Virus record (IMG/VR): IMGVR_UViG_3300030846_000100
Span: 10,352 to 74,351 of that record
From: a virus
Taxonomy: Duplodnaviria > Caudoviricetes
Strand: one strand, 5' to 3'
Length of the DNA stretch: 64,000 nt
A program made the translations under genes and the position numbers. Under the pieces are notes generated by a model. It had not been told where the DNA came from. It saw only the letters and a program-made list of their open reading frames with translations, and made no database searches. Below are positions 1 through 64,000 of the stretch, piece by piece (position 1 is the stretch's first letter; each line of letters opens with the position of its first letter).

Positions 1-1100
1 TTCGCAACCTGCTGACGGTTCCATGTTTCAACGAAACGATCGAGAACGTGCTCATCGATCGATCGAATCCCGTTCGAATGAGGAACGATCGCGGACGCAG
101 GAACCTTGTTCGTCTTGAAACCCTCACCTTCAACGAGACGCTTGACGTTCGCTGGGATCGTAGTTTCCTTCAATGAGAAAAGGATCGCGAATTTTTCGTT
201 GAATTCCATTGATTCAGCAAGAAGGTTCTTGACCTGATCAACCGTTTCTTCGATCACGGGAAACACGGGCATTTCAGAGTGCTCGTTCAACACCGAAAAA
301 TCGAATCGTTTATCGAATGATCTGGATTCATCGGTACGAATGTCGAAGATCGTCTCACGAGAGAGCGTGACGTCTTCTCGTTCCTTGATCCGATCTTGCA
401 CGGCCTTGAACAATTTCTTACGATCAATGTCGACACCAGCGGTCGTTCTTGATGCATCGCAGAAAGCATTCACTGCTCGTTCTTCCCAGTTGTAATCGAT
501 CATTCTGTGCTTGGAATAATCGTCAAGGATTGATCGTGCTTTTGTCTCATACCATTCATCGCTCAATTCGACCGCGTATTCTTTGCCTAAATCACCAAGT
601 GCTTCATCATCATGAATGTGAAGAAGATCATCGCCTACTTGGGTTACCTCGGCAAGCGTCGCTTTCTTTGTGTCAACTCGTTTCTTTGAGTAGATCAAAC
701 GTAGTTCATCATCAGAAGGAAATTTCCGTAGCATCTCTTTTACGACCTTTTCTGGAAGTCGACGAGCGGCAATCAAGCGGACCTTCGATGATGCATCGGT
801 CACGAACCTGCTCAAGAAACTTTCAGGCAGCAACGTTGCTGCAACAGCACGTACTTCAGGACGGGAATTCTTTGATAGCTTGACGAGCGTTGCAGTCTTG
901 AACCCCGAACATGAACGACCCGTCAATTCAAGGACCTTCAGACGAAGGTTGATCGATTCCGCAAGTTCGACTAGACCCACGTTCGTGTCCATGATAGGAC
1001 CCAGTGCGTTCTTGGTCTCAACCCTGAGACCCTCAGTGAGTTTTTCATCGTTCATTGCATCGCGAACGATGCTTCGCAATTGATCGAGCTTGATCTTCAT
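1..1100 (-). CDS. Large hypothetical virion-associated protein, partial (runs off the left edge; absent from the ORF track)
   Basis: Hand translation from ATG at 1100 (MKIKLDQLRSIVRDAMNDEKLTEG...) stays open to position 1. It has HEAT/LRV-like repeats (RPEVRAVAATLLP, SSKVRLIAARRLP) and many L/I-x-E motifs. TAATTA lies 6 nt upstream. Confidence 0.75.
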   Translation of the reverse strand, partial: MKIKLDQLRSIVRDAMNDEKLTEGLRVETKNALGPIMDTNVGLVELAESINLRLKVLELTGRSCSGFKTATLVKLSKNSRPEVRAVAATLLPESFLSRFVTDASSKVRLIAARRLPEKVVKEMLRKFPSDDELRLIYSKKRVDTKKATLAEVTQVGDDLLHIHDDEALGDLGKEYAVELSDEWYETKARSILDDYSKHRMIDYNWEERAVNAFCDASRTTAGVDIDRKKLFKAVQDRIKEREDVTLSRETIFDIRTDESRSFDKRFDFSVLNEHSEMPVFPVIEETVDQVKNLLAESMEFNEKFAILFSLKETTIPANVKRLVEGEGFKTNKVPASAIVPHSNGIRSIDEHVLDRFVETWNRQQVA

Positions 1101-1121
1101 GATCACTAATTATCATGTTCT

Positions 1122-1352
1122 CTATCGGCGTGTACGAATCTTGCATGATTCTTGCTTGTTGAAAGCCTGAATCGGTGTTCTTTTCCATCCGTACGTTCGA
1201 TTACCGATTGCGAACATGCAACAGATCGAAATTCCCATGCTCACGATTGCGATGTACATCCCCGCTGGATCGGGGAAATGACGACCCAGGGTCGCAGCTG
1301 AAACGTTGCAACAAACGCTGATAAATGCAAGAATCCAATCGAATTTCTTCAT
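1122..1352 (-). CDS. Small two-helix membrane protein
   Basis: Two hydrophobic segments; ATGA overlap with the upstream ORF. Confidence 0.5.
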   Translation of the reverse strand: MKKFDWILAFISVCCNVSAATLGRHFPDPAGMYIAIVSMGISICCMFAIGNRTYGWKRTPIQAFNKQESCKIRTRR

Positions 1353-1591
1353 AGACGTTTGAACCTATCGTTGAGAAGTTTCATTGAATGATTCCAGTGC
1401 AACAATTGATCGTTTAACAAAAAAGAGATCGAATAAACGGTACCTTTGTGTGAATACGGTCCTGTCGAACTTTCATGAAATGAAATCAATAATACAATTG
1501 AACCAAATGGAATCAATTTGTTTCTAAGTGAGTTGTCCCCCGAATCAGGATACACGGGGCCCAACACTCTGTAAAGTTTACCGGGAATCAC
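1349..1591 (-). CDS. Small hypothetical protein, PG-motif SH3-like family
   Basis: MIPGKLYRV start and beta-strand pattern; coupled to the next ORF. Confidence 0.55.
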   Translation of the reverse strand: MIPGKLYRVLGPVYPDSGDNSLRNKLIPFGSIVLLISFHESSTGPYSHKGTVYSISFLLNDQLLHWNHSMKLLNDRFKRL

Positions 1592-1637
1592 CTATGTTTA
1601 TATCATATGATTGGCGACATGAACACACGAACCCCGT

Positions 1638-2507
1638 CTACAAACTTAACATCGATTCAATCTTAGGATCACCATACTCAGCATGTGCCACATGACATAC
1701 CATGTTGTTTCGAACTTGATACGAAATTTTCCCATGCGTATGCCCACACAACACAGTGAATGAATTCGTAGGATACGCATCAGCCGCTCGTTCCAACAAT
1801 GTTGCCATCGTCGGAGATGTGAACCAAGGTGCTCCTTCGGGTTCACCCGTAGCCCCATTGTAAACGTGCGTCTCTTGCCATGGCGGCACGTGGGTGCAAA
1901 CGATGATGGATCGATGCGTCTTCACAGCTTCCTTGATCGCGGAATGCATATGAGCAATCTCTCCACGAAGATGTTCTTGAGAAACGTCGATGATGTCTTG
2001 CATTCTGACATCCTTCATCGTCTTTGCGTACTGGATACGTTCCCTGTAATCACGAATTCTCATCCAGTCGTTCATGATGAGCCTACTTTTCGCTCCGGCC
2101 CCAGCTGTACCGTCGTACCAACCATTGGCTCCAACGACCGCTGTGACATTCGAAACTTCAACGTACTTCGTGCTTGGTAGGTAACGCAGGAATGTTGAAG
2201 ACGCGGTCAACGCCATCATTTGCTTGTGTAGCGCATCGAACGACGTTTCCCACACGTCATGATTTCCCGTCACGAACAGAATGGGTATCTGAAGACCTTG
2301 TTCCAGCATCTTCAAGTGACGAGCAATGCTTGCACCATTCGAAATATCACCCGTAATGATTAAACCATCTGGTCCAGTTCGCTTGATTGATTCAATGAAT
2401 TCATGAATTCCATGATCACCCGAACGAATGTGATCCATGTGGATATCGCTTAAAAATGCGTAATTTGGCACGATTGAATCGTACAACGATTCAGAACGTA
2501 TGTTCAT
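1638..2507 (-). CDS. Calcineurin-like metallophosphoesterase
   Basis: Motifs SDIH, TGDIS, GNHD, THVPP and GHTH in canonical order. Confidence 0.9.
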   Translation of the reverse strand: MNIRSESLYDSIVPNYAFLSDIHMDHIRSGDHGIHEFIESIKRTGPDGLIITGDISNGASIARHLKMLEQGLQIPILFVTGNHDVWETSFDALHKQMMALTASSTFLRYLPSTKYVEVSNVTAVVGANGWYDGTAGAGAKSRLIMNDWMRIRDYRERIQYAKTMKDVRMQDIIDVSQEHLRGEIAHMHSAIKEAVKTHRSIIVCTHVPPWQETHVYNGATGEPEGAPWFTSPTMATLLERAADAYPTNSFTVLCGHTHGKISYQVRNNMVCHVAHAEYGDPKIESMLSL

Positions 2508-2511
2508 CCGT

Positions 2512-3117
2512 TCATTGGTAGAATTTAGATTTGCAATCGACGAAATCTAAAATGTCATGCCAGCTTTTGGCACGATTGAATCGTACGTCAACATTCTTTC
2601 GATTCCAAGGTTGATCAAAAAGTATCAACATCGTATCAGATGAATTATGTTCCGCGTAATCCTCTAAGTTCTCAACCTTATCATCGATGAAAACATCACA
2701 TGAAACTGCGTACTTTGCGTGAGTGTGTACCTGTTCCTTGAATGGAAAACCGTGTTTGATCAACCATTGTGATCGTTCGTACATCCAGTTCCTAGCATTC
2801 GTCGGTGCGGTGACAGGCAGTACCTGATGATGACGTTTCAATGCTTGGATGCATTCCAGCGAATCCTTCAAAGGTTCTAAGTTCGATACGAATCCTGCAT
2901 GTTCTATTGAATGTATCCAAGCATCGTGAAGATCATGACGATCAATTGATTTAAAGAAATCGTGATTCGTTAGTTGATCTTTCGTGTAAGGACGAAAATT
3001 ACCCAAGTTAACAGGCAGGTTCACGAACCGCAGGAATTCTTCCGTAAAGTTAGCAATGACATCATCCACGTCACAATTGATTCTGAGTCGTCTCATTTTA
3101 CAATCATATGAACTCAT
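2512..3117 (-). CDS. 5'(3')-deoxyribonucleotidase (HAD, NT5C-like)
   Basis: DVDDV motif I and DVFIDDK..N motif IV; true start possibly 3096. Confidence 0.85.
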   Translation of the reverse strand: MSSYDCKMRRLRINCDVDDVIANFTEEFLRFVNLPVNLGNFRPYTKDQLTNHDFFKSIDRHDLHDAWIHSIEHAGFVSNLEPLKDSLECIQALKRHHQVLPVTAPTNARNWMYERSQWLIKHGFPFKEQVHTHAKYAVSCDVFIDDKVENLEDYAEHNSSDTMLILFDQPWNRKNVDVRFNRAKSWHDILDFVDCKSKFYQ

Positions 3118-3496
3118 TTTTTAAAAGTTCAATTGCGGTGGTTTTAATCAAATGGTCAGTTTCCCAAATCGCGCATAGTTCCATGAAAGTTCTTGCCGTT
3201 TGCGTTTGATAATGCTTCAAACCGTACAACGCGCCTTCACGAACGATGATCGACTCGTGATTCAATACCATGAATCCCAAGACGGGCAAACCCGCGTCCA
3301 GCTTCGCCTTTCCCAAGCATTCGACTGCGAACGTCAGCTCCGAATTCTTCAGAGAACCCTCACGTACGAGAGCAAGTAAATCTTGTTGAGAATTCTTTTC
3401 AAGAATTTCGAACATTTTCTCGCAAGGTTCCTTGAAATCGTTCGTCAACGTTCGACCGTACATCGATAGCGTTTTTCTCCACTTTTCCATATTCAC
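3104..3496 (-). CDS. HEAT-repeat-like hypothetical protein
   Basis: Helical repeats such as IIVREGALYGL; operon-coupled. Confidence 0.55.
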   Translation of the reverse strand: MNMEKWRKTLSMYGRTLTNDFKEPCEKMFEILEKNSQQDLLALVREGSLKNSELTFAVECLGKAKLDAGLPVLGFMVLNHESIIVREGALYGLKHYQTQTARTFMELCAIWETDHLIKTTAIELLKNEFI

Positions 3497-3756
3497 TCTT
3501 TTCTCAACACTTTGAATTCATTTTGATCAAGATACCTTGAAAAAGACTCATTGATGATTTTGATCTTGTGATTTCGTCTGTTTATTTCTAGAACGGAGAA
3601 TTCAATTGCACTTGTATATTCTCCTCCACCCACCGGTTGATCATGAGGGAAATGATGCTTCCCTTGAGTTTTCTTTCCTATAATCAACCAAGAATACCAA
3701 CCTTTGTGCCACCAAATAAGGTCACCAGCTACTAAAAGTTTACAATCAATCATCAA
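3493..3756 (-). CDS. Small hypothetical protein, PG/AGD-motif SH3-like family
   Basis: LLVAGDLIW motif; 4-nt overlaps on both sides. Confidence 0.55.
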   Translation of the reverse strand: MMIDCKLLVAGDLIWWHKGWYSWLIIGKKTQGKHHFPHDQPVGGGEYTSAIEFSVLEINRRNHKIKIINESFSRYLDQNEFKVLRKE

Positions 3757-4715
3757 AAATCACCGTAATTGCATTGAAAACATGTCAAACCGAGAGATCT
3801 CCACAGCGCTACTAGGGAGTCCCGATCATCGATACAGAACTTGACATAGTATTTGTTCTTGATGTTAGCATCAAAAAGTTCTTTCTTGACGATTGAATCC
3901 TTCCTCATGTCGCCATCTCGGCGCATGTAAAGATTGTATTGATCCTTCAATTCTGGGAGGTTCTTATCAATGAACGACCTTGTTTGAATTTCGTATTTGT
4001 CGCTTCTCCCAGACATGAAGACGATCTTTGCAACCTTCACCTGTTCACGTATGATCGCTGCAACTGGTTCGTTCAATGAATCAAGTTCACACTTAGAAGC
4101 ATCGTAAGGATTACGGTGTTCGATAAGTGCTAGCGTTCCATCGAGATCACAAATGACACATGGATACTTACTTGGATCTTGAATGATCGGTTCGATCTTT
4201 TCGTAGTAGGTGGAATTACCTTTCAATTTCTTGAAAGTTCCATCATGACCGACTCGTGCATCCTTCGCCATCCGTTCGATGACAATCCGAGGCACGACCG
4301 CTTTTGGATCTCGGTTTTCATTTTGAGAGTGAACTCGTTCCAGGGGAACTTCGAACACCTGCTCGATGACAAGCGTGTTGTCCCTGTTGCTGGCGATATC
4401 ATGGATCGATTTTCTATCGGATGATTTCAAGTGCGTGTTATCCACCAACACATCGAATCCAGCATTCAACGCTTCACGAATCATTGCGTCACAGCATTTG
4501 GTGACCAACGATTCTTTTCGTGAATTTCCGACCTCGAACAACGTTCCAGTCAAAGCGACACGAACGTCATCACGATTCACTCGTTTCCATCGATTTGGAT
4601 CTGAGCTCAGTAGGTTCTTTGCAAAGGTTGATTTACCAGACCCAGGAAGACCGATCGACATCCAAACGACGCGTACGTTTTCATCGTGTTTAGGAATCAT
4701 GTTCGTGGTCGTCAT
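3753..4715 (-). CDS. pseT: Polynucleotide 5'-kinase/3'-phosphatase (T4 PseT-like)
   Basis: P-loop GLPGSGKST with RVNRDDVR, C-terminal HAD DLDGTL, MSGR and IDDR. Confidence 0.92.
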   Translation of the reverse strand: MTTTNMIPKHDENVRVVWMSIGLPGSGKSTFAKNLLSSDPNRWKRVNRDDVRVALTGTLFEVGNSRKESLVTKCCDAMIREALNAGFDVLVDNTHLKSSDRKSIHDIASNRDNTLVIEQVFEVPLERVHSQNENRDPKAVVPRIVIERMAKDARVGHDGTFKKLKGNSTYYEKIEPIIQDPSKYPCVICDLDGTLALIEHRNPYDASKCELDSLNEPVAAIIREQVKVAKIVFMSGRSDKYEIQTRSFIDKNLPELKDQYNLYMRRDGDMRKDSIVKKELFDANIKNKYYVKFCIDDRDSLVALWRSLGLTCFQCNYGDF

Positions 4716-4860
4716 ATGATCAAAGTTTCGCCATCAGGATCGTGTGTCGTACCATTCTGGTACCAGCAAATAAACTTATCAACGTGATAAGGATCGTCAT
4801 CATGTATGATCGTATCACGATCCTTATCACAAAACACTTAAGTTTGTTTCATTAGTGAAA

Positions 4861-5532
4861 TTAATAATCACCTGTAATGCGATCAATGTTGACCTTCGAT
4901 TTTTCAAAGAATCTATCGCAGAATTCATCGATCGAAACACCGGCAAGGATCAGAATTTCAAGAAGGAACTTTTGAGTGTCAACGAGTTCCTCAACGAAGT
5001 TCTGACGGTCAAACGATTCGACCAAAGTCTTCCTGTGGTTCTTTGAATTCTTCAACGTCACGAGTGCCTCGAAGAGCTCATGCATACAGTCGTGAGCGAT
5101 ATCTTTGATCAATTTTTGACCCGATTTCGATGACATATCAACAGGAAATGCTGGAAAGTTTCGTTCCTTTTGAAGGAGCTTCATGAACTTCGTTTGATCA
5201 TCCCAAAGATCGTTCAGGCAATGAGTGATCACGTCATCATCGTCTTCTCGGGGATCATCACAGCAAATCATCCGATGACCGTACGTGACGCACCCGCAAT
5301 TGACACACGTCTTTGGTGAATCAGTGCTGGTGAACGTTACTGAGTTGTGATGACACGCAGCACAATCGTCACCTGCATGTGGATTGAACCCCTGCAACCC
5401 ACAAACGTGCGATCTTTTTTGTCGGTAGATTTCCTTGCAGGTTGAACAACCATCGGGATGTTTGTCAGTCTTTCGTGGTTCGTACATTGCTTTGTACTTG
5501 GGATGAACCTTGCATTTTAATACGGGTAGCAT
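4861..5532 (-). CDS. Cys-rich N-terminal domain fused to an all-alpha NTP pyrophosphatase (MazG/dimeric dUTPase superfamily)
   Basis: N-terminal CxxC pairs; C-terminal ELFEA..LKN.KNH and FVEELVD..KF, K..VN..R motifs. Start taken at MLPVLK. Confidence 0.7.
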   Translation of the reverse strand: MLPVLKCKVHPKYKAMYEPRKTDKHPDGCSTCKEIYRQKRSHVCGLQGFNPHAGDDCAACHHNSVTFTSTDSPKTCVNCGCVTYGHRMICCDDPREDDDDVITHCLNDLWDDQTKFMKLLQKERNFPAFPVDMSSKSGQKLIKDIAHDCMHELFEALVTLKNSKNHRKTLVESFDRQNFVEELVDTQKFLLEILILAGVSIDEFCDRFFEKSKVNIDRITGDY

Positions 5533-5559
5533 TAGAGTTCGTGTTTCCATTGAAATGTG

Positions 5560-5826
5560 TTACTTTGTTTCGACGTCGGTTTGTCGTAAACCGTCAACCT
5601 TGTCAAGGAGTTCCTTGATTTGTCGATCAAAGAGTTCAACTTGACCGTCTCCCAACACGTGTTCACCTGTCGAAGCATCCAGTCGTACCTTAATGAGACG
5701 AAGGTAATCAGCGACATCCGTTCCCGTTAGCATAGCCAGTTGCACGTACTGAACGACCTGTCGCCAGACCTCATCGGCAAGGCGGGCATCTCGTGGTTGC
5801 GTGTGATCGAATTCAATTGTTGCCAT
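5560..5826 (-). CDS. Hypothetical protein
   Basis: Natural-looking 88-aa ORF in operon orientation. Confidence 0.65.
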   Translation of the reverse strand: MATIEFDHTQPRDARLADEVWRQVVQYVQLAMLTGTDVADYLRLIKVRLDASTGEHVLGDGQVELFDRQIKELLDKVDGLRQTDVETK

Positions 5827-5835
5827 TTTCTTCCT

Positions 5836-6642
5836 TTAAAAGTTCTTTACAAGAACCTCAGTTGTTTTTCCTCTTGATGATCGCTTTGCGGCGATCACCC
5901 TAGTAACGTCTACCATAATAACGTTGAATCTCTCGTACAAATCACGAACTTTTTGACAATCGGAGTTCGACAGGATGAACTTGATCCCTCTGGAATCGAG
6001 GTCAACGCAAACATTACGAAGCTTTTCGTGGTCATCGAATCCGTTCAATGCGTAGCTAGTGAACCCCGCTGTCGCAGTCACGGGGACGTACGGAGGATCG
6101 AGGTACACGAAATCGTTCGGTTCAACCTTTTCAAGAGCACGTTCGAAGTCAAGCGAGCTGAATTCAACGTTCTTTGTTTGAAGCACGAATTCATCGAACA
6201 TGCCAGCATGAATCGGCGGTAACGTTTTCTTTTTTCCCCAAGGCGAATTGTTGTAACCTTTTTTTGAATTGACCCTCCACATTCCTTGAAACGATGTGCG
6301 GTTCAGGAACAGGAATCTTCCCGCTCTTTCAAGACGAGAACGATTCAAAAAATCATTGTGTCGATCCCAAGAACGAATTTCGTAGTAGGAGCGCTCGCTG
6401 AATTCGAACGAATTGTACAGTGCAATCACGTCATCGGGATGTGATCTTGCTTGTTCGTAAAAATTGATCAATTCATGGTTGACATCATTAGCGAACGCTT
6501 TTTTATGAGGCTGGGTTAAAAGCATCGCTGCGCCGCCCAGAAACGGTTCATGGTAACGACCAACGTAATCTGGAACATGTGGCAGAATTTGAGAAAGTAA
6601 TCTTCTTTTTCCACCGACCCACCTGATGATCGGTTCAATCAT
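5836..6642 (-). CDS. dam: DNA adenine methyltransferase (D12 class, Dam-like)
   Basis: WVGGKRRL, EPFLGGAA and DFVYLDPPY motifs. Confidence 0.93.
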   Translation of the reverse strand: MIEPIIRWVGGKRRLLSQILPHVPDYVGRYHEPFLGGAAMLLTQPHKKAFANDVNHELINFYEQARSHPDDVIALYNSFEFSERSYYEIRSWDRHNDFLNRSRLERAGRFLFLNRTSFQGMWRVNSKKGYNNSPWGKKKTLPPIHAGMFDEFVLQTKNVEFSSLDFERALEKVEPNDFVYLDPPYVPVTATAGFTSYALNGFDDHEKLRNVCVDLDSRGIKFILSNSDCQKVRDLYERFNVIMVDVTRVIAAKRSSRGKTTEVLVKNF

Positions 6643-7294
6643 ACCATTTAACGTTTTTCTGTAGTACCTTGAACTTCAACAAATCTTGAAAATCATCATC
6701 GCATTCCAGATAGAGCATGATCTCATTGTGAACGAATTCGACATCTTGAAGATTTTGAATTTGAGTCAATCCCGTAATCTGTGGAAAATTCACACTAGCG
6801 AGCGGTTGGTACTTGCTCATTAGGCACATGTTCTTGTACATGTTGTTCACGTTCGCTTGGAGTTCATCATCAGCTTCGTATGAATCCTTCGCCCTTGAAC
6901 GCTTGTGTAAACCATTCAGAACGAACGTCATGTCGGGTTTCAACAAGAGGTTATGAAACAGGATCAACAGTGGTTTTGGTACACCTTCTAGTGAACCGTA
7001 TATCAACGAACTCAATGACCATCGTCCCAGGACGATCACATCAACCTTCTTGAAAGGATATACGAATGTTTGCCAGTAGAGACGATTCAAGAAATGCAAC
7101 GTTTGAAAGATAATGGGCCATTTTTTGGCTTTACCATTTACCAACATTTTATAGATGATCGTTCTTAGCAAACCTTTAAATGGGATTTCTTCGCTTAGAA
7201 CGTTCAAACCCATTTTTCGTAATTTTTCAGTAAGGTTTTTAACCTGCGTCGATTTTCCGCTGCAATCGGGACCTTCAATGCAAAGAACCATCAT
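6635..7294 (-). CDS. tmk: Thymidylate kinase
   Basis: IEGPDCSGKST P-loop and (D/G)RWSLSS..YG motif. Confidence 0.88.
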   Translation of the reverse strand: MMVLCIEGPDCSGKSTQVKNLTEKLRKMGLNVLSEEIPFKGLLRTIIYKMLVNGKAKKWPIIFQTLHFLNRLYWQTFVYPFKKVDVIVLGRWSLSSLIYGSLEGVPKPLLILFHNLLLKPDMTFVLNGLHKRSRAKDSYEADDELQANVNNMYKNMCLMSKYQPLASVNFPQITGLTQIQNLQDVEFVHNEIMLYLECDDDFQDLLKFKVLQKNVKWYD

Positions 7295-7327
7295 GATTAA
7301 TCATCATACCCTATAAAAATTAGGTGT

Positions 7328-9025
7328 TCATGCTTCGCATGCAGCACATTCATCCTTTGAGCGACTTGCCATGTCGCCCTTCAACGTCCCCGTTGCACGA
7401 AGGTAGTAAAGAGATTTCAATCCGCCTTCCCACGCTGCGATATGTACCTGATGAACGTACTTTGGATCAGCATTCGATGAAAAGAAAAGGTTCACAGATT
7501 GTCCTTGATCGACCCATCGTTGCCGCTGGCTTGCTTGTTTGATTATCGCGTATTGGTTGATCTCCATCGCGGTCAAAAATACTGATTTTTCTAAGGGGGA
7601 CAAAAAATCTAAATGCTGAACGCTTCCGTCGTTCATAATCACGGATGACCAAACATCCCTATCGTTCTTTTCCTTCGCAATCAGGAGCTTTTCAAATGAA
7701 ACATTCCTACGAATGAACGTTCCCTTTGCTGATTTCAACGAGTAAACGTTTGCTGAAATAGGCTCAATTCCTGCGCTCCATCCACCTGAAATCGTCGAGT
7801 TGGAAACGGTGGGGGCAATTGCAAGCAAGTGTGTATTTCGTCTTGAATGACCCTTACACCATTCGGGTTCACCAAGTTCATAAGCTAGTTTTTTCGTTTC
7901 GATCTCCGCGTTAGCTCGAATTGTTCGAAAGATTTGGGCATTCATTTGCATGGCTTCAAAGCTATCGAATGGAATCATCTCGTTCTGCAAAAGTGAATGC
8001 CATCCTAACACCCCAATTCCTATCGCGCGTCCCTTGATCGCAGATGCACGCGACGCTTCGAGACCGGGAAGGTTTTCTGACTTCTGAATGTATTCTTCCA
8101 ACACGGCATCCAGGAATCTGACGGCAGTATTGACGACGTCGGTGTCCTTCCATTCGTGCCAACGAACAATGTTGAGCGATGATAGACAACAAACGAACGA
8201 ATGATCAGGATCAGTGTGTAGCATCACCTCCGTACAAATGTTTGACGTTTTTACGGATAGGTTGTTGGCCGTGTAGCAATCGGGGTTGCTGTTGTTCACG
8301 TTGTCGGTAAAAAACATGTAGGGTTCGCCAGTTTCAACTCGAGTTCGTAGTATTTCTGACCACATTTCACGTTTCTTTTTATCGCCCCCGATGAGACTGT
8401 GCATCCACGCGTCTGAAATGCAAATACCTTGATTGATGTTCAAGCATCGTCTGTTAACATCGCCCGTTGGACGTCGAATGTTCATGAATTCATCTATGTC
8501 AAGATGTTCAATTGGAAGGTATATTGCGCTTGCTCCCCTACGAGTCGACCCTTGATTGACGGAGACGGTGGTTGTATCGTACACTTTCGCCCACGGAATC
8601 ACGCCTTCCGACGATCCGTTACCATTGATTGACGTTCCTCTCCCCCTGACGTCACCCAAGTAGATTCCTACACCCGCACCATTCTTGCTTAGCATTGCAA
8701 GTTCATGGTTCTTTTGAAAGATCGATGTTACGCTGTCGCCGACGTGGATTGAGTTGCATGAAATCGGCAGACCGCGATTTGTTCCTAAATTCGACGCAAT
8801 AGGACTTGAGACGCAAAGCCAATTTTTCCAAATTGCTTCAAAAAATTTTTTAAACCAAAAATCTTTTTCTTTATAGAAAGAACTACCAGCTTTCGCAATG
8901 CGCACGTACATCTCACGAGGTGTTTCTCCTGGCAAAAGATAACCGCCCTGAAGAGTTTTATATCCTTCTTCTAACATCCAAAGTGGTGCCTCATTACGTT
9001 TTTTTAATTCGTTTAAATCATCCAT
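7328..9025 (-). CDS. nrdA: Ribonucleotide reductase class I large subunit (no ATP-cone)
   Basis: SNICTE, CCLSS, IAPTVSNS, YYLR and C-terminal CAAC. Start re-placed at MDDLNEL (9025), overlapping the stop of the upstream endonuclease. Confidence 0.95.
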   Translation of the reverse strand: MDDLNELKKRNEAPLWMLEEGYKTLQGGYLLPGETPREMYVRIAKAGSSFYKEKDFWFKKFFEAIWKNWLCVSSPIASNLGTNRGLPISCNSIHVGDSVTSIFQKNHELAMLSKNGAGVGIYLGDVRGRGTSINGNGSSEGVIPWAKVYDTTTVSVNQGSTRRGASAIYLPIEHLDIDEFMNIRRPTGDVNRRCLNINQGICISDAWMHSLIGGDKKKREMWSEILRTRVETGEPYMFFTDNVNNSNPDCYTANNLSVKTSNICTEVMLHTDPDHSFVCCLSSLNIVRWHEWKDTDVVNTAVRFLDAVLEEYIQKSENLPGLEASRASAIKGRAIGIGVLGWHSLLQNEMIPFDSFEAMQMNAQIFRTIRANAEIETKKLAYELGEPEWCKGHSRRNTHLLAIAPTVSNSTISGGWSAGIEPISANVYSLKSAKGTFIRRNVSFEKLLIAKEKNDRDVWSSVIMNDGSVQHLDFLSPLEKSVFLTAMEINQYAIIKQASQRQRWVDQGQSVNLFFSSNADPKYVHQVHIAAWEGGLKSLYYLRATGTLKGDMASRSKDECAACEA

Positions 9026-9737
9026 TGTAAACCTCAAAATAATAATTGTGGTGTAAACTTTGTCGTCTAATTGCTCGTGAAACACCATGTCGATTCAAAA
9101 AAGTTAGGATTCGTAATAACTCATCCATGTTTTCAAAAATTTGTAAAATTTTTCTTTGTGAAGATTTTTGAACGATAGAAAATTTCTTCTTGTTCCAAGA
9201 TTCAATGCCCGAACGATTTCGAGAAATTAATGTTCTTGTTTCAAGACTGTGTTTTTTACCAAAAAAGTTGTTCAAAAAACCGTAGCGTTTGATTCGTGTT
9301 TTTGCATCAAGTTTATGACATTTCAATTTCATTCCTTGACGATGAGGTAATTGATAATGTTTACCCCGATTCCAGGGAATCTTTCCTAAACGAGAATCTG
9401 ACATTCTTTTTTTTGTTTCTTTACAAAATTTAAATTGGCCCCCGCCCGTCGTCAAATTCAATCCCTTTTCTGATTCAAATGTTTGATAAAAAGCGATATA
9501 GTATTGTTCTCTGTCGTTTAATGTAGTTAAATCAAAAATTTCATCCTGAATTATTGTGAACAAAGGAAACAAATTATCGCATTCAGATTTTTTTTTTCTT
9601 AAAAAATTGATAACTTTCGTTTTGCCACCGTTACGAATAGAGGATTCATAAGCACGAATACGTTGTTCAAGAGTTCGCTTAGTTTGACCAACATAGACAA
9701 TTTGTTCTTGAATTTTAATACCGTAGATTAACATCAA
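9018..9737 (-). mobile_element. Free-standing GIY-YIG homing endonuclease with NUMOD3-like repeats between nrdB and nrdA
   Basis: LIYGI...YVGQT..LEQR..Y, E..YI, G.NLTTGG and KHSLETR motifs; AT-rich relative to the flanks. Confidence 0.88.
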
Positions 9738-10696
9738 TCATCCCACACATTTGAGAAATCAATCGTTCCCTTGCTGTATGAATCAACGCGAGATGCAAAA
9801 AAGTCTGAATGGGAAACGCCAGCACTGAGAACATCGAACCACGACATGCGGTCAAGTGCCTCCTTGTCAATTCGTTTCCATAACTTTTTTAGGCCGAGAT
9901 CGTTTAACTTCGTGTTCGTACGAAAACGGATGAAATTTTTCATATCGCTTGCATTGATACCTTCAACGTCACCGAACTCGAACGCTTTGTCAATGAAATT
10001 ATCTTCGAGTTCAACAGTTAAACGTGCCGCATCGTACAATTCTTCTTTCAATTCGTCCGTCATTAGATCGGGATTTTCAGACACGAGCGTGTTAAACAAC
10101 CAAATTCCGGCCTCGGAATGTAAACTTTCATCCTTGATAGAAAATGCGATGATTTGACCCACACCCTTCATTTTATTGAAACGTGAAAAATTCAACAGGA
10201 TTGCAAAACTTGAAAAAAGCGAGACTCCTTCGTTGAAAGCTGAAAATATCGCGAGACTTTTTGCAATGTCTACCTTCGATTTTCCTTTGACGTTGATCAA
10301 TCGATCAATTTTCGCTTTTGCGGTCGGTTCATGCAAAAATGCATCAAAATCTTCCAATCCAAGTGATTGGTTCAAATATGCATAGGAAACAGCGTGGACT
10401 GATTCCATGTTCGCAAAACATGCAGACATCATTTGGATCTCGGGGTGTTTAAACCAGCGTAGTACTTTCGCTGCCCAGTAATCTTGAATGAATACTTCGC
10501 TTTGTACGAAACCTTTTAGAACATGTCCAACAACGTTACGTTCCGTGTCGTTTAAGATCATTTTGAAATCATTGATATCACTGGCCATTGAAATTTCTTT
10601 ATGAATCCAGTGTGAACTTTGTTGTTTTTCCCAAAATTCATACGCTTTTTCATAAACAAAGGGTGCGTATGTTTGACGTGCAATAGTGATGCTCAT
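9734..10696 (-). CDS. nrdB: Ribonucleotide reductase class I small subunit
   Basis: Di-metal ligands (QSEVFI, MESVH..SY, NEGVSLFSSF, DESLHSE). Start taken at MSITIAR. Confidence 0.95.
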   Translation of the reverse strand: MSITIARQTYAPFVYEKAYEFWEKQQSSHWIHKEISMASDINDFKMILNDTERNVVGHVLKGFVQSEVFIQDYWAAKVLRWFKHPEIQMMSACFANMESVHAVSYAYLNQSLGLEDFDAFLHEPTAKAKIDRLINVKGKSKVDIAKSLAIFSAFNEGVSLFSSFAILLNFSRFNKMKGVGQIIAFSIKDESLHSEAGIWLFNTLVSENPDLMTDELKEELYDAARLTVELEDNFIDKAFEFGDVEGINASDMKNFIRFRTNTKLNDLGLKKLWKRIDKEALDRMSWFDVLSAGVSHSDFFASRVDSYSKGTIDFSNVWDD

Positions 10697-10770
10697 GAGT
10701 CTAATACCTATGTCCAAAAGGTAACGAATTCAATCATTTTGTGAACAATGAAGCCGTTACACTTGAACTA

Positions 10771-12192
10771 TTACCCTTGATCTTTTTTCACAAGATTCGA
10801 GTTTTTAAGTTCATTCCAGCGTGATTTCAAATGATCTTTCATCTTTTCTTTATCATCACCAATGAACTCTTGCATGTCGGATGGACCGGAGGTGATGGTG
10901 AACTGGCTACGAGCGGTGTTGATGTTGATGGGATACAAGATTCCATCCTTGCCAGCTCGATTCTTTGCAATGTACAAGCGGCCCTGACCGTTCGCTTTCT
11001 CGTAAGACTTTCTGGAGATTGACACGATGAAATCAGCGACCATCGCCTTACCGTATGCTTCTGACATGTTTGACATGTCAACGACATCGCTGTTAGCACC
11101 GTCCTTGTTCGACTGACTCGCGGTCCAAACAACGACGTTCATCTCCATCGCGAATGCTCTTAGCTCTTCGTATGCAAGTTTCAATTCATGTCTTAGGGAA
11201 TCGAACTTACGTGTTGAACGCATGATGTCAGCGTAATCGATGATCACCATCGCCGGTCGAATGTTCTTTTGGATCACCAACCTTTCGAGGTGGCTCTTTA
11301 ACGTGTAGATTGTGGGCATGTTCGGCGGATACGATTTGATCACTAGCTTGCCAAGCGTCGTATCCTTCAACCTCGATGTCACCTTTTCCTTGTTGTCAAT
11401 GATCTCGTTCGAATCGATGTCACAGAGGTACGAATCGTAACGAGTACCGACAGCGGTCTCAGAAAGTTCGAGAGTGTAGTGGACAACATCGAAGCCTTGC
11501 TTCAGTGCGTTCGCACCCAATGCGACCAACAAATGTGACTTACCCACGCCAGTATTGGCAAGCACAACATTGAGTTCACCCTTTCCAGCCCCACCCTGGA
11601 GGATCTCCTTCTTGTCAAGCTCTGAGAGACCCGTGGGTATCACTTCACGCTTGGTTGTAATGAACCTTGCTTCAACGTCCTCGAAAAAATCATGACCGAC
11701 GCTCGGTGCCGTACCAACCATCACAGCCTTCTTGATGATCTCAACGATCTGTTCGTAGTTACCGTCGTTCGATGCGATGCAATCGACCGCCTGCCCCATC
11801 GCGAACTTCAGAGCTTGTTTTCTGCAAAAATCAAGGCTTTTTTCCTTGATGAACTCGATGTCACCAGGGTTGGGATTGGCTTTCATCTTGACGAGGTAGG
11901 AAACGACCTGTTCCTTCAACATCAAATCGCTGCCTTTCTTGAGTTCATCACCAATGATCGTCACAAGCATTTGAATGCTGGGAAATGACTTGTACTTCTT
12001 CCAGAACTCGAAATACCTCGATGCCAAAAATTGCAGGTATTTTTGATCAAAATAAGCAGGATCGAACACTTCGAGAATCTGCTCAGCCCAGACCTTGTCA
12101 ACCATGAGAGCCTGAACGCAACCCTCTTGAAAAGCCTTACCGTATTGTCCTAGTGAGTTGGTAGTATCTGTCATTTTCTTAAGATTTTCCAC
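10771..12192 (-). CDS. dnaB: Replicative DNA helicase (DnaB/gp41 type)
   Basis: Walker A LANTGVGKS, IIDYAD, WTASQ and KNRAG motifs. Confidence 0.92.
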   Translation of the reverse strand: MENLKKMTDTTNSLGQYGKAFQEGCVQALMVDKVWAEQILEVFDPAYFDQKYLQFLASRYFEFWKKYKSFPSIQMLVTIIGDELKKGSDLMLKEQVVSYLVKMKANPNPGDIEFIKEKSLDFCRKQALKFAMGQAVDCIASNDGNYEQIVEIIKKAVMVGTAPSVGHDFFEDVEARFITTKREVIPTGLSELDKKEILQGGAGKGELNVVLANTGVGKSHLLVALGANALKQGFDVVHYTLELSETAVGTRYDSYLCDIDSNEIIDNKEKVTSRLKDTTLGKLVIKSYPPNMPTIYTLKSHLERLVIQKNIRPAMVIIDYADIMRSTRKFDSLRHELKLAYEELRAFAMEMNVVVWTASQSNKDGANSDVVDMSNMSEAYGKAMVADFIVSISRKSYEKANGQGRLYIAKNRAGKDGILYPININTARSQFTITSGPSDMQEFIGDDKEKMKDHLKSRWNELKNSNLVKKDQG

Positions 12193-12389
12193 TGAAATTC
12201 GACATCATTGGTCATCAATTGCATGTCATTTACCTTGAGAATTTTCGGTAATGGTCCAAGACAATCTTTTCCCGAATTGAGAATGATCATTTGTTTAGAG
12301 TTTATTCCGACTACAAGTACGAGCCGTCCAGTTGTGTTGGGGGAAATTCCGACCAAACAATCGTTCGGTCGAAGTTCATTGAACTTCAT
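12171..12389 (-). CDS. Small hypothetical protein, P(G/N)D-motif family
   Basis: MKFNELRPNDCLVG start, similar to 56392..56598. Confidence 0.55.
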   Translation of the reverse strand: MKFNELRPNDCLVGISPNTTGRLVLVVGINSKQMIILNSGKDCLGPLPKILKVNDMQLMTNDVEFQWKILRK

Positions 12390-13342
12390 TTCGTCCTTTG
12401 AATACCGTTGAATCCATAAAGCAACTCGTTCACATTGATGTCGTTCAAGCCCTCGTTGATGAGGAGCTTGGCGAGTGACATCTTATCCACCTTCGGCGTC
12501 CAGGTTTCAATCACTCGATCAATTCTTTCGGCTTGATTCGGTGCGATCATGTTACCGTTCAGGAACACGAGTTGCCAGTTTCGACGTGCATCGTTCTCGA
12601 AGTCAAGAACCCTTTTGAAGTTCTTGTTTTCAGCGATATGCGTTCTGCAATAGTTGAAGATGTCATCAAGAGACACGTCCTGTTCGAGCCCCAGCAACGG
12701 AAAATGCTTGATAAGCGTCTTGAATCCCATTCTCTCAAGACCGGGAACGTTATCACCTTCATCACCGCACAACGCCTTAGCGACGGCAAAGTTATTTGCT
12801 GAGATCCTGAATTGCTTAATGACCTCTGATTTATCGATCGTACGTTTCGTGTAAAGGTTGTAGATCTTCGTGTTGTCGTTCAAGAGTTGGTAAAAATCCT
12901 TGTCACTTGAAACGATGATCTTGTTCTCGTTCTTTAGATGCCTTTCGCAAAGGTACGCGATGAGATCATCAGCTTCAGCATTCTCAGCGTAAAGTTGACA
13001 AACCGGAAAGTACTTTAGAGCCTGTAACAACAGGAACGTTTGCTTTTGGATGTTATCATCAGTCGTTGGGATGTCATCTTCGTAGAAACGATTCAATTTT
13101 TGAGGCTTACGCTTCAGCTTGTATTCGGGGAAGAGTTGACGTCGTCTTGAGCTCCCGCCACCTTCCCAAGCCATGTAGACGCTTTTCGCACCCGTCTCAC
13201 CGATGATTCGTTTCAGAGACTTGAGAGTTCCAATGAATCCTCCCATTGGATCACCATTTGAACTGATCTGAGGATAGGCGGCAATGTTTCTTAAGAAGAT
13301 ATTTGCGACATCTACCAAAAGTACGGGTCGAGTTGTATTCAT
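12386..13342 (-). CDS. 5'-3' exonuclease / RNase H (T4 Rnh / PolA exonuclease family)
   Basis: LLVDVAN, WEGGG..RR, Y..KR, EADDLIA, SSDKDFYQ and LCGDEGDNVPG motifs. Start taken at MNTTRP. Confidence 0.92.
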   Translation of the reverse strand: MNTTRPVLLVDVANIFLRNIAAYPQISSNGDPMGGFIGTLKSLKRIIGETGAKSVYMAWEGGGSSRRRQLFPEYKLKRKPQKLNRFYEDDIPTTDDNIQKQTFLLLQALKYFPVCQLYAENAEADDLIAYLCERHLKNENKIIVSSDKDFYQLLNDNTKIYNLYTKRTIDKSEVIKQFRISANNFAVAKALCGDEGDNVPGLERMGFKTLIKHFPLLGLEQDVSLDDIFNYCRTHIAENKNFKRVLDFENDARRNWQLVFLNGNMIAPNQAERIDRVIETWTPKVDKMSLAKLLINEGLNDINVNELLYGFNGIQRTK

Positions 13343-13611
13343 GAGGTGAACCAATTTTGATGAACGGGATGCAATGATGCACACGGAACCCATCTCACGC
13401 TACCTTTACACAAGGTGATGTAACCAAATGTTTTATGTTGATTTGTGGCGGATCCCAGCAAAATATGTAACGACCGTGAAGGAATTGAAAATCCAAAATT
13501 CCCCATTACAGTTTCAATCTTCCCATCACCCCTGTCGATGAAATTCCATGCATACTTCATTTCATACATGTTGTACGCAAGACGGTTCATTTTTTTATTG
13601 AAGTAAATCAC
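13339..13611 (-). CDS. Small hypothetical protein
   Basis: ORF fills the gap between dut and the exonuclease with 4-nt overlaps. Confidence 0.45.
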   Translation of the reverse strand: MIYFNKKMNRLAYNMYEMKYAWNFIDRGDGKIETVMGNFGFSIPSRSLHILLGSATNQHKTFGYITLCKGSVRWVPCASLHPVHQNWFTS

Positions 13612-14258
13612 TGACCCGTCGATCCAAATCCACCAGATCCTCTCAACGAATCGTTCAATTCAGGTACTTCCGTGAAAATTGCACGTGTGACGGGTGCGAT
13701 CACCATTTGAGCGATGCGTTCTCCGGCATCGAATTCCAATTGCGTGTCGCTTGTGTTGTGTAGGATCACGCACATTTCGCCGCGAAAATCTTCATCGACC
13801 GTGCCAGGGCTGTTCTGAACCACGACACCGTGCTTCAATGCAAGTCCCGATCTCGATCTGACCTGAGCTTCGTGATTTGGGGGGAGCTCGATTGCGAATC
13901 CCAATTTCACCAACAACGTTGAATGTGCGGGTAACCTAAAATCGTACGGCGTCGATAGATCGCAACCCGCTGATCCTGGTGTCGAGTACGTTGGAATCGT
14001 TGCGTTCTCGTTCAATCGCTTGAACTTAATGTTGACAGGCAATTTTACTTCGTATGTTGGATACAAGAGTTGCATCGAATAAGGCCCATTGGGATCACTT
14101 TCAAGTGGCCAAGTTACTGAATTCTTCACGGTGGTGTCTTGAATGTGCTTGTGAATGACGTCAATTTGTTCATCAATTTTATGGAATGACGGAGGTTCTT
14201 GTAGAACTTCAATTGCAGTTCTGTTACCTGTGAATAGTTCACTGAATTTCTTTTTCAT
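13608..14258 (-). CDS. dut: Trimeric dUTPase with a ~70-aa N-terminal extension
   Basis: SAGCDL, RSRSGLA, GTVDEDFRGE, RIAQMV and RGSGGFGSTG motifs. Confidence 0.95.
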   Translation of the reverse strand: MKKKFSELFTGNRTAIEVLQEPPSFHKIDEQIDVIHKHIQDTTVKNSVTWPLESDPNGPYSMQLLYPTYEVKLPVNIKFKRLNENATIPTYSTPGSAGCDLSTPYDFRLPAHSTLLVKLGFAIELPPNHEAQVRSRSGLALKHGVVVQNSPGTVDEDFRGEMCVILHNTSDTQLEFDAGERIAQMVIAPVTRAIFTEVPELNDSLRGSGGFGSTGQ

Positions 14259-14533
14259 TTCTTACATTCTTTCCAATTGGTACAAACATTCTTCCACATA
14301 GCACAAGCTGGCCCGCCCATCGGGTCGACCGTGCGTCTCAATTGCCCGTATCGCCCACAATCTTCGCATCGACCGACCATCGATGCTCGATCACGTTCGA
14401 GGATGTAACCAAAAGGCCACAGTAGGTAGTCCCAGATTTTCTTAAACATCGTTCTCATCACATTTTCCACCAATACAGAAATCGTAATCAGGATGACCTC
14501 TTTTACCACGAGGGTTAGTTTTATGCCATTCAC
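14255..14533 (-). CDS. Small Cys-rich hypothetical protein (start uncertain)
   Basis: CEDCG...C..W...C motif; true start likely downstream at MRTMF or MFKK. Confidence 0.4.
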   Translation of the reverse strand: MNGIKLTLVVKEVILITISVLVENVMRTMFKKIWDYLLWPFGYILERDRASMVGRCEDCGRYGQLRRTVDPMGGPACAMWKNVCTNWKECKK

Positions 14534-14777
14534 AAATGTTGCTAGTATCTTTATAGATGTTTTTAAAATCGGTCCAGATAATCTGTACGAATCTCATCAT
14601 GCAGATGGTGAGTGCAACAATCATTACCAATAATAAACTCGCACCCATGTACAATGATTTCAGTAATAGTGCGGCAATACCAGATACAAACATGCTACAA
14701 CCTGACAAGATGAACGTCTTATCGTGCATTAATTTACACATCGTTCTCATCTTCTGAAGAAACGGGTGAAGAACCAT
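14442..14777 (-). CDS. Small membrane protein (start uncertain)
   Basis: Two hydrophobic helices. Confidence 0.45.
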   Translation of the reverse strand: MVLHPFLQKMRTMCKLMHDKTFILSGCSMFVSGIAALLLKSLYMGASLLLVMIVALTICMMRFVQIIWTDFKNIYKDTSNICEWHKTNPRGKRGHPDYDFCIGGKCDENDV

Positions 14778-15909
14778 CGAGCTTTGTTACGAGCACTTCA
14801 TCGATCATTTCAAGCACGTGTTCACGGTATTCGGGATCATTCAATACCTTTTCAGCAAACGCTGCTTTGTAGAACTTGATGTCCTTGATCACAGTTCCCG
14901 ACGCATCCACTACCTTGAACGTCTTCCATGCCCCACCCCCGTCAATGGAGTACTTCGTTCCATTCCTTTCGACGTGACCCCCAGATGCCTTCGTGGCATC
15001 GAATAAGGTATCATACAACGCTTCGTTCTCGTTCAAACCACGACCGAACAGGATTTCCAGAGACATCTTCTTGAAAGGCGGGCCGACCTTGTTCTTCTTG
15101 ATCGTAATGTTGACCTTGCTTCCAACGACGTTGTTCGAAGCATCCTTGAGTGGGGTACCACCAGTCAGTGCAATTCGAACCGAAGCAGCGAACGGAATCG
15201 CCTTCCCACCCGGCACGGTCGTCGGATCGTTGTACGGACCAGCGTTGATGTTCGTACGAGTTTGATTGAGGCACAGGAAGATGACGTTGTTTCGACCGAT
15301 CACACCGGTGATCTTTCGCATTCCCTTTGAGATCACACGAGCCTGCAAACCCATTGTTTGTTGTTCGTACGTTCCTTCGAGTTCCATTTTTGGAGATGTT
15401 TGAGCAACGGAGTCCCAAACGATGAGGATGGGAACGTCCTTGATCATCTCCTTCGCTTTCATGATCGTAGATTCAGCGATCTGGAATACCTCCTCAGTTT
15501 CGTGAGTGTCGATATATACGAAGCGTTTACTGACATCGATACCCATGGCACCCAGTTTCTCTACCGGGACTGCGTTTTCGGTGTCGATGTAGACAACGAC
15601 ACCACCTCGTTCTTGGACTGACCTGGCGATAGCAAAGGCCAAATGAGATTTTCCCGTCGAAGGTTCTCCATAAATTTCTATCACTCTGCCTTCGGGGATG
15701 CCACCATTTTTACGATTAGCAATGGCGTAATCAAGCAGTATTGACCGAGTAGAAATCCACCTCTTAACGTGAGTCGGTGAGTCAGTGGTCGCAAGGTTGT
15801 ATGCAACCTTCGTCTGAAATTCCTTGTTCAGTGATTTAATGAGCTCTTCGCTAAAATCAAGTCCTTCAACGTCTGAAGGGAGTTCTGACTCTTCTTTTCT
15901 TTTTGCCAT
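14734..15909 (-). CDS. recA: RecA/UvsX recombinase
   Basis: YGEPSTGKS, IDTE, VWDSVA, LNQTR and PGGKAIPFAASVRI motifs. Confidence 0.95.
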   Translation of the reverse strand: MAKRKEESELPSDVEGLDFSEELIKSLNKEFQTKVAYNLATTDSPTHVKRWISTRSILLDYAIANRKNGGIPEGRVIEIYGEPSTGKSHLAFAIARSVQERGGVVVYIDTENAVPVEKLGAMGIDVSKRFVYIDTHETEEVFQIAESTIMKAKEMIKDVPILIVWDSVAQTSPKMELEGTYEQQTMGLQARVISKGMRKITGVIGRNNVIFLCLNQTRTNINAGPYNDPTTVPGGKAIPFAASVRIALTGGTPLKDASNNVVGSKVNITIKKNKVGPPFKKMSLEILFGRGLNENEALYDTLFDATKASGGHVERNGTKYSIDGGGAWKTFKVVDASGTVIKDIKFYKAAFAEKVLNDPEYREHVLEMIDEVLVTKLDGSSPVSSEDENDV

Positions 15910-16784
15910 TCCTTGAATTCCTTATCTGTGATTCTAACCAATTGCTTGTTGTTTGTTTTAAACCAAGCATTCTGTTGAAGATCTCGTTTAAACGTTCCTT
16001 CAATCAGTACATCTCTTGGGTTTTTGAACAATCGAATTTCTTCAATCGGTCTGTCTAATCCATGCCAATAAATGCCATCGAATTGAACGTACATGTCAAT
16101 GTCCTTGATGTAAAAATCTATCGCCCAACCATTCATTATCACCTGTCGATCAATATTTTGAAACTCTTCAACAAGAATCGTAAAAAACGTGTCTTCGATC
16201 TTTGATCTTTCATACGATCCATTCAATTTACGAGTTTGATGTTCTCGAGTTTTTGCAAGTTTCCAATCGTACTTTGATTTGATTTCGGGGCTATGCATCG
16301 GTGATTCAACGCCATGGTTTTTCATCAATGTTTCACGACATTTAAGTTTAATCGAACTTGAAGCGAAAGGATTTTCAGCACCGTATCGTTTGATACAAGT
16401 TTGTTTTGCTTTGTTTCTAGATTTTTCAGAAATAGATGCTTGTATACCGCGTTCATGTACATCATGAAGCTTAAAAACGTTATCAACTCCAAAACGCTCT
16501 AAGCAAGTTTTCTTGCCTTTTTGTTTAACGTTATCATTTTGTGAGGATACTTCACAACCATACAATTTCATGTTCGTAGCACGACGATTTACATTAGCAC
16601 GATTCCTGCAACAATGACCATCAAATACGTACTTGGGATTTGAGTCAAATTCTCCGAAATCTTTATCAATGAATTTTGCCGGAGACGTTACGAACGTATA
16701 CGATTCATCAATCATCGTAATTGTGTCACCATGAATATCACGAATTCGTCGTTTAACTTCTTCTAGTGATACTCGTTTCGTCAT
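15828..16784 (-). mobile_element. Putative homing endonuclease: (K/R)YG repeats plus Vsr/DUF559-like PD-(D/E)XK domain
   Basis: Repeated T(C/L)..RYG.EN, then SKIED, IDFYI..ID.Y.QFDG.YWHG. Its C-terminus overlaps the recA start. Confidence 0.75.
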
Positions 16785-16843
16785 TAGTCATTCGTTTGTC
16801 GTTTGCAGTATTTGTTGCTCGATCAATTCTTCAACGAGTTTCA

Positions 16844-17534
16844 TTACTTCTTGAAGGGATTACGACGAACAAAAAATTCTTCAGCGGCCTTCATGATATG
16901 ACCTGAAACCATGTGAAAATGTTTGTTGTTTAACGCGTCGTTGTTCTTTTTCAAATCATTGATATCTGGGCCAGCATTCGCTTTGAAGCGGTAAGCCTGA
17001 TTAAGCTCGGGGAGATCATGAGATTTTACGCCACCCGTTAACGTGACGCTTCTCATCTTTTTAAGTGGAATATGTTCAACATCGTCTCGTTCGTAATACT
17101 TTGAAAACATCTTGGTTGCATCATTTGAAACAAGATCTCGATCAGGCATCAGCCCCATTTGCCCCGTTAGTTTCATAGCAACATCCCAAATGAACGGACC
17201 CCACCCCTTTATCGCCGCCATCCACAATGCTTCGTAATGTTCACCATTCAACTCAGCATACAAAACACCAATGATATGTTTTTGCATCATGTCTATGACT
17301 AATCATGTCTATGACTAGAGGTCGATTTTTGTCCACTAAGGAAGATGAACCGTTTGACATTTGAATCGCTTTTTCTATGTCGTCATCAACACCCTTCGTG
17401 TTGTACAAAATTACGTGTATTTTCTTAGGTGAAGAAAATGAATACAATGCAAGATTTTGTTGAACTGCGTTACCAGAATCAAAAGCCGCCTCTTGAATCA
17501 ATGAACGAATAAATTTTCGTAACACATTCATCAT
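16844..17534 (-). pseudogene. GNAT-like acetyltransferase paralog split by a 16-bp tandem duplication
   Basis: N-part MMNVLRKFIRSLIQEAA (start 17534) and C-part KGWGPFIWDVAM..LMPDR..VS..A are in frames offset by 1. Removing one 16-bp copy fuses them (370-16=354 nt). Confidence 0.75.
17286..17317. repeat. Perfect 16-bp tandem duplication ATCATGTCTATGACTA x2
   Basis: Read directly at 17286-17301 and 17302-17317. Confidence 0.95.
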
Positions 17535-17535
17535 A

Positions 17536-17715
17536 TTATTTTGAAACGTAAACTGCGATAATTTTCTTGTTGAACGTGTGTTCCTTGAACATGTGTTCTT
17601 CGTAACAATACCACGTGCAGGTGTATCTGATGGATTCACCTTTTTGTGATGATTTTTCATCGACGACCATCACGGGCCCGCCACCCTTCAATTTTACCAG
17701 ATCACCGATTTTCAT
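17536..17715 (-). CDS. YodC/DUF2158-like small protein (59 aa, below the ORF-track cutoff)
   Basis: Hand translation MKIGDLVKLKGGGPVMVV...CTWY matches the GD.V.LK.GGP.M.V...C.W pattern. Confidence 0.75.
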   Translation of the reverse strand: MKIGDLVKLKGGGPVMVVDEKSSQKGESIRYTCTWYCYEEHMFKEHTFNKKIIAVYVSK

Positions 17716-18052
17716 TTGAAATTCCCACGTTGTTCAAGCATCCCATTTCACGGTCAAGTTCAGCTTGCAGGAACTTGATTCTAGCTCTCCTGACCTCGTC
17801 AATCTTGTGATTAGGAAGGAATCCGACAGATACGAGGTATTCATGAACTTCAGGTTCGTTACAAGCGTACTTATGAAGCAAAACAATCGCCCTGTAACGT
17901 TCGCTGTCGTTCTTGTTAACTCGTTTGCATGTTTCAGAACGTTCATCTGGAACGAGATGCAATGTGGGAGGATCCTGCAAAACTTCCACCGCGGTTCGTT
18001 CACCAACGTTCAAATTGATCCAATGCATGCTGTCGGATTCCGTTCCCATCAT
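17702..18052 (-). CDS. Hypothetical protein
   Basis: In-operon ORF. Its N-terminus (TAVEVLQDPP) resembles the dUTPase extension (TAIEVLQEPP). Confidence 0.55.
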   Translation of the reverse strand: MMGTESDSMHWINLNVGERTAVEVLQDPPTLHLVPDERSETCKRVNKNDSERYRAIVLLHKYACNEPEVHEYLVSVGFLPNHKIDEVRRARIKFLQAELDREMGCLNNVGISNENR

Positions 18053-18054
18053 TC

Positions 18055-18984
18055 TCAGCTTTCCATCAGATCTTTGAACGCTGCGTCAAGATCATCCGTC
18101 GCTGGGGAATCCTCATCATCAACGACAACGGGTTCCTTCTTCGCCGCCTTCGCTACAGCAACCGGCTTCTCAACCTTCTTCGCAGCGGATTTCTTTTCTT
18201 CCTTCACTTCAGCGACGAGATCATCGAGCTCATCGAGTGAACTCTTTGATTCAACGGCCTCCTTGACGGTTCCGACTGAAGGTGTTGCCGCAGCCTGTCC
18301 TGCCGTTCCAAGCCATGCATCCAGATCCTTCGAAATGAGGTCATAATCCTTCACCTGCCAAACCTTAGATAGGTCTGGAATTGAAGCAAGGATCGTCTTG
18401 ACCTTTTCCGGATCGGAATTCAAAGGACATCGACCGTCCAACGCTGCAAGTTCGATGCTAACGTCAAGGAATTCCTTGTTCTTCACTTGGGTGACCTTCA
18501 CATCGAGGTTGAACCCATTAAAGGGATCGAAGTAATCACCAACCTTCTCGTTCATGAAGTACCCGAGTAGCTTCTGGTAGATTCCAGATCCGAACGAGTA
18601 AACCAACACCTTTTCGGGGTCAGCATCATGACCCTCGAGAACTACGATCGGAGCATAGGAACGCATCTTCGGAAAGAGCTTCTTTGCTTGTTCCTTGTCA
18701 CGAGGCGTGCCGCTTGAAAACAACTTCATGCGAAGTTCCTTGATCGGATCAGGATTACCGAATTGATCGGGAGCAAGAAGGGCGGAACGACCAATTCCAT
18801 AATAAAACCAGCGTTCTTCAAAAACTTCCCCCTCTTTGCAAACCCCGTCGGGCCAATGCATGCATCGAATCTTGTACTCACCAACAGCCGGTTTCCAAAA
18901 CTGAATGTTCGAACTATTCTCTCGTTTGTTGTCACCATTCAGTTGAGCGATCTTCGCCTTAATTGCCGCTAGATTAATTCCCAT
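18055..18984 (-). CDS. Single-stranded DNA-binding protein (T4 gp32-like)
   Basis: FWKP..G...IR, DPIKE, DYFDP..G.N and an acidic C-terminal tail (DDLDAAFKDLMES). Confidence 0.85.
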   Translation of the reverse strand: MGINLAAIKAKIAQLNGDNKRENSSNIQFWKPAVGEYKIRCMHWPDGVCKEGEVFEERWFYYGIGRSALLAPDQFGNPDPIKELRMKLFSSGTPRDKEQAKKLFPKMRSYAPIVVLEGHDADPEKVLVYSFGSGIYQKLLGYFMNEKVGDYFDPFNGFNLDVKVTQVKNKEFLDVSIELAALDGRCPLNSDPEKVKTILASIPDLSKVWQVKDYDLISKDLDAWLGTAGQAAATPSVGTVKEAVESKSSLDELDDLVAEVKEEKKSAAKKVEKPVAVAKAAKKEPVVVDDEDSPATDDLDAAFKDLMES

Positions 18985-19967
18985 TTTCTTCTTCCTTGCC
19001 TTTTCTTAAAAGTGACCAAAATTTTTCATTCTTGTAGTCGTCACCAATTATACGTACAAGATTCATTCCTCGTTCATTGAACCAAATTTTTTGCTTGATA
19101 TCAATCAACATTTTATAGTGTATCGTTCGATCTTGCTTTGTCTTGAACTCAGCAACCTCGATCAAATCTCTTAATTTCCCATTTACATCGTATCCATGCC
19201 AGTAACTGTCGTATTGAAAATACGTATCAATTGATTCAACGTAGAAATCAATTGACCAAACTTTATTCATCACAATTTGACGTTTAACATTGTCATTTCC
19301 AAAAATTTTACAAAGTTTTGAATGAACCTCATCTTCAATTCTTGATTTTCCGTAGGTTCCGTTTGTCTTCATGTTTTCATGACGACGTTGTGAAGCTAAA
19401 TCATAATCGATTTTTGCTTGAATTTTTGCACTTTGCATCGGCCAGTCAACACCAAGATTTTCATTGTTAGTTTTCTTTGATTTTTCAAGAAATTCGGGGC
19501 AACCCATGAATCGATCCACGCCGAATAGCTCCTGATTCGTCATCATGATCTTTTCTTGAACTTGAATCGATTTAAACGGATGATCAACGCCGTATCGTTC
19601 AATCGAAGTCTTCTTCACTTTTCAAGATGATCGGGTAATTGTGAAACGTTTTTAACACCTTTTCGTTCAAGATAATTTCTTAGAGGTGCAAAATGATCTT
19701 TCGTCGCATTGATTAATTCACGCTGAACCGTTCCTGCCGAAAGTGGCGATTTAGCTCCGTGGTTTTTAATACATGATCGTTCAATTGAGGCTCTTAGTTT
19801 TCCACCATTCTTGAATTCCTTTAAAAAACATTCACGTTTACAAAATGAAGTTTCTTATGACGATAAGAATACCTTTCACACTCATGTACAGTACCACAAT
19901 CATCATTGTCACACACGAGAATCAACACATGTTTTTTCTCTCGTTTGATGATTTCTTTAACCGACAT
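18974..19967 (-). pseudogene. Homing endonuclease paralog of 42655..43518 carrying two single-base frameshifts
   Basis: Adding one base near 19842-19845 restores KLHFCKRECF (identical to the paralog). A second base is needed near 19619-19622 to join the 214-aa C-terminal ORF. Confidence 0.75.
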
Positions 19968-20008
19968 TACCTTCAAATCGTATTAACAGATCGAGCACAT
20001 GTTTCATG

Positions 20009-20836
20009 TTAATCGGCGGTTGGCTCAATTGCTTGAAACGTTTTTTTCTCCTCGGGTGACATCATTCCAGCCGTCATCTTGTACCAAGGAGAGTTCGGTG
20101 CGTCTTTCTTGATCGCATTTACGATCTCATTTTCAATGTCGGGATTGATTGTAGATTCGCGTCCTTCGTCATTCAACGGGGCATTCAAAGCGTCTGAAAT
20201 TGTATCATGACCATCATCAACTTCATCGTAAACTTTGAAATTCGTTTTCTTCGTTGACTTCCCGTCGAAAGTCTTGTCAACGAATAGAATCGGTAACTCA
20301 ACAATGATCTTTCTTCCATTCGAACGATCCACGACAAGGTAAAGGACGGATGATTTACTATGATCTCGCCAGTGCGAATCTTTATGAGCCATTGAAATGC
20401 ACCATTTCGTACCTGACCCATACATAATGCACGCTTGCCGCGTATCGATCCTGTACACTGAAAAATTACCGATCGTGGTGATCAATGGTGCACCCCGTTG
20501 CTTCGTCTTTTGCTTGATTGAATTCTTTGTAGGTGAGATTTTCAATGCTTCTTTTCGAAGATCTTCAATATCTTTATACGAATTGATATCCTTACTTGAA
20601 AATGCATCTGGACGATCATGAAATGCTTTTGTCAACATGTACAATTGATGTTCGGAAGATTTGTTTCCGAACATCTGTTTCGCCATCCAACGCAGATACT
20701 TGTTCTTTCCGGAGGGGTCATTTTTTGAAAGTCTGTCGATGATATCGATTGAAGCCATTTCATCTTCGTACTTTTTTTTCACATCGTCAACGATGCCCTC
20801 AACAACCAACAAACGAATGCATTCACGTAGCAACAT
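20009..20836 (-). CDS. Tagged hypothetical protein with a GTKWCIS (PcfJ-like) domain
   Basis: Start re-placed at MLLRECIRLLVVEG; DPSGKNKYLRWM and YGSGTKWCIS motifs. Confidence 0.7.
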   Translation of the reverse strand: MLLRECIRLLVVEGIVDDVKKKYEDEMASIDIIDRLSKNDPSGKNKYLRWMAKQMFGNKSSEHQLYMLTKAFHDRPDAFSSKDINSYKDIEDLRKEALKISPTKNSIKQKTKQRGAPLITTIGNFSVYRIDTRQACIMYGSGTKWCISMAHKDSHWRDHSKSSVLYLVVDRSNGRKIIVELPILFVDKTFDGKSTKKTNFKVYDEVDDGHDTISDALNAPLNDEGRESTINPDIENEIVNAIKKDAPNSPWYKMTAGMMSPEEKKTFQAIEPTAD

Positions 20837-21548
20837 AGTAGAACTTTCTAATAACTTTTCTCGTTCCACCGTAATCGTACAACACGACACGCCCGTCACG
20901 AGTCTTACCAAAATGGTCGGAATCGAATTCACCTGGATGCAAATCTTCACGATCAACGAGATCACGAATTCCTTCGATGAATTCTGAAAATGCTTCAACA
21001 TCTTGAGGCTCGTAATCCATCAATTCGTCGATTCCCTCGTCGTACTTTGTGATTCGTTTGATCAAAATTTCGATGTCAACTAATGATCTAGAAATCATTC
21101 CCTTTTCAGGCGGTTCGCTAATTTTTAGTGCTCTCGCCATTTGTGTATCACCATCGAATTGATGAACTAAATCAGAAATGATCCATTTGAAAATAGGATC
21201 AGAATCGTACACCTTGACAACGACGTTCTTCAAACGAGGATTCTTGCTTACTTCGACCTCGGCTTGATTTTGAGCCATTCCAGCCCCCGCATCACCTGAT
21301 ATCGTGTGACTTTTCATCTTCGCAATTTTCAACACCTTGATCGAGCTCAACAAGTAAACGTTTCTTGAGCTTCCCCATCCAAGAACCTTTAAACGTGAAT
21401 CTGCGTAGTCATTACATTCTTGCAACGTCGAAAGATTCTTGAACTCGTTCATTTTGAACTTCAACGTCTTTTTATCACCCGAATCGCTTCTGATTCGTTC
21501 GCTTAGGATGCGACGAATCAACCAACGTACATCGTTCAACGTTGACAT
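20823..21548 (-). CDS. Minimal protein-kinase-like protein (tagged)
   Basis: LGWGSSRNVY glycine loop, VLKIA lysine, QNQAE, DLHP...HFG and VLYDYG. Confidence 0.78.
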   Translation of the reverse strand: MSTLNDVRWLIRRILSERIRSDSGDKKTLKFKMNEFKNLSTLQECNDYADSRLKVLGWGSSRNVYLLSSIKVLKIAKMKSHTISGDAGAGMAQNQAEVEVSKNPRLKNVVVKVYDSDPIFKWIISDLVHQFDGDTQMARALKISEPPEKGMISRSLVDIEILIKRITKYDEGIDELMDYEPQDVEAFSEFIEGIRDLVDREDLHPGEFDSDHFGKTRDGRVVLYDYGGTRKVIRKFYYVAT

Positions 21549-21799
21549 TACTTCTTCGGCTTTCTCTTCTTTTTGACGGACGGGATTCCCATCTGCCCGG
21601 AATAACCTGCAATGCTTCCGCCGCCGCAGGAAGAGAATTCATCAAGGGCATGATCATCTTTACGATCATCGATCTTGCGGTCAATCGTATCATCGTCCTC
21701 GGCCGCATCCTTCGGACTCATCAATTGCGTCGGAATCCGTGGATCCGTTTGACCTTCGACTAGAGCACGAACGAACCTACGAAGCAACGTTTTGTTCAT
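21548..21799 (-). CDS. Small tagged acidic/basic protein
   Basis: MNKTLLRRFVRALVEG start; TATTTA 4 nt upstream. Confidence 0.65.
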   Translation of the reverse strand: MNKTLLRRFVRALVEGQTDPRIPTQLMSPKDAAEDDDTIDRKIDDRKDDHALDEFSSCGGGSIAGYSGQMGIPSVKKKRKPKK

Positions 21800-21836
21800 G
21801 AACTAAATATGTTCACAGAACAACGTTGATTATTTT

Positions 21837-22028
21837 TTACCACGCGTCGTCTTTTGAACCTTCAAGCAACCATATTCCCAGAAGGAAAAGTATTGTAAAC
21901 ACGCCAAGAATAGAACCAAAGATCTTCAACCCCTCAAGGAGGTTCGCAACTGACCAGAATTCAGTGATCACTTGTCCTCCACGACCTTGATTCTTACACG
22001 TGGCATGTAACGGGGCGCATCTACGCAA
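21837..22028 (-). CDS. Small membrane protein (start uncertain)
   Basis: C-terminal hydrophobic helix. Confidence 0.4.
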   Translation of the reverse strand: MRRCAPLHATCKNQGRGGQVITEFWSVANLLEGLKIFGSILGVFTILFLLGIWLLEGSKDDAW

Positions 22029-22255
22029 AATTCAACCTCAACGACCGTGCAATGCTTGTGCATCTTCTTGTTGTTCACGAAGATCTTGTAACCCACTCGT
22101 GGCACATGTTCAAGCTTGTTGTTGACGTTCCAGTAGTTGCTCCAGTTACCTACGCACCAAATCTCAGTAAGAATATGGTGTTTCCGAGGGCTGGTTCGTG
22201 CAATGATGACGATCATTGCAATGAACATGATCACCAACGCGACATTTGCAATCAC
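21968..22255 (-). CDS. Small membrane-anchored hypothetical protein
   Basis: N-terminal hydrophobic helix; GTGA overlap with the upstream ORF. Confidence 0.55.
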   Translation of the reverse strand: MIANVALVIMFIAMIVIIARTSPRKHHILTEIWCVGNWSNYWNVNNKLEHVPRVGYKIFVNNKKMHKHCTVVEVEFCVDAPRYMPRVRIKVVEDK

Positions 22256-22419
22256 TTCGAATTCCTTTCAACGATTCGAAACACATGTTGCAACGGAAAC
22301 TTTTGAACCTCACCATCATCGAGAAGAACGCAAAAAAGATCACCTTTTTGATACGTGTTCACCACGAATTCATGAATGATAGGTTGCGACTGCGTATAAA
22401 GATGAATCGTTACTGTCAC
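22252..22419 (-). CDS. Small hypothetical protein (55 aa, not in the ORF track)
   Basis: Hand translation MTVTIHLYTQSQP...NTYQKGDLFCV...KFPLQHVFRI; GTGA overlaps at both ends. Confidence 0.65.
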   Translation of the reverse strand: MTVTIHLYTQSQPIIHEFVVNTYQKGDLFCVLLDDGEVQKFPLQHVFRIVERNSK

Positions 22420-23027
22420 TTCTCGTTCTCCTTTTCTTGAAGCATTGACAAATAATCAGCGGTATGAACTATCGTCGCCAGCAACGGTTCCTTCGTCTTG
22501 TAAGGTTTATTTTCATCGGTATACTGCCCATCGGCGCACCTTAAAGAACAGTATTCAGAATGTGAAAGAACCAAACCAAATTTTTGACATAGCCATAATG
22601 TACGATCAGGTGATGCTAAAAACGGGATCTTATCATTGATCTTATAAAGCTCACCTAGCTTTTCTTTGTGCCACTCACTCTCATTGGGAAGATAGTAAGG
22701 AATCAATGTTCCGTCATCGTTAACGTGACAAGTCTTACCAAGATCATGAAATAAGCACCCGATGATTAGACTTTCATCAGGAACATCATAATTGAATGTC
22801 TTTTTTAGTTTTAATGCGTTGCGAAGCACTCTCAAACTATGATCACATAATCCTCCGACGCAACACATGTGATAGTGTTTTCTGCTTGAAGCAGGTGCGG
22901 TTGCAAGCACTTCACTGATCGTTTCAACGAGTTTCTTTGCAACCTCACTTCGATCACCAAGCTTGTCCAGGAACGAGCAGTACATGTTCCAGTTCTTTTC
23001 AATCTGTTCGGGCGTCAATTCACTCAT
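22416..23027 (-). CDS. HD-domain phosphohydrolase
   Basis: HSLRV and CLFHDLGK motifs; C-terminal H.AD. Confidence 0.85.
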   Translation of the reverse strand: MSELTPEQIEKNWNMYCSFLDKLGDRSEVAKKLVETISEVLATAPASSRKHYHMCCVGGLCDHSLRVLRNALKLKKTFNYDVPDESLIIGCLFHDLGKTCHVNDDGTLIPYYLPNESEWHKEKLGELYKINDKIPFLASPDRTLWLCQKFGLVLSHSEYCSLRCADGQYTDENKPYKTKEPLLATIVHTADYLSMLQEKENEK

Positions 23028-23069
23028 ACGAATTAAACCCTACACAATGTCGTTCAAAAGTTCATATTT

Positions 23070-23741
23070 ATGGACGTGATGAAAAACGACCACTTGCTTA
23101 AAAATTTCATCAGAAGTACTTTGATCGAAGCTGCGGTATCAATCGATCAAGCAAGTGGTCGTCTATTGGCGTTGAACGTTCTTGATCATGAGAAACAAAC
23201 GACGTACGTGTTGTACGACCCATCGTTGATCATTTCGTACGATGAAAATGATCTGTCATCGCTGCTTGATAAATCAATCGTAGCAACAATTTCCGTCAGA
23301 GATCCTAAAAAAGGTAACGCTTGGGGAGCTCGTGAGGTCATTGCATCCGCCGCACAAAAGGGATTTGGTCCGCTCATTTACGACATTGCAATGTCATGGG
23401 AGGGCGGACTCATACCTGATCGATTCAAGGTCAGCAGTCAAGCAAAGAACGTCTGGAAAATTTACTTTCAACGACCCGACATTGAAAAGAAAAAACTTGA
23501 CAATGTCGATGACCCAGATACACCACCTGATGTTGATGATGCGATCGTTCATGAAAAACAAGCAAATCCTCAACTAGATTACGCATACTTCATGCGTAAC
23601 GATCTTTCAACCAACAAGCTTGTTCAAAACCATTCTTTGTTTGAGTCTGAGCTTCTGAAAAGAGGAATGCAATTCATGAAAATTCAACGTATGTTCGATG
23701 ATGCATCCGCGAATTTCTTTGATAAAAAATTCTTTACTTAG
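23070..23741 (+). CDS. GNAT-like acetyltransferase paralog (tagged); lone plus-strand gene in the minus arm
   Basis: LLKNFIRSTLIEAA tag; AAQKGFGPLIYDIAM..LIPDR..VS..A..VW..Y. Confidence 0.7.
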   Translation: MDVMKNDHLLKNFIRSTLIEAAVSIDQASGRLLALNVLDHEKQTTYVLYDPSLIISYDENDLSSLLDKSIVATISVRDPKKGNAWGAREVIASAAQKGFGPLIYDIAMSWEGGLIPDRFKVSSQAKNVWKIYFQRPDIEKKKLDNVDDPDTPPDVDDAIVHEKQANPQLDYAYFMRNDLSTNKLVQNHSLFESELLKRGMQFMKIQRMFDDASANFFDKKFFT

Positions 23742-24991
23742 TACTCTGTGATTTTCACGGGATACTTGTTTCCCGCAATCTCAAAGCTTCTCAACGATTT
23801 CACGAACTCGTTCTCTGACGGGTGACAATCGACGAGCATCGCATCCACGATCAGATACAATGGCTTGATACGTTTTCCTTCGAATGACTTGATCATCTGA
23901 TCGAATCCCAGCATCGCAACGTCGGCACCCGATGATTGGCTCCACGAATTCACGAACATCCTGTCGATCGGTACCTCGATCTCAACGAGACGTCCGAACT
24001 TGTTCGTGATGTGACCTTTTTCGTAGAACTCAGACTTTACGCGTTTCAGCAAGTTCTTGGTTTCAAAGTGATCCGTGATCACCGTCATGAACGTATCGAT
24101 CGTCTCCATCGGAACATTGAGCAATTTCTGCAATGTATTCTTGCCCATTCCGTACAATTGAGCGATCACTGCTTGTTTGATCACGTTCTGCTCGCCCCGA
24201 CCACCGAACAATTGTTCGTTCAGCTCACCGTATAAGTTGACGCTATTCGATGTCTTGCCTGCTTCGTGCAACATGACACGAGGTTCGAGACTTGCAAAAT
24301 CGAGCTCGATTATCTTGCCACCCTCGAACCTCGATTCGAGCAGCGATTTACGATGTTCCTTCTTCAGGGTGAGTATCAGAGGACCTGATTCGACGGTCAA
24401 CCGACCCGTTCTTGTTCCGAAACGATTGTAACGAATGTCGTTCGCGTATCCCGCGGCGATGGGTTTGAACGTCTTGTTCGCACCAACGTTGCCGTCACCC
24501 GACGTTATCAAGCGTTCGTACTCCGCAACGTTCAACTTCGCCTTTTTCAAGGCACCGAGCACACGATTGCCTGCAAGCCAGATGTTCTGGTGGTAATCAA
24601 TGATCGATGGTTTTTCGTTGCTCTGAGACGGTCTGGAAGAATTCTGCAGGATTGATTTTAGGATACTTGATGCATCGTCAATGATTCTTCTCGAGAACTT
24701 CTCGTGTATTGCACGTGGCATGCACCAACGCCAGGGTGGCGTTTCTCCCGGAAGTACGAACGAACTTATCGCCCTAGCAAATGCCTCGGGCGGTGTCAAG
24801 TCGATCGTCGATCCGTTCAAACGAGCAATTGAGTCAAAGCATTTATCGATCAACTTCAACGAGCCGTTGAGGTACCAAGAATCATCGGGTACGTTGACAG
24901 ACCACGAGTAGTTACCATCGCGGATGAGAAAATGCCTTGACGTTCCAAGAACGTTCTTGTCAATGCAAAGTGTAATGTTCAATAGGGTCAA
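23738..24991 (-). CDS. Truncated, divergent family A DNA polymerase-like protein
   Basis: TRTGRL, motif A ELDFASLEPR, motif B IKQAVIAQLYG, motif C-like LIVDA; no recognisable exonuclease domain. Confidence 0.75.
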   Translation of the reverse strand: MTLLNITLCIDKNVLGTSRHFLIRDGNYSWSVNVPDDSWYLNGSLKLIDKCFDSIARLNGSTIDLTPPEAFARAISSFVLPGETPPWRWCMPRAIHEKFSRRIIDDASSILKSILQNSSRPSQSNEKPSIIDYHQNIWLAGNRVLGALKKAKLNVAEYERLITSGDGNVGANKTFKPIAAGYANDIRYNRFGTRTGRLTVESGPLILTLKKEHRKSLLESRFEGGKIIELDFASLEPRVMLHEAGKTSNSVNLYGELNEQLFGGRGEQNVIKQAVIAQLYGMGKNTLQKLLNVPMETIDTFMTVITDHFETKNLLKRVKSEFYEKGHITNKFGRLVEIEVPIDRMFVNSWSQSSGADVAMLGFDQMIKSFEGKRIKPLYLIVDAMLVDCHPSENEFVKSLRSFEIAGNKYPVKITEY

Positions 24992-25352
24992 GACCTAGTT
25001 GGTCCCTTAACGACGGTAGGGATGCGATGATTGTTTCACGACCGAACGGATGAACGCATGAAACGCCATCTTTCCATCTTTGGACGGTTGGCTTCGAAAT
25101 TTGTAGGAACACTGCGATCTCGACGTCGGCAATATCCTTCGTCAGGGAAGAGAATCTGATACGAAATTCGTTCTCCGACATGAAGTACTTCATGTTAATT
25201 TCAACGCCTGTAACAGTATCCTTGTATTTTGCCTTTGATGCGTACCTTTCTAGCAAAGATTGTTCGGAACGATTCTTACCTTTGTAATGCAAGCAAAAGC
25301 AGATTCCGATCGCACAGAATAGCACGATCATGCACAAAAGAAATAGCATCAT
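24960..25352 (-). CDS. Membrane-anchored protein with an HTH-like segment
   Basis: N-terminal hydrophobic helix; DVEIAVFLQISKPTVQRW. Confidence 0.5.
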   Translation of the reverse strand: MMLFLLCMIVLFCAIGICFCLHYKGKNRSEQSLLERYASKAKYKDTVTGVEINMKYFMSENEFRIRFSSLTKDIADVEIAVFLQISKPTVQRWKDGVSCVHPFGRETIIASLPSLRDQLGLDPIEHYTLH

Positions 25353-25555
25353 TTCCCCTCATTCCCACTCTTTTGGAACCTTGATTCCCCGTTCATAAAA
25401 TGATCTTTGACACGTTTACGATCCATTTCGTCGCCATAAAAGTACTTCGAAACGAATGCAATGATAATGAGTGACCACCAAACAATCCAAGCAAGGAGAA
25501 CGAGCCAGTTTTCTAGCGTTCCTTGCCATTGCCATTGAGGAAAAAGTTCATTCAT
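25349..25555 (-). CDS. Small membrane protein
   Basis: Start MNELFPQWQW; the ORF-track extension runs into tRNA-Pro. Confidence 0.5.
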   Translation of the reverse strand: MNELFPQWQWQGTLENWLVLLAWIVWWSLIIIAFVSKYFYGDEMDRKRVKDHFMNGESRFQKSGNEGK

Positions 25556-25560
25556 AAAAT

Positions 25561-25637
25561 TGGTCGGGGATGCTGGATTCGAACCAGCGATCTCTTGTCT
25601 CCAAAACAAGCGCGATACCAGGCTTCGCTAATCCCCG
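25561..25637 (-). tRNA. trnP: tRNA-Pro(UGG)
   Basis: Acceptor CGGGGAT/ATCCCCG with encoded CCA, anticodon stem CTTGT/ACAAG with loop TTTGGAG, T arm GCTGG-TTCGAAT-CCAGC. Confidence 0.95.
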
Positions 25638-25644
25638 AAAAGGT

Positions 25645-25731
25645 TGGTGGTGGAAGTCGGATTTGAATCAACAAGGCATTACGCAATCGATTTACAGTCG
25701 ACCCTCGCTGCAATTACGAGACTATTCCACC
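25645..25731 (-). tRNA. trnY: tRNA-Tyr(GUA), atypical D and T arms
   Basis: Acceptor GGTGGAA/TTCCACC with CCA, anticodon GTCGA-CTGTAAA-TCGAT, long variable arm, T loop TTCAAAT. Confidence 0.8.
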
Positions 25732-25745
25732 CTCATGTTAGTAGA

Positions 25746-25967
25746 TTACTGGCAGAGAAACGTCGTGCCGCTCCAGGCTGACTTGACGAACGTCTTTGTC
25801 ACCCCGTTGCAGGTACAACATTGACCTGTAACACTTACGCTACTGATCTTGGTGCATGCAACCGGACACGGAACGCCCGCATCAACATTCACCACGGGCG
25901 GTGGCTCAATCACGACGGGAGCCGGTTTACAAGCAACAATTGCGAGACACAAAATTAGGTACTTCAT
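25746..25967 (-). CDS. Small Cys-rich lipoprotein
   Basis: MKYLILCLAIVAC lipobox, Pro-rich linker, DAG motif, Cys-rich C-terminus. Confidence 0.65.
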   Translation of the reverse strand: MKYLILCLAIVACKPAPVVIEPPPVVNVDAGVPCPVACTKISSVSVTGQCCTCNGVTKTFVKSAWSGTTFLCQ

Positions 25968-26060
25968 TTTATTCCTTAAAGAGAGAATTTTCATTCTACC
26001 ACTTCGATTAATTACGTACACACCAAAAGTTGATTACTTTCGTTGGGCCAAGAGCGGTCA

Positions 26061-26354
26061 ATGAAACGTTATCTTATATTTTGTCAAACATCGTATGAAG
26101 TTGCCGTTGTAAATTGGTTTAATGACAATAAAATTCAATTTGACTGGCAAATCAGATTTAAAATGCCTTCGGGACGCTCGTACATCGTTGACGCCTTGAT
26201 TAAATCGGGAACTTTTGCAAATATTTACATTGAGATTAAAGGTTGGTGGCGGCATGAATCATCTCGTGAAAAATGGAAATGGTTTCAGGAAAATTACAAG
26301 AACTCTGAATTATGGGATCACGATAAATTGATACAACTTGGAATTCTCACTTAG
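26061..26354 (+). CDS. Short PD-(D/E)XK nuclease (possibly an N-truncated homing endonuclease)
   Basis: SYE..V..W, YIVD and IYIEIKGWW..S.EKW..F; AT-rich and antisense to its neighbours. Confidence 0.65.
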   Translation: MKRYLIFCQTSYEVAVVNWFNDNKIQFDWQIRFKMPSGRSYIVDALIKSGTFANIYIEIKGWWRHESSREKWKWFQENYKNSELWDHDKLIQLGILT

Positions 26355-29295
26355 GAATATCGAGGTTTTTAACAAAATTTAGTAGTGTATCGCTAGATTC
26401 ATATTGACCATACGCATCGCTCCAGACCATATTCATTGTTGTTTCGAATCGACCGGGTGATAATGTATGAGTAATTCCCGTTATACCATACCTGTTGTCG
26501 AGCGAGGTTCCCGTGTTTACGTCGAGATACCACATCTGTGCATATCGAGCTAGTGGGCAACCCAACGAGGTTACTGTAACCGCGCCGGGAATGACTCGTA
26601 ATGGTAGACCGTAAGTTCCACCTCCATTTGGTTGGGTTACTGCGGGACGCCCAGCTTTAGATGATAACATCTGTACAGAAGTCAACAGTGGATCTTGTTT
26701 CGATGCTATCGTGATGTTCGATATCGTCGAAGCATTTCCACCGTAAATGATCGTGGGTATCGTGAGACTCACCAAACGCTTGATAGTTTCGTACGATGCA
26801 CCATCTTCTATTTGGACACCGAACCTTTGATCGGGTTTCAATCGTTGACCCGTTTGCAACAAAAGTTCTTGATCGAAGTTCCTGATCGATTTTTCAATGA
26901 TCGACTTGAATTTCGTGTTCAGTTTCTCCTGTTGCTTCGAATTCTTGAATTCACGTTTGTCGGATTTCAGGATTGATCCTGCGAGTGGATAAGGATCTAT
27001 CGTCTTGTCGAAGACGTGAACCCTAAGAACCTTCGTAAAATTGGAGTCGTTCGTCTTGCCCGACAATTCATTCAAGTTGCGTTCGAACGATTTCAACAGA
27101 TCGCCCGAAGCAACGGAACTTAGAGCGACCTGCGTTGCTTCAACGTAGACGTCGATTGCAGGCATCTTGAATGGACCGTTCTTATCACCCTGTTGCGCTA
27201 AGGCTGTCTCGTAGTTATCTGATTGGTTCTTCCTGAGCTTCGCATCCTTCAATTTGGGGTCATACGGTTCGAAGTACGTGAAGAACCCGTATCCTGGTCC
27301 ACGTACGTCCTGTAACTGCGAATCAATCACGAGCTTCAGGAACTCCTCCATCGTGATTCGATCCGTCTTCCGAGTTGCAATGTGATCCTTGAATTGATCG
27401 AGAAACACGCTCATGTCGATCGGAAATTCAGCGATGTTCGTGCTCGCAGCTTTTCCCGCAGATTCATTGAACGGGTAGAAAAACATTTGAAGCTCGTCAA
27501 TGCTTGACATCGTGGCTACTGCGTTGGTCAAGAACGTGGTGAACAATTTACCGAATGACACGAGCTTTCTGAATTGCTTGTCGCTTCTGTTCTCCTTGTC
27601 ACGAAACACCGTGTTGTTGTAACGAGTCGTGATCTCGGTGAAGGGATGTTTTTGAGCGTTCAGTTGCTCAGAACGTTTCTTGTCCTTTTCCTCGGTCAAC
27701 AGGAACACGTCGACTCCCGAGCGGACCTCATCGAACAATTTCTTCACCGCAGCGTCGGCTCGATCATTGAAGCGTTGGTTGAATGCGAATTTCTTTTCCT
27801 TTGAACCTTCCGTTTCGTACAATTTTTGCAGAGCTTTCTTCAGTCCTTCCGCGGCTTCAACGTCGATCTTGTTTGATTCCTTGAGGAACGTCTTGTCGAT
27901 TTTGGACAACAACGTTGCGACTTCCTTGGGATCGATGCTAGGAAATGATCCGAACGATCCAGCCTCAATGATTTGATACGCACGAATCTCCTTCAAGACA
28001 CCGACTCCCTTGTCGAGGTTGAGCTTTTCTCTGTAACCTTGAATGTCGTCGGCAAGCTTTTGAATCTGCTTTTCGAGATCCTTGAATGAATTCTTGGTAT
28101 CAGTCACACGAATGTCCTTAAGCTCCTGCACGCCTCTCGTGTAAAGCTGGAGGTTGACTTTCACTTGCCCAACCTGGTCGAACTCGTACGAGCTATTGAC
28201 GATACCGTACGGTTCACGAACGAGTAATTTATTGTTGATGAAATTCGCGTAAGGATTGTTAGGTTCTATTGGGTGACGCCACCCGTACGTCACCCATACG
28301 GTCGTTTGTGCGTAGATCAATGGTTTGATCAAATCAGCGAGCTCGCTCAGCCTCGAACGATCATGAACTATCAATGTGAGGTTCGCAGTCTTGTAGGTCA
28401 TCATTCCAAACGTCGGTCGTACCTCGACGGTAAAGCTTTCAACGGAAGCGAGCGGCCTGAAATGATCGAGAACGTTGACGTAGCGTGAGCCCTCAGCAAC
28501 GGGAGAAGGATTCGTTAGCGTTTGCGGGGAGGTGAATAATTCCATACCACCGATCGTCATGTCTGATGGGAATTCTTTCGAACTATCAGTGTAGTCAGCA
28601 CGTATCGTGTTACCTTCAACCATCATGTCGTTCGCAGTACCATCACTGAAATCACCAGCTTGACCCTTCGTGATGTTCTGAGCACCGAGCAGGAACTTTA
28701 GCAAGCTGGGGGCATTCAATCGTGAATTCTTGAGGAACGATCTATCGAATACGAAATCGGTTGATAAATAAGGAACGCATCTCGACATCACGAGACTTGG
28801 CATAAAGTTGAGAAAGATCTCAGCATCACGTGCTGCGATTGTCAAGGGGCTGATGAAGTTCTCATCGCTGCAGATGATCGAGACGCCCTTCTCGCTCTTC
28901 GTTCTAGCGAACGGATCCAACGATACGATCCGTTCGAACTCGTTGTTCGTGATCTTTGATTGCTTCAATTGATCATCAACGTCCTGGTACATCAGTTGCC
29001 AGTCAACGCCGTTCGTTGACACGTTACCAGCTGTTGAGTAGAAACGAATTGCACGATGGAAATCCTTCGCATCCTCGTCGTTCGCCTTCAAGAGGATCTC
29101 TTCGAGTTCTTTCTTCATCGTTGCGACGGTTGGTGTTCCTCCACCGTCACGATCAACCAGCAACTTCAGAAGCCTCTTGACAATGTTCGATCTATCACCG
29201 TCCTTGACACCGCCCGTGTTCTCAATGACCCCCGAGAGGTCCGCAGGAGAGAACATGGAGAATATATTCCTTAGATCAGAAAAATCAGCGCCCAT
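26347..29295 (-). CDS. Baseplate hub / late-control-D-like structural protein
   Basis: 982 aa; C-terminal TVTSLGCP...YGITGITHTLSPGRFETT fold pattern; located in the tail block. Confidence 0.65.
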   Translation of the reverse strand: MGADFSDLRNIFSMFSPADLSGVIENTGGVKDGDRSNIVKRLLKLLVDRDGGGTPTVATMKKELEEILLKANDEDAKDFHRAIRFYSTAGNVSTNGVDWQLMYQDVDDQLKQSKITNNEFERIVSLDPFARTKSEKGVSIICSDENFISPLTIAARDAEIFLNFMPSLVMSRCVPYLSTDFVFDRSFLKNSRLNAPSLLKFLLGAQNITKGQAGDFSDGTANDMMVEGNTIRADYTDSSKEFPSDMTIGGMELFTSPQTLTNPSPVAEGSRYVNVLDHFRPLASVESFTVEVRPTFGMMTYKTANLTLIVHDRSRLSELADLIKPLIYAQTTVWVTYGWRHPIEPNNPYANFINNKLLVREPYGIVNSSYEFDQVGQVKVNLQLYTRGVQELKDIRVTDTKNSFKDLEKQIQKLADDIQGYREKLNLDKGVGVLKEIRAYQIIEAGSFGSFPSIDPKEVATLLSKIDKTFLKESNKIDVEAAEGLKKALQKLYETEGSKEKKFAFNQRFNDRADAAVKKLFDEVRSGVDVFLLTEEKDKKRSEQLNAQKHPFTEITTRYNNTVFRDKENRSDKQFRKLVSFGKLFTTFLTNAVATMSSIDELQMFFYPFNESAGKAASTNIAEFPIDMSVFLDQFKDHIATRKTDRITMEEFLKLVIDSQLQDVRGPGYGFFTYFEPYDPKLKDAKLRKNQSDNYETALAQQGDKNGPFKMPAIDVYVEATQVALSSVASGDLLKSFERNLNELSGKTNDSNFTKVLRVHVFDKTIDPYPLAGSILKSDKREFKNSKQQEKLNTKFKSIIEKSIRNFDQELLLQTGQRLKPDQRFGVQIEDGASYETIKRLVSLTIPTIIYGGNASTISNITIASKQDPLLTSVQMLSSKAGRPAVTQPNGGGTYGLPLRVIPGAVTVTSLGCPLARYAQMWYLDVNTGTSLDNRYGITGITHTLSPGRFETTMNMVWSDAYGQYESSDTLLNFVKNLDIPK

Positions 29296-29316
29296 CGTAG
29301 ATTACTTATCTACCAA

Positions 29317-29970
29317 TCAAGATGGTTCCCCCGCATCATACCTCATCGAAAAATACGATCTTGAGGCTTCGTTGAACACGTAATCTGGATCCGACATTTC
29401 AACGTTAGAAATGACAACCTTGTCGTTATCGAACAGTTCTTTTATAGAAGGAAAGTACTCTAGCGAGTACGCGTAATTAAGAACATGTGATTTGCTATCG
29501 TAGTACACGAACGAGTCATCTTCGGGGGATGGGGTAACTGGATCGCTGATATCATCAAGTTCCCTTGCATCAACGTCCGGTCTTTCTTTGTACTTTTTCC
29601 ACACGTTCAAGGCTGATTTTGATACTTTGTCCCTGTCGGAAATCAATGCACCTTCGAACGCCATTGCAATGTCGTACATCAGGGGACCGTAACCTTTTTC
29701 AGCCGCGGAATTCGCAACCTCCTTCGCGCCCCAAGCTTTCCCTTCGGGATTTTTCACGGTTATTGTTCCAACGATCGAATCCTCAATCGGACCCACGAGA
29801 TCAGCATCATCATGGCGATAATCTTCAAAGAATTCTCCAATCTTCTTCATGAATTCTTTCGTATCGTACAACGTGTAGACAACGAAGGTATCATCGATCG
29901 ATCGATGCAGTGCTAAACCACGACGCTTCGCCTCGGGAACTGAGATCGCCGCCTCGAATAGTTTCTTCAT
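29317..29970 (-). CDS. GNAT-like acetyltransferase paralog (short tag)
   Basis: MKKLFEAAIS; AAEKGYGPLMYDIAM..LISDR..VS..A..VW..Y. Confidence 0.7.
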   Translation of the reverse strand: MKKLFEAAISVPEAKRRGLALHRSIDDTFVVYTLYDTKEFMKKIGEFFEDYRHDDADLVGPIEDSIVGTITVKNPEGKAWGAKEVANSAAEKGYGPLMYDIAMAFEGALISDRDKVSKSALNVWKKYKERPDVDARELDDISDPVTPSPEDDSFVYYDSKSHVLNYAYSLEYFPSIKELFDNDKVVISNVEMSDPDYVFNEASRSYFSMRYDAGEPS

Positions 29971-30602
29971 GAATTGTACTTATTATGAAAGTACTTCATG
30001 AATGCTAAGTTGAATACTGCGTTCAAATCGTTCACGATGACATCCTTGAAGGTATTTTGATCATTATCGAATAGTGCTTGAATTGATGGAAAATCGCCCA
30101 ACGCATAAGCATAGTTCAAGACGTCTTCGTCTTGACGAGGATCATCATCGTACGGTCCGGGACCGTAAGGTCCTTCTTCTGTACTTGAACCAAAGACGTA
30201 TGAATCATCGAATTTTTGTGGTGTTTTAGGGTTCATGACATCATCAAGAGGCATCATTGCAATGTCGTACATCAAAGGACCGTAACCCTTTTCAGCCGCG
30301 GATGCTTGAACCTCTTTTGCACCGTACGCGGAAGCGCTGGGTTTCTTGAATTCAATGATTCCAACAATGGATTTCCTCAACCTTTGAGCGACACCCTCAT
30401 CCGTATAACCTTCAGCTCTACCCGTTTTTTGCAGTGCTTTCTGCAATGGCTTCATCTCGTCTAAAAAAACACTTGGATCGTACAAAGTGTAACACTTTCG
30501 TGTACCCGATCCCGTAGAAATGTGCAACGCAAGATGACGTTTCTTTGCATCCGATGTCGAAGCTGCGACCTCTTGAATGAAATTACGTAAAATCTGTGTC
30601 AC
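29967..30602 (-). CDS. GNAT-like acetyltransferase paralog with an internal in-frame deletion (tagged)
   Basis: MTQILRNFIQEVAAS; AAEKGYGPLMYDIAM is followed directly by MPLDD, lacking about 30 aa present in the paralogs. Confidence 0.65.
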   Translation of the reverse strand: MTQILRNFIQEVAASTSDAKKRHLALHISTGSGTRKCYTLYDPSVFLDEMKPLQKALQKTGRAEGYTDEGVAQRLRKSIVGIIEFKKPSASAYGAKEVQASAAEKGYGPLMYDIAMMPLDDVMNPKTPQKFDDSYVFGSSTEEGPYGPGPYDDDPRQDEDVLNYAYALGDFPSIQALFDNDQNTFKDVIVNDLNAVFNLAFMKYFHNKYNS

Positions 30603-30889
30603 GAGAGTAATGCCGCGATGTCATTGATGTCGGGAACGTTGATGATCGTGCCAGGAGGAACTTGGAGCCCGTAACCGATCGAACTCGCCGCCGCCAAAAT
30701 CCACCACGCACGACCGTCGCCGTATATTATTCCCGATAAAGTATCGAGCCGTTGTGCTTCCGTAAGCGTTAATTCACGTGTTTTGATCGTACCGTTCTTG
30801 ATACCTGAACGAATGACGTTGATGGCTTCTGATGTGCCGTATTGCTCACCCAAACGAAGGATGGGACAACGATTGTAGCGACTGAACAT
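30599..30889 (-). CDS. LysM-like baseplate/tail X protein
   Basis: RLDTLSG..YGDG..WWILA.A......VPPGT.I.VP. Confidence 0.85.
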   Translation of the reverse strand: MFSRYNRCPILRLGEQYGTSEAINVIRSGIKNGTIKTRELTLTEAQRLDTLSGIIYGDGRAWWILAAASSIGYGLQVPPGTIINVPDINDIAALLS

Positions 30890-31680
30890 TACGAAACCCT
30901 CAAAAGTAAATCATCGCCTGGTTTTGAAACACCTTTTTTTTGACGAATCAATGCGTGTTGGCGGCGCGCAGCTAACCGTAAATTTTCTTTATGAGATTCA
31001 GATTTGATTTTACCTTTTGCGGCAATTCTCATATTTTGTTTCGCGTTATCCGTAACAGGTTTAGAGATTCTTCTTTTGTTCGCAAGTGAAATTTTTTCCC
31101 TTGTTTCTTTTGAAGGAATATGTCCGGTCCTACCTTTCAATGATTGCGATATCAACTTACGAGTTTCAATTGGCATTGGGGCACGTTTTTTCGATGCAAT
31201 ACTCAATTTGATTCTAGTTTCATCTGAAACGGGCGGGCGATTTTTTGCTGAATTAGAAATGTTTAATCGTTGTTCAGAAGAAAACCTAAAACCTTTAGAA
31301 TGAGTATTTCCCCATAAATGATCTTTGAAAGATTCAGGTTTTGGTTTACGCATTTTTCTCTTAGTTTCCTCGGAATGTTTTTTTCCCAGCATTGGTTTTC
31401 GACCACTGACACCTTCACCGCCTAATGTCAAGTTACAAGCAAATGAACTTGAAAGAGGATCTTGATAGAAAGTATGAAATTCTTTGATCAGATCAATTTC
31501 CTTGTCAAAAGCTTCTTGTTCTGTTTCGGTTTCAAATACAATTTTTCTTACAATGCCATGTTTATTGCGAACATTTTTATGCTTCACATTTCGATTGAAA
31601 TGTTTAATACGTTTTTGGTTACCTTTTCCAACATAGAAAACAATTCCCGAATCAGTTTCATCAGTATAAACAAAAAACAT
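30889..31680 (-). mobile_element. Free-standing GIY-YIG homing endonuclease with NUMOD3 repeats
   Basis: FFVY...FYVGKG..KRI, CNLTLGGEG and KHSEETKRKM repeats; AT-rich. Confidence 0.88.
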
Positions 31681-31681
31681 G

Positions 31682-34600
31682 TTATTTTCCTTCTTTCACA
31701 GAATCAGAATCCATTTTGTGCCAGCCCAGAGAATAAATAGGCGCACGATTGAACCCTTGAAAATCAATACCAGGAGAAATATCGTGAATAGGCGTGAATG
31801 AAAAATTCACTTTAAAAAATCGAGGAGCTCTTTGTCCGATATTTGTTTCCCATGTTACATTATCGTAGAAATCGAAGTCGAGATTGTCAATCTTTCCAGC
31901 AAGCCCCTGTCCACGAGTCTCCTGAAACGATCTAACCAAAGCGTTCTTATCGGGGTTCAGGAATTCAGATAGTTGTTGGACTGAATCAGAGATCTCTGAG
32001 TTGCTCGATAGGATCTGATCCTTGATCTCGTTCACGGTTCGAATCGTTGGAAGGAGATTATCTGAATGCACGTTGTACGATCCACCGATGACACGACGTG
32101 ATGAGTTCTCGTTGTTGTCGTACTTCTTTTTAAGCGACGCTCGAATCCTCGACACGTCGTCGGAATTCATGCTGAATCGTGATAGCATCTCACCCGCCTC
32201 CATGATCGAAGGTTTCACGATAAGGTTTTTCGTTGTCTTGTCGTTACCGCTCGTGATCTTGAATTCAAAGAACTTGATGTCGTGCTTGTCAACCTGGAAC
32301 GTCGGAGCGAATCCCGCACCTTGATTGATCCCACCGATGATCGGGATCGTTGGTAACGTTACGCGTGTTGCGCCTTCAGTTTGATTGCTGAGGTTGTCGG
32401 TTGACAATGCCCATGTGTAGTTCTCATTCTTGGTGGAGATCGCATCCTGCAATTTCTTTTTCAGCTCTTCCAGCAAACCTTCGAACTTGATCTTCGTTCC
32501 GTTGAGAACCATCTCGCCTGAATCGGCACCGAACAAACGTGAAAGTGCGAATCGTGAGTAGTTCGACCTGATGACGTCACCGATTCGCAAACGAACGAGC
32601 GGGCTCGCAGACATCAGCTGGCTGAATGGTTGAATGATCGTGTTTTGACCGTCTTGAGTCGTGAGCGTTCGACCCTTCGTGTACTGCGGGTACACCATCG
32701 ATGTCAACTTGTTGACCTTGACCCACATATCGTTAAAGTCTTCCTCCGATGTCGATGCAATGTAAAAACCGCATGATACCTTTCGAGTCGTGTTCTTGTA
32801 GACTTGTACGGGATCAACACGACCGAATCCTTCTGACGATTCCCAGTTGGGAGAATACGCATCGCTCAACGCGGTGATGAACGCATGGAATGATATGATC
32901 TCGTTCGTTCGAAGGTCGTGAAGGTAGAAAGGAACGTACTCAGCCTCAAGCTTTTTTTCCATCATCTTGACGGTCAGATCGTTCGGGTTCGTGCTATCGT
33001 AAGGAATCCTTGCGCCACGTTGCTGTATGTCGTTCGATGTGAGCATCTTGTAGAAAACACGAGCCTTATCGTGTTGCATCCCTAATCCCGTGTTCAATGC
33101 ACCGATTCCGTTCATCGCAGTCAATCCAACTGCAGAATCTGGTAAGAGGTACATTGCTGGTGAACGATTGCTGCTCCACGCAAGCTTTAGTCCACCCGCA
33201 AGACGATTCTTGACGACGTTCCCCGAGAACGCATCGTCACTCTCAGAATCGATCCTGGATTTCTTTACGGGTTGCCCGGGTTCGTTGACGCTTTCGATCG
33301 AGTTCTCATCGTTCAGAAGTTGATCACCCAACGCGGCGAACACGTTCATCACCGATATGATCTTTGATGTTCGTATCTCGTCGATCACGCTAAGGATGCT
33401 TTGAGCGACCGAGATTGGATTTCCTCCGATGTTCTTGAATCGATCGATGATCAACGTACCTGACCTGATGATCGTACGAGCGACGACAACGTTGAATCCC
33501 GGACTTCTCGTTGAGTTGACGATCGTACCTCCCAATCGAGATACCAAGCTGCCGTCGTTGTTGACTCCGAAGAACGCTGCCATGCCTGAATCGACAGCTT
33601 TCTTGAATGGATTCACCGTTTGTCGAATTCCAAGCATCGATGCGATATCAAGCATGTCGCTTGGCGGGAATGCGTTCGGATCCGTACGTGGCATCACGGT
33701 TGAACGACCGAGCGTGAAACTATCTGATGAAGTCTTACCCAATGTCTTTGGTCCAACGTTGATGAGGTTGATGATGAAATCGAGGCCCTCGTAGATCAAA
33801 AACACACCCGATGTCAACGCAACAGATAGAGCGATCATGCCGATTGAATTGATTCCAGAAAACTGATCATTGATGTTGTTCAATGACCCCCAAGATCCTC
33901 CGGGTGCGATCGAAGTGATGTTCGATTCAGTGATCTCGTTCTTTGTCAATTTTTCAAGCACATCGTTCGCTTCAAGAACCGATTGGTTGATCCTTGACAA
34001 TGCGAGTTGATTCGGGCTTGGCAACAACGTCTTTGCTTCCGAACCGAACGATGTCGGGTCATTTCCCGAATCCGTCGATCCAATCTCACCTGACGCCCTA
34101 ATTGACAACGATGAACCCACCTTCGCAAGTTGGTTCGCGGTCATGTCACCGAAATCGGGGTGCGTGAACGTCGCATTGTACTTTGCGTTCGGGCGAACGG
34201 GTAACCTACGCTCATCATCCGTCGTCGTTATTCTTCCTTGGATGAATCCATTCTTCATGCCCAACGAAGCAGCGTCGAACCTATTGTTGGATAACGTCGA
34301 TCGAATGTACGTGCTCGTCGATTCGGGAGCCTTCAAGAGAAGATCGTTCCCGTCCGGAGCATCATCAGAACTTTTGCCCTTTTTAAGATCCAGATTGACC
34401 TTGGGATCCGTCAACGTTTGAGGTGAACCTCTGAGATCGGGTTGTTGGGAGACGTTCGGAAGCTCCGAAACGAACTTGTTCGTGTTCGAATCACTCATTC
34501 CCGCCGGAAATCCATTCTCGTCGGTCAAGGATGAATCAACGATGGTTGGATTGATTGGATACCGATTGACGTTGGAAAGTGACCCGAGGTACCGCCCGAG

Positions 34601-34765
34601 TGTCACCTTCACATCATTGCCGATGTCCTTCTTGGTCTTATCGACGTTGATGTCACCGTGATCGATTTTACGAGCAGTATCACCATTCTCACCTTCTGGA
34701 ACGTTGGCGAACGTGATGTTTTTGTTTTCGATGTCAAAGCCACCGTTGCCCGTGTTAGTTCCCAT
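31682..34765 (-). CDS. Large baseplate/tail-tube-initiator-like structural protein
   Basis: C-terminal FHAFITALSDAYSPNW....FGRVDPV..YKNTTR.VS..F tube-protein-like motif; located between LysM/X and the tape measure. Confidence 0.65.
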   Translation of the reverse strand: MGTNTGNGGFDIENKNITFANVPEGENGDTARKIDHGDINVDKTKKDIGNDVKVTLGRYLGSLSNVNRYPINPTIVDSSLTDENGFPAGMSDSNTNKFVSELPNVSQQPDLRGSPQTLTDPKVNLDLKKGKSSDDAPDGNDLLLKAPESTSTYIRSTLSNNRFDAASLGMKNGFIQGRITTTDDERRLPVRPNAKYNATFTHPDFGDMTANQLAKVGSSLSIRASGEIGSTDSGNDPTSFGSEAKTLLPSPNQLALSRINQSVLEANDVLEKLTKNEITESNITSIAPGGSWGSLNNINDQFSGINSIGMIALSVALTSGVFLIYEGLDFIINLINVGPKTLGKTSSDSFTLGRSTVMPRTDPNAFPPSDMLDIASMLGIRQTVNPFKKAVDSGMAAFFGVNNDGSLVSRLGGTIVNSTRSPGFNVVVARTIIRSGTLIIDRFKNIGGNPISVAQSILSVIDEIRTSKIISVMNVFAALGDQLLNDENSIESVNEPGQPVKKSRIDSESDDAFSGNVVKNRLAGGLKLAWSSNRSPAMYLLPDSAVGLTAMNGIGALNTGLGMQHDKARVFYKMLTSNDIQQRGARIPYDSTNPNDLTVKMMEKKLEAEYVPFYLHDLRTNEIISFHAFITALSDAYSPNWESSEGFGRVDPVQVYKNTTRKVSCGFYIASTSEEDFNDMWVKVNKLTSMVYPQYTKGRTLTTQDGQNTIIQPFSQLMSASPLVRLRIGDVIRSNYSRFALSRLFGADSGEMVLNGTKIKFEGLLEELKKKLQDAISTKNENYTWALSTDNLSNQTEGATRVTLPTIPIIGGINQGAGFAPTFQVDKHDIKFFEFKITSGNDKTTKNLIVKPSIMEAGEMLSRFSMNSDDVSRIRASLKKKYDNNENSSRRVIGGSYNVHSDNLLPTIRTVNEIKDQILSSNSEISDSVQQLSEFLNPDKNALVRSFQETRGQGLAGKIDNLDFDFYDNVTWETNIGQRAPRFFKVNFSFTPIHDISPGIDFQGFNRAPIYSLGWHKMDSDSVKEGK

Positions 34766-34783
34766 TGAAAATAACTATGAATG

Positions 34784-35404
34784 TTATAAGAACGATTCAC
34801 CGATCATTGTCTTGATGAATTTTCGTAGTTCATTTAAACCTCGACCTTTTATTTCTGAGCCACCCAAATCGACGAGAACTAGATCGTTTCCTCGTAACAT
34901 CAGATTCTCAACGTTGATGTCATTGTGACCCGAAATTCCTGCTTGATTCAATTGTTGAATTATTGGCAGAATTTCCGTTTTTATGATTCCCAGCGCTTCG
35001 ACTTCTGATTCGACATCTGGATCGACCTCATTGTCAAGAATTCTGAACATTAACAATGACCATTCACCGTTCGTATAATGATCCAATTCCTCAAGAGCGT
35101 TTTCAATCCTTTGAGCTCGTAATCCAGTCAATGGTGATAAACGTTCCTTGACAATTGCATCGTAATCATCCAAACGAAAAACATCTTGAACGTTGACAAT
35201 ATTTTTGAAATTTTTGTTCAAAAGCAGTTTGCATGCCCTTGCCTCCGAAGCATCCGTCGTGATTTTTAAAATTCGTGGTACGTCATGAAATGTACAAAAG
35301 TAAGCAAACCCCGTTGAACCTTCACCTGCTATTCCCGTAACATTACACCCTCGATCGTTAAGAAAATCTTCGAATTCTGATACAGTGTCATCTATTTCGC
35401 TCAT
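34784..35404 (-). CDS. Minimal protein-kinase-like protein (tag-like motif at the C-terminus)
   Basis: AGEGSTGFAY, ILKIT, HNDINVENLM and VLVDLG; ends LNELRKFIKTMIGESFL. Confidence 0.8.
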   Translation of the reverse strand: MSEIDDTVSEFEDFLNDRGCNVTGIAGEGSTGFAYFCTFHDVPRILKITTDASEARACKLLLNKNFKNIVNVQDVFRLDDYDAIVKERLSPLTGLRAQRIENALEELDHYTNGEWSLLMFRILDNEVDPDVESEVEALGIIKTEILPIIQQLNQAGISGHNDINVENLMLRGNDLVLVDLGGSEIKGRGLNELRKFIKTMIGESFL

Positions 35405-35613
35405 TGTCTTGTCGCCACTAGTTTACGTAGCTCTTCTTTTACCTCATCAGTGATAGAAATCAGAGGTTGAAGTGATTCTGAAATCTTCTCAGCGACGGAC
35501 AAGGCGATAGCTTCGACTTTTTTTCTTTCTTCGGGGTCAGTAATGTCATCAATCGATTTCAGGAATCGTTCGTTCTCCATGATCGACTTGATGAGTTCTT
35601 CTTTGGTTTTCAT
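35401..35613 (-). CDS. Small helical hypothetical protein
   Basis: Start re-placed at MKTKEELIK. Confidence 0.6.
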   Translation of the reverse strand: MKTKEELIKSIMENERFLKSIDDITDPEERKKVEAIALSVAEKISESLQPLISITDEVKEELRKLVATRQ

Positions 35614-35617
35614 ATGT

Positions 35618-36097
35618 TCATAGCTTGTCAATCGTGAATCTAGCGCCAAAATGAATGTTGTGAGGTAATTTATCAAGCGAGAACCATTCGTGATCATCGT
35701 TCTCCCAATTCAATTGTGGAACGAACGAATGTCTCGTTTCTTTCGCCACGTTATACACGTAAGTTCTGTAAGCAAAGTTCTTGTCTCTGAACGTTGTTAT
35801 GGTGATCAATTGAGTTGTGGCGGGGAGTGAACCCATCTCTTCTATTGTTTCACGCTTCGCACTTTTCAACCAGCGCTCGTTCGATGGATCTTGTGATGCA
35901 ACATTGTTGTTCTTCATTCCTTCTTCGTCGGTTGCCCCGCCGGCAATTCCCCAAGTTCCGGGTTGCATGACTTCTTGACTACGTTTCAGTAGAAGAACTT
36001 CATTTGTTTCCTTGCAAACGTACATGATTCCGGAAGCTTTGCTTCCCCAATATACCGCTTCAACGATCAAACTGATGTACGAGCGTAACAACGACAT
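35618..36097 (-). CDS. Nudix hydrolase (tagged)
   Basis: Nudix box variant WGIAGG...SAKRETIEEMG; start MSLLRSYISLIVEA. Confidence 0.85.
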   Translation of the reverse strand: MSLLRSYISLIVEAVYWGSKASGIMYVCKETNEVLLLKRSQEVMQPGTWGIAGGATDEEGMKNNNVASQDPSNERWLKSAKRETIEEMGSLPATTQLITITTFRDKNFAYRTYVYNVAKETRHSFVPQLNWENDDHEWFSLDKLPHNIHFGARFTIDKL

Positions 36098-36108
36098 TGT
36101 TTTACCTA

Positions 36109-39100
36109 TCACGAACTGCTTGATGAGTTGATGCCAATCTGTTCACCAACCTTATCACTGATCGTCGAGGCGCCTCTATCTGAAGGTCGTTCAGTCGCGA
36201 AGTTCAGACGATCACGAATGATCGATGATGCCCTCATGATCAACGCTTTTTCCATGTCTTCGGCATTCATGGAGACCTGAAGGTTGACCGTGATGTTGAC
36301 GGGTTTCGTTTGGATCGTGTACTGAGCCTTGGAACCGAGACCCACGTTCGCCGCGACCTGTTGCAACTTCGTCTTCACGTTGATCGTGTTTAGTCTCCCA
36401 TCAGAAAGAGCTTCGTCCATCTTATTTACCTGGTCGATCATTTCTTGGATTGCCTTGAGAGCGGGAGCAAGACCAGCTTGTTTGATTTCTTTGACGGCAC
36501 CATTCAATTCGGACGCAAATCCTTTGAACACGTTCATTGAACTCGCTGCGTTCTTGATGCTATCGGTGACCGTTCCGAACGTTTCGATTGATTTCGACAA
36601 TGCGACACCTTGCTCGGGGGAGACGATGTCGAAAGAGATATTCGCAAATTTGGCCTTGATTCCATCGATGGTTTTTTGTAGATCAAAATCCTTGCTCGTT
36701 AATTTTTTACCCAAGCTTTCAAGATCGATTATCTTTGACTTAGCCTCGTCGAGAGTGGTGGGTGATATAAAACTATCGGCTGAAACGACCGCTTTCGTCG
36801 CCGTCGATTTGTTTTCAAGCGTAATTTTCTTTGCTTGTTCCATTCGATCATTGATGCGATGCAATTCTTCTTCTAGATCACCGATCTGAGCGTTATTTTG
36901 AGCTCTCATGTTCGGTGCATCGGACACGAGAGTTGCCACACCTCCAAGCAAATCTTGCGTGAATCCCGATACACCTTCTTGACTTTCCTTCAATTCCTTG
37001 ATGGCACTTTTTATCGCGTCGGCTTGTCCCTGAAGAGCGTTAACGCTCTTGTTCTTACCTCCCGATTGAGCAAGAGCTATTGCACCGTGATTTTGGGCAT
37101 CTGCGCTCTTTTTAAATGATTCATCAATGATCTCTTTGCCTTTCATTCCGATGTATGCGACCGCAGCGAGACCGACAGCACCACCCAGAACGTTACCGAC
37201 ACCCGATGCTCCGAGTTTCAGTGCGAACGAATTCGCCATCGTAGCCGCGGATGCAATGAGCGGGACGGATGCCATCTTAGCGAACAACGAACCAGCCGCG
37301 GTTGATGCTTTTGACAACCCGCCAGATACCGCGTTAGATACAGCAGATGCACCAGCTGACCCACCACTACCGAATATCTTACCCAAGTAACCCATTGCAG
37401 CTGAAGTTCCAGCTTTCACTGCTGCAGAAGATGCGAACGATTCAAGCGTCGTCTTTACTATGAAGCTCGTGAACGCTGCGAGACCAGCTCTTGCAATCGC
37501 GGGACCGAACATCATTGCCACGGCAACCTTACCCGCGGAGATCAGTGCGGTCGAGATTGGAGGCTCTTGAACCGCTTGCTTCAACTTATCAAAAAGGACG
37601 ATTAACAAGCCTTTCAGCGCGGGCCAGATGACACTTCCAGCATCCTTCAACGAACCTGCAGTTTGCATGACAAGGTCGGTGAAGAATCCGAACTCTTGGC
37701 CTTGACCTTTGATGTTCTTCATGAACGCCTTCGGATCATGAATGAACTCAGTCAACGTTGACAACGTCTTTGCAATGCTCTTCGCGAGCAGGGGAATAGA
37801 ATCATTAACGATCTTGACAACGAACTTGAATATGTCCTTGAACCCATCGTAGATCTTCATTGCAACGGGGCCCTGAGCGTTGAAGAACTTCATGAACTGA
37901 TCCTTGATTCCCGCCAACGCCTCAGTCAACCCTTTTTGACCGGTGAAATAATCCTTAATCGCATCGGAAACGCTTTGTGCGACGGCTCGGAATTTCTTTG
38001 GATCAAAGAATTCACGCAATCCTGATAAGAACTTACCCAAACCTGGCATGATCTTTGGTAGTTGTCTACCCAGGTCAACACCGACGTAGTAGACCTGTTG
38101 CAACCCGTTCTTGATGTTGGAAATGATCTTGATGAAATCCTTTGAAGACTGGAATCCTCGACTCACACCCTTGACGAACATGTCAAAGTAACTACCTGTT
38201 TGATCCTGCAACTTGACCATGCGTTCAATTGAATCAGCAAGCTTACCCATCGCTTCAGCTTGGGTGAGTTGTTTCTTCTCAGCGACATCGCTCTTCTTCT
38301 TGATCTGGTCAAGTTCGACACCTTGATTCTTCAATGAGAATGCTTGCTTTGCGGTTGCCTCATCGAGACCCGTGGTCGATGCCAAGAGGTGCAATTGTTG
38401 ACGATTGAAATTCGCCACGTCAACGCCCGCTCTTGCGAACGATTTCTTCAGCATGTCCATCTGTTCGGCAGGACTTTGTGCTTCCATCAATTTGAAGGCA
38501 TCGATCGTGATACCAAACGATTGCGTTAATTTTGCCGCTGATTCTGCAGCGGAGTCGAAAGTTTCGAATTGATCAAGCGTCCCCGTGATCTTGTCGAGTT
38601 CAAGACCCAACTTACGTGCGTAGACGGAAGCTTGCCCGATCTCCTTGACCGACAATTGAGCGAAGTGCTTCATGTCGTCGAAGGCCTTCCCCATGTCTTT
38701 ACCGATCACCTTTTGGGATATACCAAAAGCATCGCCAAGTGCAAGAGTCTGTTTCGTCGTGTCAAGAAGGAACTTGCTCATCGGTTTACCGACTGAGATC
38801 GCCCTTTGAGCAAGGGATTTCATCGTATCGGCCGTTAAACCGAGACCCTTTTGAAATCCGAGCAAGGCGCCTCCATTATCTTCCCATTCCTTGCGTGTGG
38901 AATCAAACGTCGCTCCCATCGCTTCCGCGTTTTCTTTCAGGAACGTTAGACGTTGAGCGACGTCTCCGAACACCCTCCATGCTGATAGACCCGTGTCGGA
39001 GAATCCCTTCAAGTCCCTTGATAGACCCGTCAATGCCAGGGACGTGGGACCCTTTAGATCGCCGAATTCTTTTCTCAGATCTTCAATTGCTTGTGCAAAT

Positions 39101-39780
39101 TCGCCCCAGTTCGCTGATGCGGACGCGGCGAGGTCAACGAGACCCGTGAATATCTTCAATGGAATGGATGCAATTGCAAGACCAACGTTGAAAACGGTGC
39201 TCGATAATTCAGTCAACACGCCGATGAACGATTTTGACACAGCGACGACATTGTCAAAGCCTTGCTTGAATCCACTGATCGCCGCTGCAGCGATGAAGAT
39301 CGCTTTTGGAAATTTACCCCGGAAGAACTTTTCAAGACCCGACATGTTGTCGTTGAAACCTTTTCCGGATTTCTTCGCATTGTCAATCATTTCACTGATC
39401 TGATCAAAGTTGGATCCCGCGGTTCCAGCGTTCTTCAGGTTCTTTGAACTATCCTTGATGCGATCATTGAACGCTTTCACCGAATCATCGGCGACACTTG
39501 CACCCTTCGCAGCTTTACCCATCGCGTCGGCCGACGTCGAAGCAATGTCTCCTAAACTATCGGCAAGACCCTTTACACGTGCTGTGAGTGTGGCGATCTC
39601 AGCGTTCGCCTTCTTGACATCAAGGGCATTCAACGCTTCGGTGATCTTTTCAATGTACTGCGACTGGTTAGCGTACGATTGCTCGATCCGAGTCATGGTC
39701 ATCGCCATGCGCTCGATCACGCTGTTCATCTTTTGTGTTATTGAGAGCTGATCCTCAAGATTCTCTTTGGAAGTAGCCAC
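36109..39780 (-). CDS. Tail tape measure protein
   Basis: 1223 aa, Ala/Gly-rich helical protein with hydrophobic central segments, located in the tail block. Confidence 0.85.
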   Translation of the reverse strand: MATSKENLEDQLSITQKMNSVIERMAMTMTRIEQSYANQSQYIEKITEALNALDVKKANAEIATLTARVKGLADSLGDIASTSADAMGKAAKGASVADDSVKAFNDRIKDSSKNLKNAGTAGSNFDQISEMIDNAKKSGKGFNDNMSGLEKFFRGKFPKAIFIAAAAISGFKQGFDNVVAVSKSFIGVLTELSSTVFNVGLAIASIPLKIFTGLVDLAASASANWGEFAQAIEDLRKEFGDLKGPTSLALTGLSRDLKGFSDTGLSAWRVFGDVAQRLTFLKENAEAMGATFDSTRKEWEDNGGALLGFQKGLGLTADTMKSLAQRAISVGKPMSKFLLDTTKQTLALGDAFGISQKVIGKDMGKAFDDMKHFAQLSVKEIGQASVYARKLGLELDKITGTLDQFETFDSAAESAAKLTQSFGITIDAFKLMEAQSPAEQMDMLKKSFARAGVDVANFNRQQLHLLASTTGLDEATAKQAFSLKNQGVELDQIKKKSDVAEKKQLTQAEAMGKLADSIERMVKLQDQTGSYFDMFVKGVSRGFQSSKDFIKIISNIKNGLQQVYYVGVDLGRQLPKIMPGLGKFLSGLREFFDPKKFRAVAQSVSDAIKDYFTGQKGLTEALAGIKDQFMKFFNAQGPVAMKIYDGFKDIFKFVVKIVNDSIPLLAKSIAKTLSTLTEFIHDPKAFMKNIKGQGQEFGFFTDLVMQTAGSLKDAGSVIWPALKGLLIVLFDKLKQAVQEPPISTALISAGKVAVAMMFGPAIARAGLAAFTSFIVKTTLESFASSAAVKAGTSAAMGYLGKIFGSGGSAGASAVSNAVSGGLSKASTAAGSLFAKMASVPLIASAATMANSFALKLGASGVGNVLGGAVGLAAVAYIGMKGKEIIDESFKKSADAQNHGAIALAQSGGKNKSVNALQGQADAIKSAIKELKESQEGVSGFTQDLLGGVATLVSDAPNMRAQNNAQIGDLEEELHRINDRMEQAKKITLENKSTATKAVVSADSFISPTTLDEAKSKIIDLESLGKKLTSKDFDLQKTIDGIKAKFANISFDIVSPEQGVALSKSIETFGTVTDSIKNAASSMNVFKGFASELNGAVKEIKQAGLAPALKAIQEMIDQVNKMDEALSDGRLNTINVKTKLQQVAANVGLGSKAQYTIQTKPVNITVNLQVSMNAEDMEKALIMRASSIIRDRLNFATERPSDRGASTISDKVGEQIGINSSSSS

Positions 39781-39804
39781 GTCATAAGTAAGCGTTCGTT
39801 AGCT

Positions 39805-40446
39805 TTAAGCACCGTAATCCAACAAAACGATTCGCCCATCTGGGGCTTTACCCCACTGACGAGATTGAGCAACGTCAACGAATGTCTGTGATCGCCAATT
39901 GAAAACGAATTCAACGAACCTTTGAAGGACGTCATCATGCGTACCCGATGAAAAATGATCGATCCACATTTTGGTCGCAGGTGAATTGGGAGATTCAGTT
40001 CTCGCGCCGTCCAAAGCACTTTTTTGACGTTGAGAAACCATCGTCGTCATGAAGTTGTACATTGAACGTCGTTTGATCCCCAAGAAATCCTCGACCTCAT
40101 CGAGCGACTCGCACGGATTCACGAGCTCCGTAACAATCCATTCGTAATTTGGTTCATGTTCAAAAACTTTCGTGATGAACTCCGATTTCGCAGAATCAAG
40201 TTCACATTCATTTTGAATGCGACCGAATTGGTGTGCTGCAATCTTCAACGCGCGCTTTGATGACAACGCGAACACCTTTCTTGAACTACCTTCACCGATG
40301 AATTGTAAACGAGAAGATGCGTATTCAAGTCGTTGTTGTTCGGTGGTGAATGATTTGAATTCGCTCCAGTCGAACGGTAATCTTTTGTTCTTGTTTCGAA
40401 CCTCGTTCAATACGAGTTTGACGAATTCACGTAACATTTTACTCAC
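39805..40446 (-). CDS. Minimal protein-kinase-like protein (tagged)
   Basis: MLREFVKLVLNE; IGEGSSRKVF, ALKIA, QNECE and VLLDYG. Confidence 0.78.
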   Translation of the reverse strand: MSKMLREFVKLVLNEVRNKNKRLPFDWSEFKSFTTEQQRLEYASSRLQFIGEGSSRKVFALSSKRALKIAAHQFGRIQNECELDSAKSEFITKVFEHEPNYEWIVTELVNPCESLDEVEDFLGIKRRSMYNFMTTMVSQRQKSALDGARTESPNSPATKMWIDHFSSGTHDDVLQRFVEFVFNWRSQTFVDVAQSRQWGKAPDGRIVLLDYGA

Positions 40447-41188
40447 GTGAATCCAAATCTGCCTTCATTGCGTAGTAAAAGTCATCACCTTTGCCTTTAC
40501 CCGTGTTTAGACGATCAATCGCAGCTTGACCCTTTTCGCCAACGTACACCTTACGCGTCTCTTCGTTGTACCCGTAATCGAGCAACACGATTCTCTGATC
40601 AGTCGTGACTCCCCAATGTTCAAGAGGTACTAAATCTTGATCCAACAAGCCGATCTCACGAAAATGAATGATGGCATTCACGAACGATTGAAACTTTTCA
40701 ACATTCTCGGGAAGGGCGTAAAATTCTATCTTTGCCCATGATCTTTTGCCAACATTATCAACGTATTGAATGACATTGTTCATGTTCATTCGAGATACGA
40801 GGCCCGTCAATCGACAAAATTCTTCCTTGTTCTTCACCGGACGAACGAGCTCGCTGATCAACCAGATGTTTCGTGGTTCGGATTCATAGACACGAGCAAC
40901 GTACTGCTTGAACTCTTGTGACATCGAATCGTACAACGTGCGTTCCGCCTTGTTCTGAGCACGACCAATGTCATCACGTTTGAACGAACCACCCACAACC
41001 TTGAGAACCTTTCGAGACGACAAAAGGTACACAGTGCGTGATGAACCTTTACCCATTTCTTGGAGGCCCGTCATTCGGCAGTAAGATTGAACTTCTGCAG
41101 CGTCTTCGCAATCACGAAGTGTTTTGATTCGAAAGAGTTCGTTTCGAAGACGCTCGTTCAACGATAGACGAACGAATTCACGGATCAT
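40439..41188 (-). CDS. Minimal protein-kinase-like protein (tagged)
   Basis: MIREFVRLSLNE; MGKGSSRTVY, VLKVV, QNKAE, DL...HWG and VLLDYG. Confidence 0.78.
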   Translation of the reverse strand: MIREFVRLSLNERLRNELFRIKTLRDCEDAAEVQSYCRMTGLQEMGKGSSRTVYLLSSRKVLKVVGGSFKRDDIGRAQNKAERTLYDSMSQEFKQYVARVYESEPRNIWLISELVRPVKNKEEFCRLTGLVSRMNMNNVIQYVDNVGKRSWAKIEFYALPENVEKFQSFVNAIIHFREIGLLDQDLVPLEHWGVTTDQRIVLLDYGYNEETRKVYVGEKGQAAIDRLNTGKGKGDDFYYAMKADLDSRE

Positions 41189-41442
41189 AAAGGAAACTTC
41201 ACACCGAATGTTCTTTCGAACCTCTCAGCGTCCATGTTCTTGACGTTCAGGTGGGTCATCACGCTGTTCACCGTTGCGCCAGGTTTTGCTAGCTCCTCCT
41301 GAAATTTTCTGCTCGACATCATCGCATTCGCAACGGCCTCTATCTCGTCCTTCGTGCCCCTGAGCTTGACGTTCGTGGCTTTTCCAACCGCCCATGCTGC
41401 AAGCGATCCTAAAAAGAGTTTTCCGAGGAGATTAAGATGCAC
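41185..41442 (-). CDS. Small conserved-looking virion-operon protein
   Basis: TAATTA upstream; reads as a natural protein; heads the kinase-tape measure run. Confidence 0.6.
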   Translation of the reverse strand: MHLNLLGKLFLGSLAAWAVGKATNVKLRGTKDEIEAVANAMMSSRKFQEELAKPGATVNSVMTHLNVKNMDAERFERTFGVKFPL

Positions 41443-41445
41443 AGC

Positions 41446-41745
41446 TTAATTATCTTCCTTTCGTAACAAGAGAAAACCCATGCTCTTTATCAAGACGTTC
41501 GTGTACTTCATTGTCCAGGAGAATTTGGACATGTTTTTAAGATTGATTAGCGTGATACCACTTTCACTTTTTTCGATCACGAGTAAATCATTCCCCCGAT
41601 TAAGATCAAATACAAGCAAATCACCTGGCAAAAGATCTTCAATTCGTGTCGACGAAATCGATAAATTCCTATAACGAACCTGTTCGGGCGTAGGGTAGGG
41701 GTACATCACGATCACGTACATATCGGAATCAATTTCCAGCCACAT
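41446..41745 (-). CDS. Small PGD-motif family protein
   Basis: IEDLLPGDLLVF. Confidence 0.55.
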   Translation of the reverse strand: MWLEIDSDMYVIVMYPYPTPEQVRYRNLSISSTRIEDLLPGDLLVFDLNRGNDLLVIEKSESGITLINLKNMSKFSWTMKYTNVLIKSMGFLLLRKEDN

Positions 41746-41951
41746 CGATCTATGTCAAGAAATTCGTTCGCTGCAAGTTGCCAAGTAAGGTAGGTGATTT
41801 CACGAGTGATCAACGTGATCTTCGTTTCGTCAACACTGATGACGAGCAGAGTTTCATTTTCGTGCTCGGGATGATCGGAATCTTGATCGATCAAAAAATC
41901 GCCCGGAACCAATTCACCGATGAGCGTTTTTAAATTTCCGGATGTTGACAT
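41712..41951 (-). CDS. Small PGD-motif family protein
   Basis: ELVPGDFLID...LLVISVDETKITLI; start MSTSG. Confidence 0.6.
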   Translation of the reverse strand: MSTSGNLKTLIGELVPGDFLIDQDSDHPEHENETLLVISVDETKITLITREITYLTWQLAANEFLDIDRCGWKLIPICT

Positions 41952-42619
41952 TTGCACGTCCAGGACTTGCATGCGAGTTCAAGAGAAGATGCAGTGATCT
42001 TTGGAATTGACATGGAATCAGAATCAATCCCATCAGTCGAATGTTCATTGGTTCTTCCAAGAACGTGACCAATTTCATGCATCATTACCACTCGTACCGT
42101 AGATTGAATCAGTTCACTTTTGATTCGAATGATTGCGTTATCCCAAGTCCCCGTCGTCTGTCCCAATCGAGTACCCGTCATGTTCGTACGATCGCCGTAT
42201 TGAACAACGTGTTCGCCTTCACCCACAACGAGATTCGTACAAGTTGCAACGCTCCAACGTTGAAGAACGATCGGTAATTGAGCCGTGAGGTACCCGTAAG
42301 GATCGGGACCTACAATTGAAAACGACATCGTAGGAACGATCTTAACTGATCCCGCATCGTGCCCAGCATCAATCGGTGGGACGATTTCAACAACACTTGC
42401 GTCATCAATAAAAAAGTGAAGTGCTGCGTCATCGATTCCAGCATCCAGACACGTACCTGCATCATCAACGGGTATTTTCGAGTCAACTAGAACAATCCCA
42501 ACGGAAGAATCAACGATGATCGTACCACCGTCAATAATGGGTGGTTCGTTGATCAACTGAGTTACATCTTGACCGTTGCATGCAATTAACGAGATGCATG
42601 CAAACAAAGACAACTTCAT
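41930..42619 (-). CDS. Lipoprotein zinc metallopeptidase (HExxH)
   Basis: Lipobox LIAC, DAG/DGG low-complexity linker, MHEIGHVLG..EH. Confidence 0.75.
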   Translation of the reverse strand: MKLSLFACISLIACNGQDVTQLINEPPIIDGGTIIVDSSVGIVLVDSKIPVDDAGTCLDAGIDDAALHFFIDDASVVEIVPPIDAGHDAGSVKIVPTMSFSIVGPDPYGYLTAQLPIVLQRWSVATCTNLVVGEGEHVVQYGDRTNMTGTRLGQTTGTWDNAIIRIKSELIQSTVRVVMMHEIGHVLGRTNEHSTDGIDSDSMSIPKITASSLELACKSWTCKCQHPEI

Positions 42620-42654
42620 AATCTATCATACTATGAAAGTGAAAAAAGAACAAT

Positions 42655-43518
42655 TTATGTGATTCGAGAAATTAACGCATCAATGTTCAAGTATTCATCG
42701 CAAATGACACGAATTAGCCTCATATTTCGTGCTTTGAACCATTCATTTTGTCGTTGGTCGATCAACATTTTTCCATGAATGGACTTGTCTTGTTTTGATT
42801 TGAACTCAGCAACTTCGTTCAAATCTCGCAACGTTCCATCACTTTTATAACCATGCCAGTAACTGTCGTATTGAACGTATGTGTCAATTGATTTGACATG
42901 AAAGTCTATGAACCAGTGATCGTTGATCTGGACTTGACGTTCAACATCGTTTTCACCAAAATGATCGATCAAGATTGAGTGAATGATTTCTTCGGGTTTT
43001 GATGTTTTGAACGAATTGTTTAATTTCATTGTCTCAAATTTTTTCGTGTTTCTTTTTACCCAATCAACTTTTTTGAATGAATCGCGACATCTTTGTTCAA
43101 TTTCTGGATCATTGTATCGTTTTTTGCATTGTTTCGTTCCTAAAAACGAAATTTTTCCGTAACGTTTTAAACAAGTTTTTTGACGATTTTCAATTGAAAT
43201 TCGTGATTGACCTGTAGTTTCTACTCCGTATTTTTGTAAACATGTTATACGAGATTTTTTTAAACACTCACTTGAACTTAATGGCGAAGTCGTTCCGTAC
43301 TTTGCTAAACAAGTTGCTTCTTTCTTTGAGCGTAAAATTCCACCTTTAGCCGAAAGTCTAAAACACTCTCTTTTACAGAAATGTAATTTTCCTTGGCGTT
43401 TTAAACCGCTTTCGAATTTAGTTGAACATTCATCACAACTAAAAACGTTAATAGATTTGTACCATTGACGACCTAATCTATCAATTTTTGAAGGAATTTT
43501 TTTCGTTTCAACGAACAT
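42655..43518 (-). mobile_element. Putative homing endonuclease: zinc finger, KYG repeats and Vsr/DUF559-like domain
   Basis: CDEC...HFC..EC, repeated TCL.KYG, SKPEE and IDFHV..IDTYVQYDSYWHG; AT-rich. Confidence 0.78.
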
Positions 43519-43791
43519 TACGTAAATCTTCGTAACCTTGAAGGTTGTTGATTTCTTTGCATTCCCATTAACTCACGAGTTTGAGGATCATTTGTATGAA
43601 CAGCACGATTCGGAGGGGGATCGTTTGAATCTTTGCCTTTAATTTCTCGTATGATTCTATCAACAAACCAACGACGAAATGGAACGGGAAGATTATACGC
43701 TTCGGCGTAAGTAAATCCCCCGTAATATAGCAATACGAAAATTGGTTCTAAAAAGAGTAAAGCCTTATCTTCAGGTCTCAGGCCAAAAAAA
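43518..43791 (-). CDS. Downstream tail/baseplate chaperone segment (gp51/GT-like), probably reached by frameshift
   Basis: Frame is open from the T7 run (FGLRPEDK...LLYYGGFTY.EAYNLP...RRWF) with no ATG/GTG start. Confidence 0.65.
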
Positions 43792-44619
43792 CGTTGACCC
43801 GAGAGGGATGATCACTTCCTCGACGTGCCCACATGCTTCGCACTTCGTATCCTGCTTCATGTCAATGCCAGGTTCATTGTCCTTCATGTACTTACGAAGC
43901 GCCCGGCTGTCAAGAGCGGGCATCATGCTGACGAACTTGATGATACGAGATCGATCGTCATCACCATCGATCGATACGATCGCTTGAGCGAGGTTCGACG
44001 TGACGAGCGTATCGAGCTGTGACTTGAAGTTCTTCTTCATTCGTTCAGCCGTGACGGTGATCTCGTTCTTTGTCCTTCCGGTGAGGAACCTGAATCGAAC
44101 CAGACGTTTTGAAACGGGGAGCTTCATCTCGAACAGATTCTCTCCCGTCACGACCGGTTCAAGCGTCAGGCCCTTGATTCCCAGATTGGCGAGGTTGAAT
44201 TGACGATCGGTCTGTTCACCGCATTCTTCACACTTGATTTGCGTGTCGTAATCAGTTCCGTAACCAACGGCACGAACCGCGATCATCAGTGCGTTCATGT
44301 CGCCCATCAGCAATGAATCAACATCGACTGATTTGTTACACAGACATGACTTGATCAATTCGGAGATCACGGTGCCGTTCTTTAGCAACGCAGATGACGT
44401 GAGGATGTCCTCCTCACGTGCGGTCATCGCAGTGATATCGACGGTCTCAACGAGGTGGAAAGGATGATCGGGCGGATACACCTTTCCTTTTGACGGAAGT
44501 GAGACCGCGGATACAGGGACAACGTCTACCTGCAACTGAACCTTCGGCAAGGTTGTTGTTTGCTGCGGTGTCTCCGAAAATACCTTGTTTGAGGACGATC
44601 TATCATCTGGCATGCTCAT
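43771..44619 (-). CDS. Baseplate hub assembly chaperone (T4 gp26-like)
   Basis: LPSKGKVY, MTAREEDIL, GD.NAL...R..GYG, CxxC...CxxC, ending FFWP. Confidence 0.8.
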   Translation of the reverse strand: MSMPDDRSSSNKVFSETPQQTTTLPKVQLQVDVVPVSAVSLPSKGKVYPPDHPFHLVETVDITAMTAREEDILTSSALLKNGTVISELIKSCLCNKSVDVDSLLMGDMNALMIAVRAVGYGTDYDTQIKCEECGEQTDRQFNLANLGIKGLTLEPVVTGENLFEMKLPVSKRLVRFRFLTGRTKNEITVTAERMKKNFKSQLDTLVTSNLAQAIVSIDGDDDRSRIIKFVSMMPALDSRALRKYMKDNEPGIDMKQDTKCEACGHVEEVIIPLGSTFFWPET

Positions 44620-44643
44620 ATTGTATGAACAATGCCACGAATG

Positions 44644-44850
44644 TTAACCGTTTACACTACATGTTGATGATGACTCTGCCACATTCTGGCAGAGGTGCGA
44701 TGTTGTCCTACCGAACGTTACATCGAAGTTGGAATTCACCTGGCGAAAGTTATGATCGCACTTGTGCTCCTTTACAGTACGAACGAGCTTGACAACACAA
44801 ATCGTTACGACAACAACCAACACCGTTACAGCTAGAATGGTGAAAGCCAT
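44644..44850 (-). CDS. Small membrane protein with a CxH..C motif
   Basis: N-terminal hydrophobic helix. Confidence 0.5.
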   Translation of the reverse strand: MAFTILAVTVLVVVVTICVVKLVRTVKEHKCDHNFRQVNSNFDVTFGRTTSHLCQNVAESSSTCSVNG

Positions 44851-44859
44851 GTACGATGA

Positions 44860-45135
44860 TCATGTAATCAGTGGATGAACACACGATCTTGTCCTCACCA
44901 CCGTCCAATCAGATTTTTGTGAAAGTTGCGACCTGGTCATGTCGTAATCAACTTGAAACATTTTTCCAGGTTTCAGTTTCAGGTGAGCCGTACATACCAT
45001 GAACACGACGCTCGTAATGTCCTGATTTCTGATACGTGACACGATCACGTAATACACGAGCTTGTTGTCATTCTTGAATAACATGTCACCCGGTAACAAC
45101 GTTGTCCATTGTCCGTCCCAATCGTTGGTGATCAT
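44860..45135 (-). CDS. Small PGD-motif family protein
   Basis: WTTLLPGDMLF. Confidence 0.55.
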   Translation of the reverse strand: MITNDWDGQWTTLLPGDMLFKNDNKLVYYVIVSRIRNQDITSVVFMVCTAHLKLKPGKMFQVDYDMTRSQLSQKSDWTVVRTRSCVHPLIT

Positions 45136-45182
45136 AGATAAAAAAGTAAGAAGTCCGACCCACCGAACAATAATTTCTCAAA

Positions 45183-45662
45183 TTAAGATGTGCTCCACAC
45201 CACGTACACATCGATGTCGGGAGGAAGAAGATCACGAACCTGCTGCGGAAGTTTGTTAATGCGTTCCTCTGCAATCGCTTTCTGCGATTCATTCGGTGTG
45301 AACATCAAGCTCGACAATTTCACGTTCTCGCCGCATTCATCAAATGAACCAAGTTCAAAACCGATCCAACCCGCCTGAACGTATCCACGACCCGTGTATG
45401 CCGTGTCAAAGAAATCACCTGATTCGAACAGGAACTCGAGAAGATCGTTGCCATCGACAATATTATTGTCTGAAATCCATTCCTTGTCGATCGATGCGAT
45501 GTCGATGTTCTTGACGCTCGTTTCAAAATATTCAGAATTCGGTAATCCGTAGATTACCTTGGCAATCGCGTATGTCATGATGAACGATAACACATGTACG
45601 ATGTCAAAACACCAATAATTACGTTCGTTCGTGCACGGCGAGTGCAATGCTCTCGCAGACAC
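45183..45662 (-). CDS. Acidic hypothetical protein (start likely MTYAIAK)
   Basis: Natural composition in the operon frame. Confidence 0.55.
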   Translation of the reverse strand: MSARALHSPCTNERNYWCFDIVHVLSFIMTYAIAKVIYGLPNSEYFETSVKNIDIASIDKEWISDNNIVDGNDLLEFLFESGDFFDTAYTGRGYVQAGWIGFELGSFDECGENVKLSSLMFTPNESQKAIAEERINKLPQQVRDLLPPDIDVYVVWSTS

Positions 45663-46047
45663 GACGTTGAATCTTAACGACGATGCTGGTATCCATCAAT
45701 CCAAGCTTTCGTAATTCATCGATCGTCAATCTCGAAATGGCACCGACCGATACAAGGTGATCAACCAGCACCTCGGTTCGTTCTATCGACAGGGCGGCAA
45801 CGGCGGACAGGTCACCGAGGAACATCGTGTCACGTCGATCCAGCGCGTTGATCATGTGCTTCATCGCCATTCTGCTCGAGGGATCGTCGCACTTTGATGT
45901 GCAAGATGACCCTGACGGTGCTGAATTTCTCGTCTTAAAGTGATCAAAATCGTCCAGGAGGTCAAACAGCGGCATCGTGATCTGTAAATATCGATCACCT
46001 CGGTGCATTGCAAAACTTTTGAGCTCGTTCGTGGTGATGAACCTCAT
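45619..46047 (-). CDS. Hypothetical protein
   Basis: ATGA-coupled to the upstream ORF. Confidence 0.5.
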   Translation of the reverse strand: MRFITTNELKSFAMHRGDRYLQITMPLFDLLDDFDHFKTRNSAPSGSSCTSKCDDPSSRMAMKHMINALDRRDTMFLGDLSAVAALSIERTEVLVDHLVSVGAISRLTIDELRKLGLMDTSIVVKIQRRVCESIALAVHERT

Positions 46048-46388
46048 TTCATGACCTTGACCGTGGCAGTGTCGTAATCGACGTACGAGACGATCTGTCG
46101 GTGGCGCCTTCTAAGGAATGTCGCCTCTGTCAAATGCGGTTCAATCCTTGACACGGAGATCACGAGGTACGGGCCGTCACCGTGGATCATCGTCATTCCA
46201 GGCAGCTGGATCATCGTCATTCCAGGCAGCAGGCACCGCCAAGCAATCCTGGTTGTAAACCTATCGAAGTTCATAAAAACACACAGCATCGTATGCCTCG
46301 TCCTGTGCCTGTCGTTGAAGCGCTCGCTGCAACCCGTCATTTTCGTCTCATCCCGGATACTACGTGGCTGCAATGCGTTTTGTCGCAC
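46044..46388 (-). CDS. Small PG-motif family protein with an internal 8-aa duplication
   Basis: LLPGMTMIQLPGMTMIH; start uncertain. Confidence 0.45.
   Translation of the reverse strand: MRQNALQPRSIRDETKMTGCSERFNDRHRTRHTMLCVFMNFDRFTTRIAWRCLLPGMTMIQLPGMTMIHGDGPYLVISVSRIEPHLTEATFLRRRHRQIVSYVDYDTATVKVMK
46184..46230. repeat. 24-bp in-frame tandem duplication
   Basis: GGATCATCGTCATTCCAGGCAGC at 46184 and 46208. Confidence 0.9.
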
Positions 46389-46389
46389 T

Positions 46390-47178
46390 TCGTGATGCGA
46401 TGTTACGCATCACTGTGCGGGGGTTGCAAAGCACATCCGTGCTTTGCACGGGTGGATCCCACTGTGTGACCCATTCACTCTCGCGGCACGGACGCACATA
46501 GCACACTCACCAGGGCGCTCGCATCGAATGCACTCTTGTCCCTCGTAGCAACAAAAAGAATCGTGTGTCACCGTAAGTCAAGAGCTTTCGAAATTGGGTT
46601 CGGTCCAGGACTCAGTCTTTCCTCTGTTCCTCACGAATTGCTGCGGCTTTCTCCAACATGAGTTGACTTTGTTGCGTTTTTAATTAACAGTGCTCCGGCG
46701 CTCACGCTTCGTTTTCTCTCACTTCCGTTTAAAATTCACCGTCGAGGGGGGCTGCGAAGAATGCCAGCGTCATTCCGCTCATGATCAGATCGTTCGTCGC
46801 CAGCATGAGTTGCTCGCTGCGACTCGCAACCAAGCGAGTCAGTTCATTCTATCACGTTGAGAGGGCTTGAACACTCGAAAAGACCGGTCGGAACGACTTG
46901 CGAGACTACAGTGACTCAGGCGCTCAGAGACTTTCGCTCGCCGCAATAGTCTCCAGACTTCAGCGGGCACCTTGCGGTGTGTGGAGACTTCGACAGAACG
47001 TCTCCGTCTCTCAGTCGTAGAACGATCTACGGGCCTTCTTTTCGAGCTCATCGACCTTCGATACCAGTGAGTTGACGAGCTCTTGCAATGCTGTGACCTG
47101 ATCCTGCAGAGATGCAGGAGGATCGACGTATTCACCACCGGGAGGGTGAGGATTCTTTTTTGTCTACGCTTGATTCAT
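46390..47178 (-). ncRNA. Candidate structured non-coding RNA or decayed coding region
   Basis: No credible long ORF, at least 5 hairpins, and a promoter motif at its minus-strand 5' end. Confidence 0.3.
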
Positions 47179-47212
47179 GATTGATCCTAACATATTCATG
47201 GCGAAAGAACAC
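47179..47212 (-). promoter_or_regulatory. Early-type promoter TGTT-N15-TGnTAnnnT
   Basis: GTGTTCTTTCGCCATGAATATGTTAGGATCAATC followed by ATG. Confidence 0.65.
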
Positions 47213-47670
47213 TCATTCATGAGTCGAGTCGACGCTTCATTTCTGAGTGACTGGAACGCCAGCAAAATCTTCTGCGACGTTTTCGGACGGCGGAACACAT
47301 TTTCCTAACGAATCGTCTGCATTCGTTCCTCATTCCGCCTGAGAAGATGCGTGTGCATGCGAGTCGACGTCGATGCGCCCGTACTCTTTTTCCGCTTTCC
47401 AGCAGTGTTTCAAGTCCGAACTGCGCATGCTCGCGTGCCAATGTCGCGAGCCTCGGCCGACGTTTACGGTTGCGGTCGGTCGCGTGGGGCAACCCGCCCC
47501 CTTGTTCATTGTTTCACACTGAAACACGATTGGGTTCAACAGACAGTAAGGCGTGCGTCGACGTCGACGCATGCGGGTGTGACAACGTGTACGCCAGGCG
47601 ACACGCTATTGCGACGCGGTTGCACGGCCGCGGTTACACTTCCGATGTAAGCTTCGCAATCCGAGATTGT

Positions 47671-47874
47671 TCAGCAATCGAGGCTACGATCAACGATCGT
47701 GTCGTTCGGAAGGTCGACGAGCATAGCGAATGCCTTGAGGATTCGTTCCTTCGAAGGCTTGAACGTCTCGCCCCAAGCCGGTCGCTCGTAACGTGCCGTG
47801 ACGCACCCATGATCATCACGGAGCTCGAACGTGTCGTAGTTGGTTGAATGATCGACGTTGAATGAGTACTTCAT
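47671..47874 (-). CDS. Small early hypothetical protein
   Basis: ATG directly after a promoter motif. Confidence 0.65.
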   Translation of the reverse strand: MKYSFNVDHSTNYDTFELRDDHGCVTARYERPAWGETFKPSKERILKAFAMLVDLPNDTIVDRSLDC

Positions 47875-47910
47875 GATCTTATCCTAACACGTTTTGTTGG
47901 TGAAAACACG
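47875..47910 (-). promoter_or_regulatory. Early-type promoter
   Basis: CGTGTTTTCACCAACAAAACGTGTTAGGATAAGATC followed by ATG. Confidence 0.65.
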
Positions 47911-48102
47911 TTAAAGAGGACGCTGTTCGGTGGTGACCAGAACGTGCAGTCCTTGGTTGACGGGCTCGTGACCTTCGAGCGTGAGTTCGTTCTCAGAAAA
48001 GTACGACTTCGCTATCTCCCACGCTGCAGTCGCATCACGTTCGATGACGACCATCGTTCCTGCTGACGAGCGTGAGGACCAGGTGAAGGTGTAGAGGAAC
48101 AT
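47911..48102 (-). CDS. Small hypothetical protein
   Basis: TAATG-coupled to the upstream ORF. Confidence 0.6.
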   Translation of the reverse strand: MFLYTFTWSSRSSAGTMVVIERDATAAWEIAKSYFSENELTLEGHEPVNQGLHVLVTTEQRPL

Positions 48103-48323
48103 TAGAGAATCCCATGTTGAGAATGTTTAGCAAGCAACTCACGCTTGGCGGCAACGCATGATTCGAACATCTCCTTCGAGATGACAACAAAATCGAGTCC
48201 GTTGTTCCCCGGATCACGACCATGAACGTCCTTGATCAATTTCTTCAATGCACGTTCGTTCTTAGCTTCGATGAAACACACGATCGTTCCCAGATTCAGC
48301 CTTAGGTTCACCTTGAAGTACAT
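48102..48323 (-). CDS. Small early hypothetical protein
   Basis: ATG directly after a promoter motif. Confidence 0.65.
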   Translation of the reverse strand: MYFKVNLRLNLGTIVCFIEAKNERALKKLIKDVHGRDPGNNGLDFVVISKEMFESCVAAKRELLAKHSQHGIL

Positions 48324-48359
48324 GATCTAAGTGTATCAGGAATCGTGGAGGAAAACACA
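48324..48359 (-). promoter_or_regulatory. Early-type promoter
   Basis: TGTGTTTTCCTCCACGATTCCTGATACACTTAGATC followed by ATG; near-identical to 51415..51450. Confidence 0.7.
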
Positions 48360-48497
48360 AACGATTTCACTTCGTTCCGTCTTGGAAATGACAATCGGGA
48401 GATCGGACCCATTCCAACCTCCCGACCACCATTGTTTACCCAGGATCTATTTTGGTAGGCGTGATAAGTCTATCGTACTCCTTATGACACCGACGTA

Positions 48498-48710
48498 TCA
48501 ATGTCTCGCCAAGCACTGCACGTGCGTGTTGGTACGCTTCGCTCGATCGAACGATACGATGCGTGAATCTATCAGCAACGTCACCCTCGTCCCTTCGATA
48601 CCGACGACCATTCGAGGTTTCACAATGGAACCATCGGGCTCCAGGCTCATGTCCTGCATCAGGATGTCCCCGGGTGAAACATCTTCCCAGTGCATGAATT
48701 GCTTTTTCAT
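48498..48710 (-). CDS. Small PGD-motif family protein
   Basis: WEDVSPGDILM...MVVGIEGTRVTLL. Confidence 0.6.
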   Translation of the reverse strand: MKKQFMHWEDVSPGDILMQDMSLEPDGSIVKPRMVVGIEGTRVTLLIDSRIVSFDRAKRTNTHVQCLARH

Positions 48711-49114
48711 TGTTCCTTCACTCCCACGATCACCGCGATCATTTCAAGTCTCTTCAGCATCTCCAGGAACATTCCCGGATGATCCATCTTTGCTAGGTCC
48801 ATCGCAAGCATCGCTCTCGGGTGCGAGTGCAATCGCGTCTCCATGAGGGCGTCGATGATGAACAGACCTTCGAGTTGGTCTGCTCTTTTTTTCCATTTCA
48901 CCTTTGCTTCCATGTTGGCGGCCGGCCAGGGTTCCTTGTTGGTGTACGTGCCGAGCCTTATCTTATCGCGTACGCTGAATCGATCAACTCGAGGCAGGTA
49001 GCGCAGTCGGGTGTGATCCCGTTCGTCAATCGACTTCTCTTCATTCCCTCCTTGAGTGTGAGAACCTCTTGAAGGTTCCAAAGGTTCACCGTGTATTCCC
49101 TTGTATTCCGTCAT
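48707..49114 (-). CDS. Hypothetical protein
   Basis: Start re-placed at MTEYKG; ATGA-coupled to the next ORF. Confidence 0.5.
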   Translation of the reverse strand: MTEYKGIHGEPLEPSRGSHTQGGNEEKSIDERDHTRLRYLPRVDRFSVRDKIRLGTYTNKEPWPAANMEAKVKWKKRADQLEGLFIIDALMETRLHSHPRAMLAMDLAKMDHPGMFLEMLKRLEMIAVIVGVKEQ

Positions 49115-49142
49115 ACCACTTCCTTTCTCCCGACGTGATGAA

Positions 49143-49170
49143 TGTGACATTATTTACCAGGTATGTGACA
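49143..49170. promoter_or_regulatory. Two TGTGACA boxes in the divergent intergenic region
   Basis: ATGTGACATT direct repeat (boxes at 49143 and 49164). Confidence 0.45.
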
Positions 49171-49296
49171 TTTTTGTGTTTCGAACTCAAATCATGTGAT
49201 AAGGTTAATTTGTACGAACATGCAAACATGTTCTTAACGCTGGATCGCATTTGAAAGTGTTCAAATGCGAAGGTTCTTAACAAAGGAAAAATCATA

Positions 49297-49848
49297 ATGG
49301 AAAATCAGTCCGCTAACAACGAAGAGACGGTCACGAACGAGAACGTGACCGAGGAAACATCCACCAAGGTTAAGAAAACGAAGTTAACCCCGGATGAGAA
49401 GGCAGAACGTAAGGCTGCACGTGAGGTCAAGCGGGCTGAGAAGGAAGCGAATCGTCCTCCCAAGCATTCCGCGAAGGTTGCAACGGCTCGGAACAGGCTT
49501 CCGAAGCTCGACAATGACTTGGTGAAGACATTCGATAGCTTGGTTGGGGAACTTACCAACGTTCAGTTGGAGACCCTCTCAAGTCACTTGGCACTCACTG
49601 CACGGGAGCGTCGTACGACCTCTGCGGTTGGGAAGACCGTCAAGCAGGGTCAGGTGGTCAGGATTGTCGATGGTGATGCGGGTTTCGTCGGTCAGATCGG
49701 AACCGTCACCAAGGCGAATCGAATTCGGTGCTACGTGGAGGTTCCCGGAGCCGAGAATCCACTGTACCTGTTCACTTCCGACGTTGAGTCGGTGGAGAAC
49801 GATGTTGAGATCGAGGATGCAGACCTCTCCGTGGCCGCTTCGGCTTGA
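49297..49848 (+). CDS. Lys/Glu-rich protein with a C-terminal KOW/SH3-like domain
   Basis: Charged N-terminal half; VKQGQVVRIVDG..GFVGQIGTV; GGAAAA upstream. Confidence 0.75.
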   Translation: MENQSANNEETVTNENVTEETSTKVKKTKLTPDEKAERKAAREVKRAEKEANRPPKHSAKVATARNRLPKLDNDLVKTFDSLVGELTNVQLETLSSHLALTARERRTTSAVGKTVKQGQVVRIVDGDAGFVGQIGTVTKANRIRCYVEVPGAENPLYLFTSDVESVENDVEIEDADLSVAASA

Positions 49849-49893
49849 AGCCTTCGCTTGCTGGCGGTTTGATTTCTCACCTGGTAGAAATTA

Positions 49894-49934
49894 GTTTGGG
49901 GATGGATCGCAGCAAATCAATCACATCCCCAAAC
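49894..49934. terminator. 11-bp inverted repeat between convergent genes
   Basis: GTTTGGGGATG-N19-CATCCCCAAAC. Confidence 0.4.
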
Positions 49935-50050
49935 CTTTCAACTCCTGCTTTTTAACGTTGCTTTCCCCCTTCACTATAAGGGTTCTGCATCGCACATCAG
50001 CAGTGACATCACGATCTCGCTCCTCGCGGGAGCGTTCGTGATGAACTTCA

Positions 50051-50293
50051 TCAGGCAGCCTGCACCGAAGAATCCGTGTCCTCCTCGTCACCACCGAGCT
50101 TCTCGATCTTCCTGATCATGTTCACGTTCTCGGTGATCAGCAACAGAGCCGTGCTGACGGCATCGTATGCAGCATAGTGCTGCTTGTCACTGTTCTTCGG
50201 GGTTGTCGGGAGCTGAACACCCTCGAGTGCCTTTTGGGCTCCACGGGTCAGCTTCTTGATTCGGTCCAGGTGAAAGCGAGTCAAATTTTCCAT
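50051..50293 (-). CDS. Small helical hypothetical protein
   Basis: Natural codon usage; AGAAAGG upstream. Confidence 0.65.
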   Translation of the reverse strand: MENLTRFHLDRIKKLTRGAQKALEGVQLPTTPKNSDKQHYAAYDAVSTALLLITENVNMIRKIEKLGGDEEDTDSSVQAA

Positions 50294-50297
50294 GGTG

Positions 50298-50477
50298 TGT
50301 TACATACCTTTCTTTTTGTCCTCTTTTGACGAACATCGTTGTGACGGTTCGTTCATGAACATGTTTGTAACACGGTGTGTCAATGTCCAACACAACAAAG
50401 ATGCGAGTTAATGAACAATTTATGTCGCATGATTGTACGTCGTGTGACATTTATGTTACATGGTACATATTGTCACA
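50298..50477. promoter_or_regulatory. Cluster of five TGTNACA boxes (candidate operators)
   Basis: Boxes at 50298, 50366, 50443, 50454 and 50471, between divergent genes. Confidence 0.5.
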
Positions 50478-50528
50478 ATGCTGCAACCCTCGTGATCTCG
50501 ATTATTCTCGAGATGAAAGGATTAAACC

Positions 50529-50831
50529 TTGACCTTTGAATCATTCGGTGACATGAACTTAGCGTGGCAACTCGTGATCATAATCGGGACGACCGGAATC
50601 ATGTGCGGCGCAATCGGCGGTGTGTTCATGCTGCAGGATCGTTGGCACGAGCGCAAGTTCGCGACGAATGACACTGTCGTGTTCGCGCAAACGATCGATA
50701 CACGTTTCAAGATCATAGCGAACCGTGTTAAGGATCTTGAAAAGGCGCTCAAAAATTCGAACATCGACCTGGCTGAGGATTTCTCCAAGACTCACGAGTT
50801 CGATACGAGAACCCGAGTCTTCAAACGATGA
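50529..50831 (+). CDS. Small membrane-anchored coiled-coil protein
   Basis: Hydrophobic helix followed by a heptad region. Confidence 0.6.
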   Translation: MTFESFGDMNLAWQLVIIIGTTGIMCGAIGGVFMLQDRWHERKFATNDTVVFAQTIDTRFKIIANRVKDLEKALKNSNIDLAEDFSKTHEFDTRTRVFKR

Positions 50832-51025
50832 AGGTTGACATCATCGATCTCGACCCGGGCGACCTGCTCGTGGTTGGATCGTACGTATACATCGTAGTGT
50901 CGTTCTCGCATGGCGAGGTCAACGTCCTTTCACCCATGACGAACTCATTGGTTTCGATATCGATACAGAGATCAAGATTATTTCTGTCAGGTATTACAAC
51001 ACACGTGAAATGCAATTGTGCATAA
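50828..51025 (+). CDS. Small PGD-motif family protein
   Basis: IIDLDPGDLLVV. Confidence 0.55.
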   Translation: MKVDIIDLDPGDLLVVGSYVYIVVSFSHGEVNVLSPMTNSLVSISIQRSRLFLSGITTHVKCNCA

Positions 51026-51094
51026 CTTTAAAATGTAAATCTTCAGGAATCCTGTTACAATGACTTTCATCAACGAACATGAAAGAGGAACAAG

Positions 51095-51358
51095 ATGTGC
51101 AGGATTTCTTTTAAGATGGGAGACCGTGTCCGTCTCGCGGACGGAAGGTTGGGCTTCGTAGCTTGTCCCCTGTTGGGACTCGTGATCGATGTCGCTTTCA
51201 TACGAAACGGTGACATGACGCTCGAAACGGTTCCGAAATGGAATGTTAACAACCTCGAAGCCAAGGGATCATGCAATACCTGTTCGACGTCGGCATTGAA
51301 TGAACTTTCGGGAGTTGTCCAATTGGAAATCCATTCAGGTATGCCGAAGCATCGTTGA
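51095..51358 (+). CDS. Small SH3-like hypothetical protein
   Basis: FKMGDRVRL motif; ends uncertain. Confidence 0.35.
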   Translation: MCRISFKMGDRVRLADGRLGFVACPLLGLVIDVAFIRNGDMTLETVPKWNVNNLEAKGSCNTCSTSALNELSGVVQLEIHSGMPKHR

Positions 51359-51414
51359 CCGACTCAGGATGGCAATCAACGATCGAGCAAATTGAAATCA
51401 TGAACGTATAATGT

Positions 51415-51450
51415 TGTGTTTTCCTCAACGAATCCTGATATCATTAGATC
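51415..51450 (+). promoter_or_regulatory. Early-type promoter
   Basis: TGTGTTTTCCTCAACGAATCCTGATATCATTAGATC followed by ATG. Confidence 0.7.
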
Positions 51451-51768
51451 ATGAACAAGAACAACGTCCCTCGTACCGAATCGCTTCCGAGCGTCAACAA
51501 CGTCACCTTCAAGGTCGGGGATGGCGTTCACTGGGGTTTCAACGGTGACACACGTCCAGGTACCGTCGTCGCTGTGAGCAGGTCGGGTCGGGAGGTCACT
51601 GTCGTTCTGGATAAATTCGTGATCGACGAGGATGATAAAGGCTTCAAGGAAGGTCCGCGTAAAGGAACGTTCATTCAAAGACCACGAAACAACCTCGAAT
51701 GTCCGATGAACGCCGTGAATTCTTTCGACAATGTGGTAAACGTGGTGCGGCGAAATCAAAACGTTTGA
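51451..51768 (+). CDS. Early SH3-like hypothetical protein
   Basis: FKVGDGV.W...GD..PGTVVAVS.SG; the C-terminal third looks degenerate. Confidence 0.6.
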   Translation: MNKNNVPRTESLPSVNNVTFKVGDGVHWGFNGDTRPGTVVAVSRSGREVTVVLDKFVIDEDDKGFKEGPRKGTFIQRPRNNLECPMNAVNSFDNVVNVVRRNQNV

Positions 51769-51915
51769 GGGTTAGCGGGCCCGCTGTCTAAGCCAGCCCC
51801 AAACCAGCTGGTAAAACCAGCCCCATTTAAGCCTAGGGGCCAGGCCAGCCCGTTGCAACCTTTTTAGGGCCTTCTCGAGCCACTCCCCGGGACTAAGGGC
51901 TCCTCAACAGCGCGC
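51769..51915. other. Compositionally alien non-coding element with palindromes and CCAGCCC repeats
   Basis: AGCGGGCCCGCT, ACCAGCTGGT, CCAGCCC x3, several GGCC, no GATC. Confidence 0.5.
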
Positions 51916-52043
51916 GTGTTTTCATTCAGAATTCGAGACATGTTCTTTCCCATCGAAAGTGATATCGGTGGCCCTTCCGACGATCGATTCGTACCATTGA
52001 TCGTGTTCTTTTTCCAGACAGTGATGAGGTTCTTTGAGGTCAA

Positions 52044-52316
52044 GTGAGCGCCTTCGGCGAGGGTATCGGCGAGGGTATTGACATCCCGTTTACGGAAATA
52101 CTTCCGGGTGATCTGATCGTACCGCTCTCATGGAAAATTCTGTGCGTGTTATCAATCGTTCGCGTCGAGCATCCGTACGAGGATTCTTTTTATCGGCTAC
52201 AATTCCTTGCGAAGCAGGATCGGCTGCGGTGGGTTCATGATTCAGTATCGTACAGGCAACAATCGCATTTTGGGGCGAGATACCACTACCGAAACGGTCA
52301 ATCGTTGAAATTCTAG
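52044..52316 (+). CDS. Small PGD-motif family protein
   Basis: FTEILPGDLIV; 12-bp tandem duplication CGGCGAGGGTAT at 52055-52078. Confidence 0.55.
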   Translation: MSAFGEGIGEGIDIPFTEILPGDLIVPLSWKILCVLSIVRVEHPYEDSFYRLQFLAKQDRLRWVHDSVSYRQQSHFGARYHYRNGQSLKF

Positions 52317-52351
52317 GAACGTGATGCAAATTTGGGTTTTCTGTTTAAATT

Positions 52352-52387
52352 GTTGTTCTTTCCTCACGAAAGTAATATCCTTAGATC
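52352..52387 (+). promoter_or_regulatory. Early-type promoter
   Basis: TGTTCTTTCCTCACGAAAGTAATATCCTTAGATC followed by ATG. Confidence 0.65.
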
Positions 52388-52576
52388 ATGAAACACTCCA
52401 CTCGCATCATCAAGTCCCTCAAGAAGAACCAGCCCACGAACCTCCTCATCAAGTGGGGTGATAACACCACCTTGAATCTCAAAGGCGTCGTGAAGAAGGT
52501 GAATCATACCAAGCGAGAGATCATGGTCATTTCCAATGGCATCGAGTACACCTTCGGTTTCGAGAACGTCGTATGA
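52388..52576 (+). CDS. Small early protein, paralog of 53961..54143
   Basis: Shared G.VKKV...EYTFGF..(I/V)V motif. Confidence 0.7.
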   Translation: MKHSTRIIKSLKKNQPTNLLIKWGDNTTLNLKGVVKKVNHTKREIMVISNGIEYTFGFENVV

Positions 52577-52748
52577 ACGACAGGATCAAGAAGGCCTCGG
52601 ACAATGTCCGAGGCCTTCGAGAAAGCGAAGACAGAGTACTACGAAGAAGTTGAACTTGCGAGGAAAGAAAATCGTCCGGTTTCGGAGTTCATCGTCGGAA
52701 AATTCAATGGGCTGAGCCTGGCCCGTCACATCGTGTGGAACGTGATAA

Positions 52749-53012
52749 ATGGAAACTAAACGACGACGACGAACTCGCAAAGAACATGCCTGGCATGTTC
52801 CTAAATCAAAGGTTCATGTGATCGTACCCGTACGAATCAATTACATACCTCATGTTCGTTCGATCACGAACGAGGTTTTCCGCTTTGAAAAATCACTTAT
52901 CAATCGTAACAAGCGCGTCGAGAGACGATTTGCTGAGAATTTCAACCTGGGTTTGTTGTTAGAGACTGGGCGGCGCGGAACATTCTCATTAAGGTCGCGG
53001 ATTTATGACTGA
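52749..53012 (+). CDS. Small basic hypothetical protein
   Basis: ORF in the operon direction. Confidence 0.4.
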   Translation: METKRRRRTRKEHAWHVPKSKVHVIVPVRINYIPHVRSITNEVFRFEKSLINRNKRVERRFAENFNLGLLLETGRRGTFSLRSRIYD

Positions 53013-53301
53013 TGTGCAGAAACGGCTACTCACAATCCGTTTGCGGTTGCGCCTGGAAGAGACCCTGAAGATGGCTCGAGAATCTGAAATTAGATGGGCT
53101 TCAGAAGAGGCTGAAGAAAAACTTAGGCACGTTTGCACGGCTAGGTGCCCTGTAGACTGCCTATGGTGATTCTTTCTAAGATGATACCGCGGGGGTTCAA
53201 TAAATGGTGAGTACACCGTCATCCGAAACGGAAAATTGATTAAAGATCGGTCATTTTTATGCTTCTTTACGAGCTTTTCAATCGTTGGTGCAGAAAGTTT
53301 T

Positions 53302-53336
53302 AATGTTCTTTCACGAGGAACATGATAGGATCTAAC
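53302..53336 (+). promoter_or_regulatory. Early-type promoter
   Basis: TGTTCTTTCACGAGGAACATGATAGGATCTAAC followed by ATG. Confidence 0.65.
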
Positions 53337-53579
53337 ATGAATTCTTTTCCGGTTGCTGAAAATGCCCGTTTTCGTCATCGCATCATGCGCAGGGATACAA
53401 CGGCCACTGAATCATGTGGTCGCGATACGATCAGAATGACACGTACACCCGATGGCCTACTGGCGATCGCTGATCGTCATGCGAACGAAGGTAACTTTGA
53501 GGCATCGGAATTTTTTTTGATGATGGCTGAGAACGCAGAACCGCTCGAAATCGAGATTGATTTCGAACCTCTCGGTTAA
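53337..53579 (+). CDS. Small early hypothetical protein
   Basis: Start re-placed at MNSFP directly after the promoter. Confidence 0.6.
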   Translation: MNSFPVAENARFRHRIMRRDTTATESCGRDTIRMTRTPDGLLAIADRHANEGNFEASEFFLMMAENAEPLEIEIDFEPLG

Positions 53580-53581
53580 TT

Positions 53582-53617
53582 TGTGTTCTTTCGTCAGGAA
53601 CATGTTAAGATCAGATC
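53582..53617 (+). promoter_or_regulatory. Early-type promoter
   Basis: TGTGTTCTTTCGTCAGGAACATGTTAAGATCAGATC followed by ATG. Confidence 0.7.
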
Positions 53618-53872
53618 ATGAACAAGTTCCCCTCCGTTGAATCCCTTCTCGGTCTCTCGCGTCAGTTCACGATTGGTTATACCGTTACAGTGAACGATGT
53701 ATTGGGTTACGTTGCTTCATCGAACGAACCAGTCGTCATTGGATCGTCGCCTGCTCTCACAATTGCGACATGCACCGATCTCGTTGAAATCGTTGGCACG
53801 ACGATGCAAGGTAACGTCAAGATGAACCTCGTCAAGATGTTGCCAGACGGTCTTGCGCGATTGAATGCGTGA
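53618..53872 (+). CDS. Small early hypothetical protein
   Basis: ATG directly after the promoter. Confidence 0.6.
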   Translation: MNKFPSVESLLGLSRQFTIGYTVTVNDVLGYVASSNEPVVIGSSPALTIATCTDLVEIVGTTMQGNVKMNLVKMLPDGLARLNA

Positions 53873-53923
53873 ACGATGTGAACGATCATCGGTGAATTAG
53901 CAACGACTCTCGATCAATCGAAC

Positions 53924-53960
53924 CTTGTTCATTCAACCACCGATATGGTACTATTAACGT
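53924..53960 (+). promoter_or_regulatory. Early-type promoter (variant)
   Basis: TGTTCATTCAACCACCGATATGGTACTATTAACGT followed by ATG. Confidence 0.5.
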
Positions 53961-54143
53961 ATGAAGTTCAGAAAGAACGATCAAGTAAATTTAAACGTGA
54001 AGTTCGGTGCGAAGACGCTTGCCGTGAATGGTATTGTGAAGAAGGTCGATGGTAATCACGCTGAGTTGACCGTCGATTGTGGTAACGTTGAGTACACGTT
54101 CGGATTCTGTGACATCGTTGAATCTGTATTGAAAAGTGACTGA
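53961..54143 (+). CDS. Small early protein, paralog of 52388..52576
   Basis: NGIVKKVDG...EYTFGFCDIV. Confidence 0.7.
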   Translation: MKFRKNDQVNLNVKFGAKTLAVNGIVKKVDGNHAELTVDCGNVEYTFGFCDIVESVLKSD

Positions 54144-54292
54144 ACGAGCAATTCTTGCCGGAAAATTGAGGTATTACGACATGAAGCCAGGGATATTCTT
54201 TTTGTCGAGATTACGAAGGATTTCAACGAACGTTGTTAGTCATTGGTTCAAGTTCCCCTTAGAGATTGTTTTTTCGAAAAATTGTACACTTT

Positions 54293-54748
54293 ATGATCGA
54301 ATATCACCAATGTGATCTTTTTCTAGCACCCGAAGGTTCTATTCTCGTTCACGCATGTAACGCGAAAGGTGTATGGGGTTCAGGGATTGCAAAGGAATTC
54401 AAACGAAGATTTCCTCTTTCATTTGAACAATACGAAAAATATTGCAAGCAACCTATCGAAATCACGAGGGGATCGTGCCTTCTTGTGGGAGAAGGCCAAT
54501 TCGGCATAGGCTGCCTGATCACATCGAACGGTTATGGAAAACACGTTGACGATCCTGAGACAATTTTGCTGGCGACACGATCAGCGTTCAACGAGTTGCT
54601 CGAACAGATCGGATCGGACACAGAAATTCACATGCCGAAGATCAATTCAGGTTTGTTCAATGTTCCTTGGGAGTTGACGGAGCAAGTATTGAACCAGACG
54701 TTGAACGATCATTGCAACATTCACAGGTGCGTTGTTTATGAACTTTGA
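54293..54748 (+). CDS. Macro domain protein (Poa1p-like ADP-ribose-processing)
   Basis: DLF, LVHACNAKGVWGSGIA..FK..FP and MPKINSGLF..PW. Start re-placed at MIEYH. Confidence 0.88.
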   Translation: MIEYHQCDLFLAPEGSILVHACNAKGVWGSGIAKEFKRRFPLSFEQYEKYCKQPIEITRGSCLLVGEGQFGIGCLITSNGYGKHVDDPETILLATRSAFNELLEQIGSDTEIHMPKINSGLFNVPWELTEQVLNQTLNDHCNIHRCVVYEL

Positions 54749-55067
54749 TAAAAATGATGCAAAGCGACGGAAAATCATTCGTGAGTACAAAGAAGATCTG
54801 ACTCAAGCAGGAGGTGAACATTACTTTCTTTGGAGAGAAAATGTGCGACCTGGTACGCTGATCATGAATTGTAACGATCCAAAAGTTGATTTCCTTGTCA
54901 TTTCATGTGAAATTATCTATCATGAGGACTGTGATGATTCGAAGGTAAAAATTCTCGTTCTTGACATGAAGAGAAAAATAACGTTTACCTGGTACAGGTA
55001 CGATCGGTATTCCATTTACGATTGGATACTTTTACAACCTTTGAATGTTTCTTCGTTGAACCTATGA
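54732..55067 (+). CDS. PG(T)-motif family protein
   Basis: RENVRPGTLIM...FLVIS. Confidence 0.55.
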   Translation: MFMNFDKNDAKRRKIIREYKEDLTQAGGEHYFLWRENVRPGTLIMNCNDPKVDFLVISCEIIYHEDCDDSKVKILVLDMKRKITFTWYRYDRYSIYDWILLQPLNVSSLNL

Positions 55068-55068
55068 T

Positions 55069-55392
55069 ATGATCAACACCATGATTACGAAGCAATGTTT
55101 GCTTACTCGAGGATTCACGAAGTACAAGAATAACGAGGGAAGCTGGGCGGACGAATTCTACAAGTTGTGCGTTCGGAATTCAAGTAAGAATCTTTTCTTC
55201 ATCGACATGAAGTACTACCGCAACGTGTCGCAGCCGTGGGCACCGAGCGCTAGAATGTACAGGAGTTCTGATTGTTCGTTCACGGTTTCCTTTGTCGTGG
55301 AAAATAGTTGGACGATCGATCGTTTGATCGCGGAGTTCACTCTGGCATACACATTGATGCAATGCGTGCCAGACATTCACAACAATGACTGA
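55069..55392 (+). CDS. Hypothetical protein
   Basis: Natural-looking ORF in the operon. Confidence 0.6.
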   Translation: MINTMITKQCLLTRGFTKYKNNEGSWADEFYKLCVRNSSKNLFFIDMKYYRNVSQPWAPSARMYRSSDCSFTVSFVVENSWTIDRLIAEFTLAYTLMQCVPDIHNND

Positions 55393-55426
55393 TGTTCTTT
55401 CTTAGAAGAACGTGATACAATTAATC
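55391..55426 (+). promoter_or_regulatory. Early-type promoter
   Basis: TGTTCTTTCTTAGAAGAACGTGATACAATTAATC followed by ATG. Confidence 0.6.
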
Positions 55427-55924
55427 ATGGGAACCAACAATATCAAAGCGTACCCTCTTGAACGCGCCGAAGAGATTCTTAATGGTCCGATGTCGCTTGA
55501 CAAAGCAATCCTGATCGCCGTCATCGGGCATGCGGGTCAGGAGGATAAGGGCGGTAACAGCTACATTCGTCACCCGCTTCGCGTGATGGAGGAACTTGAT
55601 TCTGAGGATGAAATGATCGCGGGCGTGAGTCATGACCTCGTCGAAGACACAGACATCACGCTGGAAGATTTGACCGAGGTGGGATTTTCCAACACTCACA
55701 TCAAGACGATCGATGCTCTCACGAAGCGTGATGGCGAGACGTACGTTGAAAGCATCGAACGCGTCACGAAGAATCCGACCGCTCGTAAGGTCAAGACAAA
55801 GGACATCAAGGACAATTCAAAGCTTTGGCGCCTGAAGTCAAAGAAGCTCGGCCCGAAGGATCTTGAGAGGATGCAAAATTACATCGACGCTCTCGTCGTC
55901 CTGGGAGAGATCGACAAGAAGTGA
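55427..55924 (+). CDS. Stand-alone SpoT/Mesh1-like HD hydrolase
   Basis: A...H.GQ.DK.G..YI.HPLRV, HDLVEDT and K..DI.DN. Start re-placed at MGTNN. Confidence 0.85.
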   Translation: MGTNNIKAYPLERAEEILNGPMSLDKAILIAVIGHAGQEDKGGNSYIRHPLRVMEELDSEDEMIAGVSHDLVEDTDITLEDLTEVGFSNTHIKTIDALTKRDGETYVESIERVTKNPTARKVKTKDIKDNSKLWRLKSKKLGPKDLERMQNYIDALVVLGEIDKK

Positions 55925-56169
55925 ACATTGTACCCGGTACGTTATTGATGGTACAGACCATCAATCCAGGGAGGATTCAAGCTCAAATGCTCGACATGCG
56001 TCATAAGTTGCATGACATCAAGAGTGGAACGACGGTACTTGTTTTAAGCGTGGAAAAATGTAAAGAAAGCGTAACATTTACGTACTTCGTTAACGGTCAA
56101 TTGTTTTGGAATCGGATGAATGCCGAGCATGTTGAATTCCATCACAACTTTGATTTTAAGGTTCTTTGA
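55921..56169 (+). CDS. Small PG(T)-motif family protein
   Basis: MNIVPGTLLMV. Confidence 0.55.
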   Translation: MNIVPGTLLMVQTINPGRIQAQMLDMRHKLHDIKSGTTVLVLSVEKCKESVTFTYFVNGQLFWNRMNAEHVEFHHNFDFKVL

Positions 56170-56420
56170 TGAACAAGACAAGGTTCGATCAACTCGCTCC
56201 CGGTGATCTGTTGCTTGCAACGGCGGGAATGTTATGTAAGCCGATTCAAAGTTTTGTCATTTCAAGAACGGAACTCGAGATCACAGTGTTGTGCGAGGAC
56301 ATGCACGTGGAATCGTGGGATCTTGACGAGATCAACGAGTCAGATATCACCAGCATCGTAGATTCCGAATGGAAATTGATCGAGTATTCTCGTGAAGTAC
56401 AACGAACTCGTTCCCGGTGA
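56166..56420 (+). CDS. Small PGD-motif family protein
   Basis: FDQLAPGDLLL...FVISRTELEITVL. Confidence 0.6.
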   Translation: MMNKTRFDQLAPGDLLLATAGMLCKPIQSFVISRTELEITVLCEDMHVESWDLDEINESDITSIVDSEWKLIEYSREVQRTRSR

Positions 56421-56598
56421 TTGGTTGATCGAAGCGGACAATCAATTCAATAATGAACGTACGTTAATGTGGTGCTTCGTGCTTTCACGCGTCAATGACG
56501 AGATCCGGGTAATTGATGAATGCGCAAGAATCATTCACTGGCACAGCCTTGACATGAAGGTTGACGATGGTTGGATCGTGATCAAAAATGATCGGTAG
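56392..56598 (+). CDS. Small PGD-motif family protein
   Basis: YNELVPGDWLI...FVLSR. Confidence 0.6.
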   Translation: MKYNELVPGDWLIEADNQFNNERTLMWCFVLSRVNDEIRVIDECARIIHWHSLDMKVDDGWIVIKNDR

Positions 56599-56830
56599 CT
56601 TTGTAAAATTGTACAGGTACGGTTTTTCTCCCACGCCTGATTGGAACAAGTATCGTCTTGTTTATCCCACCGTCCCGGCTCGTAAACATCCCTCGGCAAG
56701 TTTGTTGGGGTTGATATTTGCTATTTACGAAACAAACGCTGGATTCACCGTGGGAATCATTTTCAATGGTATCGTTTGCTACGACACGCTCAAATCGTTG
56801 ACAACGCTGAAACAAAACATCGTTGAATGA
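56588..56830 (+). CDS. Small hypothetical protein
   Basis: Overlap-coupled ORF. Confidence 0.5.
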   Translation: MIGSFVKLYRYGFSPTPDWNKYRLVYPTVPARKHPSASLLGLIFAIYETNAGFTVGIIFNGIVCYDTLKSLTTLKQNIVE

Positions 56831-56862
56831 TCTCGGCTGGAGATTGAACGAGCAATGAATGC

Positions 56863-57180
56863 ATGTGTAGAATTGATCAACTGATGAAAAAAGAAAAATT
56901 GCTTGAGTTCAATGACACCACAAAAAGAACTAAGTTCATTGAATTTCTCGAAGAATATACTTGTACCGATCTCATTGATGCGTTCAATTCAACCAAGAAT
57001 CCTCAGGTAAACCTCGTTCCGTTTAAATCTTCGATCCTTAAGGAACAAACGACAATGTCACAGGAAGTTTACGATCTTTTCAAGAAAGAAATTGATTCTT
57101 GTTGGTTATTGACAATAAATGGTGAAAGCATGTTAATTTCTTCTGCAGGAGCATCAAAGTTAAAAACGTATGGTTTTTGA
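56863..57180 (+). CDS. Hypothetical protein
   Basis: ORF in the operon; start uncertain. Confidence 0.5.
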   Translation: MCRIDQLMKKEKLLEFNDTTKRTKFIEFLEEYTCTDLIDAFNSTKNPQVNLVPFKSSILKEQTTMSQEVYDLFKKEIDSCWLLTINGESMLISSAGASKLKTYGF

Positions 57181-57367
57181 TCTTGGTCACGGTGTAACGA
57201 TTGAAGATCGTTCTAAAACAGGTTTCATTATTCGTGTCAATAAAAATTTTAAAGGTGAACAAACGTATCTTGTACGATGGGTACATCCACGAGATGCTGC
57301 GGGATCACAAGAAACTATCGTTCATTTAGCATTGTTCACGTTGTACGAAGGCCATTTTAACGTTTGA
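57170..57367 (+). CDS. Small SH3-like hypothetical protein
   Basis: LGHGVTI...TGFIIRV...YLVRWV. Confidence 0.5.
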   Translation: MVFDLGHGVTIEDRSKTGFIIRVNKNFKGEQTYLVRWVHPRDAAGSQETIVHLALFTLYEGHFNV

Positions 57368-57390
57368 ATTTCCGGTTGGGGAAGAAAAAT

Positions 57391-59710
57391 ATGTCTAAGA
57401 AAGATATTGACGACCCGTCTGTGAGAATTCCACGCAAATTTGCTGGACTTCATTCTCACGACGGGTCGTCCTAGTGCTGCCTTTGATGGGCTTGGTTCAC
57501 CCTCAGACCACATTGCATGGTGTAAGGAGAATGGTTTAGATGCTTGGGCCGCAACTAATCATGGGCAAATGAATTCGTATGCGAACGCCGCATTGTACGT
57601 TGAAAAGCTCAACAAGGGTGGCGATAATTTCAAATTTATTCCTGGCTGCGAGCTCTACATCCATCCCGATCTCGAACAATGGAAGAAGGATTACGAGCTC
57701 GACAAGACAACGAAAGCTGATGAAAAGGAGAAAAAGAAACAAGCGAAGAAGGAGCTTGAAAAGATCAAGACATTGATCGATGTTGAGCAAGATCCGAATG
57801 GAGAAGTCATTGAAATGACGAACTCTCTGACGATTGAGAACGAGGATGAGAGCAAAGGTTCAACGAAGTTCTTTAAACCAGTTAATAGACGTCACCATCT
57901 CGTTGTCCTTCCAAAGAACTCAAACGGTCTTCTCGATCTTTTCAAGCTCGTATCGGTTGGATACTTGGATGGCTTTTACAGATTCCCTCGAATCGATTTC
58001 AAGGCTTTGAAGGAGGCTGGAAAGAAAGGAAATCTGATAGCAAGTTCAGCCTGCTTGGCGGGTCCGATGTCATGGGAGACACTGAGAGTATGTCAAGAAG
58101 TCGAATTTGACAAACTTAATGCGACGATTTTGAACGATGCAACGCTGCTTGATCGTGCTGTGAAAAACGTCGGTCTGATTCATGAACGTCTCATCGATTG
58201 TTTGGGGGAAGAGAATGCATTCTTGGAGATCCAGTTCAATCGATTGGGCGCACAGGATCTAGTGAATCGTGCTATCATCGAGTACGCAAGACGAAGCAAT
58301 TTTACGAAGCAATTGATCGTAACATGTGACAGTCACTATCCTCGTCCCGAAAGTTGGCTTATTCGCGAAGTGTACAAAAAATTGGGATGGATGAAGTATC
58401 AAGACTTCACGCCCGATATGCTTCCAAAGTCTCGCGAAGAGCTGAAATGTGAATTGTACCCGAAGAACGCGACCCAAGTTTGGGAGGAGTACCAAAATTC
58501 TAAAGTTCGTGAAGGTAACGAGTTCTACGATGATACCGAGATCTTTGATGCAATCGAGAGGACGCATGATATCGCTCATAACGTGATCGGTGATGTGAAG
58601 CTCGATAAGACCCCCAGGTATCCCACGAAGATCGTCCCCGTGGATACGACGGCATTCAAGATGTTGACAAAGTTGACGATTGAAGGCCTTCGACAAAAAA
58701 AGCTCGACAAGAACAAAGAATATGTAGATCGTCTCAAATTCGAACTCGGTGTTATCAAGCAAATGGATAATGCGGCATACTTCGTCACGTTGTCGAAGAT
58801 GCTGAGCCTTGCTCGAGATGTGGTACTTCTCGGTGTTGCGAGAGGTTCATGCGGTGGCAGTTTGGTTTGTTACCTTTGTTCTATCACGGATCTCGATCCC
58901 ATCAAGTATAAGTGTCGTTTTGATCGCTTTATGAATCCTCACCGCGTGGGCCTTCCGGATGCTGATATCGATGTTTCAGATCGTGATAAAGTTCTAGATG
59001 TTTTTCGAAAGGAATTTGGATTCAACAACGTTTTGCCAATTTCGAACGTGAACGTTTTCAAGATCAAATCACTTTTGAAAGATCTTTCCAAATTCAATGG
59101 TGTTCCATTCGATGAAGCGAATGAAGCGACGCGAACTGTTGAACAGGAGGTTAGAAAGGCGACGCATGAAGCTGGAGCCGACAAGAATCTCTTTGTTTTG
59201 ACGTACGATGATGCGATGAAACACAGTCCTTCTTTTTTGGCATTCATTGAAAAATATCCCGCGGTTGGTGAACACATGAAAAGCCTCTTCAAGGAACAAA
59301 AATCGCTTGGAAGGCACGCGGGTGGTGTGATCATTTTAGATGATGCGGCTTCACAGATTCCAATCATAACGTCGAAAGGAGAACCTCAAATGCCTTTCGG
59401 GGAGGGGGTGGCACAGAAAACCTGCGAACCATTAGGTTACATTAAGTACGACATTCTAGGTTTGGAAACTATGAGATTGATCGAACGAACGATATCTCTT
59501 ATCATCTCACAAAAACTTGGAAAATTGATCCAACTCGAGTTCGATGATGACAATAAAATTGAACTTTACGAAAATGAAGAGGTAAAATTAACAACGGGTG
59601 AATTCATTCGAGCAAAAGATCTCAATGAGAATCACGATGTCATGATACCTTTCGTAAAAAATGGAACGTCCTTACCTTCAACAGAGAACAAAGTACTGGT
59701 TTCACACTAA
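57391..59710 (+). CDS. dnaE: DNA polymerase III alpha (DnaE), N-terminal half only, with a frameshift near the 5' end
   Basis: PHP motifs (LHSHDGS, TNHG, GCELY, CDSHY), RGSCGGSL, DLDPIKY, PDADID, GRHAGG and KYDILGL. The 57391 frame stops at TAG 57472 and continues in the +1 frame. The C-terminal half is absent. Confidence 0.88.
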
Positions 59711-61484
59711 ATGTGGAAACTTTCGTCTCACTCAAGAAGGTATAGATTTCTTTAGTGAGTTGCCTAAACTCACTGGTCCACATCCCATACCATCTAGTTG
59801 TCCGATTTGTGGAGCAATTCCTCGACAAGGGAAGAATCCTCTTTTAGCTTTGTCGATACATTTTGCCCGCTTGCATTCTACGGATAAAAGTCAACTAACA
59901 ATTGCTTCACATTTCAACGGGATCAAACCTGTTTGCAAAGTATGTTCGGCGGACGTGATTCATCGTGGTGTGACACATGGATTTAAGATCTTGTGTGAAC
60001 AATGCGATGATCTTCGTGTCGTTGCAAACACAGCCAAGAAACGAAAATTGAAACACGAAGTTGCGTGGAACAAAGGTCTCACTCAAGAAACTTCTGATTC
60101 CGTCAAGCGAGGAACGATCAATTGTTCAAAAACGTTGACAAAATTCGGAGCGTGGAGCAAAGACCTTTCTCTTAAAAAGAATCCTGACAATGAAAGTCTT
60201 CAAAAACTTTCTAAGAATACATCAATCGGATTGAAAAAATTCTATGAAACGAACGAATCATGGTGCACGGGTCTCACGAAGGAAAATAGTGAGATCATTC
60301 GTAATCGTGGTCAAAAAATTCATGAAGCATTCGTACGAATCCCCTTAAAAGAACGATTCAGTGAAAATGGTCGTCGTAATCTGCAAAGTAGCATGCGCCG
60401 TGTTCAATTGCTTCAAGCGGAAAAACAAAAAATTCCAATTGAGACGATCATTGAACGAATCAATTCAATCAATCATAATTGGACACCTTGTTTTTCGATT
60501 GACACAAAAACATTCAAACCAATCTGGTCAATTTGGGCCGGAGAACTTCGAGAATATCAATGTGTCCATTGCAAACAAGTCTACAAAAACGGCTCGAATG
60601 TTTTCATTGGCTGGGATGGTGAAGGAAAGAAATGTCCGTGTCAAAAAACCGGAAATTCAAGGGCTGAATTCGAAATCGAAGATTTTTTGAAATTACATGA
60701 ATTGAACGTAAGTAGAAATAATCGATCGGTGATCTCTCCTTGGGAACTAGATTTCATCATTCCCGAAAAGAAGTTAGCCGTCGAATTCAATGGATTGTAT
60801 TTTCACAGCGAGATAAAGAAAGCGAATACGATCTGGTATCATGAAAATAAACGCAATATGTGCGTCAAAAACGATTATTCGTTGTTTCACATTTATGAAG
60901 ATGAATGGAATAATAAACGCGACATTGTCAAATCAATGATCCTTCAAAAACTTGGTCATGTTCAACGAAAACTTCACGCTCGTAAATGTGAAATTTTTGA
61001 ATATCAAGAACCTGGTGAACTTCGATCATGGTTTGATACGAATCATATTGATGGTTACGTGAATTCGGAATACGCTTTCGTGTTGAAGGAAAATGATGAA
61101 ATTGTATTCGCTGTTCTACTTCGTAAACCATTTCATCAAAGAACTTACGGTGACAAAACGATTGAAATTGCACGATTTGCATCAATACTGAATTCGAACG
61201 TTCGAGGCGCGTTCATGAAATTAATGAATCAAATCAAGCTTTGGTGTTTCAAGAATGGTTTTGGTAGAATTCTTTCGTATCATGATAACCGATTCGGTGG
61301 CTCGGGTGATTGTTATAAACGTGCAGGGATGACATTGCTTCGTACAAGTGGTATTTCATGGTGGTGGACAAATTATCGTGAACGTGTGAATCGTTTTGAA
61401 TTCAAAAATAAACAATCTGCCGCGAATGAAGGTTACTATAAAATTGGGGGATGTTCGAACGAAGTGTACGTGCTTGATTTGTGA
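59661..61484 (+). mobile_element. Large putative homing endonuclease (zinc fingers, WNKGL repeats, PD-(D/E)XK domain, C-terminal GNAT/Mom-like domain)
   Basis: CPICG..H...H, WNKGLT, S.AE.EI, ELDFIIPEKKLAVEFNGLYFH, ARKC, NHIDG and EIARF. Confidence 0.75.
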
Positions 61485-61554
61485 AATCAAAGAAACGATG
61501 CTAGAAAAGTATCGACGAGATGTACGTTATCGACAATTTTAATACGGTAATGGT

Positions 61555-61860
61555 ATGACACATTATGTTTATACGTCAAAAAAACCACATGGATACATTG
61601 AGGGTGTAGGTGGTGTCGTAAATGGAAACGTGTTTTATCAAACGGTCGATGAGGTTTTAGATAATCTTGATCGAGGTGAACGATATTACGTTTCAACACG
61701 TATCGGAGAACCGTTGGTTGAAATTCACCCAATGCAAAACGGGCCATTAACGGAAGTTCATCAAAAACAATTGGGAAGGATTCATCCCGAACGTTCAATT
61801 CGAAGTGACGCTGATATAACATCACATAACAATCTTGACAATCTTCCAGAATGTCCTTGA
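61555..61860 (+). CDS. DUF3892-like protein
   Basis: C-terminal RSDAD.T..NNLDNLPEC motif. Confidence 0.7.
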   Translation: MTHYVYTSKKPHGYIEGVGGVVNGNVFYQTVDEVLDNLDRGERYYVSTRIGEPLVEIHPMQNGPLTEVHQKQLGRIHPERSIRSDADITSHNNLDNLPECP

Positions 61861-62324
61861 TCATGACAGACATCTCTGAATACGAGTCAACGTACGCTTC
61901 GTCATTTCCTCAACTTCCTACGATGCGAAAGCTTTGGCATTCGGATTACTGGGACGGCCCAATTAACGGGTTGTGCATAGTGAACGATGAAAAGTGTTGG
62001 TACGAGATGATTGAAGAGAATTCTGATAGTGGTCATGACGTTCCCGATGAACCATTACCTTGGTACCGTCGATACCTCGTCTGGAAATTGACTGATGAAC
62101 AACTTAATTACGTTGAAGTTCGTCATGAGAAGTTTCGCAGAATGGTAGGAACTCACAGTGATTACGTTTATGACGAGAATGATGCCTGTTCAAGAGGAAA
62201 GTACCAGCCCAACGGTGAATTAACGAGCCAATACTACGAGGAGGCAAGGATCGAAGCTGATCTTGAAAAGCCATTGAACATCTCGCCTGCAGTTGAACGT
62301 ATCATCGGATGGCATGAAACGTGA
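61851..62324 (+). CDS. Hypothetical protein
   Basis: HSDYWDGP..GLC..N.EKCWY; overlap-coupled. Confidence 0.65.
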   Translation: MSLIMTDISEYESTYASSFPQLPTMRKLWHSDYWDGPINGLCIVNDEKCWYEMIEENSDSGHDVPDEPLPWYRRYLVWKLTDEQLNYVEVRHEKFRRMVGTHSDYVYDENDACSRGKYQPNGELTSQYYEEARIEADLEKPLNISPAVERIIGWHET

Positions 62325-62336
62325 TAATTACGAATC

Positions 62337-62465
62337 ATGAAGATCACCCTAAAACAATTGAAAGATATCATAAAGGAAACAATGGAACGAAACAATTACA
62401 AGCCAAATGATCTTTACTGGTTCTCGTTTCCCGATACACCCGAAGAATTGTCGATTTGTCGATAA
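62337..62465 (+). CDS. 42-aa ORF consisting largely of the N-terminal tag (not in the ORF track)
   Basis: MKITLKQLKDIIKETMERN...; TAATTA at 62325, 6 nt upstream. Confidence 0.55.
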   Translation: MKITLKQLKDIIKETMERNNYKPNDLYWFSFPDTPEELSICR

Positions 62466-62501
62466 GATGATTTTTTAGTGTCGTAAAATTTTCAGGAGAT
62501 T

Positions 62502-62915
62502 ATGAATAGATTTTTGCTGCCTGTTTTATTGATTTCGTTTGCTTGTTCAAGCGAACATGAACAATTATTTTGTTCACCTGACGACGGAACGTACGTCGTA
62601 AAATTCACCGAAGTTTCGGGTGACTGTAACATGAAATTGAATGGTGACATTGTCGATGAACGATTCACGATTGATGGAAAAAATTTAATTAATCCGATGT
62701 CGTCTGAAAACTGTGTGAATGATCTTCACCTCGAAGGTTGTGTAATTGTGGGTGATGTCATTTGTGACATTATGGCTCGTAATGGAACGAACATTCACGT
62801 TGAATCGAACATTGATTTCGATACCCGGGGAGAAGGAACTCAAGAATCAAGCGTTGAATTCGATTCAGAACCTTTTTGTTCATCGAAGTACTCTACAATC
62901 ATTATTCAAGAGTGA
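62502..62915 (+). CDS. Cys-rich lipoprotein
   Basis: MNRFLLPVLLISFAC lipobox and spaced cysteines. Confidence 0.7.
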   Translation: MNRFLLPVLLISFACSSEHEQLFCSPDDGTYVVKFTEVSGDCNMKLNGDIVDERFTIDGKNLINPMSSENCVNDLHLEGCVIVGDVICDIMARNGTNIHVESNIDFDTRGEGTQESSVEFDSEPFCSSKYSTIIIQE

Positions 62916-62950
62916 TGTGTTCTCAACATGATTTCATGTTATGATTGAAC
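62916..62950 (+). promoter_or_regulatory. Early-type promoter
   Basis: TGTGTTCTCAACATGATTTCATGTTATGATTGAAC followed by ATG. Confidence 0.6.
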
Positions 62951-63968
62951 ATGACAGATTTTCACGTGGATATCGTTCGTCTAGGAAAGATTGAAAATCA
63001 TCCCAACGCTGATCTTCTCGAGATCACGAATGTGCACGGCGGTTATCCGTGTATCCTGAAAAAGGGTTCCTTTAAGGAAGGGGATCTCGCAGTTTACATC
63101 CCGATAGACACGACGCTACCCGACGTTCCAGAATTCTCGTTCCTTTCGAGCGGGGATCGTCGCAGGTTGAAAGCAAAGAAGCTTCGCGGAATTTTTTCCA
63201 TGGGTCTTGTCATTCCCGTCCCAACCACGCTGGGGTCTCTCGAAGAGGGAACCGACGTCGCTGAGTTGCTCAATATCAAGAAGTTCGATCCAGTTATTGC
63301 CCACCCAAAGGTCACTGGTGGTGACTGTGAAGCCGATCCAGAAGGATGGACGTTTCAGAAGTACACTGACATCGAACCGCTTCGGCGTAACGGAAACGTT
63401 CTCGTTGATGATGAGGAGGTGATCCTCACTGAGAAGGTTCATGGATCGAATTATCGAGTTGTTCATGATGGTACACGTCTTTGGGTTGGATCGCGTACGC
63501 AAATCAAGAAACGACCCGATGTGATCAACGAACAAACACCCGTCTGGTGGAGAATCGCTGATCGTTACGATCTTGAGACAAAGCTCGCATCGTATCCGAA
63601 GTTGATCTTTTTTTGGCGAGGTATACGGTCCGGGAGTTCAAGACTTGAAGTACTCGTGCAATGATCAATCACTGCGTATCTTTGATGTCTTAGACGTTTC
63701 AACGGGTAGATACCTCGATTATGATTCCGCAAAAGCGATCGCTGATGATCTGAAGCTCGAATGGGTTCCAATCTTGTACCGAGGATCTTGGAAACGTGAT
63801 GAATTGCTTTCTCTTTGTGAAGGAAAGACGACGATTGGTAAAGGCGATCATTGCCGTGAGGGGTTCGTTGTTCGCCCAACAACCGAACGTTGGGATCGTC
63901 GAGTAGGTCGTGTGGTTCTCAAGATGGTGGGTTCAGATTACCTTTTGAGAAAGTCTGACAAGTCATGA
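62951..63968 (+). CDS. RNA ligase (Rnl2 / DRB0094-like, N-terminal OB-type domain), split by a +1 base in a T7 run
   Basis: HPNAD.L, KLRGIFSMG, TEKVHGSN (adenylation lysine), restored FGEVYG, REGFVVRP and VLKMV. Confidence 0.85.
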
Positions 63969-64000
63969 ACGGTCGATTCAAGGATCTCTTTGAAAAAAAA

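Follow-up and report, generated by a model that had tools for sequence, protein, structure and literature searches.

Tagged genes in the window

The window is a stretch of 64,000 nucleotides from an uncultured T4-type jumbo phage, in which a number of open reading frames (ORFs) begin with similar short peptides. The peptide designated the type-1 tag is amphipathic, 12-15 residues long and N-terminal, with the consensus L-L-R-x-F-I-R-x-L-L-x-E. It heads nine ORFs in the window and one ORF just upstream of the window on the same contig (Table 1), and the first Met lies 0-8 residues upstream of the core tags. Two window ORFs carry a second, related class, the type-2 tag (M-K-I-x-L-x-Q-L-K-x-I-I), and one further ORF retains a stump. 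The initial annotation had listed 13 peptides as copies of one shared tag. All 13 were found in place, and nine of the window ORFs do share the type-1 tag, but those at 1100 and 62337 are of the second class and that at 29970 is the stump. It had also begun one tagged kinase-like ORF at a GTG at 40446, a less likely start than the ATG at 40437 (- strand).

Table 1. Tagged ORFs of the window and neighboring genes discussed in the text (window coordinates unless marked as contig)
Coordinates	Strand	Product	Tag (start of ORF)	Remarks
contig ~6470	-		type-2	outside the window
contig 8408	+		type-1	outside the window
3..1100	-	large protein running off the window	type-2 (1100)	G004 homologue at 144487 has same kind of tag
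16844..17534	-	fourth GNAT-like paralog, frameshifted	type-1 (17534)	tag and N-terminal half 17253-17534; C-terminal half 16844-17290
20009..20836	-	'KWCIS' protein	type-1 (20836)	weight-matrix score 21.3
20823..21548	-	kinase-like paralog	type-1 (21548), residues 7-17	weak AceK_kinase Pfam match
21548..21799	-	83-aa protein	type-1 (21799)	backbone gene; same site conserved in G004
23070..23741	+	GNAT-like protein	type-1 (23070), ending E, then A-A	weight-matrix score 15.2
29317..29970	-	GNAT-like paralog	six-residue stump (29970), only M-K-K-L-F-E kept, then A-A
29967..30602	-	GNAT-like paralog	type-1, shortened (30602)	~35-aa internal deletion after G-Y-G-P-L-M-Y-D motif
34784..35404	-	kinase-like paralog	none at N-terminus	tag-like peptide at C-terminus
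35618..36097	-	Nudix hydrolase	type-1 (36097)	Pfam NUDIX PF00293, residues 23-150; weight-matrix score 18.4
36109..39780	-	tape-measure-like protein, 1223 aa (context; lead only)		Atlas features score 0.95
39805..40437	-	kinase-like paralog	type-1 (40437)	weight-matrix score 15.9
40439..41188	-	kinase-like protein, 249 aa	type-1 (41188), residues 1-12	matches phrog_4301
43771..44619	-	T4 gp26-type baseplate hub (context)		Pfam T4_baseplate 1.3e-18; phrog_150
62337..62474	+	45-aa ORF, doubtful gene	type-2 (62337)

Tagged genes were found inserted among tail genes of the window, namely the gp26-type hub, the tape-measure-like protein and further structural genes that are large and conserved. The identity of the tape-measure-like protein is a lead only, since neither Pfam nor PHROG gave a match; the named clusters listed for it by Atlas were all tape-measure families. 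The ORF at 62337 has small plus-strand genes as neighbors with DnaE alongside, so tagged ORFs also occur outside the structural block. As had been claimed, none of the replication or nucleotide-metabolism genes is tagged (0 of the 10 that were confirmed by Pfam). The contig is a 74-kb fragment, about 21% of a genome, and head genes are not on it. An exact 40-mer search of viral and metagenome contigs for more of this phage gave no match. The T4 late promoter sequence T-A-T-A-A-A-T-A does not occur in the window, and the upstream regions showed no obvious common motif.

Statistics, portability and boundary of the tag

A strict type-1 pattern matched seven times in the 117 called proteins, each time at the start of an ORF; 1000 shuffles of the same proteins gave a mean of 0.06 matches and a maximum of 2. 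HMMER profiles of the tag, the scan suggested by the initial annotation, had no power (one match above 8 bits), and therefore we relied on a weight matrix and on position statistics. The two-block matrix had as its only training set the N-termini of kinases from other phages. It scored the N-termini encoded by non-kinase genes (KWCIS, Nudix and GNAT-like) at 15-21, and none of 13,337 internal positions reached 12. A six-frame scan with the matrix, run without position information, did no better than on reversed sequences; only the N-terminal enrichment is significant.

Every tag in the window ends in L/I/V-x-E, with L, I or V at P3 and E at P1, and the hydrophobic moment of the tag is 0.4-0.9 compared with a background of 0.3. 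At the DNA level the tag-coding segments share 57% nucleotide identity, with 48 of 84 synonymous third positions in common; a repeated DNA element was considered and rejected on that level of identity, and there is no sign of recent gene conversion. The bodies behind the tags are not 13 unrelated proteins, as had been thought, but about six families, some of them with paralogs, including the kinase-like, GNAT-like, Nudix and KWCIS proteins, the 83-aa protein and a 173-aa protein. The tag is portable across folds as well as small proteins, and homologues in other metagenomic phages are also tagged. Its boundary at the terminal Glu is sharp, natural tag-less homologues of both the GNAT-like proteins and the kinases starting directly after it. 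The existence of the tag, its position, its portability and this boundary are established by these observations.

Kinase-like proteins

The cargo had been described as four kinases, four GNATs, a Nudix hydrolase and a KWCIS protein. These families are all present, with the reservations that one kinase-like paralog has no tag at its N-terminus, one GNAT-like gene is frameshifted and another has only the stump. Of the four kinase-like paralogs in the window, three are tagged. The C-terminal tag copy reported at 34784, in the fourth, is real, and it is not a product of read-through because two in-frame stops come after it; read-through of this gene into a 1027-aa gene was considered and rejected, as a TAA and then an in-frame TAG intervene.

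Sequence-only searches with the kinase-like family gave weak results. The AF2 model of the 249-aa protein had a pLDDT of 85, and Foldseek returned 104 protein-kinase matches at E<=1e-3, including PRPK, PknB and OspG. The marks of the bilobal kinase fold are present, namely a Gly-rich loop (G46-x-G48-S-S-R), a Lys (K63), a helix-C Glu (E82), a catalytic Asp (D185) and D-x-G (D204-Y-G), all of them fully or almost fully conserved. Modeling thus confirms a protein-kinase-like fold for these proteins, and their catalytic activity is putative. The same model places residues 2-18 in one continuous helix (pLDDT about 80) that crosses the proposed cut site.

The family as a whole comprises 4,434 clusters at 50% identity. 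The tag is near-universal within it and is repeated before every module of tandem multi-kinase proteins. Among tagged representatives, 82 of 93 have L, I or V at P3 with E at P1; variants of the tag that lack the final Glu also occur, and tag-less representatives starting right after the position of the terminal Glu number about 8-10 of 134. The P1' residue is often K or R in the kinases and is small in the T4 N-termini that we examined. One kinase (L012) bears a type-2 tag in place of type-1, so the two classes look interchangeable. The Asteriusvirus (Rak2-like) jumbo coliphages encode members of the same minimal kinase-like family, at about 25% identity, among small genes near the genome end; these homologues are tag-less, which marks the tag as an add-on. 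Limited literature searches turned up no account of phage virions that package a kinase.

GNAT-like and other tagged proteins

Pfam gave no match for the four GNAT-like paralogs of the window. For the stump-tagged paralog, AF2 gave a pLDDT of 88, VIA gave Z scores of 5-7.2, a range that is called common, and Foldseek gave E values of about 1e-2; the matches of both searches were nearly all GNATs. A GNAT-like fold is moderately supported by this modeling, with acyltransferase activity putative. The halves of the split paralog match residues 9-85 and 89-139 of the paralog at 23070, and their frames part after V-I-D-M. Two tag-less homologues (P0014 and P0015) begin right after the position of the terminal Glu. 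A GNAT-like protein (P0013) identical to one of the window is also recorded on a 174,695-base contig, and a tblastn search of a GNAT-like protein against cultured phages found no match.

The Nudix ORF matched PF00293 with an E value of 1.1e-9 (38.8 bits, cut-off 21.1) and phrog_1198 at 3e-16, and since the Pfam match begins after the tag, the tag lies outside the Nudix domain. The KWCIS protein was assigned to no family by Pfam, PHROG or Atlas; its homologues in L032 and L034 are likewise tagged. Homologues of the 83-aa protein are tagged in six of six loci, and each of these tags is followed by R-V-P-x-Q-L.

Prohead protease and head genes in related contigs

A gp21-type protease (PF03420, Peptidase_S77) is encoded by seven of the nine large contigs that hold the kinase, and four of the large related contigs have it at a distance of 6-14 kb from the tagged kinase gene. 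In G002, G004, G006 and G007 the tagged kinase is near the protease and capsid genes and away from tail sites of the kind used in the window. Both G002 and G004 show synteny with the window, and their syntenic tail block is without the inserts. These two contigs encode terminase, portal, the gp21-type protease and a gp23-type capsid protein whose predicted propeptide ends V-L-K-E or L-L-R-E before S; they hold tagged kinase genes inside the head module, and small proteins encoded next to the protease are tagged likewise. In G004 the protease gene is at 80539-81174 and the tagged kinase gene at 91835-92608. The linkage of the tag to the protease and the head module is established in relatives. 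A tblastn search of cultured phages with the tagged neighbor of the G004 protease gave no match. In G001, a complete 393-kb phage whose kinase has a variant tag, we found no match to gp21, gp23 or S78.

Comparison with known targeting sequences

The capsid targeting sequence of T4 is about 10 residues long, ends in hydrophobic-x-Glu and is cut once beside those residues (PMC8442874); its targeting and processing residues are separable (PMC9026906). As in the window, IPI, IPII, IPIII and Alt of T4 carry a short amphipathic N-terminal propeptide with an aliphatic-x-Glu end on otherwise unrelated proteins, and an aromatic-aliphatic pair is found in both cases (Q-E-F-I in the T4 targeting sequence, R-E-F-I/V in the window tag). 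The gp21-cut N-termini of T4 gp22, gp24, gp68 and gp21 also end in hydrophobic-x-Glu like the window tags; gp22 and gp24 start with similar peptides whose ends are L-I-A-E and L-L-R-E, and the predicted capsid propeptides of G002 and G004 have ends of this kind. In T4, Asp in place of the Glu prevents processing and leaves targeting intact. T4-type head genes are common to T4 itself and the relatives of the window. The window tag differs in its length of 12-15 residues and its own consensus. It also differs in its cargo, which consists of 80-275-aa enzymes in paralog families rather than the small basic proteins of T4, and in the insertion of tagged genes in the tail module, unlike the genes for T4 internal proteins. 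Whereas T4 gp22, gp24, gp68, gp21 and gp23 are structural, the tagged proteins of the window are accessory enzymes.

A packaged modifying enzyme has a precedent in T4 Alt, which is processed by gp21 (PMC9026906), and variable cargo behind a conserved tag has already been described in T-even phages (PMC3012670, PMC9026906). In the giant phages phiKZ, 201phi2-1 and SPN3US, a gp21-related protease cleaves many head proteins after Glu, ejection and inner-body proteins among them, and the giant-phage paralogs gp53 and gp54 have an identical 15-residue N-terminus (PMC5694885). These phages belong to another lineage, and they differ in having the motif A/S/G-x-E and propeptides that are mostly >100 residues long.

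A probable capsid-targeting signal and its alternatives

We consider it probable, on comparative evidence, that the tag is a capsid-targeting signal combined with a prohead-protease site, as the initial annotation had proposed. The end of the tag, the gp21-type proteases of the relatives and the tagged genes in their head modules support that proposal, while the contig itself holds no head genes. The tag would be related to the capsid targeting sequence of T4 but longer, an N-terminal amphipathic helix that docks the protein onto the scaffolding core during prohead assembly. A gp21-type (S77) prohead protease would then remove it at the hydrophobic-x-Glu, and the mature enzymes would remain inside the head alongside the DNA, entering the cell when infection takes place. 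Here the tag sits on kinase-like, GNAT-like, Nudix and other genes that interrupt a series of conserved genes for tail and baseplate. Docking, cleavage, packaging and injection of the tagged proteins are what we infer from the genes. Several observations weigh against the capsid reading: a contig without head genes on which tagged genes lie among tail genes, the K or R at P1' in the kinases, the missing gp21, gp23 and S78 matches in G001, the lack of a T4 late promoter in the window, and the near-universal, module-repeated tag of the kinases, which also fits an integral N-terminal helix.

The tag might accordingly be a structural or oligomerization helix, for example one docking the enzymes into a single cytoplasmic complex, that domain shuffling has distributed and that plays no part in the capsid. 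Its amphipathic character and the continuous helix modeled across the cut site, together with its presence before each tandem kinase module, agree with this, but the tag always stands at the extreme N-terminus, occurs on folds that do not need it and on proteins adjoining the prohead protease, has the terminal hydrophobic-x-Glu as its most conserved feature, and is missing from homologues that begin exactly past the Glu. We regard such a helix as unlikely. Loading into the lumen of the tail or baseplate, or else onto the tape measure, would suit the position of the tagged window genes between the gp26-type hub, the tape-measure-like protein and other large structural genes; it is less likely still, given that the tagged kinases of four relatives lie near protease and capsid genes, that G002 and G004 lack the inserts in their syntenic tail block and that the terminal motif matches the head-protease site. 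It is quite improbable that a modifying enzyme or other dedicated partner recognizes the tag as a leader, in the manner of RiPP leaders, as no candidate maturase is linked in the window, G002 or G004 and the prohead protease is the only recurrent linked enzyme found. A generic amphipathic N-terminus with no common function, to which so short and low in information a motif and the powerless HMMER profile might point, can hardly be entertained against seven strict matches at ORF starts where 0.06 were expected, an independently trained matrix that finds unrelated N-termini, and conservation of the tag in homologues from many contigs.

Implications for jumbo phage biology

The principle of tag-directed capsid loading is already established by T4, and the new part is the enzymatic cargo. 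Extending the capsid-targeting reading beyond this phage, we put forward tentatively, as rather less than an even prospect, that a large clade of uncultured T4-type jumbo phages loads its capsids by means of a portable two-class zip-code with changeable protein-modifying enzymes, that is, minimal kinases (>4,000 clusters), GNAT-like acyltransferases and Nudix proteins. The prohead protease would cut these enzymes free of the tag and, in tandem polyproteins, of one another for delivery along with the DNA, and host proteins or nucleotides could be modified before phage expression. A well-defined tag that can be transferred would offer a practical means of loading such phages with foreign proteins, as the T4 sequence already does. 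If the capsid-targeting reading is true, the tag would be a label, readable in sequence, that allows the capsid-borne proteins of uncultured jumbo phages to be predicted using only metagenomes, and whole enzyme families, beyond small anti-restriction proteins, would be delivered at injection.

Occurrence of the N-terminal tag

Every peptide listed in the initial annotation, which had proposed a shared tag on about 13 unrelated ORFs, is present in the window. The strict core-motif pattern of the type-1 tag (12-15 amphipathic residues, consensus L-L-R-x-F-I-R-x-L-L-x-E) matched seven times in the six frames of the whole contig, and all seven begin 0-1 residues past an in-frame start codon, each belonging to a real ORF; shuffles of the 117 called proteins gave a mean expectation of 0.06. 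To avoid circularity, a two-block weight matrix was trained only on kinase-like family N-termini from other phages. Its scores were 21.3 for the KWCIS, 18.4 for the Nudix and 15.2 for the GNAT-like N-terminus in the window, and none of 13,337 internal positions reached a score of 12. Contig position 8408, upstream of the window, marks a tenth gene with the tag. At the DNA level the tag copies share just 57% identity, without conservation at synonymous sites, indicating selection on the peptide. The peptides at 1100 and 62337 form a second class, M-K-I-x-L-x-Q-L-K-x-I-I, which is also enriched at N-termini (15- to 38-fold in this contig and the syntenic relative G004). Since the kinase at locus L012 bears a type-2 tag in place of type 1, the two classes appear interchangeable.

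Proteins carrying the tag

The bodies behind the tag, previously described as unrelated, do comprise several distinct folds, but they group into paralog families. Four genes, three tagged and one untagged, encode paralogs with a minimal protein-kinase fold (AF2 model pLDDT 85; 104 Foldseek kinase matches, the top ones including PRPK/Bud32, PknA/B/I and the effector kinases OspG and Lpg2603). Four other paralogs have a probable GNAT-like fold (pLDDT 88; VIA Z as high as 7.2, with GNATs in nearly all rows). One of these is split by a single frameshift, which could mark a pseudogene, stem from an assembly error or represent programmed slippage; another has an internal deletion, and in another the tag is reduced to a six-residue stump. 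The other tagged proteins are a Nudix hydrolase, an 83-aa protein, a 173-aa protein and the KWCIS protein, for which family searches gave no assignment. The C-terminal tag-like peptide of the untagged kinase-like paralog may be a scar left by recombination at a tag; it may also be a propeptide at the C-terminus, of the kind reported for T4 Alt.

Coordinates of features in the window and in contig G003
Feature	Position	Strand	Remarks
GNAT-like paralog, frameshift-split	17253-17534 + 16844-17290 (span 16844-17534)	-	break just after V-I-D-M, near 17253-17290
KWCIS protein	20009-20836	-	tagged
83-aa protein	21548-21799	-	tagged
Untagged kinase-like paralog	34784-35404	-	ends in L-R-K-F-I-K-T-M-I-G-E plus three residues
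96-aa gene	30599-30889	-	conserved
Homing-endonuclease-like genes	30889-31680, 9018-9737, 42655-43518	-	GIY-YIG-like N-termini; phrog_3339 for 42655-43518
DnaE-type polymerase ORF and next ORF	57440-61484	+	polymerase ORF 756 aa (G004, 897 aa; G002, 1261 aa)
gp21-type protease gene, G003 (loci L057, L058, L088, L089)	G003:C1:136856-138568	-	domain in two pieces ~1 kb apart, single 579-aa open frame

Homologues and the tag boundary

For the kinase-like, GNAT-like, KWCIS and 83-aa proteins, nearly all homologues from metagenomes carry the tag; the kinase-like family alone comprises 4,434 clusters at 50% identity. The tag ends in hydrophobic-x-Glu in at least 93 of 134 single-domain kinase representatives (median length 15). 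Natural tag-less variants of the GNAT-like (P0014, P0015) and kinase families start at, or right after, the terminal Glu, and an Asteriusvirus kinase-like homologue located among small genes also lacks the tag. These cases show that the tag is a separable module and that its boundary is sharp. Metagenomic proteins P0023-P0036 (450-920 aa) contain two to four kinase-like modules in tandem, several of them with a tag-like peptide in front that ends in hydrophobic-x-Glu, making these proteins candidate protease-cut polyproteins.

Gene content and arrangement

The 74,351-base viral IMG/VR contig, of which the window is bases 10352-74351, has an estimated completeness of ~21% (CheckV), implying a full phage genome of roughly 350 kb of which it is a fragment; cultured phages gave no near match. 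The window encodes a metallophosphoesterase, PNKP, Dam methylase, thymidylate kinase, both ribonucleotide reductase subunits, DnaB-type helicase, 5'-3' exonuclease, RecA-type recombinase, DnaE-type polymerase and gp32-type SSB. The polymerase appears split or truncated, since its ORF is short and the adjacent ORF matches a separate G004 gene. A baseplate hub of T4 gp26 type is followed by three conserved proteins of 982-1223 aa, the largest of which (1223 aa) is a candidate tape measure, judged only from language-model features. In all three phages the 96-aa gene directly follows a 1027-aa conserved protein; its product gave no match in the family search and, from size and position, could be a spike-tip protein. 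The homing-endonuclease-like genes are insertions, located in the ribonucleotide reductase region and in the structural region.

Tagged genes occur as insertions separating genes of the conserved backbone, at junctions that are empty in G002 and G004. The exception is the 83-aa gene, which G004 has at the same site. Structural and tagged genes lie on the same strand with tight spacing, an arrangement that fits co-expression of the two.

Head genes in relatives and comparison with T4

Head genes are absent from the 74,351-base fragment. Its backbone is syntenic with G004 (204 kb) and G002 (320 kb), which both encode a T4-type head module of large terminase, portal, gp21-type protease (PF03420, phrog_207) and gp23-type capsid protein. 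Their predicted capsid propeptides end in V-L-K-E or L-L-R-E followed by Ser, and T4 gp24, gp22, gp68 and gp21 start with peptides of the same style. In both relatives the capsid gene is followed, a few kb downstream, by the tagged kinase genes, and small proteins adjoining the protease bear type-2 tags. PF03420 occurs in seven of nine large kinase-holding contigs, 6-14 kb from the kinase in four. A search for a further enzyme linked to the tag turned up the protease and no other. The two-piece protease domain of G003 points to an insertion in that gene, for example an intein.

In T4, N-terminal propeptides of 10-19 residues direct the internal proteins and Alt to the scaffolding core, and gp21 cuts these propeptides off after Glu; the first ten residues are enough to package foreign proteins, targeting residues are separable from processing residues, and a conserved tag precedes diverse proteins in T-even phages (PMC3012670, PMC9026906, PMC8442874, PMC5694885). 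The window tag would act like a one-turn-longer version of the T4 targeting sequence.

Interpretation

Capsid targeting with a protease site is the best explanation of the tag, and we consider it probable. Several observations count against it: P1' in the kinases is often Lys or Arg, and searches of the complete 393-kb G001 genome for gp21, gp23 and S78 gave zero matches. The G001 kinase-like gene (L015) has the variant tag L-L-R-I-A-A-R-I-A-A-V-P-T-E, and the tag L-R-I-A-A-R-V-A, without the terminal Glu, recurs in several kinase representatives. Less probably, the tag might be an integral helix of the kinase proteins. The AF2 model runs a single helix through the proposed cut site, and in tandem multi-kinase proteins each module has a tag in front of it, which fits either such a helix or protease-cut polyproteins; the tag-less variants delimit a separable module. 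If the tag does direct its cargo into the head, it is plausible that these proteins form a modification toolkit injected before phage transcription, as the initial annotation had proposed.
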